From IMG/VR virus record IMGVR_UViG_3300035678_000001: a DNA stretch of 64,000 nucleotides; one strand, given 5' to 3'. Below, in pieces: positions 1 to 64,000 of the stretch. The position numbers were made by a program, and so were the translations under genes. The DNA is from a virus. Its lineage: Duplodnaviria > Heunggongvirae > Uroviricota > Caudoviricetes. The notes below the pieces were generated by a model. That model worked only from the letters and a program-made list of their open reading frames with translations, searched no databases and was not told the origin of the DNA. How positions within the stretch are numbered: the stretch's first letter is position 1; each line of letters starts with the position of its first letter.

Positions 1-1582
1 TGGTGCTCGCGCTGTTCCACTGGTCGAAGGTCAACTCCTCCGGGTAGAACTTCATGATCTTGTCCCAGATCCACTCCTCCACCGTGTCGTAGTCGATGGT
101 GTGCTCATCGAAGTCCGCCGGGTCGAAGTGGTGGATCAGGTCGAAGACGCAGTGGATCTCCGGCACGTACAACTTGGTGCCGAGTTTCTCGTCCACCTTC
201 TCGACCATCACCGTCTCGGGATGGGCGATGGCGAAGCCGAAGTTGGCGTTCGACTTCGACGGGTCGCCGTGACCCTTGTAGGTGTGGATGAGGATGCCGC
301 GCTCCTGCATCTCCAAGTTGGGTGTGCCGAACTGCGGCGGGCGCTGGATCCACGGCTCGAAGATCCGCTTGACCTTCGTCTCGTTGAGGTAGGCGTCCAG
401 CGCGGCAGCGAAGTGCGAGCGGCGCTCAACCTTGAAGGTGTCGGGGCTCGCCTGCTCCAACTTGCGCATCTGGTCGTCGTAGATCTGGATGGCGCCGCGC
501 AGGGGCCGGAAGGTGAGACGAAACTCGGGCTGGTCCGGGTGGTAGTGGTCTGGGAAGACCGGCAGGATGTGCGCCCGCTCCCAGTCCTCATAGATGTCCC
601 ACGAGGCCAACTGGACCATCAGCACCTCGGGGTACATCGCGTTGCCCGCGTCGTCCTTCTCCAACGACCGCTGGTAGTTGATGTAGAACTGGCCCATCAT
701 CTGCCAGGGGCTCGACGGCTCGATGATGAAGGCGTCCTTGCCGAACTGGTCGAGCGACGGTGTGGCGGCGGTGTAGAGATCCTCGGCGCTGCGGTTGGCG
801 CCGGTCGCGACGACGTGGGCCATCTCGTCGTACGCCTGCATGAACGAGGTCGGTCCACGACCGGCCATCAGGGTGGACTCCTTGGGCACGATCTCGAACG
901 TCGCCATGTCGAGGTCGCTGCTGATGCCCTTCTCGGCCATCGTCCTGATGCGGGCCTTGTCGTTGGGGGCGAACACCGTCAACTTCTCGGCCTGCGGCTT
1001 GTTGACGTACGGCGCGAAGCAGTTGGAGCCGATGATGACGTTCACCAAGTCCTGCCACACCGTGGCCTTGGCCTGCTCGCGCTTCCCAGCGAAGACCATC
1101 GCGCTCAACTTCTTGTCGCGGTCCACGCCGTAGAAGTCCTGCGGGCCTCCCTTCTTCGCCATGTAGTTCCACAGGATGTAGGCCATGCACAGCGCCGACA
1201 GGTGACCCTTGCCGCCACGTCGCCCGATGACGAGCAGCACCTCGCGGAACCAGCGGTAGCCGTTGGCCTTGAGCCAACGCATCCGCTCCAACACGTCGGG
1301 CTGGATGCCGTTGTTGCCAGTCCGGGTGAAGTTGTCGGTCCACTCTGCGACCACGGCGTAGTCGTAGTCGGTGAACAGGTCTTCGCGCAGGAACACGATC
1401 TTGATGAGGGTGGCCTGGCGCGGGTAGAGGTTCGGTCGGTTGAGCCACTGCTCACCGATGATGAAAGTGATCGGGTCCGGGATCGGAAGCGAGAGCACCG
1501 TCCACCGCAGCACGTCAGTCGGCCCGCCTGTTGGCAGGTTCAGAGCCCCCAGGCCGGGACGACGACGTACTGCGGGCGGCAT
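1..1582 (-). CDS. Terminase large subunit (3' end truncated by the window edge, so absent from the ORF track)
   Basis: The reverse-complement translation starting at the ATG complementary to 1580..1582 reads MPPAVRRRPGLGALNLP...GRRGGKGHLSALCMAYILWNYMAKKGG... The frame stays open to position 1. It has the Walker-A-like GRRGGKG and the usual terminase ATPase/nuclease layout. This call is by recall of the family, not a search. Confidence 0.8.
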   Translation of the reverse strand, partial: MPPAVRRRPGLGALNLPTGGPTDVLRWTVLSLPIPDPITFIIGEQWLNRPNLYPRQATLIKIVFLREDLFTDYDYAVVAEWTDNFTRTGNNGIQPDVLERMRWLKANGYRWFREVLLVIGRRGGKGHLSALCMAYILWNYMAKKGGPQDFYGVDRDKKLSAMVFAGKREQAKATVWQDLVNVIIGSNCFAPYVNKPQAEKLTVFAPNDKARIRTMAEKGISSDLDMATFEIVPKESTLMAGRGPTSFMQAYDEMAHVVATGANRSAEDLYTAATPSLDQFGKDAFIIEPSSPWQMMGQFYINYQRSLEKDDAGNAMYPEVLMVQLASWDIYEDWERAHILPVFPDHYHPDQPEFRLTFRPLRGAIQIYDDQMRKLEQASPDTFKVERRSHFAAALDAYLNETKVKRIFEPWIQRPPQFGTPNLEMQERGILIHTYKGHGDPSKSNANFGFAIAHPETVMVEKVDEKLGTKLYVPEIHCVFDLIHHFDPADFDEHTIDYDTVEEWIWDKIMKFYPEELTFDQWNSAST

Positions 1583-1584
1583 GG

Positions 1585-1968
1585 TTAGTGGCCGCAGCCA
1601 GAACCGTGCTTGTGTCCCTGCTCGACGGCCTTCTTGGCGAGCATGTCCTCGGGCTTGACCTTGATGACGCCGCCGTCACCGAGGCCCAGCACGTCGTTGA
1701 CGATCTCGTGCCGGAGACGGTCGTGGTCGAAGCCAGCGCCCTCCTCGACCCTGCCGGTAATGGTGATCTCCGGCATCTTGATGTCCTCGACATCGGTGTG
1801 GAACCACTTCACGTCCACGAGCAGACCGATCTCGTGGAACCGCTCGTGGATCTCACGGTCGAACTCGCCACGGTTGCGCCGCTGGTGGATGCGCGAGTTG
1901 AGGACCGTGAGCACCTGATGCGCAGCGTCCACCTCGGTGTCGTAGATCTCGATGGGCTGCTGCGTCAC
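1585..1968 (-). CDS. Hypothetical protein (~127 aa) immediately upstream of the terminase. Possible small terminase subunit, low confidence.
   Basis: Track ORF 1585..2022, trimmed to a GTG at 1968..1966 that forms a GTGA overlap with the stop of the upstream 52-aa ORF. The body (VTQQPIEIYDTEVDAAHQVL...) is not Arg-rich junk. Its position next to terL suggests TerS, but no motif supports that. Confidence 0.45.
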   Translation of the reverse strand: MTQQPIEIYDTEVDAAHQVLTVLNSRIHQRRNRGEFDREIHERFHEIGLLVDVKWFHTDVEDIKMPEITITGRVEEGAGFDHDRLRHEIVNDVLGLGDGGVIKVKPEDMLAKKAVEQGHKHGSGCGH

Positions 1969-2123
1969 TGCTCGACTCCTAGCGGGTGAGGTCCGGGCTT
2001 GCCGTCTTCGAGGACCGGCCACGCCTTGAGCACGAGCCGACCCTCGTCGTTCTTGTCCCAGTAGTAGGGCTTGCCGACGACGAAGACCGGCCCCTGCTCG
2101 TTGGCGTGCAGGGTCTTCTGCAT
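1965..2123 (-). CDS. Small hypothetical protein (52 aa)
   Basis: An internal ATG (MQKTLHANEQGPVFVVGKPYYWDK...) at 2123..2121 forms an ATGA overlap with the stop of the RyR-domain gene. The upstream part of track ORF 1965..2384 is Arg/Gly-rich read-through. Confidence 0.4.
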   Translation of the reverse strand: MQKTLHANEQGPVFVVGKPYYWDKNDEGRLVLKAWPVLEDGKPGPHPLGVEQ

Positions 2124-2476
2124 CAGAGGTCCGCGAGGGTCCGCACGATGGCCTGGAACAACTCGTCCTTGACCTTCTCCTTGGCCGGGAGGTCGGCGTA
2201 CGGCACGAGGCAGGGGTGGGTCTTCTTCTCCTCGTCCTTGACCGGCCCGTAGACCCAGCCCTTCTCGACCTTGAAGGCCATCCAGCCCTCGTGGCTCTGC
2301 TCCGGCGTCTGCTCCGGGTTGGCGAGCACAGCCTCGACGCCGCTGACGGCGCTCTCGCGGATCTCGGCCTTGACGAGATCCCACGGCTCCGACACCGGGT
2401 TGTTCACGTCAGGGTTGACCGTCTGCAAGGCGCGGTTGGCCTCGTGGCAGACCTGGGCGATCTTCTTGGCATCCAT
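2123..2476 (-). CDS. RyR (ryanodine-receptor-type) domain protein, 117 aa
   Basis: MDAKKIAQVCHEANRALQ...HEGWMAFKVEKGWVYGPVKDEEKKTHPCLVPYADLPAKEKVKDE closely matches the RyR-domain consensus (HExWA..K...GWxYGP..D..K.HPCLV.F..LPE.EK) by recall. The start ATG at 2476..2474 was confirmed in the sequence. Confidence 0.6.
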   Translation of the reverse strand: MDAKKIAQVCHEANRALQTVNPDVNNPVSEPWDLVKAEIRESAVSGVEAVLANPEQTPEQSHEGWMAFKVEKGWVYGPVKDEEKKTHPCLVPYADLPAKEKVKDELFQAIVRTLADL

Positions 2477-3507
2477 CAGGTGAGCACCTTCTGCTGGCAG
2501 TGGTTGCAGCGGTGGGCGCTCTCGGTTACGACGGCGCCTCCGACTGCTTGGAACTCCCGGCGGACCCGGTAGCGGTTGACCAGCGACGGATCGTTGGCCT
2601 GGTTCGTGATGAGGTTCACGATGTCGAACATCGTGGGGTCGTCCGGGAGTTCGTCGGTGGCTGCGAGGTCCAGCAGATCCACCAGGGTGCGGTCCGAGAC
2701 GCTGTGCTCGCGGGAGATGGCACGCAGAGTCCGCTCGGGGTTCGGCACCTTCTTCTGGTCGAGCGCGTAGTAGTGCTCGATGGCGTCCTCGACGCGCTCG
2801 AACGCCTGCTTGGCGAGAGCCTCGAACTCGGCCAGCACCTCGTCCACTGTCTCGCTGCGACGACCGTCGATCTTGAGTCCCTCGTCGCGCATCTCCATGC
2901 CGTTGGTGCAGGCGAGCCGCATGAACCACGGCTGGGCGTACGGCGAGAGGTTGCGCTTGCGGTCCTGGCCCACGGTGAGCCCGGCCTGGGTGATGTCACC
3001 GACCAGGCGCCCCACCTTGCCGGTGTAGGCGTGCTTGCTGTCGGTGGGCGCGTACACGTCCACCGAGAACTCGTCGGCGCTGTTGCGGTGGTCGTACACC
3101 AGCGCGTCAGCGCCCACGATCTTGGCGATGGAGTTGCAGATGCGCGAGGGGTTGATCGGCGGCTTGCCGGAGGTGTAGATGCCGAGCACGGTGTGGCCGG
3201 GATCAAGCATGAAGGTCGCCACGCCAGGCACGCGACGGATCAGGCGGTTGCAGATCCACTCGCGCTCGTCCGGGTGCAGCCGCTTGTAGAAGGGCGCCGG
3301 GATGTTCAGGAACGAGGTGACCGACTCCATCGTCCGGGTGCTGGCCTCCACCTCGTCCGCACCCAGGTGGAGCACCGGGTTCTCGGTGTCGGTGGTGAGG
3401 TCCACCCGGACCTCGCCCAGGAAGATGTCCTCCTCGCGAGATCGCTCATCCACCTGCTCTGCGAGATCCGCGAGCGTCTGCTCGGACAACTCTCTGACGA
3501 ACGGCAT
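2476..3507 (-). CDS. Hypothetical protein, 343 aa, with a C-terminal CxHC motif
   Basis: Track ORF with a non-biased protein-like composition. Its stop overlaps the downstream start by 1 nt (TGATG). No family was recognised. Confidence 0.55.
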   Translation of the reverse strand: MPFVRELSEQTLADLAEQVDERSREEDIFLGEVRVDLTTDTENPVLHLGADEVEASTRTMESVTSFLNIPAPFYKRLHPDEREWICNRLIRRVPGVATFMLDPGHTVLGIYTSGKPPINPSRICNSIAKIVGADALVYDHRNSADEFSVDVYAPTDSKHAYTGKVGRLVGDITQAGLTVGQDRKRNLSPYAQPWFMRLACTNGMEMRDEGLKIDGRRSETVDEVLAEFEALAKQAFERVEDAIEHYYALDQKKVPNPERTLRAISREHSVSDRTLVDLLDLAATDELPDDPTMFDIVNLITNQANDPSLVNRYRVRREFQAVGGAVVTESAHRCNHCQQKVLT

Positions 3508-3538
3508 GGTCTGGCTCCTTGGGGTTGGCGGGACTTGG

Positions 3539-4180
3539 TTAGGCGTCGTGCTCGATGACGGTCGCTTCCTCGGACCGATGCGCGATGGCGAGGATGACCG
3601 GGTTGACCTCTAGGCGGGCCGTGAACTCGTCCCACTGCTGGGGGCTCATGACCATGCGGGCGTCCTCGATCATCGCCATCGTGGCCGACACCCACGTCTC
3701 CTGATCGACGCTGGCCCCGAGGGTCTGCTCGATGGCGTGCTGGGCCTTGATGGCTCCGAGCAACGCGGTGGCGTCCACCTCGATCTCGCCAGCCTGCAAC
3801 GCCTCGACGCCACGCTGGATGAGCAACTCGTTGGCGGTCACGTAGTCCACCAACTGCTCTGCGGCGTCTTCGAGGTTCTTGCCCACGTCCTTGGCCCGGC
3901 GCTCGATGAGGGCGCGCTGGGCGACCAGCGGCAGAGCGAAGTGGCCCTGCTGGACGTGGTTGGCGATGCGCTCCTTGTCGGGGTGACCGAGCGGCCCGCC
4001 GTACTCCTGGGTGTCGGTGAGCATCTTGGCGATGCCGCCGTAGGTCATCCCCTGCACGATGTATTGCTCGATCCACGCCCGGTAGGGGCTCTGGCACGTC
4101 TTGCAGTTCTGGACCGACACCAGCGGGTAGTCACGGCCACCGACCCGCGTCATCACCAGCGCGGCTGGGGCGAGCGTCAC
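3539..4180 (-). CDS. Hypothetical protein (~205-215 aa), possibly DNA-binding
   Basis: Track ORF 3539..4288, trimmed to a GTG at 4180 (GTGA overlap with the stop of the 60-aa ORF) or alternatively the ATG at 4153. Contains a CKTC pair. Confidence 0.5.
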   Translation of the reverse strand: MTLAPAALVMTRVGGRDYPLVSVQNCKTCQSPYRAWIEQYIVQGMTYGGIAKMLTDTQEYGGPLGHPDKERIANHVQQGHFALPLVAQRALIERRAKDVGKNLEDAAEQLVDYVTANELLIQRGVEALQAGEIEVDATALLGAIKAQHAIEQTLGASVDQETWVSATMAMIEDARMVMSPQQWDEFTARLEVNPVILAIAHRSEEATVIEHDA

Positions 4181-4359
4181 GGGAGCCTCACGATCTTGTA
4201 GATCCCCGAGGTCTTGAGCGGCACGAACTCGGCGCCGCACCGACACGTCGTGGTGTGGGCAGTCATGTAGCGGGTGCAGACGACGCACTTGAGGCGGGTC
4301 TGGCGTCCCCAGGTCGAGTGCAGGTTGACCTTGGTGCCGACCGCCAGGTCACTCACCAT
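4177..4359 (-). CDS. Small zinc-ribbon protein (60 aa)
   Basis: CVVC...CRC four-cysteine pattern. Coupled to flanking genes by overlaps. Confidence 0.4.
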   Translation of the reverse strand: MVSDLAVGTKVNLHSTWGRQTRLKCVVCTRYMTAHTTTCRCGAEFVPLKTSGIYKIVRLP

Positions 4360-4669
4360 CGTTGCCGTACTCGGACACGTGCTCCGAGAGCGTCTGGGTC
4401 CGCGACTTGCCGCCTCGCGCCAGTCCCTCGCGGCTGTTGAGGTCGAGCCGCTCCGGGTTGTACGCCCGGTGAAACATGCCCCGCCGGGTCGTCGGATCAG
4501 GTGTGCCGCCCTCGACGTAGACCTCGCGGGTGCGGCGGTCCTGCTCCTTCCACGGAGTCAGGATGTCGGACTTCTCGCTGTGCTTGGTGACCCCGGCGAG
4601 GGAGATCTTGAGGAGCCGATTGGCTTCGGCTTCGAGTTGCGGATGGATCCCGCTCCGGGGGTTGCTCAC
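4349..4669 (-). CDS. Hypothetical protein (~106 aa)
   Basis: Track ORF 4349..4825, trimmed to a GTG at 4669 that forms a GTGA overlap with the stop of the upstream gene at 4666..4668. Confidence 0.45.
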   Translation of the reverse strand: MSNPRSGIHPQLEAEANRLLKISLAGVTKHSEKSDILTPWKEQDRRTREVYVEGGTPDPTTRRGMFHRAYNPERLDLNSREGLARGGKSRTQTLSEHVSEYGNDGE

Positions 4670-5007
4670 GCAGCCACGCCCTCGCGATAGCGAGGGATCT
4701 CGCCGGACTCGATCATCTCGCAGATCTTCTTGAGCCCGTTGGTGGCGTACATCATCACCGGGTTCGTCGGTGAGACGCCCATGATCTCGGTGGCCTGCTT
4801 CTCCTTGACGTTGGAGACGAGGCACAACTCGATGGCCTGGCGCTGGCGAGGCGAGAGCACCTTGACCTGCTCGTACAGGTGCTCGATGTCGAACAGGCAG
4901 TAGTCGTTGCCGTCCGGCCCGGTGATCGTGTCTATGCCTTCGGCCTCGAAGAACGCTCGGAAGGCTTGGAGGTTCCTGAACAACTCACGGAGAGTACCTA
5001 CCTGCAC
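4666..5007 (-). CDS. Sigma-70 region-4-like / HTH transcription regulator, 113 aa
   Basis: LSPRQRQAIELCLVSNVKEKQATEIMGVSPTNPVMMYATNGLKKI has the pattern of a sigma region 4 / LuxR-type HTH. It is preceded by a 159-bp noncoding region carrying motif family 2. Confidence 0.5.
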   Translation of the reverse strand: MQVGTLRELFRNLQAFRAFFEAEGIDTITGPDGNDYCLFDIEHLYEQVKVLSPRQRQAIELCLVSNVKEKQATEIMGVSPTNPVMMYATNGLKKICEMIESGEIPRYREGVAA

Positions 5008-5109
5008 CGCTAGGTCGCCGTCACCCTCTCTCTGGCCGTCGAAGCAGGATCTGTAGGCGATCCGACAGGAGCGTCACCCGTCTGTCACCCACCGTACACG
5101 CGGACCCCC

Positions 5110-5126
5110 GAGATGTCCGGTAGTCC
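5110..5126. promoter_or_regulatory. Motif family 2 copy (GAGATGTCCGGTAGTCC) in the 159-bp noncoding region upstream of the sigma region-4-like gene
   Basis: Near-identical to 38068..38083. Confidence 0.45.
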
Positions 5127-5166
5127 ACTTGCGTCATTCTGTCCCCACCCACATCAAGTGATGCGG

Positions 5167-5838
5167 TCAGCCCAGCGTGTCCTTGAGCCGCTGGCCGAGC
5201 AGTTGCATCGACCGGACGATGGCGTCGGCCTTGCGGCTGTAGAGCGACAGGAACACTGCGAAGTACCGCTCGTCCCGGCTGCCGAGCCGCCCCTTCTGGG
5301 TGCGGTCCTCGACGGTGAGCCGACCAGCGGGGGCGTCGAAGGACACCGCGAACGCCTCCTCCCACTGGGCCTTGGCGAACATGGCCTCGCCCCAGGCGTC
5401 GGCTGCCTTCTGCTCCCACTCAAAGATCCGGGTGGTGATCTTGAACAGCAAGTCCTCCTTCTGGCGCGTCGTCATCCGGGTGAAGTCCTCGAAGTACGCC
5501 CCGGTGTTGGTGCGCTTCCAGATCGCGAAGCCGTAGCGGTCGGTCTTCACGGTGCCCATGTCGTCCAGCAACTCGGGCTCGCGCACGATGTCGTAGACCT
5601 CGTTCATCAGGGCGAAGGCGTCCGCGAAGTTGACCAGCAGGCGCCCCTCCACCACGTCCTTGACGCCCTCGACGGCCATGCGGTCGGGGCCGTGCCAGTC
5701 GGTGACCATCCGAGCGAAGCCGGGGGTCTTCATCTCCTTGGTGCGGTCCGGGTGCGGGTCAACCACGGTGGGCTCGTCGGCGTCCTTGGTGATCTCGGCC
5801 AGCACCCGCTCGGAGGCATCGCTCGTCTCGACGGTCAT
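5167..5838 (-). CDS. Hypothetical protein, 223 aa
   Basis: The internal ATG at 5838..5836 (MTVETSDASERV...) forms an ATGA overlap with the upstream stop at 5835..5837. The N-terminal 48 residues of the track ORF are Arg/Pro-rich and rejected. Confidence 0.55.
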   Translation of the reverse strand: MTVETSDASERVLAEITKDADEPTVVDPHPDRTKEMKTPGFARMVTDWHGPDRMAVEGVKDVVEGRLLVNFADAFALMNEVYDIVREPELLDDMGTVKTDRYGFAIWKRTNTGAYFEDFTRMTTRQKEDLLFKITTRIFEWEQKAADAWGEAMFAKAQWEEAFAVSFDAPAGRLTVEDRTQKGRLGSRDERYFAVFLSLYSRKADAIVRSMQLLGQRLKDTLG

Positions 5839-6053
5839 GTGGTCGCTCCCTCGCAGGTCTTGCAGTGCCGCTCGATGCGGTCCTCGTAGTAGTTGCCGCC
5901 CGCGTTGGCAGCCATCGTCCGGCGGGCGATGCCACGGACGTACTGGGAGGGCAGCGAGTGGCCGCACTCCAACACGTCCCAACGGCGGGTGATCTCCCTG
6001 CCGGTGATGTCCCGGTCGTACGGGCGCTCCTCGGTGCTGACGACCTTCTTCAC
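5835..6053 (-). CDS. Small zinc-ribbon protein (72 aa)
   Basis: VKKVVSTEERPYDRD...LECGHSLP...HCKTCEGATT. The GTG at 6053..6051 forms a GTGA overlap with the RuvC-like stop. Confidence 0.4.
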   Translation of the reverse strand: MKKVVSTEERPYDRDITGREITRRWDVLECGHSLPSQYVRGIARRTMAANAGGNYYEDRIERHCKTCEGATT

Positions 6054-6697
6054 GACGCCCGCTTCGCGTCGTACAGGTACGTCAGCCCGAGGGCCAGCGC
6101 ATCCCTGGTGTGCTCGTTCCAGCCCCTGGTGTCGGTGTAGCGGTTGACCGCCGTCGTGATGAACCGCTTCTCGTGGCGCATCTCCATCGGCAGCATCACG
6201 ACCTTCATGTGCTGGTTGCCCACAGCGATGCGCTTGCGGGGCTCTGGGAGTGCCGTCACGGCCTGCCGGACCCCCAGGGCACCCAGGAGACTGGACTCGA
6301 TCCTCATGCCCTGCACAGCCGGGATCTCGTGGACGAAGACGCACTCCTCGCCCGTGAGCACGTCCTCGCAGGCGACAGCCTTCGGCGGGATGGTGGCGAT
6401 GCGCTCGCACATCCACTCGGCGCGCTGCAAGGTGTCCTCGAAGCCCTTGAGGCCGGGCACCGGAGGTTCGCGCAACGTCCCCCGGTCAATCACCTCCACC
6501 TCGCTGTCTCGCTTGCGGAAGATCACCCAGCCGGTGTTGGTGAAGGTCTGGTCGAACGAGCAGACCAGGCCGTTGGCGAAGTCCTCCCACGTCGGAGCCC
6601 GCCACTCCTTCTTGGCCGACCGCTTCGGCTTGCCCTTGTTGAGGGCAGCAGCATTGACCCGCGCCCGCAGTTCATCGACAGCACTGACGTGGACCAC
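6050..6697 (-). CDS. RuvC-like Holliday junction resolvase, ~215 aa
   Basis: LVCSFDQTFTNTGWVIF has the RuvC fold signature (compare GIDPGLTNTGWAV), with acidic residues at the expected spacing. Track ORF 6050..6970 trimmed to the GTG at 6697 (TAGTG overlap). Confidence 0.6.
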   Translation of the reverse strand: MVHVSAVDELRARVNAAALNKGKPKRSAKKEWRAPTWEDFANGLVCSFDQTFTNTGWVIFRKRDSEVEVIDRGTLREPPVPGLKGFEDTLQRAEWMCERIATIPPKAVACEDVLTGEECVFVHEIPAVQGMRIESSLLGALGVRQAVTALPEPRKRIAVGNQHMKVVMLPMEMRHEKRFITTAVNRYTDTRGWNEHTRDALALGLTYLYDAKRAS

Positions 6698-7533
6698 TAC
6701 AGCATCCCAACGTCGCAGCGGAACCGAGCCGGGCAGGCACGGGCAGTAGCCGAGCGAGGACGGCAGCACGGGTCGGGCAAGACGCCGCGCTTGGCGAAGT
6801 CGAGCACGCGCAGATACTTCTGCTCCAAGCCCATGCAGTAGAAGGGGTCGTAGGGGATGTGGAACTCCTTGGTGGTCCACGGGTAGCCCATGCCGAGGAA
6901 GAACACGATGAAGCGGCGCAGCCCCGTGATGAGCATGTAGTTCTGGACCTGGGCGTAATACTCCGGCCACTTCAACTTGAACGCCTCGACATCGTTGTCC
7001 ACGATCTTCTGCAACTTCATCATGTTCGAGGTCTTGAACTCGAAGCCGCCCATGCCCCAGCCGGGGATGTTCAGCACGCCATCCATGTGGCCGCGACTCA
7101 TCAGCCGGTCATCGTTGGCGCCGGGCTCCCGGCACTCCTTGCCGTGCTTCATCCCGTGCGGTCGCTTGCAGCAGATGCACTCGCCGCTCGGCCTCACGAG
7201 GATGTCGAGGTCGTACATGCACATCTCGATGAAGTCGTGGACTGCCGTACCCATCGTCACCGACAGGGCACCCGAGAACTCGAAGGGCGGCACCTCCCAC
7301 TTCTCGGGCTCGGTCAGGTAGAAGAACAACTGGCGCTCGGTCATGAGCGGGTGCGTGCTCGGGTGGAAGTAGCCGTCCGGGCGGCGGGGCTCCAAGTGGT
7401 TGTCGAACCGCACCGAGAACGTCGGCGGGAACTTCGCGTCGAACAGGTAGACCTTGAGCAGCGGGGTCAGCACCAAGTCCTGCATCGCCAGCGCGGCGAC
7501 GTTGAGGGTCGGGTTGAACGTGGGTCCGCTCAC
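6697..7533 (-). CDS. PD-(D/E)XK family nuclease, Cas4/RecB-like, with cysteine clusters, 278 aa
   Basis: GTG start at 7533 confirmed in the sequence. Cys clusters (ECICCKRPHG ... PDPCC) are consistent with a Cas4-type Fe-S nuclease. Call by recall. Confidence 0.5.
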   Translation of the reverse strand: MSGPTFNPTLNVAALAMQDLVLTPLLKVYLFDAKFPPTFSVRFDNHLEPRRPDGYFHPSTHPLMTERQLFFYLTEPEKWEVPPFEFSGALSVTMGTAVHDFIEMCMYDLDILVRPSGECICCKRPHGMKHGKECREPGANDDRLMSRGHMDGVLNIPGWGMGGFEFKTSNMMKLQKIVDNDVEAFKLKWPEYYAQVQNYMLITGLRRFIVFFLGMGYPWTTKEFHIPYDPFYCMGLEQKYLRVLDFAKRGVLPDPCCRPRSATARACPARFRCDVGML

Positions 7534-7997
7534 GAGTGGGCCTCCACGATCTTGCGCACCTCGGTCTTGAACTTGGAGTTGTCGATGACATCCAAGGCCA
7601 GCAGATCACGCAGGTCCGACAGAACGTCGTGGAGCGCACGAGCGTCGGTCAGCAGCGCCGACATGTCCATCGCGTCGATGGCGCACAGGTCGATGCCGTC
7701 GCGATTCGCCACCGTGGGCCGCTCGGTGGGATACCAGCGCAGGGCCAACATGGGCCGCTCGCCCACCGCCTGCTCCTGGGCCTTGCGCCACATGGCCTCG
7801 GTGACCGACACCGTGCCGGTCGTGGTGCTCTTGCCGTCCCAGGCGAAGGCGTACTGCTCCGTACGACGGCTGTGACGCCCGTCCATCGGGTTGTGCCACT
7901 GGTTGCCGGAGCCCTTGGTCTGACGCCCGCCCAGCACCTCCACGAGGAACTCCTCGTGCCTGTCCCCCATCTCCTTGCGGAGCCCCTTGCTAGGCAT
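7530..7997 (-). CDS. Putative Hjc-like (archaeal-type) junction-resolving PD-(D/E)XK nuclease, 155 aa
   Basis: GDRHEEFLVEVLGGRQTKGSGNQWHNPMDG resembles the Hjc signature G..FEREL...L...G....R.AGS...D. ATG at 7997 confirmed. Confidence 0.4.
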   Translation of the reverse strand: MPSKGLRKEMGDRHEEFLVEVLGGRQTKGSGNQWHNPMDGRHSRRTEQYAFAWDGKSTTTGTVSVTEAMWRKAQEQAVGERPMLALRWYPTERPTVANRDGIDLCAIDAMDMSALLTDARALHDVLSDLRDLLALDVIDNSKFKTEVRKIVEAHS

Positions 7998-8217
7998 CGG
8001 GCGGCTCCACCGGGATGACGATGATGTGGGCCTCCATCGCCTGCTGCAACTGCTTGCGGATGCGCTCCACGAAGGACACCCGGTGGTCGCGCCACTCCAT
8101 CAGGCAGATGCCGTGGAAGACCGCGCTGGGGCAGTCGTCGTGACCGCAGGGCGCCTCGAAGACGGGGCTGTGCTCGATGATGTTGTCGCAGCGCATACAG
8201 ATCGGTCGGTCCTGCAC
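7990..8217 (-). CDS. Small Zn-finger protein (~75 aa)
   Basis: CMRC...CGHDDC motif. Track ORF trimmed to a GTG at 8217 (TAGTG overlap). Confidence 0.4.
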   Translation of the reverse strand: MQDRPICMRCDNIIEHSPVFEAPCGHDDCPSAVFHGICLMEWRDHRVSFVERIRKQLQQAMEAHIIVIPVEPPDA

Positions 8218-8492
8218 TACCCCTCCAACCGCTTGCCCAGCGCCGGGTACTTGGCGATCAGTGCCTGCTCTCGGCGCCACTTGAGCAAGTTCTTGGTGTA
8301 GACCGTGCCGTACATCAGACAGGTCAGCAGCAGGCCGTAGCCCTTGGTGACGATGGCGTACGCCGCCCACACGGGCTGCACAGCCAGTCCGACGCCCCAG
8401 CCGTACCAGCGACCCTTCCCGGCCAGCACGAGGCCGGTACAGCCCGCAGCAGCCAGCACCAGGGACAGCCAGAACGCGAGGTTGAAGGTCAC
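8217..8492 (-). CDS. Small membrane protein, 91 aa, 2-3 predicted TM helices
   Basis: Hydrophobic segments FWLSLVLAAAGCTGLVLAG and AVQPVWAAYAIV. GTG start with GTGA overlap at 8489..8492. Confidence 0.45.
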   Translation of the reverse strand: MTFNLAFWLSLVLAAAGCTGLVLAGKGRWYGWGVGLAVQPVWAAYAIVTKGYGLLLTCLMYGTVYTKNLLKWRREQALIAKYPALGKRLEG

Positions 8493-8881
8493 TGACCAGC
8501 CGCCTCGGTGGCGTCGTCGTGGTAGACGCGCATCACGCCATCACCCATCGGCCAGAACAGCAGCCGCTCGCCTTGGCGCACGGGCCTGCCGTGGCAGTTG
8601 CAGACCACATCGGTGCGATCCCTACGAGCGATGCGCCACGTCGGTGGGTTGTTCGGGTCCACCGGCAGGGCCACTGGGTCGCGCTCGGGCAGCGGACCGG
8701 GCACCTCGGCGTTGAGCATGTCGAGATCGTCGGGCGGGTCCGGCCAGGTGTCGTCGTACGGGAAGGCCCGGTTGTCTTGGTCGCTGACGTGCTGCCCAGC
8801 CATGAAGCCGAGTCCGCCAGCAGCCAAGATCAGGAGGCCGACCATCATCACCAGTGCCACCACGTCGCTGCTGTCCATCAT
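8489..8881 (-). CDS. Membrane-anchored protein, 130 aa (N-terminal TM helix)
   Basis: VVALVMMVGLLILAAGGLGFMAG followed by a Pro/Asp-rich soluble region. Confidence 0.5.
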   Translation of the reverse strand: MMDSSDVVALVMMVGLLILAAGGLGFMAGQHVSDQDNRAFPYDDTWPDPPDDLDMLNAEVPGPLPERDPVALPVDPNNPPTWRIARRDRTDVVCNCHGRPVRQGERLLFWPMGDGVMRVYHDDATEAAGQ

Positions 8882-10077
8882 CCGAAGTCCGCTCCTGTCG
8901 TGGGGTTGAAGACCGGGCCGTCGCCGGGCTCGTCGGGGTCGCCCTGCACGAAGGCCAACTCGGGCTTCTCCTCGACCACCATCTTCTTGACGCTCTCCAA
9001 CGCCTTGTCCCAGACCTGCCGGAGCACGTCAGGGTTGGAGCGCAGGTACTCCTTGGCCGCGTCCTCACCACGGACGCGCTCGCCGTCAGGCAGCGTGTAG
9101 TAGCCGCCACCGCCCTGCACGATGGCGTTGACGGTGGGCTTCTTGCCGACCGTCATGGCCTCGTCCACCACGTCCACGCCGATGGGGCCGTACTTCTCGG
9201 TGGGCACGTTGAGGATCGTCGTGAAGGCGGTGCGTCCGCCAGGCGCGACCTTGCTGCGCTCGACCTTGATGGCGATGGGCTGGCCGACCGGGATGTCCTC
9301 GCCGTCGATCTTCTGCATGATCGCCTTGTCGGCGCGGCGGAACTTGAGCACCATCGTCGTGGCGTGCCGCAGAGCCTTCGGCGCTGCGTAGGTGTCGCCT
9401 CCGGTCGGGGACGAGAAGTTGGCGCGCACCTGGCTGACGATGAGTACCGCGACTTGGTTCTGTCGGGCTGCCACGGCGGTCACCTGGCACATGCGGGTGA
9501 CGACCTGGCTGTTCTTGCCCATGTCGGACTCGTCGGCGTCCTTCTCGCTGGCCTTCTTGGTGACCATGCCGCCCACCGAGTCCACGACAGCCATCGAGAT
9601 GTAGCCGGACTGGCAGTTCTGCTTGAGCATGTCCGCCACGTCCTCGGAGTGGTCCGGGAACAGGTGGATGAAGCGGTGCTCGCTGGTGTCGAGGCCGTTC
9701 TCGGCAGCCCAGTCGAAGTCGAACGTCTGCTCCATGTCGATGAAGACCACGGCGAGGTTCGGGTAAGCCCGCTGTGCCTCGGCCATCGCCTTGATGACGG
9801 CGGTGGTCTTGCCGACACCCTCCGGCCCCCAGAGGAGGTGGATGCGACCACGCACGTACCCGCCGACGACGGTGGCGTAGTCGAGGGCCAGCGAGCCCGA
9901 CGAGATGATCTCGTACTTCGGTGGCTCGCGGTCCTGCCGGGTGACCGCCTTGCCGTACTGCTTCTCCAACTTGCCCCGGAGCGCCTCGATCCCCGCCAGC
10001 GCCTTCCTGTCCATCACGGGCAGACCAGCGGCGGTCGGGATGACCTCGACGGTCGCGGTCTTCTTCTTGGTGGGCAT
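8878..10077 (-). CDS. recA: RecA-family recombinase
   Basis: Walker A GPEGVGKTT with RecA core motifs throughout (SGSLALDYA, DSVGGMV). 399 aa. Confidence 0.9.
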   Translation of the reverse strand: MPTKKKTATVEVIPTAAGLPVMDRKALAGIEALRGKLEKQYGKAVTRQDREPPKYEIISSGSLALDYATVVGGYVRGRIHLLWGPEGVGKTTAVIKAMAEAQRAYPNLAVVFIDMEQTFDFDWAAENGLDTSEHRFIHLFPDHSEDVADMLKQNCQSGYISMAVVDSVGGMVTKKASEKDADESDMGKNSQVVTRMCQVTAVAARQNQVAVLIVSQVRANFSSPTGGDTYAAPKALRHATTMVLKFRRADKAIMQKIDGEDIPVGQPIAIKVERSKVAPGGRTAFTTILNVPTEKYGPIGVDVVDEAMTVGKKPTVNAIVQGGGGYYTLPDGERVRGEDAAKEYLRSNPDVLRQVWDKALESVKKMVVEEKPELAFVQGDPDEPGDGPVFNPTTGADFG

Positions 10078-10085
10078 CGGTTCTC

Positions 10086-13000
10086 CTAGTACGCCATGAA
10101 CGACACGAGGGTGTAGCCCCGTGGCGTCTTCTCGACCTCGACCAGCGCGAGGGTGCCGGGCTTCATCTCTGGGTTGTAGCGAGCCCAGGTCTTGCTGAAC
10201 ACCACGCAGTCGATGTCGGTCATCTCCGTGGTCAGACTGGCGAACGCCATCTTGTTGCCGTTGCGGTCAGGGCGAGCACGCACGCTGCTGACGATGGCCG
10301 CGATCAGGTAGATGTTGTTCGGGCTGCGCTCATCGAGCAGTGCCTCCAACTGCTGGAAGCAGATGTCGCGCTCCCGCTCCGGCAGCCGGTCGAACGGGGT
10401 GCTGGTCAAGTAGACGCCGAGCAACTCGTGCTCGATCTCCCGGATCGCCTCCTCGTTGTACGGCTCGATCTTGTCGATGGTGACCGTCTGCGTAGGCCGG
10501 TACTGGCGGCACGCACGCGAGCACTTCTTCGGGATCGGCTTGGCCTTGAGCGGCTTGCCGGTGCGCCCGAGCGGCGGGGGCTCGGAGGCCCAGTCGAAGT
10601 GGCACGGCAGCCCGTTCGGGCCGACGAAGGACGTGTCCTTGTCCACACACTGGGTGTCGGTGCCGTCCTTCTTGGCGAGCACCAGGGCTTCGAGGCCACG
10701 GCGGTTCGGCACCAGCGAGTCGAAGGCGCCGATGCGCGAGAGGATCGCGACGTGGCCGAGGTTGACCTTCGAGCCCTTGGGCTCCACCAGCCGGGTCATG
10801 AAGTCCTCGAACGAGGTGAACGGCTGGGCGTCCATGATGTGCTGCGCAGCCCCGGCGATGCCCTTGAGCGAGTCGAGCCCGTAGCGGACCGCCAGCGGTG
10901 AGCCGACGAAGCCGACCTTGCTCTCGTTGATGTCCGGCGGCTGCACGGCGTACCCCATCCGCCGGGCCTCCTTGATGAAGTCGGGGATGCGGTCCTTGTC
11001 CACCGACGACAGCGCAGCGGTGAGGAACTGGACGGGGTAGTGGAACTTGAGCCACGCGCACCAGTAGCCGAGGATCGCGTAGGCGAAGGCGTGCGCCCGG
11101 TTGAACGAATACTTGGCGAACTCGGCCATCTGCGCCCACAGGGCACCAGCGGCCACCGCGTCCATGCCTCGCTCGGCTGCCTGGGCGATGAACTTCTCGC
11201 CCTCGGCGGCGATCTTCTCGACCTGCTTCTTGCCGAGGATCTTGCGCACCTTGTCGGCCTCGGTGCCGGTGTAGCCAGCGAGCACCATGACGACGGCCAT
11301 CACGTCCTCTTGGTAGAGGATCGTGCCGTAGGTCTTGGCGAGCACCTTCTCCAAGCGGGCGTCCGGGAAGGACACCTCCTCCTCGCCGTTGCGCCGCCGC
11401 AGGTAGGCGTCGGTCAGGCCGGACCGCTTCGGACCAGGGCGGACGAGGGTAATCATGTCGGCCAGTTCAGCGACCGAGCGCGGTTGCATCTTCTTGGTCA
11501 ACTGCGTGCCGGGCGTCGTCTCGATCTGGAAGATGCCGAGGGTGTGGGCGGCGCTCACCTCGTCCCAGACCTGCGGGTCGTGGTACTCGTCCTTCCAGTC
11601 GTAGACGTTGACCTCGATGCCTCGCTGGTCGCGGATGAGGTCCACGCACATCTGGATGGTGTCGAGCGTGCGCAACGTCAGCAGGTCGAACTTGACCAGG
11701 CCGAGCGCCTCCTCCAACACGTCCTTGTCGAACTGCGTGACCATCTGCTCGCCCTCGATGCCGCGCAGGGGCAGGAGGTCGGTCAGCGGCTCCTCGGTGC
11801 TGATGACGACACCAGCAGCGTGCTTGCCGTAGGTCTTCACCCGGCCCACGAGCCGGTCGGCCATGCCGAACAGGTCGGGGTACTTCTGGCGGTAGGGGTC
11901 GAGCCGCTCGCCCTCCTGATGCCAGAGGTCTTCCCACTCGACACCGAGCCCCGCCGTACCGGCCTCGGCCTCGTCGATGATCTTGGCGACCTGGGCCAGA
12001 TCGACGTAGGCGCCCTCGGGCAGGGTCGAGGCCATCGCCCGACCCAAGTCCTTGACGATGCCCTTGTTCTGCAAGCGCAGGATGGAGCCGACCGTCACTA
12101 CGTGGTCCTCGCCCCACCGCTCGCGGACGTAGGACAGCAGGTCGGCCTTCTTGCTGGCTGGGAAGTCCACGTCGAAGTCCGGCAGCGCGATGCGGTCCTC
12201 GGTGAGGAACCGCTCGAACAGCAGGTCGGCGTCCACCGCGTCGATCTCCACGATGTCCGCGAGGTAGGCCACCAGCGAGCCCCCACCGGAGCCACGGCCA
12301 GGGCCGACGAGGATCGGGCGCCCGGTCAACTTGCCGCTGGCGTGGCCGTCGATCCGGCCTTCCTTCGCGGCCTTGCAGTAGTCGGCCACCATCAGGAAGT
12401 AGCCGCAGAACTCCTTCGGGATCAGCAGGCCCATCTCGCGCTCGAAGCGCGCCATGTAGACCTCCTGGCTCTCCCGCTTGCCGGTGGTCTTGCGCTCCCA
12501 GTTCGACATGCACAGGTCGAGCAGGCGCTCCACGTCCCGCTCAGCACCGCCGGTCCGGGAGAAGGTCGGCGTGTTGCTCTTGCCCTTGATCGTCGCGGTG
12601 CAGCGGTCTGCGATCACGCAGGTGTTACCCACAGCCTCGTCCACAGTCTGTGGATCGAGGTAGTCGAGGGCGGCGCGGACCTGCTTCTCGCTCTGCACGA
12701 ACAGGTCGAGGTTGACGGCGAACAGGTCGCCCTCGTCGTTGATGTCGCTGTTGGTCTGGCAGGCGATCCACGTGTGGTGGGCGTCGTGGTCGTGCTCGGT
12801 CGGGTAGTGGCTGTCCACCACGGCGACGACCGGGACGGCGTACTCCTTGCCGAGCCGAACCAGCGTCTCGTTGAGGGTCTTCTGCTCGGGCAACTGGTTG
12901 GCGTGCAGTTCGAGGTAGAGCCGGTCCCCGAAGATGCCCATGAGCCGCGCCAGGCGGGCGCGTGCGGTCACCTCGTCGCCCTTGAGCAGTGGGACGCTCA

Positions 13001-13946
13001 ACGGGCCGCGCAGACACGCTGTGGAGGCGATGACGCCCGTGCTGTGCCGGGCCAGGGTGTCCCAGTCCATCCGGGGCCGGTAGTAGAGGCCGTCGCGGTA
13101 CGCCTCGGTGCTCATGGCCCAGAGGTTGCGGAGCCCCTCCTGCGTCTCGGCCCAGAGGATCAGGTGGAAGTAGTCGTCCTTGAGCGACTTCTGAAAGGCG
13201 GTGTGTGCCTCCATCGCTGCCCGCCAGGCGTCCTCGTCTGGCGCGTCCACCATCGAGCCGGTGGACAACTTGTTGCCGTCGTCGTCGGTGTCGGCCTGCC
13301 ACACCTTCTTGGTGAAGTCGCGCTGCTCGGGCTTCTTCTTGGGCCGGACGATCCGGTCCTCGCAGAAGTACGCCTCGATGCCGAAGATCGGCTTGATGCC
13401 CGCCTTCTCGGCGTACTTGGCGAGGTCGGGGTGACCGGCACACGTGCCGTGGTCGGTGATGCCGAGTGCCTGCTGACCGTCAGCAGTCACCTGCGCGACG
13501 ATCTCCTCCATCTTCGACAAGCCGTCGAGCGGGCTGAACTCGCTGTGGGTGTGGAGGTGGACGAAGCCGGTCGTGGCGGCAACCGGCTCCGTCACCCCCG
13601 CGTCCTGGGTGACGCTGCCCAGGACAGACGCCAGAGTGGGGAAGGTGCCACTCGACAGAAGCCGGGGCGGCTGGGGCGGCACGTACACGCCCTGCACCTC
13701 GGTGCGCTGCTCCATGAACTCGTCAGCGGTGATGCCGTAGAACTCATCGCCCTCGCGGGGCGTCACCAGCGCCACAGCACCGGCAGCCGCTGCCTTCGTC
13801 CAGTAGTGCGGGCTGACCTGATACCACCACGAGGTGACGAACCAGCGGATGCCGTCGTCGTCCTCGATCAGGCAGACAGGCGGGTAGGAGCGACCGTCGA
13901 TGGTGACGGTCGCGTCAGTCGTGTCGTACGCCTCGATGAGCCGCAT
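10086..13946 (-). CDS. dnaE: DNA polymerase III alpha subunit (DnaE) with a ~130-aa N-terminal extension
   Basis: PHP domain HLHTHSEFSPLDG followed by the polymerase core, 1286 aa. The N-terminal 130 aa (MRLIEAYDTTDATVTIDGRSYPPV...) is not Arg-rich and sits in frame with no stop. Confidence 0.9.
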   Translation of the reverse strand: MRLIEAYDTTDATVTIDGRSYPPVCLIEDDDGIRWFVTSWWYQVSPHYWTKAAAAGAVALVTPREGDEFYGITADEFMEQRTEVQGVYVPPQPPRLLSSGTFPTLASVLGSVTQDAGVTEPVAATTGFVHLHTHSEFSPLDGLSKMEEIVAQVTADGQQALGITDHGTCAGHPDLAKYAEKAGIKPIFGIEAYFCEDRIVRPKKKPEQRDFTKKVWQADTDDDGNKLSTGSMVDAPDEDAWRAAMEAHTAFQKSLKDDYFHLILWAETQEGLRNLWAMSTEAYRDGLYYRPRMDWDTLARHSTGVIASTACLRGPLSVPLLKGDEVTARARLARLMGIFGDRLYLELHANQLPEQKTLNETLVRLGKEYAVPVVAVVDSHYPTEHDHDAHHTWIACQTNSDINDEGDLFAVNLDLFVQSEKQVRAALDYLDPQTVDEAVGNTCVIADRCTATIKGKSNTPTFSRTGGAERDVERLLDLCMSNWERKTTGKRESQEVYMARFEREMGLLIPKEFCGYFLMVADYCKAAKEGRIDGHASGKLTGRPILVGPGRGSGGGSLVAYLADIVEIDAVDADLLFERFLTEDRIALPDFDVDFPASKKADLLSYVRERWGEDHVVTVGSILRLQNKGIVKDLGRAMASTLPEGAYVDLAQVAKIIDEAEAGTAGLGVEWEDLWHQEGERLDPYRQKYPDLFGMADRLVGRVKTYGKHAAGVVISTEEPLTDLLPLRGIEGEQMVTQFDKDVLEEALGLVKFDLLTLRTLDTIQMCVDLIRDQRGIEVNVYDWKDEYHDPQVWDEVSAAHTLGIFQIETTPGTQLTKKMQPRSVAELADMITLVRPGPKRSGLTDAYLRRRNGEEEVSFPDARLEKVLAKTYGTILYQEDVMAVVMVLAGYTGTEADKVRKILGKKQVEKIAAEGEKFIAQAAERGMDAVAAGALWAQMAEFAKYSFNRAHAFAYAILGYWCAWLKFHYPVQFLTAALSSVDKDRIPDFIKEARRMGYAVQPPDINESKVGFVGSPLAVRYGLDSLKGIAGAAQHIMDAQPFTSFEDFMTRLVEPKGSKVNLGHVAILSRIGAFDSLVPNRRGLEALVLAKKDGTDTQCVDKDTSFVGPNGLPCHFDWASEPPPLGRTGKPLKAKPIPKKCSRACRQYRPTQTVTIDKIEPYNEEAIREIEHELLGVYLTSTPFDRLPERERDICFQQLEALLDERSPNNIYLIAAIVSSVRARPDRNGNKMAFASLTTEMTDIDCVVFSKTWARYNPEMKPGTLALVEVEKTPRGYTLVSFMAY

Positions 13947-13975
13947 GGTGTCCCCGGAGATAGAGATGGGTCGGC

Positions 13976-14011
13976 GCCCCTCCTGACGCCGTGCTAGACG
14001 CCAGGAGGGGC
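13976..14011 (-). terminator. GC-rich hairpin (10-bp stem GCCCCTCCTG / CAGGAGGGGC, 16-nt loop) between the gp32-like gene and dnaE. Candidate terminator/attenuator 25 nt upstream of the dnaE start.
   Basis: Seen directly in the sequence. Followed on the transcript by the C/U-rich CAUCUCUAUCUCC. Confidence 0.4.
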
Positions 14012-14024
14012 TGCCGAAGTGGAA

Positions 14025-15065
14025 CTAGCCGAAGTCCTTCGGACCACTGCTGGCCGGTGCAGCAGCACCCGCGCTGGCGGTCGCGGGCTCGCTGGCCGGA
14101 GTGCCGGTAGACGGCACGTGGGAACGCACGCGGTCACGCATCGCGGCGAGAGCGTCACCAGACACCTCGGGGGTGCTGGCTGCCTGCTGCTGCTCGACCG
14201 GAGCGCCCTGCGGTGCGTCACCGCTGGCTGCCGGGGTGCCGCCAGCCTGCGCGGGCGCCGCCTTGCTCGGGTCGAAGAAGCGGGCGAAGTAGTCGTCGGA
14301 CGCACGGTCCGCGATGATCGCCTTGAGGTTGAGGTTCTGCTGCTCGATGGACTCCTCGTACTGCTTCCACCGCTCGGTGCCGGGGGCGATGCCCTCGATC
14401 ACGTCCATCGGCATGATGTCGTAGTCGGTGTCCTTGCCGAGGCCACGGCGGCGCACGATGTAGTCGCGGTCGCAGACGGTCCCGTAGATGCCGAAGATCC
14501 CCTGCAACCCGCCGAAGAAGTTCTTCATCGCCATGTTGACGACGATGATCCGGCGCTCCTTGATCGTGTTGCCCGTCTCCTTGCCCTCGGCGTCCCGCTC
14601 GGCCACCTCACGGATGGCGTCCTTGAAGCCGAGGCGCTTGCCGCGCATCTCCGGGCCACCCATCGCCTCGGAGCCGTCACCGAAGACCTCCTCGCGGAGG
14701 CAGGCCAGCGCCCAGACACGGACGGTCGGCTTGAGCGGGTTCCCCCACTTGTCGGTGATCTCCGTGTGGTCGCACGGGTAGCAGTCCTTGTAGTAGCCAC
14801 CGAACCCAGCGTCGTAGCGGCAGGTGGCGGGCATCGACACCGGCCACTTGCCGGTGTAGCCCTGCGGGGCGCCCTTGGTCGGCACACCTGCGTGCTGCTT
14901 GACGAAGACCCAGCCAGGAGAGTCGGTCAACATCCGCAGGTAGCAGGTGTCACCGTCCTTCTCCAAGTTGAAGAACTCGACCTTGGCGAACTTGCCGCCC
15001 AGTGACTTGCTTGCTTCCTCGGCGGCTTCGCCACCCATTCCGAAGTTGAACTCGGGCTGTGTCAT
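14025..15065 (-). CDS. Putative gp32-like ssDNA-binding protein with a disordered acidic/Ala-Pro tail, 346 aa
   Basis: The ATG at 15065 forms an ATGA overlap with the upstream stop. Zn-subdomain-like CRYDAGFGGYYKDCYPCDH. Low-complexity C-terminal tail ending KDFG. SSB assignment is tentative. Confidence 0.4.
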   Translation of the reverse strand: MTQPEFNFGMGGEAAEEASKSLGGKFAKVEFFNLEKDGDTCYLRMLTDSPGWVFVKQHAGVPTKGAPQGYTGKWPVSMPATCRYDAGFGGYYKDCYPCDHTEITDKWGNPLKPTVRVWALACLREEVFGDGSEAMGGPEMRGKRLGFKDAIREVAERDAEGKETGNTIKERRIIVVNMAMKNFFGGLQGIFGIYGTVCDRDYIVRRRGLGKDTDYDIMPMDVIEGIAPGTERWKQYEESIEQQNLNLKAIIADRASDDYFARFFDPSKAAPAQAGGTPAASGDAPQGAPVEQQQAASTPEVSGDALAAMRDRVRSHVPSTGTPASEPATASAGAAAPASSGPKDFG

Positions 15066-16042
15066 GAAACTTCTCTCTGTGTGATCTGTGCGGGCTGTGG
15101 GTTCTGTTCGTCTATCAGTTTCAGCAGTGCGGTTGCCGCAGATCTTGCAACATCCACGGTGGGTTCTTGCTTGTCGTTCAGGAAGACGACGTACTGGTTG
15201 CCGACCGAGCCGACGATGTACGGGTGCGCCATGCGCCCGACACTGCCGACAGCCAGCCTGATGACCTCCTGACGATCTGCGATCTCCCGGATGAGCAGTG
15301 CTTGCCACCGGGCCATGCGCTCTGATGCCTCGCCTAGGCGGGACTTCCAGAGGAAGTACGAGTAGGGCCAGATGACCGTCTCATCGGGGTCCGACAGTTT
15401 CTCGTCCGGGGCACCTTGGTCGATGGCGGCTTGATCGTCAACACCCTCGTTCGGCGTGTCGGGGATGAACTTGTAGTCCTCCTCGATCACTTCCTTCGCG
15501 GTGGTGTAGTCGCCCGCCATCGTGCGGCGGCGGGCCTCGGCAGCAGCCTTGGCCTTGAGCCGGTCCTGCACGTAGATGTCGTCCAAGAACGGCTCACCGG
15601 GAGGGGCCAGGTCGTACGCCCGACGCACCGCTGCGTTGACCAACTGCTTCAACACGTAGGTCAGGTAGACCGACGACTGGCCGTCGAGAGCCTGGTACGC
15701 CTCGCGCAACTCCTTCCGGGTCGCTTTCCAGTGGACGCCAAGGGTTCTGTAGTAGCCGTTCACGTCCCAGCACCACTCGGGCAGGATCGCCAAGGCCGTG
15801 CTGGTGGAGCACTCGATAGGCCCACGCCCGACCTTGAAGGGCTCGTCCAGACGACGCAGGCGCTCCGCTTCGCGGGCACGCTGCTCGGCCTCGCGGTCGA
15901 GTGCGCCTGGCTCTTGATCCCACCACGGCTTGGAGTGGTTGACGATGGAGCCAGCAGTCGAGGAACTGTTGTCCCAACGACGCTGAAAGTCCTCGAAGAT
16001 CTCCCCCAGGGGGATGTCATCGCGGAACGTGCCGTCCTGCAC
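15062..16042 (-). CDS. Hypothetical protein, 326 aa (degenerate J-domain-like segment YYRTLGVHWKATRKELREAYQAL, lacking HPD)
   Basis: Track ORF with a GTG start at 16042 and non-biased composition. Confidence 0.5.
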   Translation of the reverse strand: MQDGTFRDDIPLGEIFEDFQRRWDNSSSTAGSIVNHSKPWWDQEPGALDREAEQRAREAERLRRLDEPFKVGRGPIECSTSTALAILPEWCWDVNGYYRTLGVHWKATRKELREAYQALDGQSSVYLTYVLKQLVNAAVRRAYDLAPPGEPFLDDIYVQDRLKAKAAAEARRRTMAGDYTTAKEVIEEDYKFIPDTPNEGVDDQAAIDQGAPDEKLSDPDETVIWPYSYFLWKSRLGEASERMARWQALLIREIADRQEVIRLAVGSVGRMAHPYIVGSVGNQYVVFLNDKQEPTVDVARSAATALLKLIDEQNPQPAQITQREVS

Positions 16043-16179
16043 CTACTTCTCCTCGTCGGCCTGCTGGTTCTCCTGCTTCAACGCCTGCTCATCTTCGGCA
16101 GACCAGTCCTTCGCCGCCGTCTTGGAGTTGTCGTCCTTCTCCGGCAGCACCTCGCCCGTTCCGAACTTGGTGATCCCCA

Positions 16180-17271
16180 CTACACGCTCACCTCCTCAAA
16201 CACACGTAGTTGTCGCGGTCGGTTCCAGACCGAGTACGGTACGGCGTTCTCGATGAGTTCGGCAGCCTTCTCGGTGGACAGGTTGGCGGGATCCCCGGCG
16301 TACGGAGACTCCACGACCTCGACCGGCACGAAGGGCGCCAGCCGGTCACCCAGCCCGTCTGCGACCTTCTTGGTCCTGCCGGACACGCTCGTCTCCCACG
16401 TGCCCTCTGTGGCGTTCCAGCCCGCGTCGTCGTTGTCCATCCACAGGACGATGCGCTCGTACTTGCAGAGCAACTTCACCTGCCGGTCGGTGACCGAGGC
16501 GCCGAAGGTGCCGACGAAGTTCGGGATCACGAGGTGGTGCTTGAGCACACTCATGCTGGACTCGACCACCACGCCGACCCGCTGCTTCGGGTCGTAGTTG
16601 AACAGCGTCGTGTCCTTCGGGAAGTCCGGGCTCGACAGGTACTTGGGAGTGCCGTCGTCGGCCAGGCGCCGTGACTGCCAGCCGACCAACTTGCCCTGCC
16701 AGAAGTGCGGCACGATGATCCGCTCGGAGATCTTGGTGTCGCTGACCGGGTAGTCGGGCGCGTAGCCGACCCGGAACTTGACCAGCACCTCCTCGGGGAT
16801 GCCACGCCCCTCGGGCTCGGGGTCGAACAGCCAGGGGTGCAGCAGCATCCACGGGGCCAGGATCCGCTCGTCGTACGACGGGATCGGCGGACGGCGGTCG
16901 CCCCGCTTCTCGTACAGCGCGTCGAAGTAGTTGAGCAGGTCGTGCAGGTCCATGACGTTGCCGTCGAGCCCTGTCGCCTTGCCCAGCCAGCCACGGGCCT
17001 CCTTGTGGTCGCAGTGGCGGACCGTCTGGATGAACCAGAGCAGGCCACCACCAGCGCCGCAGCCGAGGCACTTGTAGGTCAACTTCGACCAGTTGAGCGA
17101 GGCGGTCGGGTTGCGGTCCTGATCGGAGTGACTGGCCCACGGCACGAGGCAGCCGTGGATCAACTCGTCGTCGCGCTCGCGCACCCTGGTCACCCCGAAC
17201 TCCGACAGCAGGGAGCGACAGAGCGCCTCCTTCTGGGAGTCCGGGAGTGAGCCCGCCTCGAAGCCAGCCAC
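16180..17271 (-). CDS. dnaG: DnaG-type DNA primase (zinc-binding plus TOPRIM), ~363 aa
   Basis: Zn-binding segment HGCLVPW...KCLGCGAGG and TOPRIM segment VVVESSMSVLKHHL...LWMDNDDAGW. GTG start at 17271 (TAGTG overlap). The N-terminal 60 residues of the track ORF are rejected. Confidence 0.8.
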   Translation of the reverse strand: MAGFEAGSLPDSQKEALCRSLLSEFGVTRVRERDDELIHGCLVPWASHSDQDRNPTASLNWSKLTYKCLGCGAGGGLLWFIQTVRHCDHKEARGWLGKATGLDGNVMDLHDLLNYFDALYEKRGDRRPPIPSYDERILAPWMLLHPWLFDPEPEGRGIPEEVLVKFRVGYAPDYPVSDTKISERIIVPHFWQGKLVGWQSRRLADDGTPKYLSSPDFPKDTTLFNYDPKQRVGVVVESSMSVLKHHLVIPNFVGTFGASVTDRQVKLLCKYERIVLWMDNDDAGWNATEGTWETSVSGRTKKVADGLGDRLAPFVPVEVVESPYAGDPANLSTEKAAELIENAVPYSVWNRPRQLRVFEEVSV

Positions 17272-17771
17272 TACGAGAACTCGTCGTACTTCTCGCGGTT
17301 GTACGACTGCCACGGCTCGAACAAGCCGCCAGGGTAGAAGCCCCACTCCTGCTTCTTCGCACCGGCCCAGACCAGCGTGATCGTGCCCGGCTTGAGGGTC
17401 GTAATCATGTGGGCGACGTTGCGCGAGGTGCGGTGGATCGACCCCCGCTTCCACGTGCGGGCGCTGATCTCCTCACGACCCAGCAGGTGCTTGCCGATCT
17501 TGCAGTCACACGTCGGCCAGACCTGCTCGGTGTAGCCGCCGCGCACGATGAGCGACTTGAACGAGAACGGGTGATCGTGCGGGTCACGGTCCTCGTCCGG
17601 CATGTAGATGAAGTGCAGGTAGAGCGCGAACCAGGGCGTCTGCAAGATGCGCAGCCGACGCAGGTAGACCCGCTTGATGTCGCGGGCGTCCGGGATGTCG
17701 GCCCACTTCATGAAGTTCCAGCGCGTGCCGCCGATGTACGGGTACTTCACCGGCACGTAGGGGGCGGTCAC
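17271..17771 (-). CDS. Hypothetical protein, ~166 aa
   Basis: GTG at 17771 forms a GTGA overlap with the nrdJ stop. Contains a PDEDRDPHDHPF motif of unknown family. Confidence 0.5.
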   Translation of the reverse strand: MTAPYVPVKYPYIGGTRWNFMKWADIPDARDIKRVYLRRLRILQTPWFALYLHFIYMPDEDRDPHDHPFSFKSLIVRGGYTEQVWPTCDCKIGKHLLGREEISARTWKRGSIHRTSRNVAHMITTLKPGTITLVWAGAKKQEWGFYPGGLFEPWQSYNREKYDEFS

Positions 17772-20389
17772 TCGCAGCCCTCCCACTCACCGCAGCCACC
17801 AAGGCGCATGTCGCAGTGGGCGCAGCCCGACTCCACGATGACCGAGGCCAGGTTGCATCGGGGGCACGTCCGCTCGGGGTCAGCGCCCGGCAGGGTGGCT
17901 CCCTGGGTGATGGTGACCGTCTCGGTCAGGGTGACCGTCTCCGGGGCCGTGGCGCCCTGGTAGCGCCGCTTGAGCAACTTCGCGATGCCGTCCGCGACGG
18001 AGCGGACGCGGTGCGGGCCGAAGCCGGTGACGGTCTGCCCACCGATGCCGTCCAACTGCTCGATGACCTCGGCCACGTCCACCCCGGCGCGCAGAGCCAG
18101 CGAGATGGACCGACCCAGCGCCTCCACGTCGGCGTTCTTGTCGTTGCCCGCCTTGCCCAACTGGATGCGCAGGTCGAACGGGCGACCGGGGTGCTCGTCC
18201 AACTCGGTGACGGTGACCTGCACCTTGCCGAACGGCGTGTTGACCGGGAAGACCTTGGCCGTCAGGCCGGTGTCGCTGGCGTACTGCGGGATGGACATGG
18301 GCCGGATGACCGGCCAGACCTCCTCGGTGATCTGCACCGGGGCGTCGTCCTCGATCTCCTTCTTGCCGGTGGAGAGCACCTCGTACTCGCGGCTGCCCTG
18401 CCGGTAGATCGTGATGCCCTTGCAGCCCAGGTCGTAGGCGAGCCGGTAGGCCGCGCTCACGTCCTCGACGGTCGCCTCGTTCGGCATGTTGATCGTCTTG
18501 GAGATGCTGTTGTCCACGAACCGCTGCAAGACGGCCTGGGTGCGGACGTGCTCCTCCCAGGTCACGTCCCCGGCGACCACGAAGACGCGCTGGATCTCCT
18601 CGGGCACCTCGTGGATGCCCTGGCACGAGCCCTTGTTGTCCTGCACCAGCGCGACGATGGCCTCGATCTGCTCGTCGTTCTTGCCCGCTCGCCGGAGCGC
18701 CTCTGCGAACAGCGGCGAGGCGTAGGGCAGGACGACGTTGCCCCCGGCCTCGACCACCTGCCGGAAGTAGACCAGGGCGAACAGCGGCTCGCAGCCGGAG
18801 CCCTCCAAGGCCGCGACGTTGCTGATGGTGCCGGTCGGCGCGAAGGTGAACTGGCACGAGTTGCGGATGCCGTGGGCCATGATGCCGTCCTGCACGACCT
18901 GCCAGTTGACCGCCGGGCGTCCCCAGTCCTGGGGGCCATCGACCAGCGGGACCGGAGCGGTCCACCGCTCGTGGACGAGCCCGTCCAGACCGATCAGCGG
19001 CTCGTTGTCGTGGAAGTCGTAGATGGAGCCCTTGAACCACTCGAAGGTGCCCCGCTGCTCGGCCCGGTCGATGCTGGCGAGCATGGTGTGGAAGCGAGCG
19101 AACTCGGTGACCTTGCTGGCGAACAGCAGCCCCTCCTCGCTGCCGTAGCGGATGCCCAACTTGAGCATCGCGTCAGCGAGCCCCATGCCGCCGAGGCCGA
19201 TGCGACGGCCACCCTGGGCAGCGATCTCCAACTCGGGGACGGCAGGGACGTACTGGTTGGCGTCCACCACGTCATCGAGGAACTGGGTGGAGAGCGTCAC
19301 CACGTCAGCGAAGCGGTCCCAGTCGAAGCCGCCGTCCCAGTCCGCGAAGTTGGCGAGGTTGATCGAGCCGAGGCAGCAGTTCTCGTACGGGCCGAGCCAC
19401 TGCTCGCCGCACGGGTTGGTCGCCTTGAGCACGTACTGCTGCGGGCACGGGTTGGTGCGGTTGGCGGCGTCGATGAACAGGTTGCCGGGGTCACCGATCA
19501 CCCAGGCGTTCTGCGCGATCTTGTCCCACAGGTCGCGAGCCCGGATGGTGCGGGTGACGCGGTAGTCCACCGGGTCGTCGGTGGGGCCGGTCGGATACCA
19601 GCGCAGGTCGAAGTCGGCGTCCTTGGACACGGCGTCCATGAACTCGTCGGTGAGGGCGATGGAGATGTTGAAGTTGGCGATCTCGCCCTCGATGGTCTTG
19701 CTCTCGATGAACGCCTCGATGTCGGGGTGCCAGACCGGCAGCACGCCCATGTTGGCGCCTCGGCGGGAGCCGCCCTGGGCGATGACCCCGAAGGCGGCGT
19801 CGTACGCCTTGAGGAAGCCGATGGGGCCGCTGGCCTGGCCCATCGAGCGGTTGACGATGCTCTTGGACGGGCGCAGGTCACCGAAGGAGAAGCCGTTGCC
19901 GCCGCCCGTCTGCTGGATGAGCGCGGCGACCTTCATCGTCTCGAAGATCGAGCCACGGCCCGTCGCCAGGTCGTCGTCAATCGGCAGCACGAAGCAGGCA
20001 GCCAACTGGCCGAGCGGAGTGCCCGCGCCGGTCCACGTCGGGCTGTTCGGCAGGAAGTCCCAGGACGCGATGAGGTCGTAGTAGCGGTCAGCCTGCTTGG
20101 TCGCCGCCGACACGTCGAGCACGTCGTGGAACTCGATGTCCGAGCCGCCCTTGCGCGACAGGTAGAAGTGCTGACGCATCGCGGTCTTCCACGGGAACTC
20201 CTCGCTGGTGCTGATGGCCGTCCCGGTCCGCTCGTCGCCGTACAGCGCGTTGACCGAGGCGACGTTCCACGCCACCCGCGACACGACCTGCTCGGGAGCC
20301 TCGGAGGGCTTGCCGTCCGAGTCCTTGCGCGGGTAGCGCATGTCGAAGATCTTGCGGCTGTTGTCGGTGAAGACGGGGGTCTGCTTCAT
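17768..20389 (-). CDS. nrdJ: Class II (adenosylcobalamin-dependent) ribonucleotide reductase
   Basis: 873 aa, single chain, with a C-terminal zinc ribbon CPRCN...CAHCD. Conserved active-site region [21 protein letters not shown]. No intein was seen. Confidence 0.85.
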
Positions 20390-21693
20390 GAGGCGAGGTC
20401 CAGTTCAGAGAGGGTGGTGATCTGACCGTCAGCGATGTCCCAGTAGATGAGCCACGCCTTCGTTTCTTCACGGCGAGCCGCAAGGATCTGCAACTGCGCC
20501 TGGTTCTGGTGTCGCTGCTCGGAGGACTGGTAGAGCCCGAGCACCCAGTCAGCGGTGCGCTCGACCTCGGAGCCCTCGGCCATGTGGTACATCTCCAAGC
20601 GCCCGGCCTTCTCGGCAGCCTTGACGCCCTCGCGGTTGATCTGGTGGGCCAGCAGGCACGACATGTGCTGGCGACCCGTGGAGATCATCGTCTTGAGGTC
20701 GTGGCTCATCTGGCGCATCTGCTCGGGACGGCTGGCCCGCTCGTCGGCGGGCTCCACGAAGGTCAACTGGTCGATGAGCAGCGACTCGGCACCGAGCATC
20801 TGGGCCTGCCGCACCAGGGCGGGCATCGTGCGACGGCCCGGCTCGGGCTTGAGCACGTGCAACTTGCCCTTCATCTGCGGGATGCGCTCGTTGATGAACT
20901 CCTTGACCCGGAAGACCTCGGACTCGGTGCAGAGGCCGCGCTGGTAGCGACGGGCGTTGACCTGCACGGCCAGGCAGGCGATGCGGTCCATCGTCATCTC
21001 GACGCTGTTCTCCAAGGTGAACAACACGGCCTCACGGTCGCGGTCCCACTCACGCAGGGCGCACAGGTCGAGCAGGTAGGACTTGCCGGTCTTCGGGCCA
21101 GCAGCGACGACACACAACTCGCCGGGGTGGACGCCGTACATGTGCTGGTCCACCGGCTCGAAGCCGATGCCGAAGGTCAGCCCCTGGGTGACGTGGCCGG
21201 TGGCTGCACGGATCTCGTAGCGCGAGAGCGACTCCACGATGCCCTGGGCGCCCGTCGTACGGGACGCCGTGCTCTGCATGTCCAGCGAGAGCGAGAACAG
21301 CGTGTCGGCGGTCTTGGCGAGCGTCTCGACCCGGCTGGCGGGGTCGGCCTTCGCCATGTCGGCAGCGGCTTCGCGCTGGAAGGTGTTGTAGCGCAGGTGG
21401 ATGTAGGTGCTCTTGAGCGAGTCGATGGCGTACTCGATGGAGTCCGTCTCGGTGCCGTCACCGAGGCTGACCTCGGCGTCCTCGATCACGTCCTTCCACA
21501 TGTCCATGATCGCGTCCTGGCTCGGAGCCAGCAGCCGACCCGACTTGAAGAAGTAATCGACGCACCAGGCCACGACCGGGCGCATCTCCTCGGTCGGGAT
21601 GCACCGCTCGTCCAGCCCCTCGCGAGCGAGCACCTCAAGGGCGTCTACGTCCGAGAGGTTGGCGTAGAGCACGTCCTCTGCGTGGTTGCTCAT
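20386..21693 (-). CDS. dnaB: DnaB-family replicative helicase
   Basis: Walker A AAGPKTGKSYLLDL with the DnaB C-terminal RecA-like domain. 435 aa. Confidence 0.85.
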   Translation of the reverse strand: MSNHAEDVLYANLSDVDALEVLAREGLDERCIPTEEMRPVVAWCVDYFFKSGRLLAPSQDAIMDMWKDVIEDAEVSLGDGTETDSIEYAIDSLKSTYIHLRYNTFQREAAADMAKADPASRVETLAKTADTLFSLSLDMQSTASRTTGAQGIVESLSRYEIRAATGHVTQGLTFGIGFEPVDQHMYGVHPGELCVVAAGPKTGKSYLLDLCALREWDRDREAVLFTLENSVEMTMDRIACLAVQVNARRYQRGLCTESEVFRVKEFINERIPQMKGKLHVLKPEPGRRTMPALVRQAQMLGAESLLIDQLTFVEPADERASRPEQMRQMSHDLKTMISTGRQHMSCLLAHQINREGVKAAEKAGRLEMYHMAEGSEVERTADWVLGLYQSSEQRHQNQAQLQILAARREETKAWLIYWDIADGQITTLSELDLAS

Positions 21694-22517
21694 CCGATCA
21701 CCAGCGGGCGCGTGAGGCCGTCACGGACCTCCTGCGCCTGCTCGGTGCGGGCGGTGGGGCGGTAGTCCAGCCCGGTGACCTCGTGGTCGTAGCAGACGCC
21801 GGACAGCAGCGACATGACGTTGGAGGAGTAGCCGCTGCGCAGGTCGTCCAGCGAGAGGTTGGTGGTGATGATCGTCGGACGGGCGTCGTCGTGACGGGCA
21901 CGGATCACGGTGTCGAACATCGACTCGGCCACTTCGAGCCGACCCTTGTGCTCGCGGCCCACGTCGTCCACCACGAGCACTCCGGCGTTGCGCACCCGGC
22001 GGTTGAACCAGCGGCGCTCCTCCTCGTTGCGCCAGCCACCAGTGAAGGCGTCGAGCATCTCGTTGAACTGGACGAAGTAGCCGTCGTAGCCGGACGCCAG
22101 CAGGTTCTTGAGCAGCAGGCTGGCGAGCAGCGTCTTGCCGGTGCCCATCGCCTTGCCGTGCAGGATCAGACCCTGGCCGATCTGGACCAGCGCGTCGGCC
22201 TCGGCGCCGTACTCGATGACCGCCTTCTTGGCCGGGGCGGCGACGGACAGCGTGTCGTCCCACGACAGCCGCTGGTAGCGCAGACCGATGCCGCTGTTGA
22301 GGAAGAAGCGGTGCAGAGCCCACTGGGCTCGGCAGTTGCACTCCCAGTCGGCGGGCTGGCCGTCGCTGTCCCTCCACCGGAAGGAGCCGACGCCCTTGCA
22401 GGTCGGGCAGTGCTTGGGGCTGATCGGGAGGTCGGGGTAGATGGCCCGCAGCCGGGCTACCTCGTCATCCCGCAACGACCGGATGGTGAGGGGGTTGTCC
22501 TGTACGAGCAACGGCAT
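21690..22517 (-). CDS. DnaC/IstB-like AAA+ helicase loader
   Basis: Walker A GKAMGTGKTLLA and Walker B VLVVDDVG, with an N-terminal Cys4 segment (CPTCKG...CNC). 275 aa. Confidence 0.75.
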   Translation of the reverse strand: MPLLVQDNPLTIRSLRDDEVARLRAIYPDLPISPKHCPTCKGVGSFRWRDSDGQPADWECNCRAQWALHRFFLNSGIGLRYQRLSWDDTLSVAAPAKKAVIEYGAEADALVQIGQGLILHGKAMGTGKTLLASLLLKNLLASGYDGYFVQFNEMLDAFTGGWRNEEERRWFNRRVRNAGVLVVDDVGREHKGRLEVAESMFDTVIRARHDDARPTIITTNLSLDDLRSGYSSNVMSLLSGVCYDHEVTGLDYRPTARTEQAQEVRDGLTRPLVIG

Positions 22518-22577
22518 GGTGATCCCCGGATCGACTAGGTGCAGCCCGCTGGCGGACGGACTACGCGGTGGATGGCG

Positions 22578-22982
22578 CTAGGACAGGCGCTGGCTGATCG
22601 GGACCGCGAAGTAGGCGTCGGACGCCTTGCAGAAGCGGTTCACCGAGATGGGCGCGTTGTGCCACATGCCGTCCGAGAACTCGAAGGCGAAGCGGGCGAT
22701 GGCCGGAGCCTGCGAGCCCCAGCGGCTGATGAACGCCTTGAAGATCGACGCCTCGGTCTTGTAGTTGCGGGGAAACGCGCCGTGACGCTTCTCGATGCTG
22801 CTGACCACGTAGTCGCGCAACTCCTCCCAGCCCCACTCCGACTCCCCCTTGAGCACGTGCGTGCTCTTGGCGCTCGGCGCCAGCGTGGTGGTGAGCGTCT
22901 CGGTGACGGTCGGCACGACCTCCTTGGTGACGACCACACGGGTCGAGCCGGACAGGTCGGTGTCGAAGTCGATCAGGGTCAT
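22578..22982 (-). CDS. Hypothetical protein, 134 aa
   Basis: Track ORF with a protein-like sequence and no recognised family. Confidence 0.5.
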   Translation of the reverse strand: MTLIDFDTDLSGSTRVVVTKEVVPTVTETLTTTLAPSAKSTHVLKGESEWGWEELRDYVVSSIEKRHGAFPRNYKTEASIFKAFISRWGSQAPAIARFAFEFSDGMWHNAPISVNRFCKASDAYFAVPISQRLS

Positions 22983-23413
22983 GACGCTTGCTCCTCGGAT
23001 GGCGTGCTGGTGGCGGGACTGATGGATGCGGCAACGGCGGCATCGGGGTCGTCAGACCCCTTGCCGCCGAGGTACGTGCGCTCGCAGAAAGACCAGAAGC
23101 CCCGACCCACGTTCTCGATGGCGACCCGCACTGCGGGCACCTCGTCTTCGAGAGTGGAGTCGGGGCTCAACGTGATGATGTCGGCGCTGCTCTTGTGGAC
23201 GAGCAGGGTGTTGATAGAAGGATCTGACCCGATGCCTTCCCACGTGGTGGTGGCGACGAGCCAGTGGTAGTCGTCCTGGCCGCAGACGTAGCCGACGATC
23301 TCGTGGTCGGGCGCCAGGAACTTGAACGTGACCTTCCTGCCGTGGACCGCTGCGTAAGCGATCTGCTTGGACGACATGGCGCTGCCCGCTCGGGCTTGCG
23401 CTGCTCGTCCCAC
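22979..23413 (-). CDS. Hypothetical protein, 132-144 aa
   Basis: Track ORF. The start may be the internal MSSKQIAY at 23377. First gene downstream of the 300-bp noncoding hub. Confidence 0.5.
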   Translation of the reverse strand: MGRAAQARAGSAMSSKQIAYAAVHGRKVTFKFLAPDHEIVGYVCGQDDYHWLVATTTWEGIGSDPSINTLLVHKSSADIITLSPDSTLEDEVPAVRVAIENVGRGFWSFCERTYLGGKGSDDPDAAVAASISPATSTPSEEQAS

Positions 23414-23718
23414 GGATTGGTCCTGTTCTGCTCAAGACCTCGAACGCCAGGAGGGCGCCCCACCCGCCCTCATGCCAGGAGCGAGGACGGGTGGGGCAAC
23501 GTCGCGGGTTAGGGCGGCGCACCTCGCTGGCGGACGAGGTAGATCGGAGGTTTAGATCACCGCACCATGTGGTGCGGATCACTTGGGACGCTGACCGTAG
23601 ACCTCTTGTTAGGGGTCGCGCAACTATCCGTTAGGACGGTTGCAGGGTCATGTCGCGCAAGATAGGTCGGCGTGTGTGGACAACCTGTGGACTACCAATC
23701 TTCTTTGGTAACAGCCCT
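23414..23718. promoter_or_regulatory. Large noncoding hub upstream of the replication module. Contains an imperfect 14-bp-stem hairpin (23458..23496) and an operator-like 8-bp inverted repeat flanked by GATCA direct repeats (23555..23582).
   Basis: No credible ORF on either strand. Hairpin CCCCACCCGCCCTC-loop(11 nt)-GAGGACGGGTGGGG has one mismatch. Inverted repeat CCGCACCA-TG-TGGTGCGG. Confidence 0.5.
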
Positions 23719-24312
23719 CTACCTGTACGCATCGGCTCGTGTCAAGCCGACACGCGGCCCACAGTTGGGCCATGCGTGTACGCCCTCCGTCCGCAACGTC
23801 TCCTTCGCAACGACGATCTGCTGCCAAGGTGTTGCGTCGTAGGCGTGGTAAGCGAACCGCCCGCCGCCGTGCGCGAGCCATGTCGAGTGGACGAAGTTCG
23901 GTCCACCCTCGAAGTCGTATCCCCGGTCCTTGTAGTGACCGGGCTTGCCGTAGTCCCAGTGCCCCGATGCCTCGCAGTTGACCAAGGCGATCCAGACGGG
24001 GGCGATGCCACCCGTGGAGGGGGTGGCGGCACGTGTCTGGACCGCTGGACGAACGTGATGCTTCGGGTAGAGCGGGGCCGACCGTACACCAGCCCGTGAG
24101 GGCTTCGTCACAGGGGGTGCAACGACACGCCGACGACTCGCCCGAAGCAGCGCAAGTTCACGGTCTGGGCTCTCGACAGCAGAGAGCCCGCTGGCCGTGA
24201 TGGTCGCAGCGGGCTCTGTGCGGGTCGGAGCGGGGTTGGAATGGCTCATGGCGTACGCGGAGCCGGTCAGAGCGATGACGGCGGCTCCTGCGGCCAGCAG
24301 GCGGTGCTTCAC
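23719..24312 (-). CDS. Secreted Rpf-like (resuscitation-promoting-factor) transglycosylase domain protein, 197 aa
   Basis: GTG at 24312 with a GGGAG RBS. Signal peptide VKHRLLAAGAAVIALTGSAYA. C-terminal WIALVNCEASGHWDYG...GYDFEGG...STW...GG...QQIVVAKETL...AWPNCGP matches the Rpf / transglycosylase-like domain consensus. Confidence 0.65.
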   Translation of the reverse strand: MKHRLLAAGAAVIALTGSAYAMSHSNPAPTRTEPAATITASGLSAVESPDRELALLRASRRRVVAPPVTKPSRAGVRSAPLYPKHHVRPAVQTRAATPSTGGIAPVWIALVNCEASGHWDYGKPGHYKDRGYDFEGGPNFVHSTWLAHGGGRFAYHAYDATPWQQIVVAKETLRTEGVHAWPNCGPRVGLTRADAYR

Positions 24313-24332
24313 AGGTGACTCCCAACTGGGAG

Positions 24333-24581
24333 TCAGGCGGTGACTCCCTCGGGGGCGGGGATGGGCTGTGCGTCCGGCTCGGGCGCCCCGCCTCGCGGGT
24401 GCCGCCGACGCAGCGGACGCATTGTTGCACCCTCGGGCACCACGATGCAGTCGCGACACAGGTCTTCGTCGTACTCACCGCTTACGACCGGGCCGTCCAC
24501 ACGGGTGATCCGCGTGGTCACGTCGGCCTTGTCTACGACCTTGCCGCACTTGTCACATCGGTAGCCACGGAACGTGCTCAT
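24333..24581 (-). CDS. Small zinc-ribbon protein (82 aa)
   Basis: CDKCGK...CRDC. The ATG at 24581 forms an ATGA overlap with the 5'-3' exonuclease gene stop (confirmed). Confidence 0.45.
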   Translation of the reverse strand: MSTFRGYRCDKCGKVVDKADVTTRITRVDGPVVSGEYDEDLCRDCIVVPEGATMRPLRRRHPRGGAPEPDAQPIPAPEGVTA

Positions 24582-25462
24582 GGTTGTCCCCACAGGGTCT
24601 GCTCGGAAAGCCGGTCCTTGACCGACCTCAACTGATACCGACCGAGGAAGTCGAGCAGCGGTGCGTAGAGCACGCTGCTCGGGTCGGTGGGTTGGAACGG
24701 CGGGAGCGGCGTCAGTTCAAGGCGCTGCTCCGTGTCTCGAAGGTTGACCAGGCGCAGCGCCATCCCTACCTGCGCCCGGTGCTCGTACACCCGCTCGTCG
24801 TTCACGATGCGGTCCCACTGGCACTTGTTGTCCAGCACGATCTTGGCTGCCCGCTTGGGGCCGATGCCGGGGATACCCGGCACCCCGTCTCCGGCGTCAC
24901 CCATCAACGCCATGACCATCGCCTCGTTCGCCGGTTGGTAGCCGCGCTCGGCCACGAACCGCTCGTGTGTCCAGCGGTCGGTGTCAGCACCACCACTGGA
25001 TACCCGGACGATCTCGACCTGCCCCTGCACGAGCAGTTGGAGGAAGTCCTTGTCGTTCGACAAGATCACCAACTTGTCGTCCAGCGGGCGATGGTTGCGC
25101 CAGTACCAGGCGATCAGGTCGTCAGCCTCGACGCCGGGCCGCTCGATCTGCCGGATGTTCGACAGCGCGAGGAACTCCTTGGTCAGCGCGAAGGCGCCGT
25201 CCTCGAAGTCGGAGGTGGCCTGCACCCGGTGCGCCTTGTAGCCGTCGTGCAGGGCCACCCGGAACGTCGAGCGTCCGCCGTCCCAGCAGACGACCACCTT
25301 GTCCGGCTGCTCCTCCTTGATGTGCCGAGACAGGCAGTTGATGAACACGAGGAGCGGCCCGGTCGCAACACCGTCCGCAGACAGCGCCGGTTGGCCGGGC
25401 CGCTCCATCGCTCGGACAGCGCGCATCAGGAGGTTGTTGCCGTCCACGATGAGCGCCGTCAT
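24578..25462 (-). CDS. 5'-3' exonuclease / flap endonuclease (Pol I N-terminal domain-like), 294 aa
   Basis: MTALIVDGNNLLMRA...VVCWDGGRSTFR...YKAHR has the pattern of the FEN/5'-3' exonuclease family. Internal ATG at 25462. The N-terminal 49 aa of the track ORF are rejected. Confidence 0.75.
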   Translation of the reverse strand: MTALIVDGNNLLMRAVRAMERPGQPALSADGVATGPLLVFINCLSRHIKEEQPDKVVVCWDGGRSTFRVALHDGYKAHRVQATSDFEDGAFALTKEFLALSNIRQIERPGVEADDLIAWYWRNHRPLDDKLVILSNDKDFLQLLVQGQVEIVRVSSGGADTDRWTHERFVAERGYQPANEAMVMALMGDAGDGVPGIPGIGPKRAAKIVLDNKCQWDRIVNDERVYEHRAQVGMALRLVNLRDTEQRLELTPLPPFQPTDPSSVLYAPLLDFLGRYQLRSVKDRLSEQTLWGQP

Positions 25463-25464
25463 GA

Positions 25465-25854
25465 CTACTTGGTCTTCTTCTCGGCCCGGCGAGCCGGGCG
25501 CTTCCTGGCGGGCTTGGCGTTCGCCCGCTGCGAGGCGGCGTACTGCTCGCGCACCTCGTTGGGGATCCGACCAGTCGTCGTCAGGACGATGCCCTGCTCC
25601 GCAGCCCAAGCCCGGATCCGCTGCGTCTCCTCGGTACGCGCCTTCCTTTCGGCGCCGTTGCCGCCACTGCGCTGCCCTCGGACCCGGCTGACGCTGATGT
25701 ACGGCGCGAGAGCCTCGTGGAACTCCTTGGCCTCGACCTCGGCCACGTCGATCTCGTAGCGCATCCCGTTGACGGCGTACTGGATCGTCTGGGTTGCCTC
25801 CTCACCAGAGATGTCCGACGTGAACCGCTCGGTGACGATCTTCTCCTTCGCCAT
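25465..25854 (-). CDS. lsr2: Lsr2-like nucleoid-associated protein, 129 aa
   Basis: ATG at 25854 confirmed. C-terminal IRAWAAEQGIVLTTTGRIPNEVREQY matches the Lsr2 DNA-binding motif (RGRIP-type AT-hook-like). Basic tail. Confidence 0.7.
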   Translation of the reverse strand: MAKEKIVTERFTSDISGEEATQTIQYAVNGMRYEIDVAEVEAKEFHEALAPYISVSRVRGQRSGGNGAERKARTEETQRIRAWAAEQGIVLTTTGRIPNEVREQYAASQRANAKPARKRPARRAEKKTK

Positions 25855-25882
25855 GTGGCGATCCTGCTTTCTGTGCTGTCGG

Positions 25883-26542
25883 TCAGCCCTGTCGGACGAC
25901 AGGGCTGTTCTCTGCGAAGGCATCGAGGATCGCGTCCACGGCGATCTCGGCCAACTGTGCGGAGAACCCCTCGGGGGAGTCCTCGATCTTCTGCTCGGCG
26001 TTCTCGTACCACTGCTTGGTGATGGCCCGAGTGGCAGCGTCGATCAGGTCGCCGCGCATCGCGTCCCGCATCACGAGCAGGCTCTTGAGGTACACGGTCT
26101 TGTCCAGCGACTCCTCGTAGGCGTCGAGCAGTGTGCTCCGACCGTTGAAGGGCTGCAACGCAGTTCCGTACCGCTCGATGCCGACCTGACGGCGCTTCTC
26201 GATGTCGCGGATGACACGGCTCTGGATGTCCTCCTCGTCGCTGATGAGCGGCAGCCGCTGGTCACCAGGGCGCTGCTTGGTCGGCACGATCTCCTCGCCC
26301 TGCGCCCGGTTGACCAGAGCGGCGTGCTCGTCGCGGTTCTGGTCGTAGCAGACGCACCTGGGCGACGGCAGGTAACCCTCGTCGCCACCGCCGGGCTGGT
26401 GCTCCTGATCGAAGATGTCCACGGCCTTCTTGCACTGCTGGTGCAGACCAGACCGGCACGGGTCGCACCCGTGGTTGATCGCGGTGAAGGTCGCACCCTC
26501 GGGGGTCAGCGTCACGGTGCCACTCGTCCGTTCTTGATCCAT
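25883..26542 (-). CDS. Putative all-alpha NTP pyrophosphohydrolase (MazG-like) with an N-terminal Cys4 segment. Start uncertain (26518-26542).
   Basis: The C-terminal half (DIQSRVIRDIEKRRQVGIERYGT...LDKTVYLKSLLVMRD) is reminiscent of MazG/HisE-type domains. Weak call. Confidence 0.35.
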   Translation of the reverse strand: MDQERTSGTVTLTPEGATFTAINHGCDPCRSGLHQQCKKAVDIFDQEHQPGGGDEGYLPSPRCVCYDQNRDEHAALVNRAQGEEIVPTKQRPGDQRLPLISDEEDIQSRVIRDIEKRRQVGIERYGTALQPFNGRSTLLDAYEESLDKTVYLKSLLVMRDAMRGDLIDAATRAITKQWYENAEQKIEDSPEGFSAQLAEIAVDAILDAFAENSPVVRQG

Positions 26543-27231
26543 GCCTCGTGGGTCAGCGGGAAGTGCTCTGCGAACAGCGCCTCGACCATGCGGGCTGCCT
26601 GCTCGATCTCGTACTGCGGGTAGGACACGAAGGTGGCCGACTCGTCGTGGGTGCGCAGCGACAGGAACGCCATGACGCCCCGGATGTTGCTGGTGGCGTA
26701 CATGGTCGAGTAGATGCCGACCGGCAGCACCTCGCGGGCGACCTCCTTGGCGATGCCCTCGGCCAGGCTCTGCTCGTAGGCGGCATAGGCCATCCCGTAC
26801 TGGACGGTCATCCGAGTGCGGAGCGCGACGTACTGCTCGGGCGAACCGGGAGCCATCACAGGCCGAGCACTGGTGCCGACGTTGACCAGCGGGCGGTCGA
26901 TGGCCGGGATGTGGAAGACCGGCTCCAACTGGCTGTAGCGACCGCTCTGCTCGTTGTACGACCACGGGACGCGGTGCCGGTGCCACTCGCGGTAGACGAA
27001 GATCGGCGCCTCGACACGGAACTTCATCGTCGCGTGCTCGAAGGGCGTGCCGTGCCGGTGCTGCATGAGGTAGTTGATGAGCCCGGCGTGCTCGCTGGCC
27101 TCGGCTCCCTCGACCCAGCGGGCCTCGGCGCCCACGACGGATACGCGGGCTGCGGCCACCACAGATGCGTCGGACCCCATCTTGTCTACGAGGTCCACGG
27201 ATGGGTCTGATCGGAACGCCAGATCGGTCAT
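26512..27231 (-). CDS. thyX: FAD-dependent thymidylate synthase ThyX
   Basis: ThyX motif RHRVPWSYNEQSGRY. 239 aa. Confidence 0.85.
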   Translation of the reverse strand: MTDLAFRSDPSVDLVDKMGSDASVVAAARVSVVGAEARWVEGAEASEHAGLINYLMQHRHGTPFEHATMKFRVEAPIFVYREWHRHRVPWSYNEQSGRYSQLEPVFHIPAIDRPLVNVGTSARPVMAPGSPEQYVALRTRMTVQYGMAYAAYEQSLAEGIAKEVAREVLPVGIYSTMYATSNIRGVMAFLSLRTHDESATFVSYPQYEIEQAARMVEALFAEHFPLTHEAWIKNGRVAP

Positions 27232-27464
27232 ACGGCGACCAGCCTGCTGCGCCTTTCCAGCGCCACGAAGTCGTCGTGCATGTCGGAGATCATCTGTGCG
27301 TAGGTTCCCTTCGCGTCGTCGCCCACCGGCTCTCGGTAGGTGATCCGGTCTTCGCCGTTGGGAGCCTCGACAGTCAGGCGCAGCATCTTCTTGCCGCTGT
27401 CGTCATAGAACCGCGTGATGGCGTTGTGCTCGATGGCCCAGTTGAGTGCCTCGTCATACGTCAC
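27228..27464 (-). CDS. Hypothetical protein, 78 aa
   Basis: Track ORF coupled to thyX. Confidence 0.45.
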   Translation of the reverse strand: MTYDEALNWAIEHNAITRFYDDSGKKMLRLTVEAPNGEDRITYREPVGDDAKGTYAQMISDMHDDFVALERRSRLVAV

Positions 27465-27762
27465 GTGCGTTTCTCCGCTCCTTGATGTGGGTTCCTACCA
27501 CGAGGGCTTCGGCGTACAAGGTGGTCATCTTCATGAGAAGTTCGTGCTGTTCGATGATCTTCGCTTGGGTGTCCACACCTAGGACACGCATGGCTCGCTG
27601 CATCCCCATGTAGATGACCGAGCCCATGTCGATCCCGGCCTCGGACATCACCTGCTCGAAGGCGCCCTCTGGGTCAGCAGCGGCCTTGTGGTCGAAGTCG
27701 AGGACGATCTCGCTCATGGCCCAGAAGTCGGGGTGCTCGGGGCGCAGCGGGAAGTCAGGCAT
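27454..27762 (-). CDS. Hypothetical protein, 102 aa
   Basis: Track ORF. Confidence 0.45.
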   Translation of the reverse strand: MPDFPLRPEHPDFWAMSEIVLDFDHKAAADPEGAFEQVMSEAGIDMGSVIYMGMQRAMRVLGVDTQAKIIEQHELLMKMTTLYAEALVVGTHIKERRNARDV

Positions 27763-28234
27763 CTTCGCCCAGCCCGAAGTCGATGCCGTTGATGATCGCG
27801 CAGTGCTTGACCATGACGACGGCGTGGACCAGAGCCTGTCCGTCGATGGCGCCGGTCTGGGCGAGTGCGTGCGCCATGCGCTCCACGTCAGCCAGCGTGT
27901 AGTAGCGGAAGCCTGCCTGGGTGCGGCTCGGTTCGAGCACCTTGCCGTCGAGGACGAAGTAGCCCTTGGGGTGCGTCGTCTTGTTCGGGCGGGCTCGCCA
28001 GCGCAGCCAGTCCGGCCCCTTGCCGAAGAAGACCTTGGCGACCTCCTGCACGGTGAACGATGGCTCGGGGAGCACCTCCTCCTCGGCGCCGAACTTGTTG
28101 ATCTTGGTCGTGACCGGGAACATCTCCGGCTCGGTCCAGAAGCGACGACCCTCGGGCAACGCGATGTCGGCCTGGGCCAACACGAGCACTTGGGGCTCGG
28201 TCAGAACCGGCGCCTCCATGACGGGCTCGGTCAC
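27755..28234 (-). CDS. Hypothetical protein, ~155-160 aa
   Basis: Track ORF 27755..28597, trimmed to the GTG at 28234 or ATG at 28219. The upstream part is Ser/Pro/Arg-rich and overlaps the neighbouring gene. Confidence 0.45.
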   Translation of the reverse strand: MTEPVMEAPVLTEPQVLVLAQADIALPEGRRFWTEPEMFPVTTKINKFGAEEEVLPEPSFTVQEVAKVFFGKGPDWLRWRARPNKTTHPKGYFVLDGKVLEPSRTQAGFRYYTLADVERMAHALAQTGAIDGQALVHAVVMVKHCAIINGIDFGLGEDA

Positions 28235-28304
28235 GTGCGACTCCTTGGTAGGGGTGGGGAAGACCGAGCCGCCCCGGCGTGGAGAACCGGGGCGGCTCGG
28301 CGGA

Positions 28305-29075
28305 CTAGGACTGCTTGCGGACGAACAGGGCGGTGGAGACGCCCGTGCGCTGGCTGATCTTGCGCAGGAGGGCGAGGCGCTCCGGGTTCTTCTTGATCGA
28401 CTCCATCGCCTTGGCCGGGTCGTAGACACGGACCTCGCGGGTGAAGGCCAGGTAGTCCTCGCGGGTGATGTCCCCGGCCTCGTAGAGGGCCAGCAGGCGC
28501 TCACCCTGGTCGTCGTTGACGCCGCCTGTGCGGTACTCGCGGGACCACGCCTGGTCGGTGCCGGGGACGTTGAGGCGCTCTGGCTTCTTCGGGGCACACA
28601 GCACGTAGTGGCCGTTCTGGTCGCGCTCGGTGGCCTGCACGATGACCTGGCCGGTCGCCGGGTCCACCTGGGACTTCGGCACGGCTACGCCGCGCTCCTC
28701 GGCGTCCACGTCCATGTGGTGGCGGACGATGGTCTTGATGTCCTCCTCGCGACCGTCGAGCAGGTCACCGATGGTCTTGAGCACCTCGCGCTCCTTGAAC
28801 AGCGTGGTGATCTCCTCCGGCTTGAGGGTGCGGCGCGTGCCGGGCTGGACCTTGCCGAAGACCTCGGGCAGCACCTTGAGCGCCTCGGTCTGGGCCTCGG
28901 TGATCGTGCGGACCGGCGCCACCGCCGGGAAGGGGATGTCGAAGACGTAGTTGCTGATGGGCAACTCGTCGGTGACCGCAAGGACGAGATCCTTCATCGT
29001 CGCGTCGGCCTTGCGGAGCGCGATCTTCCCGCGCTCGATGTACGGCTGGACCTCGGTGCTCGTGCTCTCGCTCAT
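28305..29075 (-). CDS. Hypothetical protein, 256 aa
   Basis: Track ORF trimmed to MSESTSTEVQPY at 29075. Confidence 0.5.
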   Translation of the reverse strand: MSESTSTEVQPYIERGKIALRKADATMKDLVLAVTDELPISNYVFDIPFPAVAPVRTITEAQTEALKVLPEVFGKVQPGTRRTLKPEEITTLFKEREVLKTIGDLLDGREEDIKTIVRHHMDVDAEERGVAVPKSQVDPATGQVIVQATERDQNGHYVLCAPKKPERLNVPGTDQAWSREYRTGGVNDDQGERLLALYEAGDITREDYLAFTREVRVYDPAKAMESIKKNPERLALLRKISQRTGVSTALFVRKQS

Positions 29076-29125
29076 GAACGTCCCATCGTTGGTGTGCCGC
29101 CTACGGCACGATGGGAGAAACACTA

Positions 29126-29161
29126 CAAGCATCCTCGGTAATAGGCAACCAAGGATGCTTG
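29126..29161 (-). terminator. Perfect 10-bp-stem hairpin (CAAGCATCCT - 16-nt loop - AGGATGCTTG) immediately after the lysis cassette. Candidate intrinsic terminator / operon boundary.
   Basis: Seen directly in the sequence. The right arm overlaps a copy of motif family 2 (GGATGCTTGGAGTG). Confidence 0.45.
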
Positions 29162-29189
29162 GAGTGGTCTAACGGGCGTTCAGGCGTCA

Positions 29190-29333
29190 GTAGTACCGGC
29201 GGCGCGTCCCTCCGAGGGGCACGAAGTTCAGCACCAGCCCGACGATGAGCAGCACCAGTCCGATGACGAACAGGATGTGGATGCTCGCCAGCAAGCCGAT
29301 GAGCAGCAGGATGAGTCCGAGGATGACCATGCC
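29190..29333 (-). CDS. Mini membrane protein (47 aa), not in the ORF track
   Basis: Reverse-complement translation MVILGLILLLIGLLASIHILFVIGLVLLIVGLVLNFVPLGGTRRRYY. Two hydrophobic helices and a basic tail. Confidence 0.35.
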
Positions 29334-29339
29334 GCGCTC

Positions 29340-29510
29340 CTAGAAGTGGATCGGGTGGTTGACGGTGCAGAACTGGACGATGAAGCCCACGGTCAGGACG
29401 CCGAGGCCGAGAGCGACCGAAGTGCGTCGGTAGCGGCCTGCGAAGTCGTCGGTGAGCAAGAAGAAGATCACCGCCGCGATGATGAACAAGATCAGGCTGA
29501 ACACGTTCAT
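29340..29510 (-). CDS. Mini membrane protein (56 aa), not in the ORF track
   Basis: Reverse-complement translation MNVFSLILFIIAAVIFFLLTDDFAGRYRRTSVALGLGVLTVGFIVQFCTVNHPIHF. Confidence 0.35.
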   Translation of the reverse strand: MNVFSLILFIIAAVIFFLLTDDFAGRYRRTSVALGLGVLTVGFIVQFCTVNHPIHF

Positions 29511-29552
29511 GGGGTACTCCTTGGGTAGGGACGTGGTGTCCTTGATCTACCC

Positions 29553-30020
29553 CTACGGAGCAGCGTCACCCTCGGGCACGTAGTCGGGCGGCGCCGGGGT
29601 GCCGTCTGCCGAGAAGTCGCCGGTCGGTGCCGTGTCGAGATCGGGGTCGCCCTCGACAGGGGCATCCTCGGCCACAGGTGCCTCGTCAGGGACCGGCGCC
29701 GGGTCGGCGGGCAGTCCGACCTGATCCGGGACGATGGTCATGCCAGGGGCGTTGTCAGCCGCTGCTGCGCCGAGGCTGGGGAAGATCTGCCGGTAGGCGC
29801 ACTCAAGGACCGGCACAAGGAACGCCAGCAGCGTCTTCTTGTCGAAGTGCCCGCCCATGAGGAACGGCAGGAGCGTCGGCATCGCGGCGGCGACGGACAG
29901 GCGCAGGAAGCGGACGATCTGCTCGCGGAAGTGGTCGGCGCTGCGCCGCCAGGTCTGCCGGAGCGCCTTGATGGCCTCGGGCTTGGAGCCGCTGACGACA
30001 GCGACGGTGGCGACGGTCAT
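29553..30020 (-). CDS. Holin-like membrane protein, 155 aa
   Basis: Two predicted TM segments (LSVAAAMPTLLPFLMGG, LLAFLVPVLECAY) followed by a Pro/Ala/Asp-rich tail. Lies just upstream of the HNH and endolysin genes. Confidence 0.4.
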   Translation of the reverse strand: MTVATVAVVSGSKPEAIKALRQTWRRSADHFREQIVRFLRLSVAAAMPTLLPFLMGGHFDKKTLLAFLVPVLECAYRQIFPSLGAAAADNAPGMTIVPDQVGLPADPAPVPDEAPVAEDAPVEGDPDLDTAPTGDFSADGTPAPPDYVPEGDAAP

Positions 30021-30658
30021 GGCGTGATGATCCTCTCGGCGGTAGTCCAGTTGGTCCTGATGGCCTTCTGGGCGGCGTGCAGTCGAGCGAGGGTGGGCTT
30101 CTTGCAGACCCAGGCGTGCAGGCGGTTCTCCACCGCGTCCTTGCCGTTGGGCACCTTGCCCGCCTCGGGCCAGAGGTTCTTGATGTCGTTCGAGCCACCG
30201 AGTTGGAGCGAGATCAGGTGGTCGATCTCGCCCTTGAACGGACTGGCTCCGTACGCCTCGACCACGCGCTTCTTCTGCGCCGCCGTGACGTGCCGGGCAT
30301 CAGCCGCCGTCCCTGGCGTGCAGACCTCACTGACCGACACGAGCCGCGTGGCGCCAGGAGTGCAGTGCGGGTCAGGCAGCGGCTTGGCCTCGGTGCCGCC
30401 GTAGAAGCACCGGGGCGGCTCGGCCCCCACGATGACGATGGGCGGACCGCCGTTGGGGCCAGGGGTGATGACCGTGACCGGCAGCGGCGAGCCGTTGGCG
30501 TCGTGGGGCCGGTTGATGACCACCGGGGTGTCGTTGCGGCTGATCGCCTTCGTCTCCGAGTGCGACCCGTGGACAGCCGTGTAGAGGCCACCGGCAGCGA
30601 CCATCGCTGCGGTGATCCCGGCGATCCCCGCCTTCTGCTTGCCCGTCGTCTCGGGCAC
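30017..30658 (-). CDS. Membrane-anchored / secreted HNH nuclease domain protein, 213 aa
   Basis: N-terminal TM/signal segment GIAGITAAMVAAGGLYTAV. HNH signature FKGEIDHLISLQLGGSNDIKNLWP. Confidence 0.55.
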   Translation of the reverse strand: MPETTGKQKAGIAGITAAMVAAGGLYTAVHGSHSETKAISRNDTPVVINRPHDANGSPLPVTVITPGPNGGPPIVIVGAEPPRCFYGGTEAKPLPDPHCTPGATRLVSVSEVCTPGTAADARHVTAAQKKRVVEAYGASPFKGEIDHLISLQLGGSNDIKNLWPEAGKVPNGKDAVENRLHAWVCKKPTLARLHAAQKAIRTNWTTAERIITP

Positions 30659-31464
30659 TAGCGGGTGACCCGCTGCATGGCCGTCAGGGTCTGCGGGCCG
30701 ACCTCACCGTCCGGCGCGAGGCCGTGGTACTTCTGGAAGGTCTTGACGATGCCGTCCGTCTTCGGACCCCACACGCCGTCCTGCTTGACGGCACCGCAGG
30801 CCCACTGGACGAACTTGACCTCGGCGCTGGTCATGTTGCCGCCGAGCCGCAGGACCGGGCGGGCCTTGGAGAGCACCGGGGTCTTGTACGGGTTGGCCTT
30901 GAGCGTCTTCGCGGCGGGCTTCGGGGCTGCGGCAGCAGGCTTGGCTGCACCCGGCTGCACGAGCCACTTGGACGACTGCAAGACGCCCATCACGGTCGCG
31001 TCCTTGTGGCGCTTGCGGTAGTAGCACCCGCCGCCGTTGCGCTGGCTCCCGGCGTTGCCGGGGCTGGTGTTGAACTCGAACGTGAGGATCCACTCGCCCA
31101 TGTCCTGAATGACGATGCCGGTGTGGTCGGCGTGGCCGTTCTTCGGCCAGTCGAACAGGATGGTGTCGCCGGGGGAGAAGCGGACGCCGGGACGGTTGGG
31201 CAGCCACAACTTGTGGCTCTTGGCCCACGACACGCCATCCGGGGTGTACGAGAAGCCCCACGGGTGGTCGATGGCCGGGAACGGGTGCCCGGCGTGCTTC
31301 CACACCCAGGAGACGCCGCCAGCGCAGTACGGCTGGCCGTTGAAGTTGGGCTGCAACTCATCCCAGACGAAGATGATGTTGCCGCTCTTGCCGTCTGGAC
31401 CGCCGCGCTCGACCTTGTTGTTCACGCTGTCGCATACGCGCTTGATGTCCGCGAACGTCGTCAC
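30658..31464 (-). CDS. Endolysin: CHAP-domain peptidase with a C-terminal peptidoglycan-binding domain
   Basis: CHAP Cys/His (GQPYCAGGVSWVW ... GHADHTGIVI). C-terminal PG_binding_1-like segment FVQWACGAVKQDGVWGPKTDGIVKTFQKYHGLAPDGEVGPQT. GTG start at 31464. Confidence 0.8.
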   Translation of the reverse strand: MTTFADIKRVCDSVNNKVERGGPDGKSGNIIFVWDELQPNFNGQPYCAGGVSWVWKHAGHPFPAIDHPWGFSYTPDGVSWAKSHKLWLPNRPGVRFSPGDTILFDWPKNGHADHTGIVIQDMGEWILTFEFNTSPGNAGSQRNGGGCYYRKRHKDATVMGVLQSSKWLVQPGAAKPAAAAPKPAAKTLKANPYKTPVLSKARPVLRLGGNMTSAEVKFVQWACGAVKQDGVWGPKTDGIVKTFQKYHGLAPDGEVGPQTLTAMQRVTR

Positions 31465-31478
31465 TGTGCCTCCCGGCT

Positions 31479-31494
31479 CTCACCCCTTCACAGG
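31479..31494 (-). promoter_or_regulatory. Conserved late-gene leader motif copy 1 (plus strand ctcaccccttcacagg; coding strand CCTGTGAAGGGGTGAG), upstream of the endolysin RBS
   Basis: Identical 16-mer found four times in the window, always 15-30 nt upstream of a start codon. Confidence 0.55.
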
Positions 31495-31534
31495 AGATCG
31501 AGCCGGGAAGACAGGAACCGCTTGAGGTGGTGCC

Positions 31535-32461
31535 CTACTTGGTGGCGACCGCCAGGCCGGTGGCCGAGCCGCCGAAGCAGGAGAAGCCCGCCGGGAGCGG
31601 GCGGCTGTTGTCCACCGACTCCTTCACGATGTCGAGGCACTTCGACACGAGGATGCCGGGACTGTTGGTGACCGACGCAGCGAGCGCCCGGTTGGCAGCA
31701 GCCTGCGCCTCGTTGGTGAGCAACTGCTGCTTCGCCACGCGGGTCGCGGCGTACTGCTGCTGCAACTGGTTCAACTTGTCCTGGGTGCCCTTGTCGAAGT
31801 TGAAGATGGGGATGAGCACGGAGTTCACGTCGATCCACTTGCCGATGTCGGTGCGCATCTGCTCCTGCACCTTGGCGGCAAGGGCGACGGCACTCGGCTG
31901 GTTGCTGTTGCCGTTCTCGTCCAGCCCCAGCGGGTCATAGCCAGCGAACGCACCGTTGACCGCCGTCTGCAAGTCACGCAGCAGAAGGTTCTTCGTGATG
32001 GCGTCGTTGTCCTTGTAGTTGCGGAACAGGTAGTCCACACCGTCCTCGCGGATCTGCCAGCGCAGCGAGATGTTGACGCAGGCCGTGGCCTGGCGGGCGA
32101 TGCGGACGTTGATGCACGAGCCCTCGGCGTGGCTCTGGGTGCCCTCGCCCTTGTCGCTGGCGTAGGTGTCGGTCTGGATGGCGTCGGAGAGTTCGTGCTT
32201 GACCTGCCACGGAGCCTTGAGGTGGAAGCCGTTGCCGAGGGCTCCGTCCGGCTTGCCGAAGGTGGTGAGCACAGCGACGTTCTTGGTGCCGACCGGAGCG
32301 AGCATCGAGATGACGCCGAACAACAGGGCCAGCAGGCCGAGAACGCCCGTGCCCCACGGCAGACCCTCTCGGGCCTCGCTGCCGGGCTCCGCGAGCCGTG
32401 ACGCTGCGAACAGCACCAGGGCCACCACGATGCAGATGACGAACAGCCAGAAGCAGAGCAC
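31535..32461 (-). CDS. SPFH / band-7 (stomatin-prohibitin-like) membrane protein, 308 aa
   Basis: N-terminal TM helix FWLFVICIVVALVLFAA then VAVLTTFGKPDGALGNGFHLKAPWQVKHELSDAIQTD, typical of the SPFH core. C-terminal coiled-coil-like Gln-rich segment. Confidence 0.6.
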   Translation of the reverse strand: MLCFWLFVICIVVALVLFAASRLAEPGSEAREGLPWGTGVLGLLALLFGVISMLAPVGTKNVAVLTTFGKPDGALGNGFHLKAPWQVKHELSDAIQTDTYASDKGEGTQSHAEGSCINVRIARQATACVNISLRWQIREDGVDYLFRNYKDNDAITKNLLLRDLQTAVNGAFAGYDPLGLDENGNSNQPSAVALAAKVQEQMRTDIGKWIDVNSVLIPIFNFDKGTQDKLNQLQQQYAATRVAKQQLLTNEAQAAANRALAASVTNSPGILVSKCLDIVKESVDNSRPLPAGFSCFGGSATGLAVATK

Positions 32462-32464
32462 GGA

Positions 32465-34444
32465 TCAGTCCTTCGCGTAGAAGTTGCGCACGTCCGCCAG
32501 GTCCATCGTGACCGGGCAGTCCGGCAGGTTGCCGACGATCTTGCGACCGTAGCCCTCGGTGACGAGGCGGCTGTCGAGGATGGCGACGACACCACGGTCC
32601 GTCTTGGACCGGATGAGGCGCCCGAAGCCCTGCAAGAGGGTCAGTGTCATGGCCGGGATGCTCATGCCACCGAAGGACGCCGAGCGACCGGCAGCGCGGT
32701 CGTAGGCGGCGCAGCGGGCGTTGAACATCACGTCGGTGGGGACGGCGAAGGGCATCTTGTCGATGACCACGAGGCGGCACGTCTCGCCAGCGAAGTCCAC
32801 GCCCGTGAAGAAGGACTTGAGGGCGAACAGGACCGAGTGCTCGTCGGCCTGGAAGGCGGCGGCGATCTCCTTGTTGTTGCCGTCCTGGCCCTGCATGAAG
32901 GTGTTGAAGCCCTTGCGCGCCAGCGTCGGCTTGAGCGCCGCGTAGGTGGACTGCATCGAGGCCCGCGAGGTGAACAGCAGCAGGGCGCCACCACCAGCAG
33001 CCTCGACCAGTTCGAGGGTGGTCACGGCGGCGACCTGACGCCACGCCTGGGTCTGCTTCGGGCTCGGGACGTTGCGGCCCGGCAGGTAGAGCAGCGCCTG
33101 GTTGTCGAAGTCGAACGGCGAGCCGACGTTCAGCGTCAGCGGGTCCGGCAGGCCGATCCGGCTCTGGATGTAGGTGAAGTCGCCGCCGACCGAGAGGGTG
33201 GCCGACACGAGGATCGAGGGCACCCGGCTCCACAGCCAGGCGTTCAGCCAGTCACCGACGTTGAGCGGCGCGTTCTTGAAGATGCGGTTGCCCTTGCCGT
33301 CGTCCTCCATCCAGCGGACGAGCGAGTCGTCCTCGGCGGTGATGACCTGGGCGATGCGCTCGGCGTAGCCGTTGGCGCGCTGGGCCAGGATGGTGCGGCG
33401 ACCCTCGGCCTTCTCGTCGCGGGCGCTGACGGCGCTGATCTTCTCGGCCATCTCGCGCAGGGCGTCGATCAACTGGGCGAACGTCTCGAAGTTCTCCGCG
33501 AAGTACCGCAGCGTCATGACGGACTCCGGGCCGAACTTCTCCGGCAGCAGCGACCAGACGGCGGTGAGGGCGTTGGTGACCTCGAAGCCGTGCAGGTCGC
33601 GGTCCTCGCTGCCCTGCTCCCCGGCGAAGTTGCGGACCTCGGTGATGAGGCGACGGACGCCGGACTCGCGGATCGAGTCGCCCAGCGCGTTGGTGGCGTA
33701 GTCCTCGATCTCGTGGGCCTCGTCCAGCACGACGGCCTCGTACTCGCCCAGCATCTGCGCGTGGCCGTCCGTCATCTCGCGGACCTTGAGGTCGGTGAAC
33801 AGCAGCGCGTGGTTGGTGACCACCACGTCGGCAGCCTTGGCGCGGGCCTTGGCAGCCTCCGCGAAGCAGACCGAGCCGAAGGGGCACTCGCGCTTGCCGG
33901 GGCACTCGTCGCTCGTGCTGGCGATGGAGCGCCAGTCCATGTCGGTCATCGGGGTGGAGAAGTGCTGCTTGTCGCCGTCGTGGTTGGGGTCTTCGGCCAA
34001 CTCGGTCAGCACGTCCGCGAGGAACGGCGCCTGGTCGGTGGTGGTGTTCTGCATCTTGTTGACGCAGGCGTAGTTGGAGCGGCCCTTGAGCAGCGCGAAC
34101 GAGAACGGCTTGCCGAGGTTGGCCTGCAAGAACGGCACGTCCTTGTTGGCGTACTGCTCCATCAGGGCGATGGTCGCGGTGGAGACGACGACCTTCTTGC
34201 CCGAGAGGATCGCCGGGATCATCGTGGCAAGGGACTTGCCGGTGCCGCAGCCCGCCTCGGCCAGCAGGTGGCGGCGGTCCTTGAGCGCCTTCTCGACGGC
34301 CTCCGCGAGCGCGTTCTGCTCCTTGCGCTGCTCGTAACCGGGGAGCATCGCCGCCAGGTTGGCCTGCGCGTCGGCCCACGTCTTGGGCTTGATGAGGGCG
34401 GGGGCTTCGGTCGTGGCGGTCATGTCTGGCTCCTCGGTCGTCAT
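32465..34444 (-). CDS. DinG/Rad3-family Fe-S helicase. The track start at 34657 is probably an over-extension.
   Basis: Walker A AGCGTGKSLATM, DEAH box VVLDEAHEIEDY and a Cys4 Fe-S cluster segment. Start set at the ATG 34444 (MTTEEPD, AGGAG RBS) because the upstream 200 bp carry intergenic motif family 2. The 34657 start cannot be excluded. Confidence 0.7.
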   Translation of the reverse strand: MTTEEPDMTATTEAPALIKPKTWADAQANLAAMLPGYEQRKEQNALAEAVEKALKDRRHLLAEAGCGTGKSLATMIPAILSGKKVVVSTATIALMEQYANKDVPFLQANLGKPFSFALLKGRSNYACVNKMQNTTTDQAPFLADVLTELAEDPNHDGDKQHFSTPMTDMDWRSIASTSDECPGKRECPFGSVCFAEAAKARAKAADVVVTNHALLFTDLKVREMTDGHAQMLGEYEAVVLDEAHEIEDYATNALGDSIRESGVRRLITEVRNFAGEQGSEDRDLHGFEVTNALTAVWSLLPEKFGPESVMTLRYFAENFETFAQLIDALREMAEKISAVSARDEKAEGRRTILAQRANGYAERIAQVITAEDDSLVRWMEDDGKGNRIFKNAPLNVGDWLNAWLWSRVPSILVSATLSVGGDFTYIQSRIGLPDPLTLNVGSPFDFDNQALLYLPGRNVPSPKQTQAWRQVAAVTTLELVEAAGGGALLLFTSRASMQSTYAALKPTLARKGFNTFMQGQDGNNKEIAAAFQADEHSVLFALKSFFTGVDFAGETCRLVVIDKMPFAVPTDVMFNARCAAYDRAAGRSASFGGMSIPAMTLTLLQGFGRLIRSKTDRGVVAILDSRLVTEGYGRKIVGNLPDCPVTMDLADVRNFYAKD

Positions 34445-34469
34445 GGGCTGGTCGTTGTGCTCCTGCGAA

Positions 34470-34502
34470 GGTACTACAGAGATGCTTGGAGTGACAAGTA
34501 CC
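34470..34502. promoter_or_regulatory. Motif family 2 copy (GGTACTAC-AGAGATGCTTGGAGTGACA-AGTACC, ends form an inverted repeat)
   Basis: Shares GGTACTACnnGAnATGnTTGG with 35109..35136 and GATGCTTGGAGTG with 29151..29169. Confidence 0.45.
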
Positions 34503-34653
34503 CCTTGGTGCTGCCCCAGGAGGGGCTTGGGGAGCCGACACCGGGCGTGGACCCACACGCCCGTTCTGATGTCGAGAGTGAAGCCGTAGTCGTCACCGTC
34601 AGAGCCCTCACAGGAGCAGGGCGCAGCGTACGGCGGGGTCACGACAGTTTCGG

Positions 34654-35073
34654 TCACCGGCTGGCGTGCTCCCGCTGACCGCGAGCCGCACCGGCCACGC
34701 GCTCCATCGTCCGGCGGTACTGCTCCTGATAGACGATGGTGCTCGGGGTGACGCCACGGGGGATGCCCGGCATGAGGTAGCCCTGCGGGTAGTCGTAGGA
34801 CTGCCCGACCTTCTCGATGCCGCCCGTGCCGTTGATGAACCGCTCGTTCTTGACGGTGCCGCAGCGTCCGCAGACCTCGGTGCGTCCGAGCGCCTCGATC
34901 TTGCGTCGTCCGGTCGTCGCCATCTTGATGACGTGGAAGTCGTTCTCGCGGACCCAGGCGTGTCGCAGACCGGGGTCACGGCAGTCGAGGAACTGGTCGG
35001 TCAGACCCTTGACCTTCTTGGCGACCTCGGCGGACGCCTTGAGTCCTGGCTTCTTGCGGGTGGTGCTCGCCAT
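34654..35073 (-). CDS. Hypothetical protein, 139 aa
   Basis: Track ORF with an ATG start and GGGAG RBS. Contains LDC...CGRCG. Confidence 0.5.
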   Translation of the reverse strand: MASTTRKKPGLKASAEVAKKVKGLTDQFLDCRDPGLRHAWVRENDFHVIKMATTGRRKIEALGRTEVCGRCGTVKNERFINGTGGIEKVGQSYDYPQGYLMPGIPRGVTPSTIVYQEQYRRTMERVAGAARGQREHASR

Positions 35074-35108
35074 GTAGTGGCTCCCTGTAGTCGGGGTGGT
35101 GCGTGGAA

Positions 35109-35136
35109 GGTACTACGAGAATGATTGGTATTGGTC
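35109..35136. promoter_or_regulatory. Motif family 2 copy (GGTACTACGAGAATGATTGGTATTGGTC)
   Basis: Shares GAAGGTACTACnnGAnATGnTTGG with 34470..34502 at a similar distance (~30 nt) from the downstream start codon. Confidence 0.45.
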
Positions 35137-36133
35137 AGCCGAGCGCCTTCTTGTTGCTGGCCCCCAAGGTCACCTCCGTCCCCAGGCTCGCGACAGCACC
35201 GGCCTGCTGACCAGCCTCTCGCCCGCGCCAGTCCCACTGGATCTCGGGCTCCTTGTGGACGCCCAACTTGCGGTCACCCACGTCGGCCTTGAACGCCTCA
35301 CTGACTTCGAGCGCCTTGGACCGGAGCACGAGCCCCGTCTCGTCGGACGAGGAGGCGTGCTGGTCGTCGTACTGCTTGCGGGCCTCGGCCTTGGCAGCCC
35401 ACAGCCGACCGGAGATCCGGGCGATGAAGCCGTCGTAGAAGTTCTGCCGCCAGATGCGGCCATCCACGGCGGTGCGCATCGACTCCTCAATCACCCACTC
35501 GCCGTTCTCGTCCTTGACCCGGACCTTGCGGAACTTCGGCGGCAGCGGGTAGTGCTTGTCGGCGTACTCCTGGCCGAGTTGCTCCACCATCTCGTCGTGG
35601 ACGCTCTGGCTGTCCGCGTAGTAGCGGTGGGTGTTCCACGACTCCTCATCGACCGGCTCACCCCAGGCGCGCTCATCGTTGGGGATCTCCTCGCGGACCC
35701 GCTTGTAGACCCGCTTCTTCTCCTTGTTGAGGCCGCGCTTGAGGCCGTCGTCGGCAGCAGCGACCATCTGGATGACGAGCGAGTTGTAGAGCGCCTCGGC
35801 CACGTCCTGATCGCCGGGGAAGCCGAACGGCCACACCACGGTGTTGTTGCTGGCGATCAGGCACTCAAGGTCGTTGACCGCCGCGATGGCGAGGAACAAC
35901 TGGCACTTCCACTTCGTCGTGGGGCTCAACCGCCACGACCGCTCCTCGATGCGGATGGTCCGCTTCTCGGGGGTCTGCCGCTTGGACTTGTCGGCCTGGT
36001 GCGCCCGAGCGATGGCGAGGTCGATGGCGTTGGCCGAGGCCAACTCCTGGGCCTTCTGCATGAAGGCCGCAGCCTCCTCCGGGGTGCTGGCGTTCTCGGC
36101 CTGGTGCAGCACCTTGGAGATGCGGTCGAGCAT
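35135..36133 (-). CDS. DUF2786-like hypothetical protein (~332 aa)
   Basis: N-terminus MLDRISKVLHQAENASTPEEAAAFMQKAQELASANAID resembles the DUF2786 family by recall. Start taken at the ATG 36133 rather than the overlapping 36172. Confidence 0.5.
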   Translation of the reverse strand: MLDRISKVLHQAENASTPEEAAAFMQKAQELASANAIDLAIARAHQADKSKRQTPEKRTIRIEERSWRLSPTTKWKCQLFLAIAAVNDLECLIASNNTVVWPFGFPGDQDVAEALYNSLVIQMVAAADDGLKRGLNKEKKRVYKRVREEIPNDERAWGEPVDEESWNTHRYYADSQSVHDEMVEQLGQEYADKHYPLPPKFRKVRVKDENGEWVIEESMRTAVDGRIWRQNFYDGFIARISGRLWAAKAEARKQYDDQHASSSDETGLVLRSKALEVSEAFKADVGDRKLGVHKEPEIQWDWRGREAGQQAGAVASLGTEVTLGASNKKALG

Positions 36134-36137
36134 CTTG

Positions 36138-37199
36138 TCAGCCACGGTCGTCGTCCTCGTCGTCGTCCGCACCGGGGATCTGGTCGCGGTAGTTGTCGGT
36201 CACTTCGGTCCAGTTCTGGGAGACGAGCCGGAGCAGGGCGCGCTCGCGCTCCTGCCGCTCGTACGCCTCATCCCAGGTGTCCTCGTTCTTCACGAGGTCG
36301 ATCTCGGCCTGGATCAGGTCTTGCAGGACGCGGGGGTCGAGCGCATCCAACTCCCACGACTCGTCCAGCCCAGTCTCGGCCATGTACGCCTCGAAGCGCG
36401 AGTCGGTTGTCTTGGCCGGGTTCGGAGGCGGGGCGTACTGCTGCACCTGCGCGTAGGACAGCGCGATCCGCTTGAGCCGGAACGGCGCCTGCGTCGGGCC
36501 GACGTTGCCACCGACGATGGTCATGTTGCGGCGCATGTGGTCGTAGATGTCGGCGCTGGTGATGCCGGTCATCCCGGCCATGAACTCGCGCTTCCAGTCG
36601 TTGAGCACGAAGGTCGCCAGGCGCTTCTGCATGTCGCGGGTCATGTCCAGCCCGGACGGGTCGTGGTCACCGATGTGCAGGATGGTCACCCGGTCGCCAC
36701 GGCGCAAGTAGTCACCGACGCGCTGGCTCGCAGCCCACATCTCGCTGGCACTGGTGTAGCCACGGCAGGCGAAGTACGGGACGTTGTTGCCCTCGCAGAC
36801 GGCCTCGATGACGCCGATGCCAGCGTCCTTCTCGATCCACACCTCGACCCGCTGCTTCTGCGTCTTCCACAGGTCGGTGCGGTACTGCTCGGACACCGCG
36901 TTGATGAGGGTGCGCGGCGACTCCCAGTGCGGCTGGCTGACGAGGTTGCGGGTGCGGTCGATCATGTAGTCCCAGTCGAACAGCCCGGCCATGCGGGCGT
37001 CGTTGAGGATGTCTCCGAGCCGCTTGTAGTTCTGCTGCTTGTTGTCCATCAGCCCACGGGCGACGAACTGGTAGTAGACCTGCCGCAGGGTCAGCGAGAG
37101 CCCCTGCTGGGCGTACTCCTCGCAGATCTCGGTGGCCTGGTCCACGACCGCGAGCCGCTCGGCGCCGATCTTGATGTTGGCGTACTTGATGCGGGACAT
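36138..37199 (-). CDS. Spo11 / topoisomerase VI-A-like protein (Mini-A-type: 5Y-CAP-like domain plus Toprim), 353 aa
   Basis: Candidate catalytic Tyr in TLRQVYYQFV (res 42-43, compare the R-[DE]-[IV]-[FY]-Y motif of Spo11/Top6A). Toprim Glu in VEVWIEKDAG (res 123). DxD in ILHIGDHDPSGLDM (res 178/180, compare VDCDPHG). The Y-E spacing of 80 and E-DxD spacing of 55 are consistent with Top6A. ATG start at 37199 confirmed. Confidence 0.55.
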   Translation of the reverse strand: MSRIKYANIKIGAERLAVVDQATEICEEYAQQGLSLTLRQVYYQFVARGLMDNKQQNYKRLGDILNDARMAGLFDWDYMIDRTRNLVSQPHWESPRTLINAVSEQYRTDLWKTQKQRVEVWIEKDAGIGVIEAVCEGNNVPYFACRGYTSASEMWAASQRVGDYLRRGDRVTILHIGDHDPSGLDMTRDMQKRLATFVLNDWKREFMAGMTGITSADIYDHMRRNMTIVGGNVGPTQAPFRLKRIALSYAQVQQYAPPPNPAKTTDSRFEAYMAETGLDESWELDALDPRVLQDLIQAEIDLVKNEDTWDEAYERQERERALLRLVSQNWTEVTDNYRDQIPGADDDEDDDRG

Positions 37200-37528
37200 C
37201 AGACGTTCCTCGTGAAGGTCAGGGGCGGACGGCCAGTGGCCTTGGTGACGTGCAGGGTGTGGCCGCGCTCGGCGTGGTCCTTGCGGTTGCGCCAGCCGCC
37301 GGTCGTGCCGCACTTGCAGACCCAGCGCCACGAGTCGTGGCTCAACGGCATCTCTGCACCCTCGACGGCGGGCCGATGCTCGATGGTCATGTCGTGCCTG
37401 GGGAAGACCAACTCCCACCGCTCGTCGTGGACACCGAAGATGCCACGGCACTCCCACTCGCCGGGCTGCGCGCCGCACTTGGGGCACTCGTGCTTGGCGA
37501 CCTCGGCATGGTTGGTGAAGACGCCCAT
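37199..37528 (-). CDS. Zinc-finger protein, 109 aa
   Basis: CPKCG...C ... CKCG. The ATG at 37528 forms an ATGA overlap with the upstream stop. Confidence 0.5.
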   Translation of the reverse strand: MGVFTNHAEVAKHECPKCGAQPGEWECRGIFGVHDERWELVFPRHDMTIEHRPAVEGAEMPLSHDSWRWVCKCGTTGGWRNRKDHAERGHTLHVTKATGRPPLTFTRNV

Positions 37529-38010
37529 CAGGACACCTTCTTCGGGCGCTTGTAGATGATGCGGTCGGACGAGAAGGTGCGGCTGTGGCCGGTACGGTCG
37601 GTCTTCACCTCGACGTTGATCTTGCCCTCGTTGGGGCCGGTGCCGAACTCGACGCCGACGACCTTCCACATGCCGCGCTCGCCCTCGACCCGGCAGGGGT
37701 GGCCGACCTCGATGAGGAAGTTCTTGGTGCCGGACTTCTTGTAGAAGCCGCGAGCGCGCTTCCAGTTGCGGGCGGGCGGGATGTGCTCGGGCGCCGGGTT
37801 CTTCTCGTAGCGGTGGCGCTGACCGAGGTGGCCCTGCTCGCGGGTGCAGACCCCGGCGTTGGACTTGAACCCGCAGCGGGTGCTGGACGGGGTGACGCCG
37901 GAGCCGCCGGGCGGCGGGGTGGCTGGCTTGGTGCTGCCACCAGCCTTGGCGATCTCGTCGCGAACGATGGCACGGACGGCCTGTTCGAGATCAGCGGAGA
38001 GGGTGGACAC
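37528..38010 (-). CDS. Hypothetical protein, 160 aa
   Basis: GTG at 38010 preceded by a perfect GGAGG RBS, confirmed in the sequence. Confidence 0.5.
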   Translation of the reverse strand: MSTLSADLEQAVRAIVRDEIAKAGGSTKPATPPPGGSGVTPSSTRCGFKSNAGVCTREQGHLGQRHRYEKNPAPEHIPPARNWKRARGFYKKSGTKNFLIEVGHPCRVEGERGMWKVVGVEFGTGPNEGKINVEVKTDRTGHSRTFSSDRIIYKRPKKVS

Positions 38011-38067
38011 GGAGGTGCCTCCTGTGGGTCGTGATGACTCTGACCCAAGAAGAATACCACACTCCAA

Positions 38068-38083
38068 AGATGTCCGGTAGTAC
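38068..38083. promoter_or_regulatory. Motif family 2 copy (AGATGTCCGGTAGTAC), near-identical to 5110..5126
   Basis: A 15/16-nt match between two intergenic regions 33 kb apart. Confidence 0.45.
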
Positions 38084-38086
38084 GGT

Positions 38087-38308
38087 CTATCGGGACTTCG
38101 GGGTGTAGGAGTGCGTCCCACCGTGTCCAGCCCGCTTGTTGCACGGCAGGCGACCCGACCTCGGGTTCCTCTTGTAGCCGCAGACCTCGCTCGGGGAGGA
38201 GTAGACCACCTGCCCACCCTCACTCACGTAGAAGGCCCGGTCGTCACCCTCCGTGGCTGGCTGGCTCAAGATCACCGTCCCAGTAGAAGGGTTGTACGGG
38301 TCCACCAC
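38087..38308 (-). CDS. Small hypothetical protein, 73 aa
   Basis: Track ORF followed by a 189-bp noncoding gap. Confidence 0.35.
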   Translation of the reverse strand: MVDPYNPSTGTVILSQPATEGDDRAFYVSEGGQVVYSSPSEVCGYKRNPRSGRLPCNKRAGHGGTHSYTPKSR

Positions 38309-38497
38309 CCCATCCCGGCGCCCAGAGGTTCAGAGGCTGCCCCCTACCCCACCAGACTCTGCACTGGCTTCTAGGTAGGAGACGCCTCTGCCTCCGAGCG
38401 CCGGGGATGTCGCATCCCGTATGCCCTGTCGGCTCGTCGTCTGCCCCACGGTGGGCCTCACCGCGTCGGGGACCGTAGCAGACCGTTTGAGGTGGTG

Positions 38498-38863
38498 TCA
38501 GCCCTGTCCGGGAAGGATCAGGCCGGACGGGCTCGTCATGGGGCCAGGAGCACCACCGTGGCCGTTGGAGCCCGCCAGCATGACGCTGCGCTGCTGCTGC
38601 AAGCCTTCGATGGCGTTGCGCAGTGCGCCCTCCAACTGCTCGGCCTCCGGCGCCAGCGACGGGATCAGCATGGTGTTCGCCAGACCCTGGCCCAGCACCG
38701 GGCTCGGGATGGTCAGGACGACCGCCAGGAGCGGCTGTGGGCGCCCCTCCGGCCCCGGCATGAGCACCAGGGCCACCTCGTAGGCGATGCCCTGTCCTGG
38801 GGCCGCACGGTCGATCACGTCTTCCACGATGGCCGCTACCTGCTCGGTGATCCGCTCGCTCAT
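38498..38863 (-). CDS. Hypothetical protein, 121 aa
   Basis: The ATG at 38863 forms an ATGA overlap with the helicase stop. Confidence 0.45.
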   Translation of the reverse strand: MSERITEQVAAIVEDVIDRAAPGQGIAYEVALVLMPGPEGRPQPLLAVVLTIPSPVLGQGLANTMLIPSLAPEAEQLEGALRNAIEGLQQQRSVMLAGSNGHGGAPGPMTSPSGLILPGQG

Positions 38864-40485
38864 CTGCGCTTGGTCCTCTTTCGGTTGCGGGCGATGCCCA
38901 GGGCAGCGCGCCGGTCGGCTGCGCTGACGAACCTCTCGTCGTCGTACGTGTCGTCCCCGAGCACGATGTCGGCGTCCTCGTTGCGGGTCATCATCGTCTC
39001 GGCCCGGCTCTCCTCGACCGTGCCCAGGGCGATGTAGGACTGGACGGTGAGGATCTTGTCCTTGCCGCCGACGATGCGCGAGCAGCGGTTGATCCGCTGG
39101 ATGTAGGACGTGTGCAGGGTCGGCAACTCGTAGTTGGTCACGTACGTCGCCTCGGGCAGGTTCAAGCCCTTGGAGCCCGCATCCGAGGACACCAGCACCG
39201 CCGGACCCTCCCAGGCCCGGAACGCCTTCCTGGCAGCGTCAGCGACGGCCTCGGTAAGCCCGCCGTGGTTGGTGAAGACCTTGATCTTGTGCTTCTCCAA
39301 GTCGCGGGTCAGCAGCGGCACGATGGACTGGCCGAAGAAGGAGAAGACGACCAACTTGGCGCCCTGCTCGGTGATGACCCCGGCGTGCTCCACGAGCGCC
39401 TCGGCCTTCACCGAGGGCAGCGCGCAGATGTAGTCCCGCCCGAACTCCTCGGTGAGCATCGTCGCCAGCGCGCCAGGGCTGCGGGTGATGGCCTCGGGGT
39501 AGCCAGCGATCTGCCGGAGCACGGTGTAGAGCCCCGGCACGTCCACCGGCTCGCCCGTCTCGTCGTCCCAGCCGAGCGCCTCGACAGCCTCGTAGAACTT
39601 GAGGGTGTCCGGTGGCAGGTCGAACTTGAGGCTCTGCTCGGTCATCTTGGGGAACTGGGCGATCACGTCCTCGTCGGTCTTGCGCTTGCGGTGGATCCAC
39701 GGTCGGACGTACTCCTGATGGAACAGCGGGAGCAAGCCCTTGTGGTACTGCGGGCGCCCGAACGGGTCGCGGCCACGCAGGAAGGTCTTCTCGTACTCCG
39801 CGATGGTCGGCAGCCCCACCGGCTGGCAGATCCGGCGGACGTTGAACACGTCGTCCGGGCCTGTCTCGAACGGCGTGGCCGACAGCGCGATGGTCCGCAC
39901 CCCGGCTGCCTTGCGCATCTGCTTGGTCGCGTGCGCCCACACCCGGTGGGTCTGCGAGGAGCGGTTCTTCAACTTGGTGGCCTCATCGAAGACGATGAGC
40001 ACCCGAGCCCCACGGAAGTGGTCCAGCATCCAGCCGTCCACCATCGTCTTGCCGCGCTTGTTGGGCTCTTGGATCAACTTGCCGAAGTCGGTGCGACCCG
40101 TCTCGTACGTCGTGACGGTGACGGCGTGGTTGGACTCCTTGAGCCGCTTCTCCCGGCCCGGCCCGTGGTGCTTCATGGCCTGCAAGGCGGTGAACTGGTG
40201 GAAGTCGTCCACCCACTCGCCCATCTTGACCCGCTCGCACACGACGATGGTGTGGTCGATCAGCCCCTCGCCCATGAGGAAGGTTGCGACCACCATCGCC
40301 AGGTGCGACTTGCCCAGGCCGGTGTCCCAGATGATCCCGGCGCCGCCGTTGTGGTTGTGCATCTCGGTGAGCACCAGCGAGACGGAGATGCCCTCCATCT
40401 GGAACTCGAACAGACCCCAGGGGGAGAAGTAGAGAGCGCCCTCCGGCCACTGGGGCTCGGAGGGCGCCTCGACTGTCTGTGTCAC
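38860..40485 (-). CDS. SNF2/DEAD-like superfamily II helicase, ~541 aa
   Basis: Motif I GLGKSHLAMVVATFL, motif II VIFDEATKLKN, motif III ALSATPFE and motif VI QRINRCSRIVGG. GTG at 40485 (GTGA overlap). Confidence 0.75.
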   Translation of the reverse strand: MTQTVEAPSEPQWPEGALYFSPWGLFEFQMEGISVSLVLTEMHNHNGGAGIIWDTGLGKSHLAMVVATFLMGEGLIDHTIVVCERVKMGEWVDDFHQFTALQAMKHHGPGREKRLKESNHAVTVTTYETGRTDFGKLIQEPNKRGKTMVDGWMLDHFRGARVLIVFDEATKLKNRSSQTHRVWAHATKQMRKAAGVRTIALSATPFETGPDDVFNVRRICQPVGLPTIAEYEKTFLRGRDPFGRPQYHKGLLPLFHQEYVRPWIHRKRKTDEDVIAQFPKMTEQSLKFDLPPDTLKFYEAVEALGWDDETGEPVDVPGLYTVLRQIAGYPEAITRSPGALATMLTEEFGRDYICALPSVKAEALVEHAGVITEQGAKLVVFSFFGQSIVPLLTRDLEKHKIKVFTNHGGLTEAVADAARKAFRAWEGPAVLVSSDAGSKGLNLPEATYVTNYELPTLHTSYIQRINRCSRIVGGKDKILTVQSYIALGTVEESRAETMMTRNEDADIVLGDDTYDDERFVSAADRRAALGIARNRKRTKRR

Positions 40486-40799
40486 ACCGTGGCGGGAGCC
40501 GCCAGCGCCAACTCCCACTCGACGCCGAACTCACCGTCGCCAGGGAACTCGATGGCGCGGGTGCCGACGACCTCGCCCCGGCACTTGAGGGTCAGAGCGG
40601 GGTCAGGAGCGACGAGGAAGCAGTGCTCCGGGAAGTGCCCGAGGAACTTGATCGAGGACTCGCCCACCAGGCGACAGGCAGGCACCTCGTGCGGCCCCCA
40701 GGTCATCGTCCACGGACCGGAGTCGTGGAGGGCACGCTCGATCTGGCGGGCACGGTAGACCGCCGAAGCCACTGCGAAGTCGAGCACCATGCTGGTCAC
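40482..40799 (-). CDS. Hypothetical protein, 105 aa
   Basis: Track ORF. First gene after the tail module. Confidence 0.45.
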   Translation of the reverse strand: MTSMVLDFAVASAVYRARQIERALHDSGPWTMTWGPHEVPACRLVGESSIKFLGHFPEHCFLVAPDPALTLKCRGEVVGTRAIEFPGDGEFGVEWELALAAPATV

Positions 40800-40893
40800 C
40801 CCCGTCCACTCCCAAGATGCTTGCTAGTGGGACTGTACCCAGAGTGAGCACGTCCAGTCCACAGGCATCTTCCACAGGGTGTGGAGAAGCGAA

Positions 40894-42393
40894 CTAGACG
40901 ACGCCCCAGTTGGCGCCATCAGCAACCACCCGTAGAACCGCATACTGGGCCAAGGTGCGGGAGGCGTCTCCGTCAATGGTTCCGACCAGTGGGGTCACCG
41001 TCAGAGCGGTCGAGTCGAGGTTCTTGATGGTGAACATCCGACCCGTGCGTCCAACCGGCGTGGGGAGAGTGGCGGTCAGGGTGACACCGGAGAAGAAGAC
41101 CACCGAGTCGGCGTTGGTCAGCGTGTAATCAGCCGTCTTGGTGGAGAACGGCTGGGACACTTCCGGCCCGTACTTCTCGGTCGCCAACTCGGTGATCGCA
41201 GCCTGCACATCGGTGGCGGCGACCGACCCTGCTGGTGTGTAGGAGATGGCCGAGGCGTCATGAGCGTCGGTGGTGTCCGCGAGGTGGTCTGACAGCGCCG
41301 TGGCGACCGCCTGGACATCGCTCTCGACTTCCACGACGGCTGCTTGCACGTCAGTGGCCGCGATGGTCCCCACAGGCGCGAAGGAGATCGAGGCAGCCAC
41401 CAGGGCGGCGCCATCGAACAGCAGGCCATCCTGATCCACCCCGACCGTGTGGGCGCCGTCGTCGGCGGCGTACAGCCGCACACGGGTGGCATGGCCGGTC
41501 GGGCTGGACGGCACGACCTCCACCGTGTCGGTCTTGACGACCGTCTCATCAGCGGTGGCCGCAACCGCCCCTGCACCGAGAGCGATGGCCCGAGCAGCCG
41601 TGGCCTGGGCCGCGAAGCCGACCGCTGTGGCGTCTGCCGAAGCCGCGTGCGCTCCGGCACCGAGGGCGGTGGCGCGCAGAGCGGTCGCCAGAGCGACCTC
41701 ACCGACCGCCGTGGTGTCGTTGGCACTGGCCTGGGTCTGGGCACCGAGCGCCGTGGCTCGGAGCCCGCTGGCTACCGAGTCCGAGCCGACCGCGCTGGCT
41801 TGGTTGGCGCTGGCCGCAGCAGCCTGGCCGACCGCTGTGGAGCCGGTGCCACCCGCCGAAGCGGACTCACCCAGAGCCGTGGCTTGGAAGGTCGAGGCGT
41901 CAGCGTTGTGACCCAGCGCAGTGCTCTGGTCGCTCTCTGCGATGGCACCGGGACCGACCTGGGTGGACTCGAAGCCGTCTCCGGCATGGGTCGAGTCGGC
42001 ACCACCGGCTCCGGTGGACGCGATGATCTGGTCGAGGGCGTCCTGCACGTTCTGTGCGGTGATCGACACGCTCGGTGACGTGTAGGGCGTCTGCGCGGCG
42101 GTCTGGAAGTCGCCCTCGGCGGGCTCAAGGACATCCACGTCCTCGAACACGACCTCGGCGTTGCTGCCCAGCGTGACGCCCAGCGTGACGCGCTGCGGGG
42201 TGTCGGTGTAGATCGAGACGACGCCCGTCAGACTCGTGAACGGGTTCGAGAGCGGCGTGCCACCCGCGCTAGACCCGTAGAACGGGTCGGCCAGTGGGGT
42301 GTTCGTCCCAGGACGCAGGACACGGATCGAGGCGCCAGCGAGCGTGTTGCCCGCGTTGTCGGTGATCGTCTTGAGCAGGTGAGCCCGCGCCAT
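40894..42393 (-). CDS. Tail fibre-like protein 1 (499 aa) with a shared N-terminal anchor and ~9 tandem ATALG/TAVG repeats
   Basis: N-terminus MARAHLLKTITDNAGNTLAGASIRVLRPGTNTPLADPFY is paralogous to the N-termini of the 43981..45297 and 45811..47520 genes. Ala/Gly/Thr-rich 13-15-aa repeats. Preceded by the late leader motif. Confidence 0.6.
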   Translation of the reverse strand: MARAHLLKTITDNAGNTLAGASIRVLRPGTNTPLADPFYGSSAGGTPLSNPFTSLTGVVSIYTDTPQRVTLGVTLGSNAEVVFEDVDVLEPAEGDFQTAAQTPYTSPSVSITAQNVQDALDQIIASTGAGGADSTHAGDGFESTQVGPGAIAESDQSTALGHNADASTFQATALGESASAGGTGSTAVGQAAAASANQASAVGSDSVASGLRATALGAQTQASANDTTAVGEVALATALRATALGAGAHAASADATAVGFAAQATAARAIALGAGAVAATADETVVKTDTVEVVPSSPTGHATRVRLYAADDGAHTVGVDQDGLLFDGAALVAASISFAPVGTIAATDVQAAVVEVESDVQAVATALSDHLADTTDAHDASAISYTPAGSVAATDVQAAITELATEKYGPEVSQPFSTKTADYTLTNADSVVFFSGVTLTATLPTPVGRTGRMFTIKNLDSTALTVTPLVGTIDGDASRTLAQYAVLRVVADGANWGVV

Positions 42394-42411
42394 CGTGGTC
42401 CTCTCTCGTCC

Positions 42412-42427
42412 CTCACCCCTTCACAGG
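42412..42427 (-). promoter_or_regulatory. Conserved late-gene leader motif copy 2
   Basis: ctcaccccttcacagg, identical 16-mer. Confidence 0.55.
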
Positions 42428-42449
42428 GCTCAAGAGGGGTTGGACAGGC

Positions 42450-42881
42450 TCACGGGGCGAGCGTGAAGATCGCCAGGTTGTTGCCGAGGAGGTCCAGCAC
42501 GATGATCGTGTTCTCGGCAGCCAACTTGTTCACCGTGGCGCTGACGCTGGCGGGGCCGGTGGCCGGATCTTGCTCCACAGACCCAACCGGGGTGCCCCCT
42601 ACTGCGTTCTGGCCCAACTTGACTTGGAAGCGCAGCCGGTTGTAGCCGGGGTTGCCGACCGAGTTGCCGACGTTCTCGCCTGTGATGGTGACCAGCACGG
42701 GGCCGCTGTCTCCTGCGGCTGGGGCGTTCACCACAGTGAAGTCATCGAGCGAGAAGCCCTCGCTGACCCCGTACGCCTTGTAGTCACTGGTCGTGCCGGT
42801 GTTCTGCCAGGTCCACGCCCCCAGGGAGCGGGGCGGTGGAGATGGCGAAGCCACCGGACCGAGTGTGCAGACGGCGCCCAT
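42450..42881 (-). CDS. Hypothetical tail-associated protein, 143 aa
   Basis: Internal ATG at 42881 forms an ATGA overlap. The upstream 120 residues of the track ORF are Arg/Gly-rich junk. Confidence 0.5.
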   Translation of the reverse strand: MGAVCTLGPVASPSPPPRSLGAWTWQNTGTTSDYKAYGVSEGFSLDDFTVVNAPAAGDSGPVLVTITGENVGNSVGNPGYNRLRFQVKLGQNAVGGTPVGSVEQDPATGPASVSATVNKLAAENTIIVLDLLGNNLAIFTLAP

Positions 42882-43966
42882 CAGAAGCAGTCGAGGTTGA
42901 TGAGCATGTCGGAGGCCGGGGTGCCGTTGACGCTGGTCACGTCGAACTTCCACATGTCGCCCTGGGCGGTGTCCACCGTCGCGTTTGTGACCGCCACGTT
43001 GTCTCCGGCGTTCACCGTGACCGAGATGCTGTCCCCGGTGTCCACGCCGTTGTTGTAGCGGTGGCCGACGACCGTGAAGCCACCGCCCGAGCCGCCGGGT
43101 GCGATGTCCACCCGGACGATCATTCGGCGCACCGTGGTCGGGCCGGTCGGGATGCGCAGGCCCGGCTTGAAGATGTGAGTGGCGACGGCGACCTCGCCCG
43201 CGACGACGCAGGACAGGTAGAGCGGCTCGTTGTAGACCCACCGCAGACTGCCCAGGGCAGCACCGTCCACCAGTCCGACCCGCGTGTCCTTGCCTGCCAC
43301 ACCGACGTACGAGCCGAGCGCGGGGCTGCCGCTCTCATCGGTGTAGGTGCCGAGCAGGATGTCGTTGCGCCAGACGCTGATGGTGGGCGCTGTGTTGCTG
43401 GTATCCACCTGGGCAGCGAAGCGGTCATACCCAGGGTTGCCGGTCGAGAAGGTATGCAGCAAGACGTTGCTGGCGGCATCACCTACAGCAAGGCGCACGC
43501 CGTTCTGGCGGATCTGGATGATGTAGCCAGAGCCGTTGCTGTTGCTGCGCAACAGCAGATCTTCCTGCTCGAAGCCACCGTAGATCCCGCCAGGGAAGGT
43601 GGCGGCGATGATCTGCGCACCGCTGCCGACCTGTACGACGTAGCCACCACCGTTGACACCGAACGCCAACTCGCGCTCGTCAACGGTGATGGCGCCACCA
43701 CCGGGATAGAGAGACTCCGACAGGAAGTTGTGCGGCTGCCCACCGGAGTAGTAGTCCTTTGGTCCATCCTTCTGATTGAAGTTGTCTCGGAACGACGTGC
43801 CGAGGGCGCCCTTGAGCACCAGCGTGCGTCCGGTCGGCTGGTCGTAGTGGATGTCGCCGGGGGTACGGCAGTCGAACGACGGGATGTCTGTGCCGATGGT
43901 GGCGCGGGTGATCCCGAGGAGGTGCTGCGAGATCTCCTCAAGATGCGCGTGATTCCGCTCGTACAT
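42881..43966 (-). CDS. Tail-associated protein, 361 aa, whose C-terminal domain is paralogous to the C-terminus of the 569-aa fibre
   Basis: C-terminus ...GDMWKFDVTSVNGTPASDMLINLDCF versus ...GDILKFNCSQVGSTTPGSDLLMSVDFA in the 45811..47520 gene. Confidence 0.55.
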   Translation of the reverse strand: MYERNHAHLEEISQHLLGITRATIGTDIPSFDCRTPGDIHYDQPTGRTLVLKGALGTSFRDNFNQKDGPKDYYSGGQPHNFLSESLYPGGGAITVDERELAFGVNGGGYVVQVGSGAQIIAATFPGGIYGGFEQEDLLLRSNSNGSGYIIQIRQNGVRLAVGDAASNVLLHTFSTGNPGYDRFAAQVDTSNTAPTISVWRNDILLGTYTDESGSPALGSYVGVAGKDTRVGLVDGAALGSLRWVYNEPLYLSCVVAGEVAVATHIFKPGLRIPTGPTTVRRMIVRVDIAPGGSGGGFTVVGHRYNNGVDTGDSISVTVNAGDNVAVTNATVDTAQGDMWKFDVTSVNGTPASDMLINLDCF

Positions 43967-43980
43967 CTACTTCTCCCTCG

Positions 43981-45297
43981 TCAACCGATGATGGGGTTGC
44001 ACGCGCTCGACTCGCGGTGCGGCCCGACACGAAGGTGACCCATCGTGTCCACGTAGACATCCCAGCGGTCCCCGTAGTCATCGTGAAGGACAAGCGTCGA
44101 GTGGTAGTTCCCGAAGGGGACGATCTCGACAGCATCAGCAGCAAGCACGCCAGCGTTGCATTCGTCAGACATGGCGGTGTCCCCGATGGCCCAGGCACCG
44201 TTCCCTCTGACCTTTGCACGGCGACCCATCGCCACAGCGGGTCCATTCGAGGAAACCTCGGCCTCCTTGCCAAAGACGATGGAGGAGCCGGACTGGCCGA
44301 TGGCGAGGGCGTCCTTGCCGATCACGATGTTGCCGTTGGGGTCTTGCAGACCAGCCACGCGAGCGCCGATGCTGACCCAGTTGGTGCCGTCGAAGCAGAT
44401 GAAGCGCAGCCAGTCCACGGCGCCACTGGCGATCACCAGATCGGGTGGGTTGATGACCTCGCTGGGCCAGGTGGCGTGACGCCCCACTCTGGTCGCCAAG
44501 TTGGCAACCGGCGTTCCGGGGAGAGTGCCGTCGTCGGTGAACTCGGTGGAGCCACCCATCACGTCAGCGAGGTAGAGGTATGCACCCGGAGTGCTCGGGT
44601 CGTTCCGGTAGACCTTGTAGTGGTCCGCGAACTGGTTGTAGTCCCAAGATGTGTAGACCGATCCGGTCGTGACACCATAGGTGCCAGAAACGTAGCCCTC
44701 GTCGTTCTCGGTGATGGGCGACTCGAAGCCGCCGCTATCCACCGTGGTGACGTAGTAGGTCACGTATCCGTACGTGGACCAGTCGATGCTGCCGCCGTCA
44801 TCGAGAGGGAGCGAGTGGACCCCGGTGGGCGCCTTCGGGAAGGGACCGTCCTGCTCCAAGGCCAGGATGAACTCCTTGCCCACCTCTCCGGGCGGGAAGG
44901 TGAAGGTGCAGTCGTCGGTCATCAGGATCTTGTTGATGTTGGCGATGGTCGGCTCGGGGATGGTCTGTGCCGCACCAGAGGCTGGGACGACCCGCAGGAT
45001 GTCTCCACCACCGCCACCAGTCGCGGGCTCAAGGATGTCCACGTCCTCGTAGAAGACCTCGGTGCCCGAGCCGATCTTGATGCCGAGGCGGACCCGCTGG
45101 GCGTCCTCAACGTAGAAGTCGATCACGCCGTCCGCGTAGGTGTGCGGATTGGATCGGGTGACGCCGCTGGTGTCGTCCACGTACATCGTGTCGCTGATCG
45201 GCGTCGTGGTCCCCGGCTGCAAGACCCGGACGATGGCGTTCGGCAGCACGTTGCCCTGGTTGTCCACCACGGGGCGGTACAGGTGTGCGCGGGTCAT
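43981..45297 (-). CDS. Tail fibre-like protein 2 (438 aa), shared N-terminal anchor
   Basis: MTRAHLYRPVVDNQGNVLPNAIVRVLQPGTTTPISDTMY. Preceded by the late leader motif. Confidence 0.6.
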   Translation of the reverse strand: MTRAHLYRPVVDNQGNVLPNAIVRVLQPGTTTPISDTMYVDDTSGVTRSNPHTYADGVIDFYVEDAQRVRLGIKIGSGTEVFYEDVDILEPATGGGGGDILRVVPASGAAQTIPEPTIANINKILMTDDCTFTFPPGEVGKEFILALEQDGPFPKAPTGVHSLPLDDGGSIDWSTYGYVTYYVTTVDSGGFESPITENDEGYVSGTYGVTTGSVYTSWDYNQFADHYKVYRNDPSTPGAYLYLADVMGGSTEFTDDGTLPGTPVANLATRVGRHATWPSEVINPPDLVIASGAVDWLRFICFDGTNWVSIGARVAGLQDPNGNIVIGKDALAIGQSGSSIVFGKEAEVSSNGPAVAMGRRAKVRGNGAWAIGDTAMSDECNAGVLAADAVEIVPFGNYHSTLVLHDDYGDRWDVYVDTMGHLRVGPHRESSACNPIIG

Positions 45298-45317
45298 CGT
45301 GGTCCTCTCGGTGCTCT

Positions 45318-45333
45318 CTCACCCCTTCACAGG
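45318..45333 (-). promoter_or_regulatory. Conserved late-gene leader motif copy 3
   Basis: ctcaccccttcacagg, identical 16-mer. Confidence 0.55.
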
Positions 45334-45358
45334 GCTCGGGGGTGGTTAGACAGGGCGG

Positions 45359-45814
45359 CTAGAAGGACCGCCACGCCGCAGTGACCGCCCGTGCAACTGG
45401 ACCTTGGCCGAAAGCGGTGGTGGCGTAGACCTCGATGATGAAGACGCTGTACGGCGCATCCGCCCCGGTGTCGGTGTGGGTGTCCATCAAGGTGCCGTAG
45501 CCGGTGTGCTGGTCCTGTGGCCGTGAAGCGGGTGTCAGTTGAGGGAAGTCAGTGGCCGGTCCCGTGCGGGTGGCGACCAGCGAACCTTTGGTCCAGTTGT
45601 CTGGATCGCTGAACGGGAAGTGGCCCGCGCTCGCGTTGTAGACGCTGCTGGTGTAGGAGATGACCGGCGGGCCATACGGCGGATCCCATCCCCAGACCCG
45701 TCGCGCTGCGTCGTTGCTGTCCAACGTCTGGCTTGCGTCGAGGTTGCGGATGATGCCTGGGGCCACGTTCGGCACCCCGGCAGGAACGACGGGAACACAG
45801 ACGACGTACGTCAC
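45359..45814 (-). CDS. Hypothetical tail-associated protein, ~151 aa
   Basis: GTG at 45814 forms a GTGA overlap with the stop of the 569-aa gene (confirmed). Confidence 0.45.
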   Translation of the reverse strand: MTYVVCVPVVPAGVPNVAPGIIRNLDASQTLDSNDAARRVWGWDPPYGPPVISYTSSVYNASAGHFPFSDPDNWTKGSLVATRTGPATDFPQLTPASRPQDQHTGYGTLMDTHTDTGADAPYSVFIIEVYATTAFGQGPVARAVTAAWRSF

Positions 45815-47520
45815 GCGAAGTCCACGCTCATGAGCAGGTCGGAGCCGGGGGTTGTCGAGCCGACCTGGGAGCAGTTGAACTTGAGGATGTCGCCCTTGGT
45901 GCAGGCCACAGAGATCGGGTCGAGCACCCCCAGGCTGACGCCATCGGGGATCGTGATGGTGCCGACATCGTTGGCGTAGGCACCGTTGTTCCACCGCTCG
46001 ACGGTGACGATCATGTCGGCACCGACAGGCGGGGTGTCGAGCCTGCCGACGATGTTGATGGCGTTGGAGTTGCGGGGCACTCGCAGCCCCGGCTTGATGA
46101 GGCTCGGGCTGGTCGAGATGTCACCAGCAGCGATGCCTTCGAGGGTGTAGGCCGTCGCGTTGCCCGTGGTCAGGTAGGCAAAGGTCATGTTGAGGTTGGT
46201 GAGCGTCCCACCCGAGAAGTTGCTCGACCCCGCGAGCAGGTCGTAGCCCGTCTCATCCACAGACAAGATCGCAGTGCCGGTGAACGACAGGGAGGTCAGG
46301 TGGGCGTCCCGGTCGGAGTCGAACTTGATGAGGACACCCACCCCGGCGACGTACGCCTGGGCGTAGCCGTTGTTCCCTGCGGGCCAAGGGAAGTTGTCCC
46401 ACGACCCCGAGACGGTGACCAGCCACGTCCCCGCACCGAGAGCGATGGTCGAGTTGCGGACGCTGTGCGGCACCTCGCCCACGGAGTAGAAGTCGTTCGG
46501 GTTGCTGACAGCCGGGTACGGACTCTGATCTGCGGGCACGGGGCCACCGCTGCACGCGAGATAGCCCGCAGCGCCTGCGACACCAGCGCCGCCTCCCCCA
46601 CCGCCACCGCCAGCAGCCGGGTAGGGCTGACCGTCGAAGGTCAGGCCGGTGGCTGTCACCCCGATGACGCGCTTGGTGCCGTCCACAGTGTCGTGCAGAG
46701 CCAAGGTCGTCGGAGCACCAGACGTGCTGGACGGCACGACCTCCAACTGATCGACCTTGATGACGCCGTGGTCGTCCTCGTCGGTGTGTGCCCCGCCACC
46801 GATGACGATGGAGCGCGAGGTCGGCGTGAAGTCACTCTTGCGAGCGGTGGCCTGCGCACCGATGACGATGTTGTTGCGGATGGTGTTGATGTCGGAGGGG
46901 GCAGGCACCCCCGTGCGGGTGTTGTAGCCGATGGCGATGTCGTACTTGCCGTTGGCCTGACCACCTCGGGTGAGCACCACGGAGTAGGGGCCGGTAGCGA
47001 GCGCCTGTTCACCGAGTGCCGTTGCGCCGATGGCCTGCGCTCGGGCGGTATGTCCGACAGCGGTCGTACCGAAGCCGCTCGCATCAGCCGCAGTGCCGAG
47101 TGCGGTGTTGTTGCCACCGTTGCCGATGCCGCTGTTTCCGATGACCAGCGCCTCGTCGCCAGCGGCATCGACTGGGCGAGCGGGGTTGATGTCACCACCG
47201 ATCACGGTGTCCGTCCCGGTGCCAGCCCGGAAGCCCGCGCCGCCGACCGCGCCCACGTCGATGTCCTCGAAGAAGAACTCCGGGTTGCTGCCGTGGGTCA
47301 CGCCGATGGTGACTCGCCGGGGCGTGTCGAGGTAGATGCTGATGACGCCGTTGGCGAAGACGTGCGGCATCGGGGTGACGGTCGTCGTCGTGTTCGTCAG
47401 GAAGACCTGATCGGTGATCGGGGTCGTTGTCCCAGGCTCGTACAGGGCCACCGAGCAGCCGGTAAGCACGTTGCCCTGTACGTCGAGGACCGGACGCAGA
47501 AGGTGTGCGCGGTCGGTCAT
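45811..47520 (-). CDS. Tail fibre-like protein 3 (569 aa), shared N-terminal anchor, Gly-rich ALG repeats, Gly run GGGGGGGAG
   Basis: MTDRAHLLRPVLDVQGNVLTGCSVALYEPGTTTPITDQVF. Repeats NTALGTAADASGFGTTAVGHTARAQAIGATALG. Confidence 0.6.
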   Translation of the reverse strand: MTDRAHLLRPVLDVQGNVLTGCSVALYEPGTTTPITDQVFLTNTTTTVTPMPHVFANGVISIYLDTPRRVTIGVTHGSNPEFFFEDIDVGAVGGAGFRAGTGTDTVIGGDINPARPVDAAGDEALVIGNSGIGNGGNNTALGTAADASGFGTTAVGHTARAQAIGATALGEQALATGPYSVVLTRGGQANGKYDIAIGYNTRTGVPAPSDINTIRNNIVIGAQATARKSDFTPTSRSIVIGGGAHTDEDDHGVIKVDQLEVVPSSTSGAPTTLALHDTVDGTKRVIGVTATGLTFDGQPYPAAGGGGGGGGAGVAGAAGYLACSGGPVPADQSPYPAVSNPNDFYSVGEVPHSVRNSTIALGAGTWLVTVSGSWDNFPWPAGNNGYAQAYVAGVGVLIKFDSDRDAHLTSLSFTGTAILSVDETGYDLLAGSSNFSGGTLTNLNMTFAYLTTGNATAYTLEGIAAGDISTSPSLIKPGLRVPRNSNAINIVGRLDTPPVGADMIVTVERWNNGAYANDVGTITIPDGVSLGVLDPISVACTKGDILKFNCSQVGSTTPGSDLLMSVDFA

Positions 47521-50500
47521 GGAGTGCTCCCTGGGATGATGAAGGCGTCACCGAGCAGTGAGCCTGGCGGTGGGTCGTAGACGAGTCCGTCAGACAGCAA
47601 CTCGGCGGGGCGGTTGTCGATGACCGGCGCTCCTGCGGACAGCAGCAGCGTGTCGTTGAGGTAGCCGGTCGGGACACCGACCGAGGTGACGGTCGTGGCG
47701 ACCTCGGTGCGCAGCAGCAGCCACTGGCGCTGGAAGAAGAACCACTCCTCCGGGATCGGCTTGTGCCACAACTTCCAGTGCGGGTCGTCCTCGATGCGCG
47801 GGTAGTGGTCGTACGGCGCGATGTTCGGGCCGCTGATCTGCGGCATCTCCGGGGCGGGCTGGTGCGACACGAGATCGTCGTACCAAGGCCGGATCGCCAG
47901 CGAGTTGACGTGCAAGCCAGCCCGGTAGCCGGTGACCCGCCACACGAGGTCGTAGCCCACGGTCGGGTCCGGGTGCGGCGGGTTGTAGGCCGGGTTGGTG
48001 CCAGCCTGCACCGGGCCAGAGCCACCCTCGCTCTCGCTGGCGCTCACGTTGCCCAACTCGGCGTAGGTCTGCACCGACAGGTCGCCGTACGTTGGCAGGA
48101 ACGGGCTCGGGTCCAAGTCCTCGATCTGCTGGTACGTGCGCGGACCATCCGGTGCAGGGGCTCCTCCGGTGTCGCCAACCGGGGCTCCACTGCTGTCGCC
48201 GGGCACGAAGGCCGTCTCCGGGCCATCCGGGAAGATGAAGACGCCACGCGGGTTGTTGCGGATGTCGTACACCGGGAAGAACCGCTTGCCGCCGTCGTTG
48301 CTGAACTCCCAGACGATGGAGTCATCGAACAGCGCGAGGTTGTCGGTGTACCACGAGTTGTGGGCCGCTCCGCGCTGGATGAGCCGGGCAGTCACCGGCA
48401 GGTTGAGCCGCTCGGTGTCGAAGCCCAACTGGTCCCAGGTGCGTCCCTCGGCCTGCGCCCATGTCGGGTGCGCCGCTGACACGTCGTCGTACGTGTTGGG
48501 AGTGGCCGCACCGCCCTCACCGATGGTGTAGGCGGCGTACCACTCGTTGACCTCGTTGGGGGCGATCAGCCGCTCCTCCTCGGCCAGCACGGTGCCGTCG
48601 CTCGCCACGATCTGGACGACCAACGGCTGGTCCAACGGGGTGGGGCTGACCACGCGGGCGGCAGCGTAGAGGCGCCCCGCCAGCGACGGGACGACGAACG
48701 ACTTGGACCGCAGACCACCGAAGCCGATCCCGACGACCTGGGACTCGACATCGACGTAGTGCTTGCCTTCGAGCCCGGAGTACGTGTGGAACTCGGCGTT
48801 GACCTGATCCCAGGTGCGCGGGTTCGAGGTCGTGTCGCGGGTGACCTTGACGGTCGTGCCGATGTCGGTGTTGTAGTCGTTGCTGACCTGCGGCTTGTTG
48901 CTGCCTGCGTCACCGGGGTTGAACGCATCGCCCGCGAGGGTCCAGTCGGTCAACTCGGTGTCGTTGAAGTCCGGGTCCGGGAGCAACTCGATGGGCGGGC
49001 TCTGCGTCGTGGCGAACTGGATGCCGCGCACCCGCCGGACGCTCTTGAACGCCTTCGAGGTGGCTTGGTGCTCGGTGCGGTCCCCGAGCAGACCGGGTGC
49101 TGCCAGGCCGTAGCCGTCGAGGGTCCACGTGCTCTGCGAGATGTGCCAGTCGTCGTGGAACAGGTCGAGGTACATGCCCGCGTCGTCGTTCGCGGTGTAC
49201 GACTTGCGGTAGGCGCGGATGCCCTTGAGGCCGACGAAGAACGCGATCTTCTGCTCGTGCAGGACTTCGAGCGTCTCGTAGTGGTGGACCTGCTGGTGGG
49301 TGAATCGCGGTGCGGTGGCGCCGGTCTGCCAGGCGGTGAAGCGGTACAGGTAGGACAGCGTGGACAGCCGCTGGGCGGCGTTGGGGTCGGAGACGTACTT
49401 GGCCGAGGTCGGGGTGTAGCCCTTGGCGGGATCCACCGTGATCGGCTTGATCGACTGGCCGAGCAGCACGTTCTGGGTCATCGCCCCGCCGCCGAGCCGG
49501 ACCGAGGTCTGTCGGACAGCCTGGTCGGCCTCGAAGCGAGCGAGCACGTCCGCTGGGAAGACCTTCATCTTCCGGGTGATCGGGGTGAAGACCTCGAACG
49601 GCTGCACGGTCAAGTTGGTGAACTCGCACTTGATGTAGCGCGCCCGTGTCGGGTCGAAGTCGTAGTTGCCCCGGCGCAGCACGAAGTCGCGGTTGATGGG
49701 CGTCCACGTGAGGCTCTCGTAGCGGTCCCCTGGGCCTCCCAGGAAGCCAGTGATGTTCGCGGGCCGCTCCGGGCTCGTCAGTGGCTGCGTGAGCGCCTTG
49801 TCGTACCGGACGACGGCGTTGTTCGTGCGCCCGTCGTCGTCGCGGGCGTACTCGGGCTTGAGGGCGAAGGACGAGGGAGCCTCGAAGAAGGCGGCGTCCT
49901 CGTTGGTGTCGAGGACGGCCTGCTTGAGCACCAGGGTGTGCAGGGTGAACTCGGGCGCCTGGGAACCGCCCTCCTCGGTGCCGACGACCAGCCGGTTCAG
50001 CGGCGTGTTGATAGAAGTAGGCGCGGTGGCGAGGGCCACGGTGGTCGTGGAATCCGGGCGGCTGACCTTGAGCGACAGCGCCGAGCCGTCGTACGAGGCC
50101 ACCAGCCCGTAGAGCCCACCGTTGGTCGCGCCAGGAGAGACGGCCACCGTGACGCCACCGCTGGTCAACGTGAACTGGGTGCCGTCGTAGTCGAGGTGGA
50201 ACGCGGCGCAGGTGAAGACCCGGTGGGCTCCGGTGGCGTTGACCGTGAGGCTGATGCCGAGCCACCACGGCTTGTTGGCCCGGAACTGGACCGCCTGGTT
50301 GTCCAGCACGATCCGGCTGGCCTGCGTGCCGAAGACGAAGCCGTTGGTCCGCCGCTCGGGCGGCACGCCCTCGATGTAGGACGCGGGGTAGGCCAGCGGG
50401 GTGTCCGAGGCGACGAACTCGCCGGTCGGCTCCTGCTCGGTGGCGTACAGCGTCACGTGGGCGCCGGAGTAGAGCGGGTCCATGAACAGCCGGTCGATGA

Positions 50501-51314
50501 CCCGTGCGTTGCCGTAGATGTCCCGCACGTCCACGTACAGGTTGACCACCGCGAAGGGGCTCGGCTGGGGCTCGCAGCGCCAGATGCCGTCGTGCAGCAG
50601 CCCGCTGGCCGGGTTCTCCCGCAGGGCGTACTCGATGGACGAGCCCAGCAGGTCGGTGGCCGCGAGGAACGGCGACTCCTTGTTGGCCGCGTACAGGTCC
50701 GGGACGGTCTGCGGCACGTCGGCCAGCGCCTGCACCTTGTAGGCCGCGTCGAAGGCCCGCACGCCGAGCGAGAACGGCACCTGCTGGCCCGCGATGTTGA
50801 TGGGCGCGGTGCCGAACGGACGGGTCAGCACGAAGCGGATGCGGTTGGTGAAGAAGGGCCGCGCCTTGATCTCCTGGGTGACCCAGTGGCTGTCGCCCTG
50901 GTGCTGCGGGTGGACGTGGTTGGTGGCGTCCACAACCGGCAGCAGCCGTGAGGGGTTCGAGTCGGTGAAGGTCACCACGACCGGACGCCCGGCCTCGTTC
51001 AGGACCGGGGACCAGCCGCCCGTCTTGGGCGAGAGGAACTGGACCTCGGTGCGCTGCGGGAAGTGGGCGAGGTCGAAGGTCAGCCAGTTCATCCGGCGGA
51101 CGGTGTTGAAGTCGATCTCGATGACATCGCGCACGAGGTCACCGATGGCGCGGGGCGGCGTGGACCAGAAGCGGTCGCCGGAGGAGTGCCGGTGCCCGGC
51201 CAGGACGGCGTGATCGAGGGCTTCCAGCAGGGCGTCGAGCGGGGCTCCATCGACGTACAGCGGTGCCGGGCTCGCGGTCGGCGTCCCGAAGGTGGTGAAG
51301 GTCGGCTGGGTCAT
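47517..51314 (-). CDS. Large baseplate wedge / fibre-network protein (1265 aa) with a LamG/ConA-like domain
   Basis: Segment WWLGISLTVNATGAHRVFTCAAFHLDYDGTQFTLTSGG...YGLVASYDGSALSLKV resembles a concanavalin-like lectin/LamG fold. Lies downstream of baseplate J. The composition is not alpha-helical, so it is not a tape-measure protein. Confidence 0.55.
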   Translation of the reverse strand: MTQPTFTTFGTPTASPAPLYVDGAPLDALLEALDHAVLAGHRHSSGDRFWSTPPRAIGDLVRDVIEIDFNTVRRMNWLTFDLAHFPQRTEVQFLSPKTGGWSPVLNEAGRPVVVTFTDSNPSRLLPVVDATNHVHPQHQGDSHWVTQEIKARPFFTNRIRFVLTRPFGTAPINIAGQQVPFSLGVRAFDAAYKVQALADVPQTVPDLYAANKESPFLAATDLLGSSIEYALRENPASGLLHDGIWRCEPQPSPFAVVNLYVDVRDIYGNARVIDRLFMDPLYSGAHVTLYATEQEPTGEFVASDTPLAYPASYIEGVPPERRTNGFVFGTQASRIVLDNQAVQFRANKPWWLGISLTVNATGAHRVFTCAAFHLDYDGTQFTLTSGGVTVAVSPGATNGGLYGLVASYDGSALSLKVSRPDSTTTVALATAPTSINTPLNRLVVGTEEGGSQAPEFTLHTLVLKQAVLDTNEDAAFFEAPSSFALKPEYARDDDGRTNNAVVRYDKALTQPLTSPERPANITGFLGGPGDRYESLTWTPINRDFVLRRGNYDFDPTRARYIKCEFTNLTVQPFEVFTPITRKMKVFPADVLARFEADQAVRQTSVRLGGGAMTQNVLLGQSIKPITVDPAKGYTPTSAKYVSDPNAAQRLSTLSYLYRFTAWQTGATAPRFTHQQVHHYETLEVLHEQKIAFFVGLKGIRAYRKSYTANDDAGMYLDLFHDDWHISQSTWTLDGYGLAAPGLLGDRTEHQATSKAFKSVRRVRGIQFATTQSPPIELLPDPDFNDTELTDWTLAGDAFNPGDAGSNKPQVSNDYNTDIGTTVKVTRDTTSNPRTWDQVNAEFHTYSGLEGKHYVDVESQVVGIGFGGLRSKSFVVPSLAGRLYAAARVVSPTPLDQPLVVQIVASDGTVLAEEERLIAPNEVNEWYAAYTIGEGGAATPNTYDDVSAAHPTWAQAEGRTWDQLGFDTERLNLPVTARLIQRGAAHNSWYTDNLALFDDSIVWEFSNDGGKRFFPVYDIRNNPRGVFIFPDGPETAFVPGDSSGAPVGDTGGAPAPDGPRTYQQIEDLDPSPFLPTYGDLSVQTYAELGNVSASESEGGSGPVQAGTNPAYNPPHPDPTVGYDLVWRVTGYRAGLHVNSLAIRPWYDDLVSHQPAPEMPQISGPNIAPYDHYPRIEDDPHWKLWHKPIPEEWFFFQRQWLLLRTEVATTVTSVGVPTGYLNDTLLLSAGAPVIDNRPAELLSDGLVYDPPPGSLLGDAFIIPGSTP

Positions 51315-52828
51315 GAGTGGCTCACCGAGACAACACGGTTCTGGCCGTACGGCGACACGAGCAGCACCCCGTCGTTGGCGAAGCGGGAGGCGAGCACCTG
51401 GCGCGGAGTCAGCAGCGCCCGCTCGCCCGAGTAGGCGACCTGCTGGCCGTCGTAGTACGTGACGACCTCGTAGTCCTGGCCGAGCAGCACAGCCTCATCC
51501 GGTCCCTCGGCGTACGTCTTCACAGCCACGATCTCGGGGCTGTAGGACACCGTGGCGCCCTGGCTCTCGGAGAAGACCGGACGGGGCACGACATGGGGCT
51601 GCGTCGGCGGTGTGGGGTCCAGTGGGCTGGTCGGGTAGACGTTGGAGGAGATGGACACCTTCGGGGTGACCTTGGCCTCGACATCCCAGAAGGTGCTGTC
51701 GGCGGCGACCGCCGCGAACGGAATCGGGTTGTTGATCTCGACGCCGGACAGGTCGATGGTCGCGAGCGTCCCGGCAGGCTTGAGCACCTGCAAGACCCGG
51801 ATGGCCGACCACTCCTCGGCAGCCCGCTGACGAGTGCTGATCTCGGCCTGCTTGTAGGGCTTGACGATGAACTCTGCCCGCGAGCCGGTGCGCCCGATGA
51901 ACGCCTGCGACTCGTCCGGGTACATGATCTGGAACCACGAGTGGTGCTCGGCGTCCGCGAAGGTCGGGAAGTCATCGTGGACGCGGGTCCAGTCGCGGAT
52001 GACGCGCCCGTCGCTGTCGGTCGGAGCCGCCGCGATGTCGGACCAGGCGTGGCCCTCCAAGTTGGACCAGTGCGGGTAGAGCGCCTCGACCTGGGTCCAC
52101 GTGCGCGTCGAGCCAGCCGGGGTCGCGCCAGGCCGAGCCGACAGGGTGTCGTAGGGGATCAACTCCATCGCGCCCCACACGCCGTAGTCGTGGGTGAGGT
52201 CGTCGTACGACCGGCCACCGAAGATCGGCGGGATGAAGTTGCCCTGGCCGTCGAGCAGCCGCCAGATCTCGTACACGTCGCACTCGCACCCGAAGATCGC
52301 CTCGGCTGCCGTCTTGATCCCGGCCACCGTCGCGCCCAGCGGGATGGCCCGAGCCAGGTGCATGACCCGCTCGCGGTAGCGGGTGTCAGCGGCGTGCTGG
52401 GTGTCCCACTCGTCGCTGGTGAGGTTCGAGGTGAGCGGGTTGGCTTCGAGCCCCTCCTCCGGGTTGCGGTGCGCCGAGAACAGCGCGCCGTAGAAGGAGT
52501 CGAGGTCGTAGAAGTGCGTGCTCGTCATGGCCGACTGCAAGCGGTAGAGCAGGGTCCGCTTGCGCAACTGGCCCATGCCGGAGTCCCCGAGCAACGCCTT
52601 GAGGAAGCGCGTCAGGTGGCTCTGCGGGCGCAGGTCGTACAACTCCTCGAAGAAGTGGTCGAGGCGCCGGGCAACCTGGCGGTCCGGGACGAGCAGGTTG
52701 GTGCCGGTCAGCAGGCCGTCCGGGTTGGGTGCCGAGACGGTGATCTGGGCCGAGAAGATCGAGGACTGGGCGTAGCCCGATGCCGGGTCGTAGATCGAGG
52801 TGGCCTGGCTGAACGTCTGGGTGCTCAT
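51311..52828 (-). CDS. Baseplate-associated protein, 505 aa
   Basis: Internal ATG at 52828 (MSTQTFSQ...) forms an ATGA overlap with the baseplate J stop (confirmed). The N-terminal 180 residues of the track ORF are rejected. Confidence 0.55.
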   Translation of the reverse strand: MSTQTFSQATSIYDPASGYAQSSIFSAQITVSAPNPDGLLTGTNLLVPDRQVARRLDHFFEELYDLRPQSHLTRFLKALLGDSGMGQLRKRTLLYRLQSAMTSTHFYDLDSFYGALFSAHRNPEEGLEANPLTSNLTSDEWDTQHAADTRYRERVMHLARAIPLGATVAGIKTAAEAIFGCECDVYEIWRLLDGQGNFIPPIFGGRSYDDLTHDYGVWGAMELIPYDTLSARPGATPAGSTRTWTQVEALYPHWSNLEGHAWSDIAAAPTDSDGRVIRDWTRVHDDFPTFADAEHHSWFQIMYPDESQAFIGRTGSRAEFIVKPYKQAEISTRQRAAEEWSAIRVLQVLKPAGTLATIDLSGVEINNPIPFAAVAADSTFWDVEAKVTPKVSISSNVYPTSPLDPTPPTQPHVVPRPVFSESQGATVSYSPEIVAVKTYAEGPDEAVLLGQDYEVVTYYDGQQVAYSGERALLTPRQVLASRFANDGVLLVSPYGQNRVVSVSHS

Positions 52829-54630
52829 CCGGCGACCCCGAAGGAGTTCTGCGCCTTGATGCGCGGGGTGTTCACCGTGGCGCCGCCGCCCACCGAGTCG
52901 AAGACGGGGATCTCGTTGTCCGCGAACGGGATGTCGATGGCGCGGCCCTCGCTGTTGGCGTAGGTGTGCGTCACCACGCCCTTGACGACCCGCTGGATCG
53001 CGTAGTTGGCCGAGTCGTCGGTCTGGTGCAGGAAGCGCACGTTGTCTACGCCCTGCACGTTGTGGACGAACTGCAACACGTCGCTGACCTGCAAGACGGT
53101 GCCGAAGACGAAGTTGACGAGCAGGGCGGCGATGGCCTCGCGGATCTGCTCGTTCACCGCGTTCTGGCTGTAGCCCGGCGAGTAGACGACAGCGAGGTTG
53201 AAGCGCAGGCCGATCTGCTTGGCCTGGTGGACCTTGGTGTCGGTGCCCATCAGACGGGCTGCCTCGATGTTGCTCTGCACCGAGAGCACCACGTCGTTGT
53301 AGGTGTAGTCGCCGCTGTCCCCGATGACGAAGATCGCTCCGCTGGGCGGCAGGTTGGTCGCCTTCCACTCCAAGCCGAACAGCGAGGTGGGGGTGTAGCC
53401 GAAGGACGAGTCCTCGTGAACGACCCAGTAGTCGGTGCCGAGGTGGTAGGTCGGCTGCCCCTCGACCGAGAGGGTGGGCGGCACGGACAGGATCGGGCCG
53501 TACGCCAGCGGGATGAAGACGTTGTTGACCGCAGGGGCGGTGTCGTCCTCACGGACGAAGCGCAGTGACGAGTAGAGGTCGCCGTACGCCGGGCTGAACC
53601 GCTTGTTCTGCGAGAAGATCACCGACTGCACGGCCTCGCGGGCGCGCTGCCCGGCCACGTACACGTCGATGCGGTTGAAGATGTTCTGGCTCGGGTCGTT
53701 GCGGCTGGCCTTGGGCTGATACTCGAAGTCGAGGTCCATGATGGCGCCCTCGAAGGGGTGGATCTCGCCGTCCGCGCTCGGGTACGAGGTGTTGAGCGCC
53801 TGCACGAACGGCGGGTTGGCTCCGGCGTCGAACTTGTAGTCGTGGCCGGACAGCAGCACGTCACCCGCGTCGATGTTCGGACCGAAGACGGCGCCCTCGG
53901 GGTAGATGAACGCCGCCCCGGCCAGGGTGCTGACTGCCGAGCCTCCGACCACCTGCACCTGCTCGCGGTGGCGCTTGGAGGAGCCGATGACGTTGGCGTT
54001 GAACACGTTGTCGTCGTCGTTGGCGATGCCGAGGTACATCTGCTCGACACCAGCCAGGTTGCGGAACGCCGTACGACGCCAGCGGGCGCGCAGGGCGGTG
54101 TCGGACTCCTGCGGGGTGCCGCCCGTGATCGGCTGGATGTTGGTCACGTCGGTGATGCCCTGCACGGGCGTCAGGAGGTTGGTCAGCAGGCCCGCTCCGA
54201 TGTTGCCGGAGACGCCGCCCAGGACCGCCATGACCGGCACCGAGATGGACCGCACGCCGTTGTCCATGAACGCCGGGACGACCGTGACGACGGTGACCGT
54301 GCCGGTGCTGACCTGGGTGTTGGTCGGGATGATGAGCGGGATCGTCAGGTCGCCTTCGCCCCGCGAGAAGATCACCGCGCCGCTGGCCCGCCGGGCGCCG
54401 TAGCGCACCATGCCGAACAGGGCCACGAACTCATCGAGGTCCGCCTCGGACTTGGTGTCGATGTCGTACTGGTAGGTGATGAGGTGCCGGTCGATGTACG
54501 CCTCGGCGGCAGACTCGCCCACCACGTCGAGGATCTTGCGGGTGGTCGTGCCAGTGGAGGTGTCGAGGTCAGGGTCGGTGACGGCGAGCGTCTGCCGCAT
54601 CTGGGAGACGACGCTGTTCAAGTCGGGCAT
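52825..54630 (-). CDS. Baseplate J-like protein (gp6/gpJ/XkdT family), 601 aa
   Basis: Size, the N-terminal region (...ADLDEFVALFGMVRYGARRASGAVIFSR...) and its position directly after a gp25/W-like gene. Call by recall. Confidence 0.65.
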   Translation of the reverse strand: MPDLNSVVSQMRQTLAVTDPDLDTSTGTTTRKILDVVGESAAEAYIDRHLITYQYDIDTKSEADLDEFVALFGMVRYGARRASGAVIFSRGEGDLTIPLIIPTNTQVSTGTVTVVTVVPAFMDNGVRSISVPVMAVLGGVSGNIGAGLLTNLLTPVQGITDVTNIQPITGGTPQESDTALRARWRRTAFRNLAGVEQMYLGIANDDDNVFNANVIGSSKRHREQVQVVGGSAVSTLAGAAFIYPEGAVFGPNIDAGDVLLSGHDYKFDAGANPPFVQALNTSYPSADGEIHPFEGAIMDLDFEYQPKASRNDPSQNIFNRIDVYVAGQRAREAVQSVIFSQNKRFSPAYGDLYSSLRFVREDDTAPAVNNVFIPLAYGPILSVPPTLSVEGQPTYHLGTDYWVVHEDSSFGYTPTSLFGLEWKATNLPPSGAIFVIGDSGDYTYNDVVLSVQSNIEAARLMGTDTKVHQAKQIGLRFNLAVVYSPGYSQNAVNEQIREAIAALLVNFVFGTVLQVSDVLQFVHNVQGVDNVRFLHQTDDSANYAIQRVVKGVVTHTYANSEGRAIDIPFADNEIPVFDSVGGGATVNTPRIKAQNSFGVAG

Positions 54631-55058
54631 CAGGCACCTACCGTCAGAGGGATCGTCACGCGCTGGTTGGCCTGCGTGACGAGGACGACGAACACGGTCA
54701 CCGTGTCGAAGTTGATCTGGACCCGGATGTCCTGAATGGCCCGCACCACGTCGCTGGTGTCGTACCGGGAGGCCCGCTGGGCGGTGAAGTCACCAAGCAC
54801 CTGGGCGCGCTGGACGAGGACGTAGTTCTGCAAGACCCGGTTGGCCTCGCTCTCCACCAGCAGCGCCACCTCCTCGGTCAGGGTCTGGCCGATGTAGGAC
54901 CGGATGATCGAGCCCCAGTCCCGGTGGAAGCGGTCGTTGCCGAGCGGCTCGATCAGAGCACACCGAAGATCCTGGGTGATGCGAGCCGCCCCAGAGATCG
55001 TCTTGTGCCCCGCAGGCGTAACCACGAGGTCACCGTCTGCGAGCGCCAACTGCTTCAT
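54630..55058 (-). CDS. gp25/GPW-like baseplate wedge protein, 142 aa
   Basis: IEPLGNDRFHRDWGS matches the GPW_gp25 signature (GERVMRPDFGS). Preceded by the late leader motif. Confidence 0.6.
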   Translation of the reverse strand: MKQLALADGDLVVTPAGHKTISGAARITQDLRCALIEPLGNDRFHRDWGSIIRSYIGQTLTEEVALLVESEANRVLQNYVLVQRAQVLGDFTAQRASRYDTSDVVRAIQDIRVQINFDTVTVFVVLVTQANQRVTIPLTVGA

Positions 55059-55066
55059 CGTTCCTC

Positions 55067-55082
55067 CTCACCCCTTCACAGG
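55067..55082 (-). promoter_or_regulatory. Conserved late-gene leader motif copy 4
   Basis: ctcaccccttcacagg, identical 16-mer. Confidence 0.55.
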
Positions 55083-55094
55083 CGTTCCAAGCGG

Positions 55095-58000
55095 TCAGAC
55101 AGGCTGCGGGGTGCGTCGGGGCCAGAACTGCCCCTCCCCGGTGGGCATGGGCTGGAAGAAGAACCGGAGCAGGTTGCCGATCCGGTCGTCTGGGATCCCG
55201 GTGAACGCGATCATGGTCGCCAGGCCGTGCGGGAGCAGGTTCGCCGCAAACCGGGCGCTCGCGTTCATCACGATGCGCTCCGTGGAGCGGCCTCGGGAGA
55301 TCGACACCAGCGCCTTCGGCCCGGCCAGATCGAAGGTGCCGACACCGCCCGAGGTGCCTCCCGTGTCCCGTCCGTCCCCGGTGAACCGCTGGCCTCGGGT
55401 CATCCAGCGCAGGATGTAGGCGACCTGCATGTGGGCCGTCATGTGACCGACGCCAGCCGGGGACCAGACGACCTCGACCGGCTGGGCGGTGATCGTGACG
55501 CCATAGTCGAAGCGCCCGAACAGGTCCGTGAAGTGCCCGGTCGGCAGGTAGTGCTTGTACGAGCCTGCGTCGGCCCGCATAGAGGCCCGCCGCTCGATCC
55601 CGTTCGGGACCAGCGAGCCGTGGCCGACGCCGTTGGAGTGGTGGTGCATGATCGGCACGTGGTCGATCTCGACCCGGACGTTGGACATGCCGTTGGACCC
55701 GTTGGGGATCAGCAGCGGCGCGATCAACGGGAAGTGCTGCTCGTAGAAGAACTGGCCCGAGCCCCACTTCATGTAGACGCCGCTGGGCCGGTCGATGTCC
55801 TTCATGTGGCCGACGCCGTGGCTGGTCGCGTAGAGCAGACCGGGGTCGATGGAGAAGCCACCAATGCCATGCGAGGTGATGAGCCCAGCCTCGAAGTGGA
55901 CCGGGCCGTGCTGGTAGCCGAGCATGTGACCGACGCCGTGCGGACGGATCTCCATGTCTCGGCGGTCGGGCAGGTAGTTGGTCGGCCAGCCACCCACGCC
56001 GTGTGAGACGCCAGAGATCCGCTGGGGCGCACCCAGCGTCGGAGAGAAGCCCCCGATGCCGTCAGCCTCGAACTCCCCGAACTTGAGGAAGACCACCGTC
56101 GAGCGACCAGCAGCCAGCGCCGCGAGATAGACCTTGCTCGACAGGTAGCCGTAGCACTGGGCTCCCGCTGTGAAGCGCCCGTTGTTGAACGAGTTGGTCC
56201 GGGCGTACATGTAGTCGGGCGAGAACTGGCGAGCGAACACACCCTGCGGCCCGGTCGGGCGACTGGGGAACCCGAGGGCAGGGTCGCCATCAGCGAGGTA
56301 GCCAGGGAAGGCCCGGCAGCCCGCGTTGGCGATGGCGACCATCTCGTACGGAAAGGTGAAGGTCGAACGGCCAGCCATCGTTGAGGGGCCACCCGAGTAG
56401 GGCGGGAAGCCGTCGCGGTGGCTCTCGGTCGGATGGTTGTTGGCGAAGCCCACCCGCGATGAGAGGTAGATGACCACGCCGGTCATCTCGTTGTCCTTGC
56501 GGTACGGGTTCAGCCGTGGGTCGTACTGGTGGTAGTAGGACTGGAACCGCCAGATCGAACCGGCCCGTACGACGAAGGCGAAGGGCGGCTTGTCCATCTC
56601 GGTGCCGCGAGCCGAGCCGTTGCTGACCAGCGCCAGCAACTTGGCGTTGTCGCGCATCGAACCGACGCCGTTGCTGGTCGCAGCGATGCGCAGAGTGCCG
56701 GTCGTGCGGATGTCGTTGACGTGACCGACGCCAGCCATCGGGACGGCGAACATCAGCGCCGGGCCGAGGGACCAGTGCGCGACACCGCGCATGGTGATGT
56801 TCGGCATCAGGAAGGTGCCGGACAGGTAGGAGTAGCCGCCACCCCGTCCCGCGCTGGTGCTGATGACGTGCCACGGGGAGCCCATGTAGATGGAGCCGCC
56901 AGCGCGTCCTGGGCTGGTGCCAGCGAAGTAGATCCGACTCGACAGGTAGACGTTGACGTGCGCCTGTGCGTACGCCGTCGAGGTGACGTGGAAGGGCGCC
57001 CCGAGGTACGCCGCCACCGTGGCTCGGCCAGCCGAGATCGAAGCGACTCGGAAGGGCGAGGACAGGTAGTTCTTGGTGCAGGCTGCACGGCCCGCAGAGG
57101 TAAACGAGATGCGCTGCGGGGTCGAGAGGTAGGCCAGGCCACCAGCGCGTCCTGCCGAGGTGCTGGTGACGTGCCAGGGCGAGCCCAGGTAGTTGCGGTT
57201 GAAGCCCGCCACGCCAGCCGGGTTGATGACCAGCCTCACCGGAGTCGCCATGTAGTTTCGGCTGTAGGCGGCGATGCCGTTGGAGGTCATCGTGAAGCGG
57301 ATCGGCGTGCCGAGGTAGTCCACCATCGTGGCGCGACCGGCAGCGGTGCTGCTGACGGCATACGTCTCGGTCTGGCGGAAGGTGTCGGCTGCGACACCAT
57401 CGCTGCGAGCAGCCATGTGGGTTGTAGAGCCAGGGCTCATCGTGACCGTCGATGCACCGACCGCACCGAGAGTCAGCCCCTGCTCCGCACCCGGCCCCTC
57501 CTTGGTAGCCAGCCACACGTCGTTGCTCTGGTACGGCGGCTTCGACGGGTAGATGACCAGGCTGTTGGCCCGCAGGATGACGGTCAGGAAGTTCTTCGAG
57601 CAGCCAGCCGCACCAGCAGAGATCTGGTTGCGAGGCTTGATGGTGACGCCCAACGACAAGATCGGAGAGGCGACACCGACAGGCCGGGTCTGAACGGTGT
57701 AGCGGTTGCCCATCGTCATGGAGACGGAGGCGGCTCCGGCAGGCGTGCTGGCAAGCGAGTTCGGACCCTGCGGGGTGGTGAGGGTGATGTCCTGTGGCTG
57801 CGGGGCACTGGGGACCACCACGATGTCGCCCTGGCGGCTGAGTACCGACATGCCGAAGGTGACGGTGCTCTTGCCTGCCGCTGTGGAGGCGAGGGTCCGC
57901 AACGGAGGCGGGTCGGTATTCGTCCGGTCGCTATCGCCATAGCCAACAGCGCCGTACGCCCTGGTGCCGTATCCACCAGACACCACCGTCGTCACATCAG

Positions 58001-58613
58001 GACCCGTGGCGCTGACACCGGAGACGCGGTGGTTTCCACTCGCGCCACCAGTGGCAGCGGTGAACCCGACGTACACGATGTCGGGTGCGGTGCATCCAGT
58101 CCAGTCGCCCAGGTCCACGCCGTCGCGGATGCGCTTGACGGTGTAGGTGTTCGGCGCGGTCTTGGTGAACGTCAGCGAGAAGGCGTGTGCGCCCGTGACA
58201 TACGAGTTCGGGTGGTACTCAGACTTCTGCGTCGTCTGGCCGCTGGGGTAGGGGTGCGAGGTCCAGTAGAAGCCGGGGCTGCCAGGGTCGTAGGTAGCCA
58301 TGCGGAACGCAGAGCCGTAGATGCCATCGGCAGCCAGGGACCCACCGCCAGTCAGCGACATGCCGCTGCTGGGAACCCCGGAAGCCGGGTCCCAGAGGAA
58401 CAGCGTGCCGCCGTCAGCCGAACCGTCGTACGTGGTCGTGAAGTTGATGGTCAGGCCGTCGAGGATGAGCGACCTAGCCGTGTAGAAGGCCGCCCCGGAC
58501 TGACTGGCAAGGGCGCTGGTCAGTCGAACGGCTGCTGCCTCGAAGACAGCGTTGCCGAAGACAGACCAGCCAGCAGCGTCGGTCTGTGGGTTGCCGAGGA
58601 AGGTGGTGGTCAT
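55095..58613 (-). CDS. Giant tail/baseplate protein (1172 aa): N-terminal L-type-lectin/ConA-like domain plus two families of tandem ~20-aa repeats
   Basis: N-terminus AAFYTARSLILDGLTINFTTTYDGSADGGTLFLWD is lectin-like. Repeat family 1 is NYLxSPxxVxSTSAGRAxx (12 or more copies). Repeat family 2 is SHGVGHM / SNGVGHG / PAGVGHM. Sits where a hub/spike gene is expected, upstream of gp25/W. Confidence 0.6.
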   Translation of the reverse strand: MTTTFLGNPQTDAAGWSVFGNAVFEAAAVRLTSALASQSGAAFYTARSLILDGLTINFTTTYDGSADGGTLFLWDPASGVPSSGMSLTGGGSLAADGIYGSAFRMATYDPGSPGFYWTSHPYPSGQTTQKSEYHPNSYVTGAHAFSLTFTKTAPNTYTVKRIRDGVDLGDWTGCTAPDIVYVGFTAATGGASGNHRVSGVSATGPDVTTVVSGGYGTRAYGAVGYGDSDRTNTDPPPLRTLASTAAGKSTVTFGMSVLSRQGDIVVVPSAPQPQDITLTTPQGPNSLASTPAGAASVSMTMGNRYTVQTRPVGVASPILSLGVTIKPRNQISAGAAGCSKNFLTVILRANSLVIYPSKPPYQSNDVWLATKEGPGAEQGLTLGAVGASTVTMSPGSTTHMAARSDGVAADTFRQTETYAVSSTAAGRATMVDYLGTPIRFTMTSNGIAAYSRNYMATPVRLVINPAGVAGFNRNYLGSPWHVTSTSAGRAGGLAYLSTPQRISFTSAGRAACTKNYLSSPFRVASISAGRATVAAYLGAPFHVTSTAYAQAHVNVYLSSRIYFAGTSPGRAGGSIYMGSPWHVISTSAGRGGGYSYLSGTFLMPNITMRGVAHWSLGPALMFAVPMAGVGHVNDIRTTGTLRIAATSNGVGSMRDNAKLLALVSNGSARGTEMDKPPFAFVVRAGSIWRFQSYYHQYDPRLNPYRKDNEMTGVVIYLSSRVGFANNHPTESHRDGFPPYSGGPSTMAGRSTFTFPYEMVAIANAGCRAFPGYLADGDPALGFPSRPTGPQGVFARQFSPDYMYARTNSFNNGRFTAGAQCYGYLSSKVYLAALAAGRSTVVFLKFGEFEADGIGGFSPTLGAPQRISGVSHGVGGWPTNYLPDRRDMEIRPHGVGHMLGYQHGPVHFEAGLITSHGIGGFSIDPGLLYATSHGVGHMKDIDRPSGVYMKWGSGQFFYEQHFPLIAPLLIPNGSNGMSNVRVEIDHVPIMHHHSNGVGHGSLVPNGIERRASMRADAGSYKHYLPTGHFTDLFGRFDYGVTITAQPVEVVWSPAGVGHMTAHMQVAYILRWMTRGQRFTGDGRDTGGTSGGVGTFDLAGPKALVSISRGRSTERIVMNASARFAANLLPHGLATMIAFTGIPDDRIGNLLRFFFQPMPTGEGQFWPRRTPQPV

Positions 58614-58689
58614 CAGTACGACACCCCTCCCCGCACGAACTGCTTCCAGAGCCCAGCGACCTGAGCAGTGGACGCGAAGTTAGACATGG

Positions 58690-59169
58690 CTAGTGCGGGT
58701 CCGGTGGACCGAGGTTCTTGGCCCAGACCTCGAAGATCGGGTCCGATGCGAATAGAGATCTCGTGCCTGCTGCACCAACCTTGTTGAACAGTCGAACAGT
58801 CACCAGGCCCGCTGTGATGTCGCCAGCGACCAGAGTGAGCATCGGCGCTGCACCAATGGCTGCAAGCCGGGAGGCTTCGCCATACCAGCCACCAACGCCG
58901 TTCGGCTTCTGCACCGCCGTCTTGCTGCTGAACCATGTCACTGCCGCAGCCGAGACGAGCGTGGCGGCGTCGAGGTTTCCCGAGACGGCTGCATCGCTAT
59001 GCCACACGGCGTTGATGCCCACTTGGATGACATCTCCCGCCTGGGCTTCCAAGGTCAGATCGAGCGAGGTATCGAGAGCGGCATAGGAAGTGTTGGACAA
59101 CGAGAAGTTGCCCGAGGATCGGGTAGCGAACTTGAAGTTGCGCGAGCGCATGTGCCGGGGGTAGCCCAT
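58690..59169 (-). CDS. Hypothetical tail-associated protein, 159 aa
   Basis: Track ORF with non-biased composition. Confidence 0.5.
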   Translation of the reverse strand: MGYPRHMRSRNFKFATRSSGNFSLSNTSYAALDTSLDLTLEAQAGDVIQVGINAVWHSDAAVSGNLDAATLVSAAAVTWFSSKTAVQKPNGVGGWYGEASRLAAIGAAPMLTLVAGDITAGLVTVRLFNKVGAAGTRSLFASDPIFEVWAKNLGPPDPH

Positions 59170-59909
59170 CAGACACCTACCAGTCGGCCAGCGAAGCGCC
59201 GAGCGCCGATGGTGACGCCGCTGCTGGTGTCAACGTAGGTGAAGAAGCGCATCTGGTCCCCTGCAACACACTTGCCCATCCGGCGAAAGGTCAGCGTGGC
59301 TCGGTTGGTCGATGCACCTGAGGCGATGGTGCGCCAGTGGAAGTTGGCGCTGTCTACGTTGGCCGAGTCGATACCTACGCCGATGTTGACGCTCGTGATC
59401 GTGTTGTCCGCGTTCGGACGCCACGACCCCTCGAACTCGTAGAGGCCGGTCTGCGGGACAGTGTAAATGCCCGTCGTCGGGTTGTAAGCGTTGCTCGGAT
59501 CAGTGACCTCGTTGTCGCAGATCACGGTGTTGAACGCCTGTCCAGTCACACCGACAGTGCCAACCCCGGTGGCCTCGAAGTACGTGGTCTGCGCTACCGG
59601 CAGCAGGTCAAGGGTGGTCGGGCCATGCACCCAGGGCACGTCCTGGTTGTGCTGGCGCTTCGTCGTCCCCTCTTGCTCCCGAAGGATCGTCGCCGTGACA
59701 GCACCAGGCGTGTGGGCGGTGATGTACGCGATCTCCGGCTCACCGTAAAGGCCATCCGGGTCGAAGGTGATCGGGAAGTGCTGAGTGCTTCCGATGCCCA
59801 CCACCGCGACCAGCGCGTTGGACTGGAAGGTGGTGGCCGTTGCCGTGAGCGGGTTGTCTTCGACCAACCCACCGATGAAGTTCTGACGGACCCGCAGTTC
59901 GTTCGCCAT
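59169..59909 (-). CDS. C1q/TNF-like jelly-roll domain protein, 246 aa (putative receptor-binding or decoration protein)
   Basis: C-terminus YNPTTGIYTVPQTGLYEFEGSW...FHW...AGDQMRFFTYVD has a C1q-like strand pattern. Confidence 0.5.
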   Translation of the reverse strand: MANELRVRQNFIGGLVEDNPLTATATTFQSNALVAVVGIGSTQHFPITFDPDGLYGEPEIAYITAHTPGAVTATILREQEGTTKRQHNQDVPWVHGPTTLDLLPVAQTTYFEATGVGTVGVTGQAFNTVICDNEVTDPSNAYNPTTGIYTVPQTGLYEFEGSWRPNADNTITSVNIGVGIDSANVDSANFHWRTIASGASTNRATLTFRRMGKCVAGDQMRFFTYVDTSSGVTIGARRFAGRLVGV

Positions 59910-60259
59910 CAGGCAGGCACCATCCCTCGGTTGCTGGTGCCGTGGACCTGCGTCGAACCTCCGGCGAGGGAGTACGCCACGGTGAAGTAGAGGTAGGGGT
60001 CGGTGGCGTCTCGGATGAAGGAGTAGGTCCCGCCGACAGCACTCGTCGTGGTGGCGACCTTGCGAGCATCTACCTGCCGATAGAGGTCCACGGTGGCTCC
60101 CACGACGGGCGCTCCGTTGGTGTCGTAGACGTGCCCGGAGATCGCCTTGGTCGCTCCGCTAATGGTCGTCCCGTAGTCGCCGCCGAGAACGGTGACGGCC
60201 TGGTTCCTGACCTGACGAGAAGCCAGAACCTGCGAGGCAGCGAGGACGAGGGCAGCCAT
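59909..60259 (-). CDS. Small prealbumin-like (CarboxypepD_reg-like) domain protein with an N-terminal hydrophobic segment, 116 aa
   Basis: ISGHVYDTNGAPVVGATVDLYRQVDARKVATTTSAVGGTYSF. The ATG at 60259 forms an ATGA overlap with the stop of paralogue C. Confidence 0.5.
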   Translation of the reverse strand: MAALVLAASQVLASRQVRNQAVTVLGGDYGTTISGATKAISGHVYDTNGAPVVGATVDLYRQVDARKVATTTSAVGGTYSFIRDATDPYLYFTVAYSLAGGSTQVHGTSNRGMVPA

Positions 60260-61263
60260 TACTCGTACCTCATCAGCAGACCACCAGTGGTCGAGCCGTT
60301 GTTCGTCGTGAAGTACGAGGTGTTGGGTGCTCCACCGACCTGGCAGCACGACAGGTAGGTGTGCTGTGCGCCGTACATCGGAACCGAGATCGTCTGCCCA
60401 GCAGTGAAGTCACCGTTCCAGCAGGCCAGCAGTCCGAGCATCGGACCTTCGACCCCCGCGCCGGTCTGCACTGGGATCTGGTAGGTGATGACGTTGGCTC
60501 CGACGACACCCGAGCCCGACATGGATCCGGGGTAAGCGCCAGGGATGAAGCCGTCAGCGTTGTGGACCTGACTGGTGGTGAACGACAGGATCTGGAAGCC
60601 CGACTGCTGACCCTGCGACGAGGCGTAGATGCCGTACCAACTGCCGAAGGCGAAGACCACCCCGTCGCCGTTGTAGGTGCCGTCCAAGTTGCGGGTGCGC
60701 TCGATGGAGAAGACGGCAGGCACGGGGATGCGTGTCGCGCTGCCGGAGAGGTTGCTGGTGGCGATGGCTACGTCAATGCCGAGGGCGGCGTTGATGCTCG
60801 ACCCGTCACCGCAGAAGTAGGAGTGCGTGTCGGTGCGAGAGACACCGCTGTCGGTAATGCCGCTGCCGGTTGCGGAGATGGCAAGCATCGAGCGACGGGT
60901 GCCGACGAGCCCGGTCAGCGTTCCAGCACCGTTGGTGCCAGTGCCGACCGTGATCCACATGGTCTGGCCCCACACGCCAGCGCGGGTGCCGAGGCCACCC
61001 ACCATGTAGCCGTACTCGACCTTGATGAAGACCGGGCGACTGGCCTGCAAGGCATCCGAGAAGCGATAGATCTCGTAGCCGATGCTGGGGGTCGAGACGG
61101 TAGGGAACGAGGTCAGTGCGAGCGTGGCCCAGTTGATCTGACCCGTGTCGGCGGTCTGGACCAGACCAACGGCCTGCAAGCCCGCTGCGATGCTTGCGCC
61201 CCAGGCGCGGTAGGCCGCGTCAGTGGTGACATCCCACGAGACGACGGATGCAGATGTGGTCAT
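60259..61263 (-). CDS. Paralogue C of a three-member tandem family (334 aa)
   Basis: Shares LVQTADTGQINW, GYEIYRF.D.LQA.RP.FIKVEYG, GTGT.GAG.LTG, CGDGSSI, ERTRN.DGT.NGDGVVF and a C-terminal LLMRYE with paralogues A and B. Confidence 0.6.
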   Translation of the reverse strand: MTTSASVVSWDVTTDAAYRAWGASIAAGLQAVGLVQTADTGQINWATLALTSFPTVSTPSIGYEIYRFSDALQASRPVFIKVEYGYMVGGLGTRAGVWGQTMWITVGTGTNGAGTLTGLVGTRRSMLAISATGSGITDSGVSRTDTHSYFCGDGSSINAALGIDVAIATSNLSGSATRIPVPAVFSIERTRNLDGTYNGDGVVFAFGSWYGIYASSQGQQSGFQILSFTTSQVHNADGFIPGAYPGSMSGSGVVGANVITYQIPVQTGAGVEGPMLGLLACWNGDFTAGQTISVPMYGAQHTYLSCCQVGGAPNTSYFTTNNGSTTGGLLMRYE

Positions 61264-61652
61264 GAAGGCACCAGTCCTCGGTCACTGACCCCGTGGATCT
61301 GGGGGTTGGTCGCTGTGGTGTACGAGATGATGTAGTAGGCCAGCGAGTCGAGAGAGTCTCGCGGGAAGATGTAGTGGCCGTTGATGTCGGCGGTGGTCTG
61401 GGCCACCACCTTGTCGTCGTACTGGCGCACCAACTTCACGATGGAGTTCGGCACGACGACGCCTGCGATGCCATAGATGGTCCCAGCGATGGTCTTGCTG
61501 CCGACGTAGATCGGCAGGTCACCTGGGTTCACAGCAGCCAGGTTCGGACGCGGCGACGTGACTGTGCGGCTCTTGCTGGTGAGCGGCGTGGGCGACAACG
61601 TGACCGTGCGCGTCCGGGTAGCAAGCGGCGTCTGCTGGGTGTTGTACGCCAT
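61260..61652 (-). CDS. Small prealbumin-like (CarboxypepD_reg-like) domain protein, 130 aa
   Basis: GTIYGIAGVVVPNSIVKLVRQYDDKVVAQTTADINGHYIF. The ATG at 61652 forms an ATGA overlap with the stop of paralogue B (confirmed). Confidence 0.5.
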   Translation of the reverse strand: MAYNTQQTPLATRTRTVTLSPTPLTSKSRTVTSPRPNLAAVNPGDLPIYVGSKTIAGTIYGIAGVVVPNSIVKLVRQYDDKVVAQTTADINGHYIFPRDSLDSLAYYIISYTTATNPQIHGVSDRGLVPS

Positions 61653-62596
61653 CACTCGAACCTCATCAGCAGACTGCACCAGTTACGAGCACCAGAGTTG
61701 TTCTCGGTGGAGGTTCCTGGCATCGAGCCACACACACCAGGGAGGGCGAGGTAGGTGCGAGCAGCGCCGTTCACGACAAGGGAGACGGTCTGGTAGTTGT
61801 TGATCCCGCCCTGCCAGCCCAGCACGGTGCAAGCCTGGGCTTCGGGCTTGGGCATGGCGACGAGGAACGGATAAGCAACGATGGTCGTGCCATCGACGCT
61901 GGGTGCGTTGTAGTCGTTCGAGGGGTACGCGATGGGCCAGTAGAAGTTGTTGCCTACCACCGCGTTGTTGATGAACGAGATGTAGTTGTAGGTGCTGAAA
62001 TAGACGCCATCCTGGCGGCTCGCCAGGTGCATCCCGAAGACCACACCGTCCCCGTTAGGCGTGTTGTCTGCGTTGCGAGTCCGCTCGACAAACCAGAACA
62101 ACACGCCGGGGTTGGCGTTGGGGTTGATGTTCGTGTAGGGCGGCAGCGCGATGGCGATGCTCGACCCGTCACCAAAGAAGTAAGCAGGCTGGGCGTAGGG
62201 GGAGTTGTTGGGGTTGCCCAGTGCCGACGACAGCGAAGCCATGTCTGAACGGGCAGTCAACTGCAACCCAGTGAGGTTTCCAGCGCCGTCCGTGCCGGTG
62301 CCGACGAACAGAGCGAAGCGAGGATAGGTCGTCCCGTTGTTCGTGGTGCCGTAGATGACCTTGATGAAGATGGGCCGGGTGGCTTGCAGGGTGTCGTTGA
62401 AGCGCCAGATCTCGTAGCCGAAGGTCTGGGCACTCGAAGTCGCCGTGACCGTCGTGGTCGTCCAGTTGATCTGGCCGGTGTCTGCGGTCTGAACAAGGCC
62501 GATGCTCGACAGCGCCTGGGAGATCGCAGAGCCCCACGCCTTGATGAGCGCGTTGCTCGCGTTGCTCAACCGGATTGTCGTAGCGATGGCGGTCAT
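61652..62596 (-). CDS. Paralogue B (314 aa)
   Basis: Same conserved blocks. C-terminal LLMRFE. Confidence 0.6.
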   Translation of the reverse strand: MTAIATTIRLSNASNALIKAWGSAISQALSSIGLVQTADTGQINWTTTTVTATSSAQTFGYEIWRFNDTLQATRPIFIKVIYGTTNNGTTYPRFALFVGTGTDGAGNLTGLQLTARSDMASLSSALGNPNNSPYAQPAYFFGDGSSIAIALPPYTNINPNANPGVLFWFVERTRNADNTPNGDGVVFGMHLASRQDGVYFSTYNYISFINNAVVGNNFYWPIAYPSNDYNAPSVDGTTIVAYPFLVAMPKPEAQACTVLGWQGGINNYQTVSLVVNGAARTYLALPGVCGSMPGTSTENNSGARNWCSLLMRFE

Positions 62597-63547
62597 CTAC
62601 TCCCACCTCAACAGGGCACAGTGGTTCGTCAGCCCGGTGGGCGTGAACTTGATCGGGATGTACGTGTGCGCTGACCCCAGCACGGTGGTGCTTATCGGAA
62701 CTGCCTGGGTGAAGTCAGCATTGAAACCGACGAGCATCGCGTGAACGAAGGTCTGCTTCCCTGCCTGCACCAGCATGGGGAAGACCGTGATGTCCGCGCC
62801 ATCGACTGCGTTTCCCCAGTCGTGCCCAGGTGCGAGGGCTACCGAGTAGCGGGTGCGCTCATAGGCCACCTGCCGGTCGAAGATGAGGTAGTTCTCGCAC
62901 CAGACCGTGGTGGGCTGACTGCTGGTGCTGCCGAACTGCGCGTCCGCACGCGATGCGTTGAAATAGCCCTGGGTGTATCCGACATCGCCTCCGTACGACG
63001 TGCGCCACATCACGAGGCCATCCCCGTTGATGGTGCCGTCAGCGTTGCGAGTGCGGTCGATCACAAAGAAGATCTGTGGTGCGCTGTTGCTACCGGACCC
63101 ACCGTTGGCGTAGCCGAGCAGCATCATCGCGTAGGTGCCATCGCCTGCCCAGATCGAGGGCTGCACAGTGGAGGTGATGAAGCCCGCGTACAGGGCTCGG
63201 CGCGTCGTGAGCAGCCCGGTGATGTTCCCCGCGCCGTCTGTGGCGGTGCCTGCGGTGAACCACATGATCGGACAGTTCGCGCCGATGTACGACGAGCCCG
63301 AGCCGTACTCCACCTTGATGAAGACCGGCTTCGTTGCCTGCAACGAGTCGTTCATCCGCCAGATCTCGTAGCCGTTGTTGGAGTTGCTACCCCCGGTGTA
63401 CGAAATCGTCGTCGCGTCGATCTGACCTGTGTCTCCGGTCTTCACCAACCCGATAGAGGAGAAGGCAGCAGACATGGCTGCAACCCACGCACGGAGAGCC
63501 GCCGTGGATGTGATGTTCAGGTTGATCGACTGCGCGACGGTGGTCAT
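62597..63547 (-). CDS. Paralogue A (316 aa)
   Basis: Same conserved blocks. C-terminal LLRWE. Confidence 0.6.
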   Translation of the reverse strand: MTTVAQSINLNITSTAALRAWVAAMSAAFSSIGLVKTGDTGQIDATTISYTGGSNSNNGYEIWRMNDSLQATKPVFIKVEYGSGSSYIGANCPIMWFTAGTATDGAGNITGLLTTRRALYAGFITSTVQPSIWAGDGTYAMMLLGYANGGSGSNSAPQIFFVIDRTRNADGTINGDGLVMWRTSYGGDVGYTQGYFNASRADAQFGSTSSQPTTVWCENYLIFDRQVAYERTRYSVALAPGHDWGNAVDGADITVFPMLVQAGKQTFVHAMLVGFNADFTQAVPISTTVLGSAHTYIPIKFTPTGLTNHCALLRWE

Positions 63548-63550
63548 GGA

Positions 63551-63862
63551 CTAGGCCAGATCCCCGGCAACCTCGGTGATGAGGGCGGCGTTGTCGGCGT
63601 CGTCGTGGTTCGGGATGCAGACCCGGCCCTTGGACGACTCCATGATGAGGACGGCGGGGTGCTTGGTGATGCTGACGACACCACCGGCCTCGTCCTCGGA
63701 GACGTTCTGCTCGATCAGCGCGGTCACGCCGTCCTTGGTCAGCACAGCGAGCACCTTGTGCGGGTAGTTCTCGGACAGACCGAGGTCGTCAGAGAGCGTC
63801 TGGAACTCGGTGGTCTTCTGCTCCTTGAAGCCGAGGGTCTTGAGGGTGTCAACGGCGGTCAT
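63551..63862 (-). CDS. Hypothetical protein, 103 aa
   Basis: Track ORF. ATGA overlap with the upstream partial gene. Confidence 0.5.
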   Translation of the reverse strand: MTAVDTLKTLGFKEQKTTEFQTLSDDLGLSENYPHKVLAVLTKDGVTALIEQNVSEDEAGGVVSITKHPAVLIMESSKGRVCIPNHDDADNAALITEVAGDLA

Positions 63863-64000
63863 GCGTTTCCTCCTGTGGGTGCTGCTGCGGGGTCTGCTGG
63901 CGGTGTGATGGACAGTGCTGCGGTCGTCACCATCTCGGTGACCAGACCGGCGACGTACGTCTCGCTGGGCATTGGCATCTCGTCGGTCGGGACGAACTGA
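63862..64000 (-). CDS. 3' end of an upstream gene (partial; C-terminus ...TPPADPAAAPTGGNA)
   Basis: The frame is open to the window edge on the minus strand. The stop overlaps the next start. Confidence 0.3.

Follow-up and report, generated by a model that had tools for sequence, protein, structure and literature searches.

Late transcription in phage T4 relies on promoters of the sequence TATAAATA that are read by the host core polymerase together with gp55, gp33, and gp45; one small T4 late protein substitutes for sigma region 4, and gp33 has no true sigma4 fold. At the T4 lysozyme gene e, as McPheeters et al. are said to have described in 1986, a hairpin reportedly masks the ribosome-binding site (RBS) in read-through RNA while the late transcript starts inside this hairpin. 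To our knowledge, temporal transcription control is essentially unstudied in large lytic actinobacteriophages such as the relatives of Mycobacterium Cluster C phages, Rhodococcus phage E3, and Gordonia phage Skog. Asymmetric intergenic repeats in one orientation and of untested function are found in Microbacterium phages of Clusters EC and EI (PMC7302621). Cluster K mycobacteriophages and Cluster EF Microbacterium phages carry start-associated sequences (SAS) and ESAS, of which the SAS occupy the RBS position at 3-7 bp from the start of non-structural genes and the ESAS are a pair of imperfect inverted repeats upstream (PMC3203893, PMC7302621).

The window analysed here, a stretch of 64,000 nucleotides, contains four exact copies of the 16-mer CCTGTGAAGGGGTGAG on its coding (minus) strand (plus-strand text CTCACCCCTTCACAGG) at 31479-31494, 42412-42427, 45318-45333, and 55067-55082, just as the original prediction had it. 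No further match with up to 3 mismatches exists on either strand of the window, about 0.8 matches would be expected by chance at this stringency compared with the four that were found (every one of them exact), and the only 14-mers occurring four times in the window are sub-words of this 16-mer. Alignment of the copies revealed that the 16-mer, while real, makes up no more than the downstream half of a 37-nt element without gaps, CCTGTC-N21-AAGGGGTG-AG (preceded by a t in the consensus form), with the CCTGTC box placed exactly 21 nt 5' of AAGGGGTG in every copy. Both this box and a fifth copy of the 16-mer, with 1 mismatch and about 660 nt outside the window start (L015, 14168-14204), had been missed. 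The idea that flanking bases extend the match to roughly 18-20 nt had to be abandoned: the 5' flank differs between copies (t/c/c/g), and on the 3' side the match grows by one purine only. A weight matrix trained exclusively on other phages and scanned over both strands of 81.5 kb of the 153,872-bp source contig recovered exactly the 5 known sites at 31-37 bits and no other site of 12 bits or more. The window copies and the genes behind them are as follows:

55067..55103, minus strand: putative late element before the gp25-like baseplate gene (32.8 bits)
54630..55058, minus strand: gp25-like baseplate gene, directly before the Baseplate_J gene
45318..45354, minus strand: putative late element before the 438-aa fibre-like gene (36.4 bits)
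43981..45297, minus strand: fibre-like gene, 438 aa, with an N-terminus common to two other fibre genes
42412..42448, minus strand: putative late element before the 499-aa fibre-like gene (37.0 bits)
40894..42393, minus strand: fibre-like gene, 499 aa, with YadA_head repeats (E 1.9e-15)
31479..31515, minus strand: putative late element before the endolysin gene (31.4 bits)
30658..31464, minus strand: endolysin gene with CHAP and PG_binding_1 domains

All 5 copies are intergenic coding-strand sites, and behind each of the four in the window comes a purine-rich RBS, as had been noted from the letters alone. The gaps are short. Between the 3' end of the 16-mer and the start codon there are 14, 18, 20, and 8 nt (in ascending order of coordinates), so the distance of 15-30 nt given originally was only roughly right. 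Stop codons of upstream genes adjoin or overlap the element, and the RBSs adjoin its 3' end. At the copy before the gp25-like gene, CCTGTC occupies 55103-55098 and is followed by N21-AAGGGGTGAG, and the TGA stop (55097-55095) of the upstream 1172-aa gene falls within the spacer. The gene labels proposed earlier (endolysin, fibres, gp25/W) are borne out by the domains and the position listed above. The gp25-like gene leads a unit of Baseplate_J (52825-54630), DUF7297, a 1265-aa minor tail protein, and a 569-aa fibre, and the endolysin is the first gene of a lysis island flanked by replication and repair genes. Behind the fifth copy lies the gene of an 803-aa protein with a LigT/RNA-ligase-like domain, which also follows the copy at L168. 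The tail genes over about 19 kb upstream of the 55067 copy contain no element copy, and a tRNA scan found no tRNA genes.

Segments of 20 kb and 4 kb from the window matched none of 50,697 deposited phages in nucleotide searches, and this phage has no close cultured relative among them. The element is common to a large uncultured clade of metagenomic, high-GC actinobacterial myoviruses with genomes of about 150-165 kb. Relatives with 39-91% identical Baseplate_J proteins carry it before the gp25-like gene and fibre genes, and a search of IMG/VR for CCTGTC-N21-AAGGGGTG gave at least about 70 matches in viral contigs of 0.6-0.71 GC; among the matches listed, many contigs are 152-160 kb long and several hold 3-4 element copies. 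The exact 16-mer gave 12 single matches in IMG/VR, only one of which is a true site (L012). The other 11 lack the CCTGTC partner and were rejected as chance or Shine-Dalgarno (SD)-context matches. Likewise rejected were tandem binding sites formed by a CCTGT...CCTGT direct repeat 21 bp apart, since the second position differs in relatives (CCCACG in the 91% relative, GCCCT or CCCCGN in others). Genes with an assigned function behind the element in relatives encode portal, sheath (three), fibre, minor tail, head protease, and gp25-like proteins as well as endolysins, the latter matching different PHROG families. All functionally assigned downstream genes belong to head, tail, or lysis except two that are not obviously late, i.e., those of the 803-aa protein with the LigT/RNA-ligase-like domain and of one of 941 aa that weakly matches a ParB C-terminal domain. 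Among cultured phages, the related Gordonia phage Skog has one exact-consensus site only and a related form, CCTGTG-N26-GTAGAG, before its tail-spike and sheath genes, in which the spacing to GT(A)GAG is unchanged and A28, A29, and G30 are retained; no clear element was found before the baseplate gene of mycobacteriophage Cali (Cluster C). A promoter-like element of this kind is already familiar. The literature that we searched in full text, including a Rhodococcus phage paper, contains no description of the motif or its consensus.

From the sequence and its relatives, we consider it probable that a bipartite late-class promoter of 37 bp, with the 16-mer as its downstream box, activates virion and lysis genes late in infection, with "late" taken from the functions of the downstream genes. 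The element is gene-oriented and sits in gaps before one functional class, as a class promoter would, in 5 of 5 copies in this phage, and its length is compatible with a promoter span from -35 to +1. Terminator-like hairpins, several with T tracts, adjoin CCTGTC at L095 (both copies), L080/L094, L167, L169, L177, L107, and L015, and a divergent gene lies upstream at L128 (portal) and L168. At these loci the element sits where a promoter is required, an arrangement that is not seen at the four window copies. Out of the promoter, activator-site, and RNA-element options raised in the original prediction, this comparative evidence favours those acting on transcription because the element is bipartite with fixed spacing, restricted to virion and lysis genes, and placed after hairpins or divergent genes; RNA structure gained no support (see below). 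The earlier impression that the motif is unlike a sigma-70 -35/-10 pair also stood. There is no sigma-70-like site in 29000-47000, the TANNNT -10 is absent from the element, and CTGTCn agrees with TTGACA at 3-4 of 6 positions. By these features the element does not qualify as a promoter of the host sigma-A/sigma-70 type. Sigma-A-like promoters with operators are present in the early region.

Most likely, then, the element is a late promoter that would be read with one or more phage factors. CCTGTC would serve as a -35-like box, the G-rich box would span the -10/discriminator region, and transcription would begin around position 35-37 (T34 followed by a purine, position 36 being a purine in 57 of 60 sites) to give short leaders carrying the RBS alone, with phage protein(s) made earlier in infection redirecting the host core RNA polymerase to these sites. 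Several observations count against this reading: no -10 is recognisable, a strongly conserved G-rich discriminator is atypical, and, if AAG is taken as the -10 core, the boxes with 21 nt between them do not make a simple -35/-10 pair. Several relatives can also fold the box, as the 5' arm, with sequence farther downstream, in some cases into a strong hairpin, which implies that the box is transcribed and that the start lies at or before position 24-28. The two downstream genes that are not obviously late and the tail genes devoid of a copy weigh in the same direction.

The best candidate for the late factor, by co-occurrence with the motif only, is encoded in the early region together with a conserved partner:

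4666..5007, minus strand: candidate trans factor, 113 aa, whose C-terminal ~60 residues form a predicted sigma region-4 (-35-binding) fold
4349..4669, minus strand: DUF7236 gene, overlapping the end of the sigma4-like gene

The original prediction had called the first of these sigma region-4-like, which its fold upholds. The Pfam match to Sigma70_r4_2 (E 6.5e-5) falls below the curated cut-off, and the sigma4-like profile found nothing significant among PDB sequences. The AlphaFold model (pLDDT 91) adopts a sigma region-4 helix-turn-helix (HTH) fold, and its top Foldseek matches are region-4 domains of SigD, SigR, SigL, SigC, and sigmaE bound to -35 DNA (rmsd ~2 A over ~60 residues and TM(target) 0.7-0.8, with weak Foldseek E-values of 0.1-0.5). 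The protein is not a complete sigma factor, however, because it lacks region 2: its N-terminal ~50 residues (two helices, a beta-hairpin, and a helix) match none, and Sigma70_r2 has no match in ten early-region proteins, i.e., gp4666-5007 and those of nine neighbouring genes. Its 209 homologues share 52-92% identity, a conservation above that of Baseplate_J, and CCTGTC is also found upstream of the sigma4-like gene in 4 of 5 phages examined. Pairing with the DUF7236 gene is kept in every relative examined; the DUF7236 protein is predicted to be largely disordered (model pLDDT 59), and a PDB sequence search with it found no match. A tentative extension, which we hold to be possible though rather doubtful, is that late transcription in this clade uses free-standing gp4666-5007 together with disordered DUF7236, and that gp4666-5007 binds CCTGTC in trans and replaces host sigma region 4. 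A further sigma2-like or non-sigma factor would read the G-rich AAGGGGTG box, and concerted changes in the phage-specific hexamer would reflect co-evolution with the factor. If true, such a split or "borrowed region 4" appropriation of sigma would be a form not described so far.

Alternatively, the element could act in translation, its purine-rich box forming an extra or "standby" SD-like site akin to the start-associated sequences of Clusters K and EF that boosts or times translation of chosen late genes from long read-through transcripts. Since AAGGGGUGAG pairs with the 16S anti-SD (-13.3 kcal/mol, equal to or better than annotated RBSs), a translational role would likewise give conservation near start codons, yet the related box of Skog, GAATCTGTAGAGG, does not resemble an SD (-5.2 kcal/mol), and the CCTGTC box, at its constant distance of 21 nt upstream, is not complementary to the anti-SD. 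On the coding strand, a start codon follows the purine-rich box in every case, the 16-mer stands directly before start codons in unrelated phages, and box and ATG are just 2 nt apart at L051; across sites, however, the distance to the start ranges from 2 to ~85 nt (8-20 nt here) compared with 3-7 nt for SAS. Precedents exist in the SAS and ESAS themselves, but SAS genes are non-structural whereas the genes behind the element are structural or lytic, and the site is often found behind a terminator or a divergent gene, a position that calls for a promoter in any case. Taken together, we judge a translation element to be improbable.

An activator site appears similarly unlikely. Here CCTGTC, or possibly the whole element, would be bound by a phage activator, which would recruit the host sigma-A holoenzyme, with the true -10 at TGAGRR/TAGAGG (positions 34-39) and a start ~7 nt later. 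The centre of CCTGTC would then be near -41.5, the arrangement of class II activator sites. Such a -10 finds some basis in the 3' part GTAGAG(G) of Skog and L022, which is near the actinobacterial TANNNT, but the hexamer of this phage is TGAGRR, with no A at -11 and no T at -7. With this -10, the copy at 55067 would yield a leaderless mRNA beginning at the ATG, while the same start would delete the conserved RBS at the copies at 31479, 42412, and 45318 and fall within the ORF at L051. A small HTH protein conserved in the clade could supply the activator.

In RNA folding, a check that the original prediction had proposed, the spacer of the endolysin copy is predicted to pair with the RBS; across nine folded regions there was no consistent fold, and 5 of the 9 gave z between -1 and +0.5.

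31455..31520, minus strand: predicted long hairpin around the endolysin copy (-38.7 kcal/mol, z = -3.96, 0/200 shuffles fold as well)

In this hairpin the spacer CUUCCCGGCUC (positions 7-17) pairs with GAGCCGGGAGG, which includes the SD sequence, and the theme of spacer/SD pairing recurs in L183, L079, L165, and the portal sites. As a universal feature, complementarity between spacer and downstream sequence was rejected (p = 0.067 across sites) and holds for a subset only; a small CCCC-loop-GGGG hairpin was rejected as well, its pairing being lost where the G-run varies. A 5'-UTR RNA signal, whether a hairpin that stabilises late mRNAs or a target of an RNase or RNA-binding regulator, might draw on the endolysin fold, the strong box-involving hairpins of some relatives, and the C-run at positions 22-25 that can pair with GGGG at 30-33 under GNRA-like loops, but with no covariation in the orthologous gp25-upstream set (6-9 of 14 sequences paired per proposed pair, shifted registers being as good), no Rfam family match at gathering score, and the folding results above, the element shows neither a curated family nor compensatory base pairs, and we regard this explanation as very unlikely. 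If the element is instead a late promoter, it would lie inside an RBS-masking hairpin of the read-through RNA at the endolysin gene. In transcripts begun upstream of the element, and in those alone, the predicted hairpin would mask the lysin RBS, so that translation would be confined to transcripts from the late promoter, as at T4 gene e.

Understanding this element could be useful beyond the phage at hand. A genome-wide marker of late units would split the metagenomic genomes of the clade into early and late units and point out which genes of unknown function are late or virion genes, and the element would provide tightly phage-dependent promoters for Mycobacterium, Gordonia, or Rhodococcus tools. 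If the free-standing sigma4-like protein is the reader, it would represent a compact new route to redirect bacterial RNA polymerase.

Compared with described systems, the element resembles SAS and ESAS in being a highly conserved, SD-like, asymmetric motif that stands before selected genes, varies by subcluster, and has a second conserved feature immediately 5' of it. It differs in its distance to the start codon, the separate RBS that follows, and an upstream partner that is a single CCTGTC hexamer at fixed spacing, so that neither the RBS position of SAS nor the non-structural genes and inverted repeats of SAS/ESAS are found. With the EC/EI repeats it shares an asymmetric motif (18-30 bp in those phages) in short gaps (21-30 bp before starts there), a lytic actinophage, and a sigma-like gene; the EC motif, however, is unrelated in sequence, has a TAGACT-type -10, and stands mainly before non-structural genes (PMC7302621). 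Like promoters of ECF sigma factors, the element has two boxes at fixed spacing, and the fold of gp4666-5007 matches ECF sigma region 4, although the boxes do not fit the GGAAC/CGTC-type consensus. As to T4, no homologues of gp55, gp33, or the clamp were identified, the element of this phage combines two boxes, one of them -35-like, at fixed spacing and is G-rich where that of T4 is AT-rich, and the candidate factor, unlike gp33, has a true sigma4 fold by its model. In common with T4 late promoters, it is a short, class-specific, non-host-like element repeated before virion and lysis genes and, as at T4 gene e, a lysin gene with its element is set among earlier genes; a predicted hairpin there may mask the RBS.

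The 16-nt motif put forward in the original prediction is real and highly non-random: CTCACCCCTTCACAGG, which reads CCTGTGAAGGGGTGAG on the coding (minus) strand, was recovered as four exact copies at the same four coordinates (starts 31479, 42412, 45318 and 55067), no other match with up to 3 mismatches was found on either strand of the window, and the only 14-mers seen four times are sub-words of the 16-mer. The window has 66% G+C, and nearly all of its genes lie on the minus strand according to GC3 analysis. At every copy, a short gap leads into the 16-mer, the expected purine-rich RBS and then a start codon, which follows after 8-20 nt, in rough agreement with the 15-30 nt initially estimated. 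The 16-mer forms the conserved core of a two-part regulatory element of late genes, and alignment of the four regions gave an ungapped 37-nt sequence of the form CCTGTC-N3-CC-N10-CCTGTGAAGGGGTGAG.

The source of the window is a 153,872-bp Logan contig, SRR11679235_13591, that is circularly permuted relative to it. About 660 nt past the window start (locus L015), this contig carries a fifth copy, which has one mismatch and CCTGTC at equal distance; no further copy was found in the 10 kb past the window's other end. In a scan of 81.5 kb on both strands, a weight matrix trained exclusively on other phages assigned 31-37 bits to the five sites of this phage and at least 12 bits to no other site. 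The hexamer CCTGTG precedes AAGGGGTG at all five copies (31479-55103 in the window and the fifth). Immediately upstream of the fifth copy lies a very strong terminator-like hairpin, GACGAGGCCCGACCTCC...GGAGGGTCGGGCCTCGTC (L015 14095-14150, about 590-640 nt past the window start; -41 kcal/mol for the 60-nt stretch containing it), itself preceded by a TTGACA-containing stretch.

The genes around the four window copies are arranged as follows:

64000 to 40894: tail, baseplate and fibre genes (Baseplate_J, DUF7297, minor tail protein, YadA-head fibres)
60259-63547, minus strand: three paralogous genes (316, 314 and 334 aa) upstream of a 1172-aa tail protein
45811-47520, 43981-45297 and 40894-42393: three fibre-like genes
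40800 to 31535: helicases and other replication and repair genes
31464 to about 29200: lysis island with CHAP/PG-binding endolysin and small membrane proteins
below about 29200: DnaB, RNR, Pol III alpha and RecA genes

With this layout, the element marks three tail-module units and an isolated lysis island. The first ~95 residues of the three fibre-like proteins are common to all (46-50% identity) and the remainder is divergent; only the genes at 43981-45297 and 40894-42393 have their own element, and the one at 45811-47520 is translationally coupled to the preceding gene. The three paralogues share 34-37% mutual identity without any Pfam match, the first two being adjacent and the third following after a short ORF. 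The lysis cassette forms an island amid replication and repair genes, and a gene for a Band 7/SPFH-domain membrane protein (31535-32461) sits directly upstream of the endolysin's element.

A second intergenic signal belongs to the early region, where sigma-A-like promoters of the form TTGCG-N17-TAGTAY carry a palindromic operator in the spacer (CAAGGATCCTTG-TAGTAY) and stand before early or middle genes:

window 29121-29166: sigma-A-like promoter with operator
L015 17146, 19776 and 20723: sigma-A-like promoters with operator
window 40800-40893: possibly another

A diverged copy of this signal is found directly behind the lysis island.

Many members of an uncultured clade of large actinobacterial myoviruses carry the late element. 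A nucleotide search with the window's phage matched no deposited phage, and its Baseplate_J shares ~30% identity with that of Mycobacterium (Cluster C), Gordonia (135-kb) and Rhodococcus myoviruses. Metagenomes yielded 190 Baseplate_J homologues, most with 43-50% identity and many from contigs of 150-165 kb, and we fetched the loci around 50 of them. The closest relative (L017, 91%) carries CCTGTC-N15-CCCACG-AAGGGGTGAG ahead of the gp25-like gene as well as of a fibre gene, the form before both genes in a 48% relative is CCTGTC-N17-CCCT-AAGGGGTGGAGG, and most members of the main clade have (C/G/A)CTGT(C/T)-N21-22-AAGrrgTG ahead of the gp25-like gene. Relatives thus share the CCTGTC box, the 21-nt distance and the AAG...TG box; the second CCTGT seen in this phage is not conserved and is replaced, e.g., by CCCACG or CCCT. 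CCTGTG at the five copies of this phage versus CCCACG at both L017 copies seen (2824-2860 and 12013-12049) amounts to a concerted change of three bases; elsewhere in the clade, this hexamer differs between copies within one genome. Scanning IMG/VR for CCTGTC-N21-AAGGGGTG gave at least ~70 matches in high-GC viral contigs, several of them with 2-4 copies, and a logo of 60 non-redundant sites added T at position 0, A19 G20, a C-run at 21-25, G27 and a purine at position 36 (57/60 sites). A more distant subclade of 160-166 kb (L038, L040, L041, L042, L045) instead carries CCCCGGAAG-N5-GGAGG before late genes, in several copies per 20 kb, with AT-rich stretches ahead of some and no fixed upstream CCTGTC box.

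All functionally assigned genes behind the element encode head, tail or lysis functions with two exceptions; such a gene set is the hallmark of a signal for one temporal class. In relatives, it comprises portal, tail sheath (on three contigs), tail fibre, a gp25-like gene, a head-protease fusion, four homologues of a 1265-aa minor tail protein, a scaffold-like gene ahead of the capsid gene and endolysins that match different PHROG families. The exceptions are an 803-aa protein with a LigT/RNA-ligase-like domain behind the fifth copy, whose L168 homologue also carries the element, and a 941-aa protein with a weak ParB C-terminal match.

Beyond location and conservation, we infer the mechanism: the element is most likely a late promoter dependent on one or more phage factors. 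Terminator-like hairpins, several with T tracts, directly precede it in various relatives (both copies of L095, L080/L094, L167, L169, L177, L107), and the gene upstream is divergently oriented in L128 (portal) and L168. Stop codons of upstream genes adjoin CCTGTC, RBSs adjoin GTGAG, and the 36-37 nt spanned by the element are what a promoter needs from -35 to +1, with T34 and then purines at the expected +1. As originally noted, the 16-mer does not resemble a sigma-70 -35/-10 pair, and no sigma-70-like site was found in the region searched (29-47 kb). The hairpins and divergent genes upstream, the fit of length and the missing sigma-70-like site all argue for the promoter among the options initially offered.

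One confounder is that the box is Shine-Dalgarno-like, pairing with the anti-SD at -13.3 kcal/mol. The identical 16-mer also stands immediately before start codons in viral contigs with no sign of kinship to the clade, some of them jumbo-sized (L002, L007 and L008 of 234-350 kb, L005, L010), so that the sequence works also as ordinary Shine-Dalgarno context. However, the box-to-start distance ranges between 2 and about 85 nt, and this explanation does not account for the CCTGTC box. An RNA-level signal such as the 5'-UTR element suggested at the outset fared worse, with no Rfam match, inconsistent folds and a small CCCC/GGGG hairpin that is not kept at orthologous sites.

If the element is a late promoter, its -35-like geometry, the close start codons and RBSs (in L051, the start codon lies just 2 nt past GTGAG, and RBSs abut the box) and a hairpin at the endolysin copy point to transcription starting at about positions 33-38. 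In this predicted hairpin (-38.7 kcal/mol, z -3.96), the RBS is paired with spacer positions 7-17; the pairing theme recurs in L183, L079, L165 and portal sites without being universal. In several relatives, the box itself forms the 5' arm of a hairpin, which would need an earlier start and counts against positions 33-38. At the endolysin, late transcripts would start within the hairpin and early read-through RNA would stay untranslated, as in T4 gene e.

A possible reader of the element is the sigma4-like protein gp4666-5007 (113 aa), whose 209 homologues (52-92% identity) make it more conserved than Baseplate_J. Its confident model (pLDDT 91) superposes over the C-terminal ~60 residues on ECF sigma region 4 at about 2 A, including sigmaE region 4 on -35 DNA. 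The predicted region-4 likeness is thus borne out at the level of the modelled fold, with weak E-values and no region 2. The gene overlaps the one that follows it, for DUF7236, predicted to be disordered (window 4349-5007), and the two are adjacent in 5/5 relatives examined, with 50-92% identity for their proteins versus about 45-50% for structural proteins. In four of five phages examined, the gap of 130-190 nt ahead of the sigma4-like gene contains CCTGTC, against ~0.05 per gap expected by chance, which may reflect autoregulation:

L015 8439-8444 (window about 5064-5069): CCTGTC ahead of the sigma4-like gene
L183, L184 and L185: CCTGTC ahead of the sigma4-like gene
One of these lies inside a hairpin.

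The cultured Gordonia phage Skog (152,435 bp) has one exact-consensus site and, ahead of tail-spike gp161 (78735-78777) and sheath gp177 (98890-98932), two CCTGTG-N26-GTAGAG sites that retain the spacing to GT(A)GAG as well as A19 G20 C21 C22 and A28 A29 G30; its other late genes carry GAATCTGTAGAGG. In Skog, the homologue of the sigma4-like domain makes up the N-terminal portion of a 305-aa protein. No phage RNA polymerase is listed in the Skog annotation, so that the host polymerase is likely used at the element.

We found no description of this element in the literature searched. While its kind is well known, the consensus, the architecture and the possible free-standing region-4 reader did not turn up there. 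The nearest described actinophage features are the start-associated sequences (SAS/ESAS; PMC3203893) and, from Microbacterium EC/EI phages, asymmetric intergenic repeats (PMC7302621), both of which differ from the element in sequence, position and gene class.

Follow-up and report, generated by a model that had tools for sequence, protein, structure and literature searches.

A Mini-A-type homologue of the topoisomerase VI A subunit and Spo11 encoded on a ~154 kb metagenomic phage contig

The product of a 353-codon phage gene on the minus strand of the window analysed here, a stretch of 64,000 nucleotides from IMG/VR record IMGVR_UViG_3300035678_000001, is almost certainly a Mini-A protein and as such belongs to the third, virus-borne subfamily of homologues of the type IIB topoisomerase A subunit. 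The subfamily was defined by Takahashi et al. [quoted passage not shown] In Topo VIII the corresponding box is RVELNAM, and that of Topo VI is R/KxExxA/S (PMC7671362). [quoted passage not shown] The family has been known since 2019 and is annotated in phage databases; the gene is a fresh example of it, not a new system. A homodimeric, Mg-dependent tyrosine cleavage enzyme that works without an ATPase is, in our judgement, the most plausible overall account of the protein, and one that we hold to be somewhat better than an even bet.

The gene and its family

The gene starts with the ATG at 37199, 7 nt downstream of a GAGGA Shine-Dalgarno sequence, and ends with the TGA at 36138–36140 (Table 1). 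The first-pass annotation of this DNA, made from the letters alone, had called the same reading frame, without giving its strand. An identical protein is present on two ~154 kb metagenomic contigs. The initiation codon overlaps the TGA of the upstream 109-aa Cys-rich reading frame, and at its 3' end the gene shares 8 nt with the following DUF2786/DUF7168 gene, which starts with GTG; these overlapping starts and stops make the three genes look translationally coupled.

Table 1. Positions of the Mini-A gene, its protein features and the neighbouring genes in the 64,000-nt window.
Feature	Coordinates	Strand	Description or basis
DinG/XPD-type helicase	32465..34657	-	Pfam Helicase_C_2, DEAD, DEAD_2
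DUF2786 + DUF7168 protein, 336 aa from GTG at 36145	35135..36145	-	Pfam and PHROG matches, gene call
Mini-A gene, 353 aa	36138..37199	-	winged-helix 5Y-CAP-like + Toprim + C-terminal helices + acidic tail
N-terminal domain, residues 1-112, 5Y-CAP-like winged helix	36864..37199	-	
R39-Q-V-Y42-Y43 motif	37071..37085	-	Y43, predicted catalytic tyrosine; R39, conserved and putatively DNA-contacting arginine
Toprim acidic motif VWIEKDAG (E123, K124)	36819..36842	-	E123 and K124 in 150/150 representatives
Toprim metal-binding motif G-D178-H-D180-P-S-G183 (DxDxxG)	36651..36671	-	D178, D180 and G183 in 150/150 representatives
Variable helical insertion in Toprim, ~40 residues (~198-240)	36480..36608	-	alignment and model
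PPPNPAK motif, residues 257-263, invariant	36411..36431	-	family conservation
T2BI box S-W-E-L-D-A-L, residues 281-287	36339..36359	-	Mini-A-specific signature, xWELDAL in PMC7671362
109-aa Cys-rich ORF (CPKC ... CKC), upstream of Mini-A	37199..37528	-	no Pfam or PHROG match; homologues in 0/80 loci
SNF2-family helicase	38860..40518	-	Pfam SNF2-rel_dom, Helicase_C

Among the PHROGs, the protein matches phrog_6247, annotated as 'DNA topoisomerase', over its full length (E=2e-99), which, taken together with the motifs and the WELDAL box, bears out the Mini-A-type, Topo VI-A/Spo11-like identity that had been proposed from the letters. As far as the sequence goes, all the traits that define the subfamily are found: a make-up limited to the second half of 5Y-CAP and Toprim, the catalytic motifs, the xWELDAL signature as S281-W-E-L-D-A-L287, and a viral origin, documented by the terminase, baseplate J, minor tail, tail-fibre-like, endolysin and phage-type replication genes of the window. 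Pfam has no model for the Mini-A family, and its sole match to the query is a sub-threshold one to TP6A_N (PF04406; E=0.12, 12.6 bits, below the cutoff of 26) that spans residues 17–47, the region of the tyrosine; PF21180 (TOP6A-Spo11_Toprim) was unmatched, and NCBIfam returned two sub-threshold matches only.

The family is very large. At least 7,994 homologues were found at E<1e-5, and a family profile retrieved 9,770 clusters (50% identity) from 1.84 billion representative sequences with a threshold of E<=1e-3; when this was tightened to E<=1e-30, 2,005 were left. Because of these numbers and the near-total conservation of the residues concerned, the motif set is, judged at the level of sequence, far beyond chance. 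Homologues with 36–44% identity were located by tblastn in 83 cultured phage genomes, whose hosts include Pseudomonas, Xylella, Salmonella, Flavobacterium, Cellulophaga, Roseobacter, Rhodobacter, Microbacterium and Curtobacterium, among others; Listeria phage LWP01 (38% identity) and Pseudanabaena phage Pam3 are named examples. Many of these homologues already carry the annotation 'DNA topoisomerase' or 'DNA topoisomerase VI', and those of Listeria, Pseudomonas and Salmonella phages come from the same phage groups as in the defining paper (PMC7671362). The suggestion of the first-pass annotation that the gene might belong to a possibly new DNA-processing module does not hold in this respect, the family having been described, collected under its own PHROG and annotated in many RefSeq phages.

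The query shares with known Mini-A proteins the 5Y-CAP-like and Toprim domains, the RxxYY, E, DxDxxG and xWELDAL motifs, the viral setting and the lack of a recognisable Bergerat-fold partner nearby, and differs from them in three respects. It is longer (353 versus ~300 aa), because of the helical insertion in Toprim and the acidic C-terminal tail; in the alignment the insertion is present in the query's subclade and missing from phage Mini-A proteins of ~290 aa, and the model places helices at 181–209 and 215–228 in this region. It is encoded by a ~154 kb, 66% GC, actinobacterial-type, myovirus-like phage without a close cultured relative. Finally, in its subclade Mini-A appears to be translationally coupled to a DUF2786/DUF7168 gene.

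The plasmid-borne Topo VIII is the other mobile-element system that calls for comparison, as it too has A-type catalytic residues and no N-terminal part of 5Y-CAP. Topo VIII, however, has a B moiety with GHKL and transducer domains, either fused or as a paired protein, whereas none was found for the query; its box is RVELNAM, as against SWELDAL here; and the conserved Arg(-Pro) found three residues past the tyrosine in Topo VIII (PMC7671362) is replaced by V46.

Conserved motifs and the candidate active site

The three catalytic motifs of the Topo VI-A/Spo11 core that had been picked out in the first pass are all present with the spacings reported then, 80 residues from Y43 to E123 and 55 from E123 to D178; the arginine, given there as residue 40, is residue 39. 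Conservation was assessed over 150 representatives that are mutually no more than 50% identical. R39 and Y43 are retained in all 147 representatives that cover the site, and E123, K124, D178, D180 and G183 in 150 of 150. Position 42 varies between Y, F and H, so that Y43 is the candidate catalytic residue. R39-Q-V-Y42-Y43 conforms to the RxxY/FY motif that Topo VI and Mini-A share (PMC7671362). The W, E, L, D, A and L positions of the WELDAL box are each conserved in 138–148 of the 150. This box and the invariant PPPNPAK motif do not figure in the first-pass annotation.

Inteins typically lodge in the catalytic motifs of DNA-metabolism enzymes. Two members of the family (P0241, whose Toprim part has 55% identity to that of the query, and P0309, with 44%) contain inteins of the Hint/LAGLIDADG type, inserted at a common site between residues 119 and 120 and hence 3–4 residues ahead of the Toprim glutamate E123. 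The invariance among the representatives and the placement of the inteins suggest that R39, Y43, E123, D178 and D180 are under selection. The same data bear on the proposition that the protein is a non-catalytic DNA-binding or regulatory factor, for which one may cite the winged helix that forms its N-terminal domain and the annotation 'DNA binding protein' given to homologues in Microbacterium and Curtobacterium phages. With the full metal-binding and tyrosine sets invariant over the 150 representatives and the inteins targeting the Toprim motif, we regard this as very improbable, and a catalytic function is preferred.

Fold and relation to Top6A and Spo11

A structure model was computed with AlphaFold2 from an alignment of 52 sequences (pLDDT 91, pTM 0.86). 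In a Foldseek search of the PDB the first match was Top6A (1d3y_B; probability 0.94, E=0.02), and the structure nearest to the N-terminal domain is the winged helix of the Top6A CAP. The model has the winged-helix CAP and Toprim folds that characterize Topo VI-A and Spo11, and the two domains thus each, independently, point to a Top6A architecture. The arrangement of the domains relative to one another appears to differ from that in 1d3y, because the global TM-score to this structure is low, at just 0.30–0.36.

At the level of sequence profiles, Mini-A is without significant similarity to Topo VI-A and Spo11 of known structure (1D3Y, 2ZBK, 2Q2E, 8URU). Genuine Top6A proteins carry PF04406, PF20768 and PF21180; among 41 diverse Mini-A members, TP6A_N was matched weakly in nine and the Toprim-like DUF2399 in four. 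The family profile found no Top6A among the PDB sequences with hmmsearch, and phmmer returned nothing relevant. An hhalign comparison with 25 archaeal Top6A sequences was not significant (E=0.064, probability <1%) and was confined to the DxD region, where the aligned segment pairs with D214/D216 of the Top6A alignment. Since these profile searches are not significant, the kinship with Top6A rests on the fold, the order of the motifs and the published analysis. Further differences from Topo VI-A and Spo11 are the shorter distance from tyrosine to glutamate (80 residues in the query, 96 in the Top6A alignment) and the missing N-terminal half of 5Y-CAP, which binds the B subunit.

The fold and the motifs also have to be set against those of hydrolytic Toprim nucleases such as JetD/MksG or OLD. 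A Mini-A of this type would form no covalent tyrosine intermediate, might for example degrade host DNA or process phage concatemers, and would use its winged helix for DNA binding only. We consider this improbable. Tyr43 and the arginine preceding it are invariant in 147 of 147 sequences, which would be unexpected if they were dispensable, and the nearest relative of the N-terminal domain is the Top6A CAP. The first-pass annotation had proposed that profiles of TP6A_N and DUF2220/JetD be used to separate these families; the outcome speaks against JetD, since, with TP6A_N below threshold, PADLOC gave no match of any kind for the query and Pfam no DUF2220 match in the query or 41 relatives. A JetD-like identity was rejected on these grounds and on that of the invariant candidate catalytic tyrosine. 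Mini-A further differs from the JetD/MksG subunits of the Wadjet/MksBEFG systems in that no SMC-like genes of the JetABC kind lie alongside it; the window proteins that were scanned yielded no SMC-like domain. A tyrosine-dependent enzyme of the Topo VI-A/Spo11 lineage remains the preferred reading.

Genomic surroundings

The window has a GC content of 66%, and virtually all of its genes lie on the minus strand. It is rich in replication and recombination genes: besides a terminase it encodes a Cas4/RecE-like exonuclease, RecA, a DnaE-type polymerase and an SSB-like protein, and there are also genes for DnaG, a class II ribonucleotide reductase, DnaB, an IstB/DnaC-like loader, FEN, ThyX and a transglycosylase. 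These are followed by an HNH-like protein, an endolysin with CHAP and PG-binding domains, an SPFH protein and the DinG-type helicase; then by a 139-aa reading frame, the DUF2786/DUF7168 gene, Mini-A, several small reading frames and the SNF2 helicase; and then by tail-fibre-like proteins with a YadA head, a minor tail protein and baseplate J. The immediate surroundings are as first described, with the Cys-rich frame upstream, DUF2786 downstream and the DinG and SNF2 helicases in the same block. Rhodococcus phage Finch and Mycobacterium phages of ~155 kb have DnaE proteins with only ~30% identity to the one encoded here, and megablast with 6.6 kb of the sequence gave no match. The composition suggests that the host is probably an actinobacterium.

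In Pfam searches that covered most of the predicted proteins of the 64-kb window, neither GHKL nor HATPase nor Topo VI-B domains came up, in agreement with the earlier reading that no B subunit is encoded nearby; in this, too, Mini-A is set apart from Topo VI-A and Spo11, no B subunit or ATPase having been found for it among the proteins scanned.

The conservation of the neighbourhood was examined in 80 IMG/VR loci that encode relatives 44–58% identical to the query, with up to 8 kb of flanking sequence on each side, by tblastn of all 13 window neighbours. Homologues of DinG near Mini-A were found in none of the 80 loci and homologues of SNF2 in one; the 109-aa Cys-rich frame and the other small reading frames were likewise absent from all 80, and DUF2786 was present in four. 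When the reading frames of all 81 loci, the window included, were clustered all against all, the best non-overlapping neighbour cluster occurred in just 12. There is, at the sensitivity of BLAST, no family-wide partner. The proposal that the two helicases are functional partners of Mini-A in a DNA-processing module was accordingly abandoned. A weak SNF2 match lies 2.5 kb downstream in locus L087.

In Pam3 and in Xylella phage Salvo, Mini-A adjoins genes for aGPT-Pplase, a kinase and MazG. A link to thymidine hypermodification was considered and dropped, as the Pam3 and Salvo genes are missing from the window and the 80 loci, except that the 'cysteine dioxygenase' of Salvo gave two weak partial matches, of which one lies in the window at a distance of 18 kb.

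The DUF2786/DUF7168 gene has a different distribution. In the closest subclade (at least 52% identity) it lies directly downstream of Mini-A in seven of eight loci, namely in the window and in L002, L003, L004, L086, L087 and L088, the eighth locus being L089. An iterated DUF2786 HMM, which found the gene in just 6 of 81 loci, failed to carry the association beyond this group, and no DUF2786 gene stands next to Mini-A in four cultured-phage loci or in the other IMG/VR loci. The pairing of the two genes is real and clade-specific; as a family-wide partner, DUF2786 was rejected. The literature searched contained no paper about the function of DUF2786, only passing mentions.

These observations are central to the idea that Mini-A is the cleaving subunit of a two-component type IIB topoisomerase, whose second component, an ATPase or 'Mini-B', would have diverged beyond recognition, lie in another part of the ~154 kb genome or be supplied by the host, with the DUF2786/DUF7168 protein as a possible partner or regulator in the subclade. 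The idea draws on the position of that gene, which overlaps the Mini-A stop, on the fact that the defining paper leaves a non-canonical Mini-B open (PMC7671362), and on the extent of the window, 64 kb of a ~154 kb contig. Weighing against it are the absence of DUF2786 beside Mini-A in the remaining IMG/VR loci and the cultured phages, which bars it as a family-wide partner; the lack of any ATPase domain in the DUF2786 protein according to Pfam; the failure of any neighbour family to recur in more than 12 of 81 loci; and the missing 5Y-CAP part, the one through which Top6B is bound (PMC7671362). On balance a two-component enzyme seems unlikely, about as much so as the hydrolytic nuclease. The invariant Tyr/Arg pair and the want of a conserved neighbour weaken all three alternatives considered here.

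Proposed mechanism and biological role

For Mini-A as an enzyme acting without a B subunit, the following scheme can be put forward by analogy with Topo VI and Spo11. In those enzymes the two protomers build hybrid active sites at their interface: the tyrosine of one acts together with the Toprim metal site of its partner, and the glutamate of the T2BI box contacts the arginine and the tyrosine across that interface (PMC7671362; PMC12871325). Two copies of Mini-A would dimerise to create such hybrid sites, in which Y43 of one protomer would attack the DNA backbone with the assistance of Mg2+ held by E123, D178 and D180 of the other, and the products would be breaks with 5'-phosphotyrosyl linkages, as with Topo VI and Spo11. 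The WELDAL box would probably keep the tyrosine capped until the enzyme engages DNA or a partner. As the active site is shared between protomers in Top6A and Spo11, the distance between tyrosine and metal site in a monomer model is not a valid criterion for refuting the scheme, although the first-pass annotation had offered it as one. We think it rather probable that Mini-A employs tyrosine- and Mg-dependent cleavage chemistry of this kind, and catalysis by an A subunit alone has precedent. Because Mini-A has no ATPase gate, a topoisomerase performing ATP-driven strand passage would be unlikely.

What Mini-A does for the phage can be sketched only tentatively, and any one specific role is unlikely to be the right one. 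It may break and reseal DNA, or make breaks in the manner of Spo11, with the phage or host genome as its substrate in the course of replication or recombination; that the phage has a RecA, an exonuclease and an SSB of its own is compatible with either activity. A more particular version, which we rate as unlikely and slightly below the two-component enzyme in general, is that of a stand-alone Spo11-like double-strand-break enzyme that initiates recombination-dependent replication or breaks host DNA, with the DUF2786/DUF7168 protein of this actinophage subclade as its regulatory partner, a non-GHKL 'Mini-B'; if this were true, a virus would be using a minimal form of the meiotic break machinery, ancestor-like and devoid of an ATPase. 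No report of a biochemical assay of any Mini-A protein was found in the literature searched, and a review of December 2024 describes the role of such enzymes as an unexplored topic.

Implications

The present gene contributes a high-confidence structure model of an actinophage-type variant of Mini-A, evidence against the neighbouring helicases as conserved partners and, as a lead, the clade-specific and apparently translationally coupled DUF2786/DUF7168 gene. Its interest stems not from the single instance but from the function of the family, a branch of the Topo VI-A/Spo11 lineage that is specific to viruses and, with ~10,000 clusters at 50% identity, very large. How an enzyme that consists of an A subunit only acts on DNA bears on the origin of type IIB topoisomerases and of Spo11, and on the ways in which phages manage and break DNA.

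Inteins and insertions in Mini-A

Two homologues of the window's Mini-A protein, P0241 (712 aa) and P0309 (677 aa), contain inteins at one identical position, as recognized by matches to Hint_2, LAGLIDADG_3 and Intein_splicing. The site corresponds to residues 119/120 of the window Mini-A (nt ~36840-36845) and lies 3-4 residues upstream of the invariant Toprim glutamate; in both homologues '...RVE' precedes the junction, cysteine is residue 1 of the intein, and 'CW[VI]EKDA' follows.

Separately, lineage-specific insertions in Mini-A concentrate at two places in the alignment of these proteins (columns ~60-83 and ~236-296). The insertion in the Toprim domain is present in the window protein, and the second spot, after the YY helix, is filled in, for example, loci L047, L071 and L080 and is empty in the window protein.

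Gene neighborhoods of Mini-A

A DUF2786/DUF7168 gene is found directly 3' of Mini-A in seven of the eight closest loci (the window, L002, L003, L004, L086, L087 and L088), and it is essentially missing next to more distant Mini-A genes. Where the pair occurs, the stop codon of Mini-A and the start codon of its neighbor often overlap. Five of the papers searched mention DUF2786, once each, and none of the five deals with its function.

The Mini-A neighbors in two cultured phages, Pam3 and Salvo, are annotated as aGPT-Pplase1/2, radical-SAM 'photolyase', PLP enzyme, kinase and MazG, a set typical of thymidine hypermodification clusters. Neither the window nor any of the 80 related IMG/VR loci (up to 8 kb of flank on each side) contains these hypermodification-like genes, except that the Salvo 'cysteine dioxygenase' has a weak, partial match in L065 and another at 17508-17675 of the window, 18 kb from Mini-A.

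Features of the window and of the two cultured-phage loci
Feature	Coordinates	Strand	Remarks
Transglycosylase-like (PF06737) domain protein	23719-24459	-	
SPFH/Band-7 membrane protein	31535-32461	-	phrog_200; between DinG helicase and endolysin genes
DUF2786/DUF7168 gene	35135-36145	-	directly downstream of Mini-A
Toprim-domain insertion	36480-36608	-	~40 residues, after DxD helix
Tail-fibre-like protein	40894-42393	-	similar N-terminal stretch in all three
Tail-fibre-like protein	43981-45297	-	
Tail-fibre-like protein	45811-47520	-	
Tandem paralogue	60259-61263	-	all three are of 314-334 aa and have motifs in common
Tandem paralogue	61652-62596	-	
Tandem paralogue	62597-63547	-	
Pam3 locus (L084; Pseudanabaena phage)	5971-12798		Mini-A within/beside hypermodification-like genes
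Salvo locus (L083; Xylella phage)	1042-6882		Mini-A within/beside hypermodification-like genes

Gene order and paralogous families

Essentially all predicted genes of the window (1-64000) are carried on the minus strand, with the replication, lysis and tail modules sharing one transcriptional direction, and no integrase domain occurs among the Pfam matches returned for the proteins scanned. The tandem paralogues share the motifs GLVQTADTGQI... and GYEI(W/Y)RF.D.LQA.RP(V/I)FIKV.YG and end in LLMR(Y/F)E or LLRWE; the one member scanned against Pfam (60259-61263) gave no match. The stretch common to the tail-fibre-like proteins reads M..RAHL...D.(A/Q)GN.L....(I/V).(V/A)L.PGT.TP..D, and two of the three contain YadA-head repeats. 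These three proteins look like paralogous fibres that have a common anchor and differing distal parts.

Follow-up and report, generated by a model that had tools for sequence, protein, structure and literature searches.

A lectin-headed repeat protein beside the baseplate genes of an uncultured phage: a candidate modular host-adhesion fibre

In the window, i.e., the 64,000-nt stretch of virus record IMGVR_UViG_3300035678_000001 analyzed here, a gene for an 1172-aa protein is located where a tail hub or spike might be sought, and this raised the question of which part of the virion it encodes. On balance, we lean towards a host-adhesion (receptor-binding) fibre or appendage of modular build at the periphery of the baseplate. 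According to the ORF list and its translation, the ORF (55095..58613, minus strand) extends from ATG to stop and encodes 1172 aa plus the stop codon. It is directly preceded by the Shine-Dalgarno-like GGGAGGGG. Since GC3 was 0.86 as compared to 0.57 in the overlapping ORF of the opposite strand, the minus-strand frame was taken to be correct. With this GC3 and with existing homologues, the ORF is a real gene.

The N-terminal domain (residues 1-205; 57999..58613, minus strand) had been described as L-type-lectin-like, and profile comparison strengthened this assignment. The isolated domain scored 23.8 bits against Pfam Lectin_leg-like, just under the cut-off of 24, and was likewise borderline for Lectin_legB and Lectin_L-type_dom. 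The corresponding domain of the homologue P0003, which is 78% identical, scored 26.4 bits on Lectin_leg-like, and the phmmer relatives of the domain carry PF18483 at the matched region with up to 109 bits. A domain profile from 17 sequences matched solved L-type lectins in the PDB with E-values from 7e-25 to 1e-9, including 7elv (6.9e-25), pea lectin (1.3e-10), ERGIC-53 (2.6e-10) and VIP36 (about 1e-10), and these matches spanned positions 5-189 of 197, i.e., the whole domain. ERGIC-53 and VIP36 were also the best Foldseek matches for a poor model of the domain (E of about 0.01). Residues 1-205 thus form an L-type-lectin-fold domain.

The whole domain of about 200 aa aligns with the L-type lectins (PF18483, PF03388, PF00139), and two features are common to both. 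The ‘ADG’ motif is kept as S65-A66-D67-G68, with Asp67 aligned to the sugar-binding Asp of the family, and the ‘GF(S/T)AATG’ strand is kept as ‘VGFTAATGG’ (V182-G183-F184-T185-A186-A187-T188-G189-G190; ‘VGF(T/S)AATGG’ in the shared form). In contrast to these lectins, the domain is fused to a putative phage fibre body, and ‘AVEFDTF’ of pea lectin aligns with ‘AFRMATY’, which places Arg104 and Ala106 at the positions of Glu119 and Asp121. The loop after Ala106 (the Asn125 loop of pea lectin) is shortened, the alignment of the loop itself being uncertain. In the alignment with pea lectin, the full canonical set of Ca2+/Mn2+ ligands (Glu119, Asp121, Asn125, Asp129 and His136) was absent. Since Arg104 and Ala106 replace canonical ligands, carbohydrate binding by the lectin-fold head is not assured, and any sugar binding would have to bypass the classical legume-lectin metal site.

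The head is followed by a Gly/Tyr-rich linker with YGTRAYG, recognized in the family alignment (residues 206-240; 57894..57998, minus strand). The motif YG(T/S)R(S/A)YG is found ahead of the body in 6 of the 11 aligned proteins (this one, P0005, P0006, P0009, P0010 and P0013), and P0004 has the diverged form YGGGAYG; presence of the motif is independent of which N-domain a protein carries. Unit HMM and alignment assigned to residues 241-432 (57318..57893, minus strand) degenerate hairpin units, with HMM matches starting at 241, 287, 331 and 420, as well as the block F.IY.S.PPY...DVLLA, which is conserved in the family alignment. The same region contains two copies of a ‘PSxPxxxD(I/V)xL..GP’ module (residues 262-286 and 351-378), a duplication overlooked at first reading.

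The canonical repeats, YLGSPxRVTSTSAGRAxxxx(N), occupy residues 433-615 (56769..57317, minus strand). A first repeat of about 20 aa had been recognized correctly, but its copy number had been put too high at 12 or more: motif scan and unit HMM yielded eight full units at residues 433-595, followed by one partial unit. The repeat HMM confirmed the periodicity of 20-21 aa, with 26-36 bits per canonical unit. Seven additional degenerate copies (unit HMM at least 0.9 bits) lie elsewhere within residues 241-922, whereas shuffled controls averaged 0.085 and never exceeded 2. Copy number varies among the homologues in the family alignment, and a DNA-level tandem repeat was not found in the region of the canonical array.

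The middle region (residues 616-844; 56082..56768, minus strand), for which AlphaFold confidence was low, is dispensable in part of the family (alignment occupancy 0.5-0.7) and missing from P0008, P0010 and P0011. Motifs and unit HMM then delimit a second degenerate array of about five units with (S/P)(H/D)G(V/I)G(H/G) (residues 845-945; 55779..56081, minus strand). GVG[HG] motifs are present at 852, 872, 893, 916 and 933, i.e., 17-23 residues apart, and again at 995 and 1054. The S[HN]GVGH motifs had been regarded as a second repeat family; they are indeed present, but as a separate family they could not be maintained. The unit HMM of the first repeat also aligned at 860-875 and 912-922 inside the second array, and in the homologue P0002 ‘TSAGVGH’ is located within canonical YLGSP units. 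The motifs are thus degenerate copies of the same hairpin-turn motif. The ‘HGVGH’ His residues lack conservation, and homologues have D, N, R, A or S at these positions.

The C-terminal part (residues 946-1172; 55098..55778, minus strand) ends in YG(D/N)(L/M)L...GQxWPRR..PV and is present in all eight type-A relatives. Together with residues 881-945, it forms the region found in nearly all relatives, and identity across the family reaches 67% over the last 12 residues. Pfam, PHROG and PDB sequence searches gave no match for residues 946-1172.

AlphaFold monomer models were poor overall (mean pLDDT 29.8 and 40.3). In the body model, the hairpin array alone was moderately confident (residues ~475-595; block-mean pLDDT 58-81, mostly 65-81), and here the repeat was modelled as a regular 7+7-residue beta-hairpin in which the chain turns tightly at ‘AG’ and ‘(G/S)(S/T)P’ serves as the link. 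A Foldseek search with the body model returned no fold match, a tailspike match being non-significant (E 2.4). A single family of strand-turn-strand units of about 20 residues makes up the body. As modelled, these may recall the triple beta-spiral of adenovirus fibre, reovirus sigma1 and PRD1 P5, which likewise consists of short strand-turn-strand-loop repeats whose copy number sets the length. Triple beta-spiral repeats comprise 15-20 aa with a tight Gly-containing turn and form an intertwined trimer. In contrast, the period here is 20-21 aa and sequence similarity is lacking; the resemblance, drawn from a monomer model, would be one of pattern only.

The family is very rare: the search for relatives retrieved 34 among 1.84 billion representatives, of which 12 share the body, and tblastn detected no relative in cultured-phage records. 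P0003 shares the lectin head only, P0004 only the repeats and the region before them, and P0002 the body without the head. A LamG head is found in P0005 and P0010 and other heads in P0009, P0011 and P0013, and in locus L005 a LamG protein of 228 aa has a separate gene that directly adjoins the one for the body. Identity within the body lies uniformly at 35-50% across the family, whereas the head lacks such conservation; relatives have a different N-domain or none, with alignment occupancy of 0.3-0.5 and unrelated folds. The N-terminal domain is a swappable module (L-lectin, LamG, other or none). Actinophage tail proteins with ConA-like or LamG (Laminin_G_3) domains likewise carry a beta-sandwich module of the lectin superfamily. 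In contrast to these, the module described here is an L-type lectin proper, positioned N-terminal to a body with only 12 relatives.

As predicted originally, Pfam and PHROG matches placed the gene directly before those of a gp25-like baseplate protein (142 aa; 54630..55058, minus strand; phrog_2669 1.6e-26; phrog_43, baseplate wedge) and a Baseplate J (gp6-like) wedge protein (601 aa; 52825..54630, minus strand; Pfam Baseplate_J 5.8e-22, phrog_6 1.4e-42). The J protein is about 31% identical to the J proteins of Bixzunavirus and Stormageddonvirus, and the order gp25 - J - DUF7297 - 1265-aa minor tail protein matches Bixzunavirus. This position had been equated with the hub/spike slot, which was not borne out. 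A homologue of the 948-aa hub/tail-lysin protein of Bixzunavirus (947 aa; L003 532-3375; phrog_2810 1.6e-85; weak NlpC/P60 and DPBB matches) is encoded about 6.6 kb upstream of the gene, beyond the window edge. The two are separated by 11 cassette genes, including those for a Gp80-type fibre protein and a C1q-like fibre head.

This mobile fibre cassette, whose members match tail-fibre PHROGs, C1q and Gp80 fibre I, contains paralogues of 300-355 aa, mostly paired with CarboxypepD_reg-like proteins of about 115-135 aa; it continues with a short fibre with swappable heads and a protein of about 156 aa and closes with the 1172-aa-type gene. In the window, the immediate upstream partners are a protein of 159 aa and a short fibre of 246 aa that carries a C1q-like head (58690..59909, minus strand; weak C1q match, phrog_35360 tail fiber). 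Both partner types adjoin the family in L005 and L010, and the 246-aa type does so in L008 and L011 as well. A family member is the last cassette gene in six loci, i.e., in all those with enough upstream sequence; linkage was seen in L003, L005, L008, L010 and L011 and in part in L007. A gp25-like gene follows the family member in the window, L007 and L008. Elsewhere, the downstream neighbour is a CHAP lysin (L009) or a 566/575-aa gene (L005 and L004), and neither gp25 nor J is present downstream within the sequenced stretch of L005 and L009. The family thus travels with the upstream fibre cassette and not with gp25.

The same hub-to-gp25 slot is occupied in the Bixzunavirus and Stormageddonvirus phages Tonenili (488-aa and 251-aa) and RedWattleHog (gp51, gp52) by fibre-like ‘minor tail proteins’ and not by a gpV-type spike. 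The module order hub/lysin - fibre-like proteins - gp25 - J - DUF7297 - minor tail protein of about 1260 aa is common to these phages and the window phage. The slot differs in size, with eleven genes plus the 1172-aa gene as compared to two, and the slot proteins of Tonenili and RedWattleHog have no sequence or profile similarity to the 1172-aa protein (hhalign probability 0.1%). Gene order alone is thus insufficient to assign a hub or spike, since Bixzunavirus-like myoviruses have fibre genes before gp25.

These data bear on whether the protein could stand centrally below the hub, as a spike or fibre along the tail axis that would take the place of gp5, gpV or VgrG and serve, with its lectin tip, in puncturing or sensing. 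In P2- and Mu-like myoviruses, gpV/gp45 is encoded at this position before gp25, and the protein resembles gp5/gpV/VgrG spikes in being beta-rich, repetitive and, in three phages (window, L007, L008), encoded directly upstream of gp25/W-like and J genes. Such spikes have an N-terminal OB-fold and a C-terminal triple beta-helix of repeats of about 8 residues, often with a metal-binding His apex, and their genes lie beside the hub or the tape-measure end and are maintained together with the core of the baseplate. The likeness to a beta-helix needle proposed originally did not hold, since the hairpins recur every 20-21 aa and not in the 8-residue turns of a gp5-type beta-helix, and since the ‘HGVGH’ His residues vary. 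Profile searches, which matched the L-type lectin, gave no match to gp5, VgrG or gp27: Phage_base_V, gp5_OB, VgrG and gp27 were not matched at E<=0.1, a gp27-like hub (Phage_GPD / gp27 profile) was not matched in Pfam or PHROG searches, and the absence of OB-fold and lysozyme signatures was upheld (Pfam E<=0.1, PHROG E<=0.01), with no match in PDB sequence searches either. Moreover, a separate hub/lysin homologue is encoded elsewhere, family members exist without adjoining gp25, a variable head and repeat number are unlike conserved axial spikes, and fibre-like proteins fill this slot in cultured relatives. An axial spike is the most improbable of the readings weighed here; of the lectin-tipped central fibre suggested earlier, the lectin-tipped fibre is reasonable, but its central position, which had followed from the slot argument, is not supported.

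Rather unlikely, though less so, is a structural baseplate or wedge-extension protein that functions like T4 gp7 or gp10, with the head as a protein-protein or accessory module; in that equally unlikely case, the hairpin body would make up the outer part of the baseplate or hold the remaining cassette fibres in place. The gene adjoins gp25 and J and is probably co-transcribed with them, as no promoter or terminator was found between the three genes. The large conserved body with its strictly conserved C-terminal tail, the loss of canonical lectin metal ligands and the invariable position at the end of a cassette of smaller fibre-like proteins, which must be attached somewhere, also fit such a role. 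However, the loci L005 and L009 without gp25 or J downstream, the head swaps and repeat-number variation typical of host-range determinants, and the lack of detectable similarity to J, gp7-like or DUF7297 proteins argue against it. A tail-associated enzyme, i.e., a depolymerase or glycan hydrolase whose lectin-fold domain targets the substrate and whose conserved C-terminal part is catalytic, appears very unlikely. ConA-like folds commonly accompany glycoside hydrolases and lyases, alginate lyases and glucanases followed the lectins in the Foldseek list of the poor model, and the C-terminal region is conserved and His- and Gly-rich. Yet the candidate His residues vary, no enzyme family was matched in Pfam, PHROG or PDB sequence searches, and a right-handed beta-helix depolymerase signature was absent, the tailspike match being the non-significant one mentioned above.

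In the adhesion fibre that we favour, the lectin-fold head would form the distal, glycan-binding end and would contact a polysaccharide in the cell envelope of a host from the actinobacteria. The hairpin repeats may stack into an extended shaft with a length set by copy number, and the conserved C-terminal part may serve oligomerization or tie the protein to the baseplate or to a partner. Mosaic domain exchange among relatives and a place among tail-fibre genes are shared with classical phage tail fibres. The latter have a conserved N-terminal virion anchor and a variable C-terminal receptor-binding tip, whereas here the N-domain is variable and the C-terminal tail most conserved. Deduced from this conservation pattern alone, the polarity would be inverted. 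A bolder version is tentative and doubtful: the body would represent an undescribed fibre fold of ~20-residue beta-hairpins, inverted with its C-terminus in the baseplate, onto which carbohydrate-binding N-terminal heads (L-type lectin, LamG, others) are plugged, either fused or encoded by a separate adjacent gene. If this version were true, the protein would be the first phage receptor-binding protein with a true L-type lectin domain and part of a natural ‘head-swap’ host-range system in uncultured actinophages.

If the favoured reading is right, one conserved shaft-and-anchor body takes different lectin-type heads, fused or neighbour-encoded, and the L-type lectin fold joins the phage adhesin repertoire. 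Such compact natural modularity could be useful for engineering the host range of actinobacteriophages, its practical weight being limited by an uncultured phage and a reading from sequence and models. The source phage is high-GC and contractile-tailed, and the identical 1172-aa protein was also found on a 153.9-kb metagenomic contig.

The open reading frame at 55095-58613 on the minus strand starts with ATG, comprises 1172 codons and has a good ribosome-binding site, in exact agreement with the coordinates and length of the original prediction. With a GC3 of 0.86, compared with 0.57 for the overlapping antisense ORF (56529-58664, plus strand, 711 aa), it is a real gene. The GC content of the window is high (63-69%), and the many long antisense or off-frame ORFs in it, including 56529-58664, are high-GC artefacts. 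The window derives from a metagenomic contig of 153.9 kb (Logan SRR11679235; here L003), which encodes a PolIII-alpha-type DNA polymerase, ribonucleotide reductase, helicases and a contractile-tail baseplate. The closest cultured relatives of its baseplate J protein belong to the Mycobacterium Bixzunavirus and Gordonia Stormageddonvirus myoviruses, with only about 31% identity.

The proposed L-type-lectin-like N-terminus was borne out by Pfam analysis of the isolated domain, by phmmer links and by profile comparison with the PDB. In the full-length protein, Lectin_leg-like scored below threshold (17.5 bits); the isolated N-terminal domain reached 23.8 bits (cut-off 24) and also touched Lectin_legB and Lectin_L-type_dom. 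The N-terminal domain of homologue P0003, 78% identical to that of the target, exceeded the cut-off with 26.4 bits. An exhaustive phmmer search linked residues ~7-208 to about 20 proteins, and in three of the five relatives scanned (P0020, P0024 and P0031), the region matched contained both Lectin_L-type_dom and Lectin_leg-like. A profile of 17 sequences of this domain (alignment A4) matched solved L-type lectins along the full domain, i.e., 7elv (E = 6.9e-25), pea lectin (1.3e-10) and ERGIC-53 (2.6e-10), as well as VIP36 and peanut lectin. Foldseek with the poor full-length model returned ERGIC-53 and VIP36 as best matches (E of about 0.01), which is weak evidence but consistent with a lectin fold. 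On these comparisons, the predicted L-type lectin fold is a sound assignment. A lectin function is less certain than the fold. The aspartate of the 'ADG' motif (Asp67) and the 'VGFTAATGG' strand are retained; Glu119 and Asp121, which are metal ligands in pea lectin, are matched here by Arg104 and Ala106, with a shorter loop after them. No papers on phage fibres or receptor-binding proteins with L-type or legume lectin domains turned up in literature searches.

The remainder of the protein, referred to as the body, contains a regular repeat array. Eight complete repeats of 20-21 aa with the pattern YLGSPxRVTSTSAGRAxxxx(N) occupy residues 433-595, and a single partial one comes after them; an HMM of the unit detected extra degenerate copies at residues 241, 287, 331, 420, 642, 823, 860, 912. 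Outside the seed region, seven matches scored at least 0.9 bits, whereas shuffled versions of the target sequence yielded 0.085 such matches on average and at most 2. The second motif, S[HN]GVGH, occurs at intervals of 17-23 residues in a short array (852-933), and isolated copies follow at 995 and 1054. It is the turn motif of the canonical unit rather than a separate family, since canonical units already vary at this position (TSNGIA, NPAGVA, TSAGRA), since the canonical array of homologue P0002 contains 'TSAGVGH(L/M)T(A/N)YLGSP', and since the unit HMM aligns over 860-875. Thus, both motifs described previously exist, but they belong to one repeat family, regular in the central array and more eroded in the copies on either side, and the earlier count of 12 or more units is replaced by eight full and one partial. 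A further module, 'PSxPxxxD(I/V)xL..GP', occurs twice (262-286 and 351-378). Tandem Repeats Finder detected no tandem repeat in the DNA; therefore, the duplications that gave rise to the units are old. A gp37-like histidine-metal ladder was considered and rejected because the histidine positions vary among homologues.

AlphaFold prediction of the full-length protein from 4 sequences was unusable (mean pLDDT of 29.8) save for hints of an N-terminal beta-sandwich. With 18 sequences and residues 215-1172, the mean pLDDT was 40.3, and moderate confidence was confined to the repeat array, with block means of 58-81, mostly 65-81, over residues ~475-595. The repeats are modelled as regular hairpins of 7+7 residues with a tight turn at 'AG' and a link at '(G/S)(S/T)P'. 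When the body model was searched against the PDB with Foldseek, no match fell below E = 1; matches to S-layer, ribosomal and tailspike proteins were dismissed as noise. Sequence and profile searches of the body against the PDB likewise returned chance-level matches only.

The family is very rare. A word-indexed search found 4 proteins among 5.8 billion clusters, and exhaustive phmmer found 34 relatives among 1.84 billion representatives, with the body common to 12. Neither megablast nor tblastn with the target gene matched any of 50,697 phage records, and the full protein matched no PHROG family. Pattern scans of IMG/VR and GTDB genomes for the family or the single protein, which are much less sensitive, gave no confirmed loci. 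A profile search with the family alignment A2 returned three members, all already known. According to A2, a variable or absent N-terminal domain (the head) is followed by a YGxRxYG linker, degenerate hairpins with PS..P..D modules, a regular array of variable length, an optional middle region and a C-terminal core ending in YG(D/N)(L/M)L...GQxWPRR..PV.

Windowed conservation showed that variability lies in the head; identity stays at a uniform 35-50% along the body and reaches 67% in the last 12 residues. P0005 carries a LamG head (Pfam), with which the head of P0010 aligns in A2. P0009, P0011 and P0013 possess N-terminal domains other than L-type lectin or LamG, and P0002, P0006 and P0007 lack one. 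P0003 resembles the target in the lectin head alone (78% identity), attached to a different body, and in P0004 the similarity is confined to the repeats and the region preceding them. P0003 and P0004 were compared for a shared alternative C-terminal body, and no significant similarity was found. In locus L005, a stand-alone Laminin_G_3 (LamG) gene of 228 aa (9315-10001) lies directly upstream of and abuts headless P0004 (10001-12136), and a fragment of a similar LamG gene precedes P0009 (L009, 1-303). The L005 protein and the P0005 head are collinear with 23% identity, which is not significant (E = 0.22). Their common Pfam family and position are the only hints that head and body genes have fused or split.

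Downstream of the target follow a gp25-like gene (phrog_2669), Baseplate_J, DUF7297 and a 1265-aa minor tail protein, an order syntenic with Bixzunavirus Tonenili and Gordonia phage RedWattleHog. A likely hub/tail-lysin candidate lies upstream: the 947-aa protein at L003 532-3375 (window coordinates 65239-68082, beyond the window) is homologous to a 948-aa Bixzunavirus virion protein (phrog_2810, 1.6e-85) and shows weak NlpC/P60 (CwlO, E = 0.003) and DPBB matches; its Tonenili orthologue has clear endolysin-type domains. Eleven genes separate it from the target: those for a 208-aa protein, a homologue of the Gp80 'fiber I' protein, two small proteins of ~100 aa, three paralogues of 314-334 aa with two CarboxypepD_reg-like genes (five genes), a 246-aa protein with a C1q-like head and a 159-aa protein. 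The corresponding slot of the cultured relatives contains no gpV-like spike but a pair of 'minor tail proteins' that match PHROGs of the tail-fibre type; hhalign detected no relationship between the target family and the 488-aa and 251-aa Bixzunavirus slot proteins. With the hub/lysin candidate eleven genes away and fibre-like proteins in this slot of cultured relatives, the hub/spike-slot reading fails.

The family member was the last gene of the fibre cassette in all six loci with enough upstream sequence (window/L003, L005, L007, L008, L010, L011); in L009, the upstream sequence shows a LamG fragment only. A gp25-like gene comes next in three cases (window, L007, L008) and a CHAP/PG_binding lysin gene in L009; in L005 and, after P0003, in L004, the next gene is a homologous one of 566/575 aa. 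Since the cassette-terminal position is constant and the downstream gene variable, the family is tied to the fibre cassette rather than to the baseplate core.

Within the cassette, all on the minus strand, the three paralogues (62597-63547, 61652-62596, 60259-61263; 34-37% mutual identity) had no Pfam or PHROG match. The CarboxypepD_reg-like genes of ~116-139 aa (61260-61679, 59909-60349) each lie behind one of two of these paralogues. Such pairs also occur in L005, L008 and L010 with differing copy number, and look like an expandable fibre or adaptor set. The 246-aa protein (59169-59909), with a weak C1q-domain match and a tail-fibre PHROG, is a short fibre of classical polarity with swappable heads; its first ~100 aa are conserved between loci and its C-terminal head differs, that of L008 resembling the C-terminus of the 208-aa gene beside the hub. 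At the start of the cassette lie homologues of Pfam Gp80, which is the fiber I protein in podophage GP4; the window phage has one copy (L003 4012-4440, just past the window end) and L005 has three in tandem (3611-5193).

On the best-supported reading, which we consider somewhat probable, the target is a modular fibre or appendage that serves adhesion at the periphery of the baseplate and whose lectin-fold head can be exchanged. This reading draws on the fold of the head, the finding of one repeat family only, mosaic exchange among relatives, linkage to the cassette and the lack of spike or hub signatures. The head would bind a glycan, the body would form an extended, possibly trimeric, shaft, and the conserved C-terminus may anchor the fibre. 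The main rival, a structural outer-baseplate protein bearing the other fibres of the cassette, is unlikely. An enzymatic depolymerase is improbable, and a central spike, which the gene's place before gp25 had suggested, slightly more so. The facts of the original prediction largely held, and from its interpretation the lectin-tipped fibre survives. The target represents a familiar type of phage protein in a rare and unannotated form, of interest for its putative L-type lectin head, apparent head-swap modularity and possibly inverted polarity.

Two further tail genes were noted. The DUF7297/phrog_2813 gene (51311-52828, minus strand, 505 aa) starts with ATG at 52828, in agreement with homologues and the called gene, and overlaps the baseplate J end by 4 nt; the ORF-list entry 51311-53368 (685 aa, GTG) is an over-extension of it. 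Downstream of the 1265-aa minor tail protein, a 569-aa protein (45811-47520, minus strand) contains YadA_head repeats (Pfam 25.8 bits, cut-off 25), a predicted motif like that of trimeric autotransporter adhesins.
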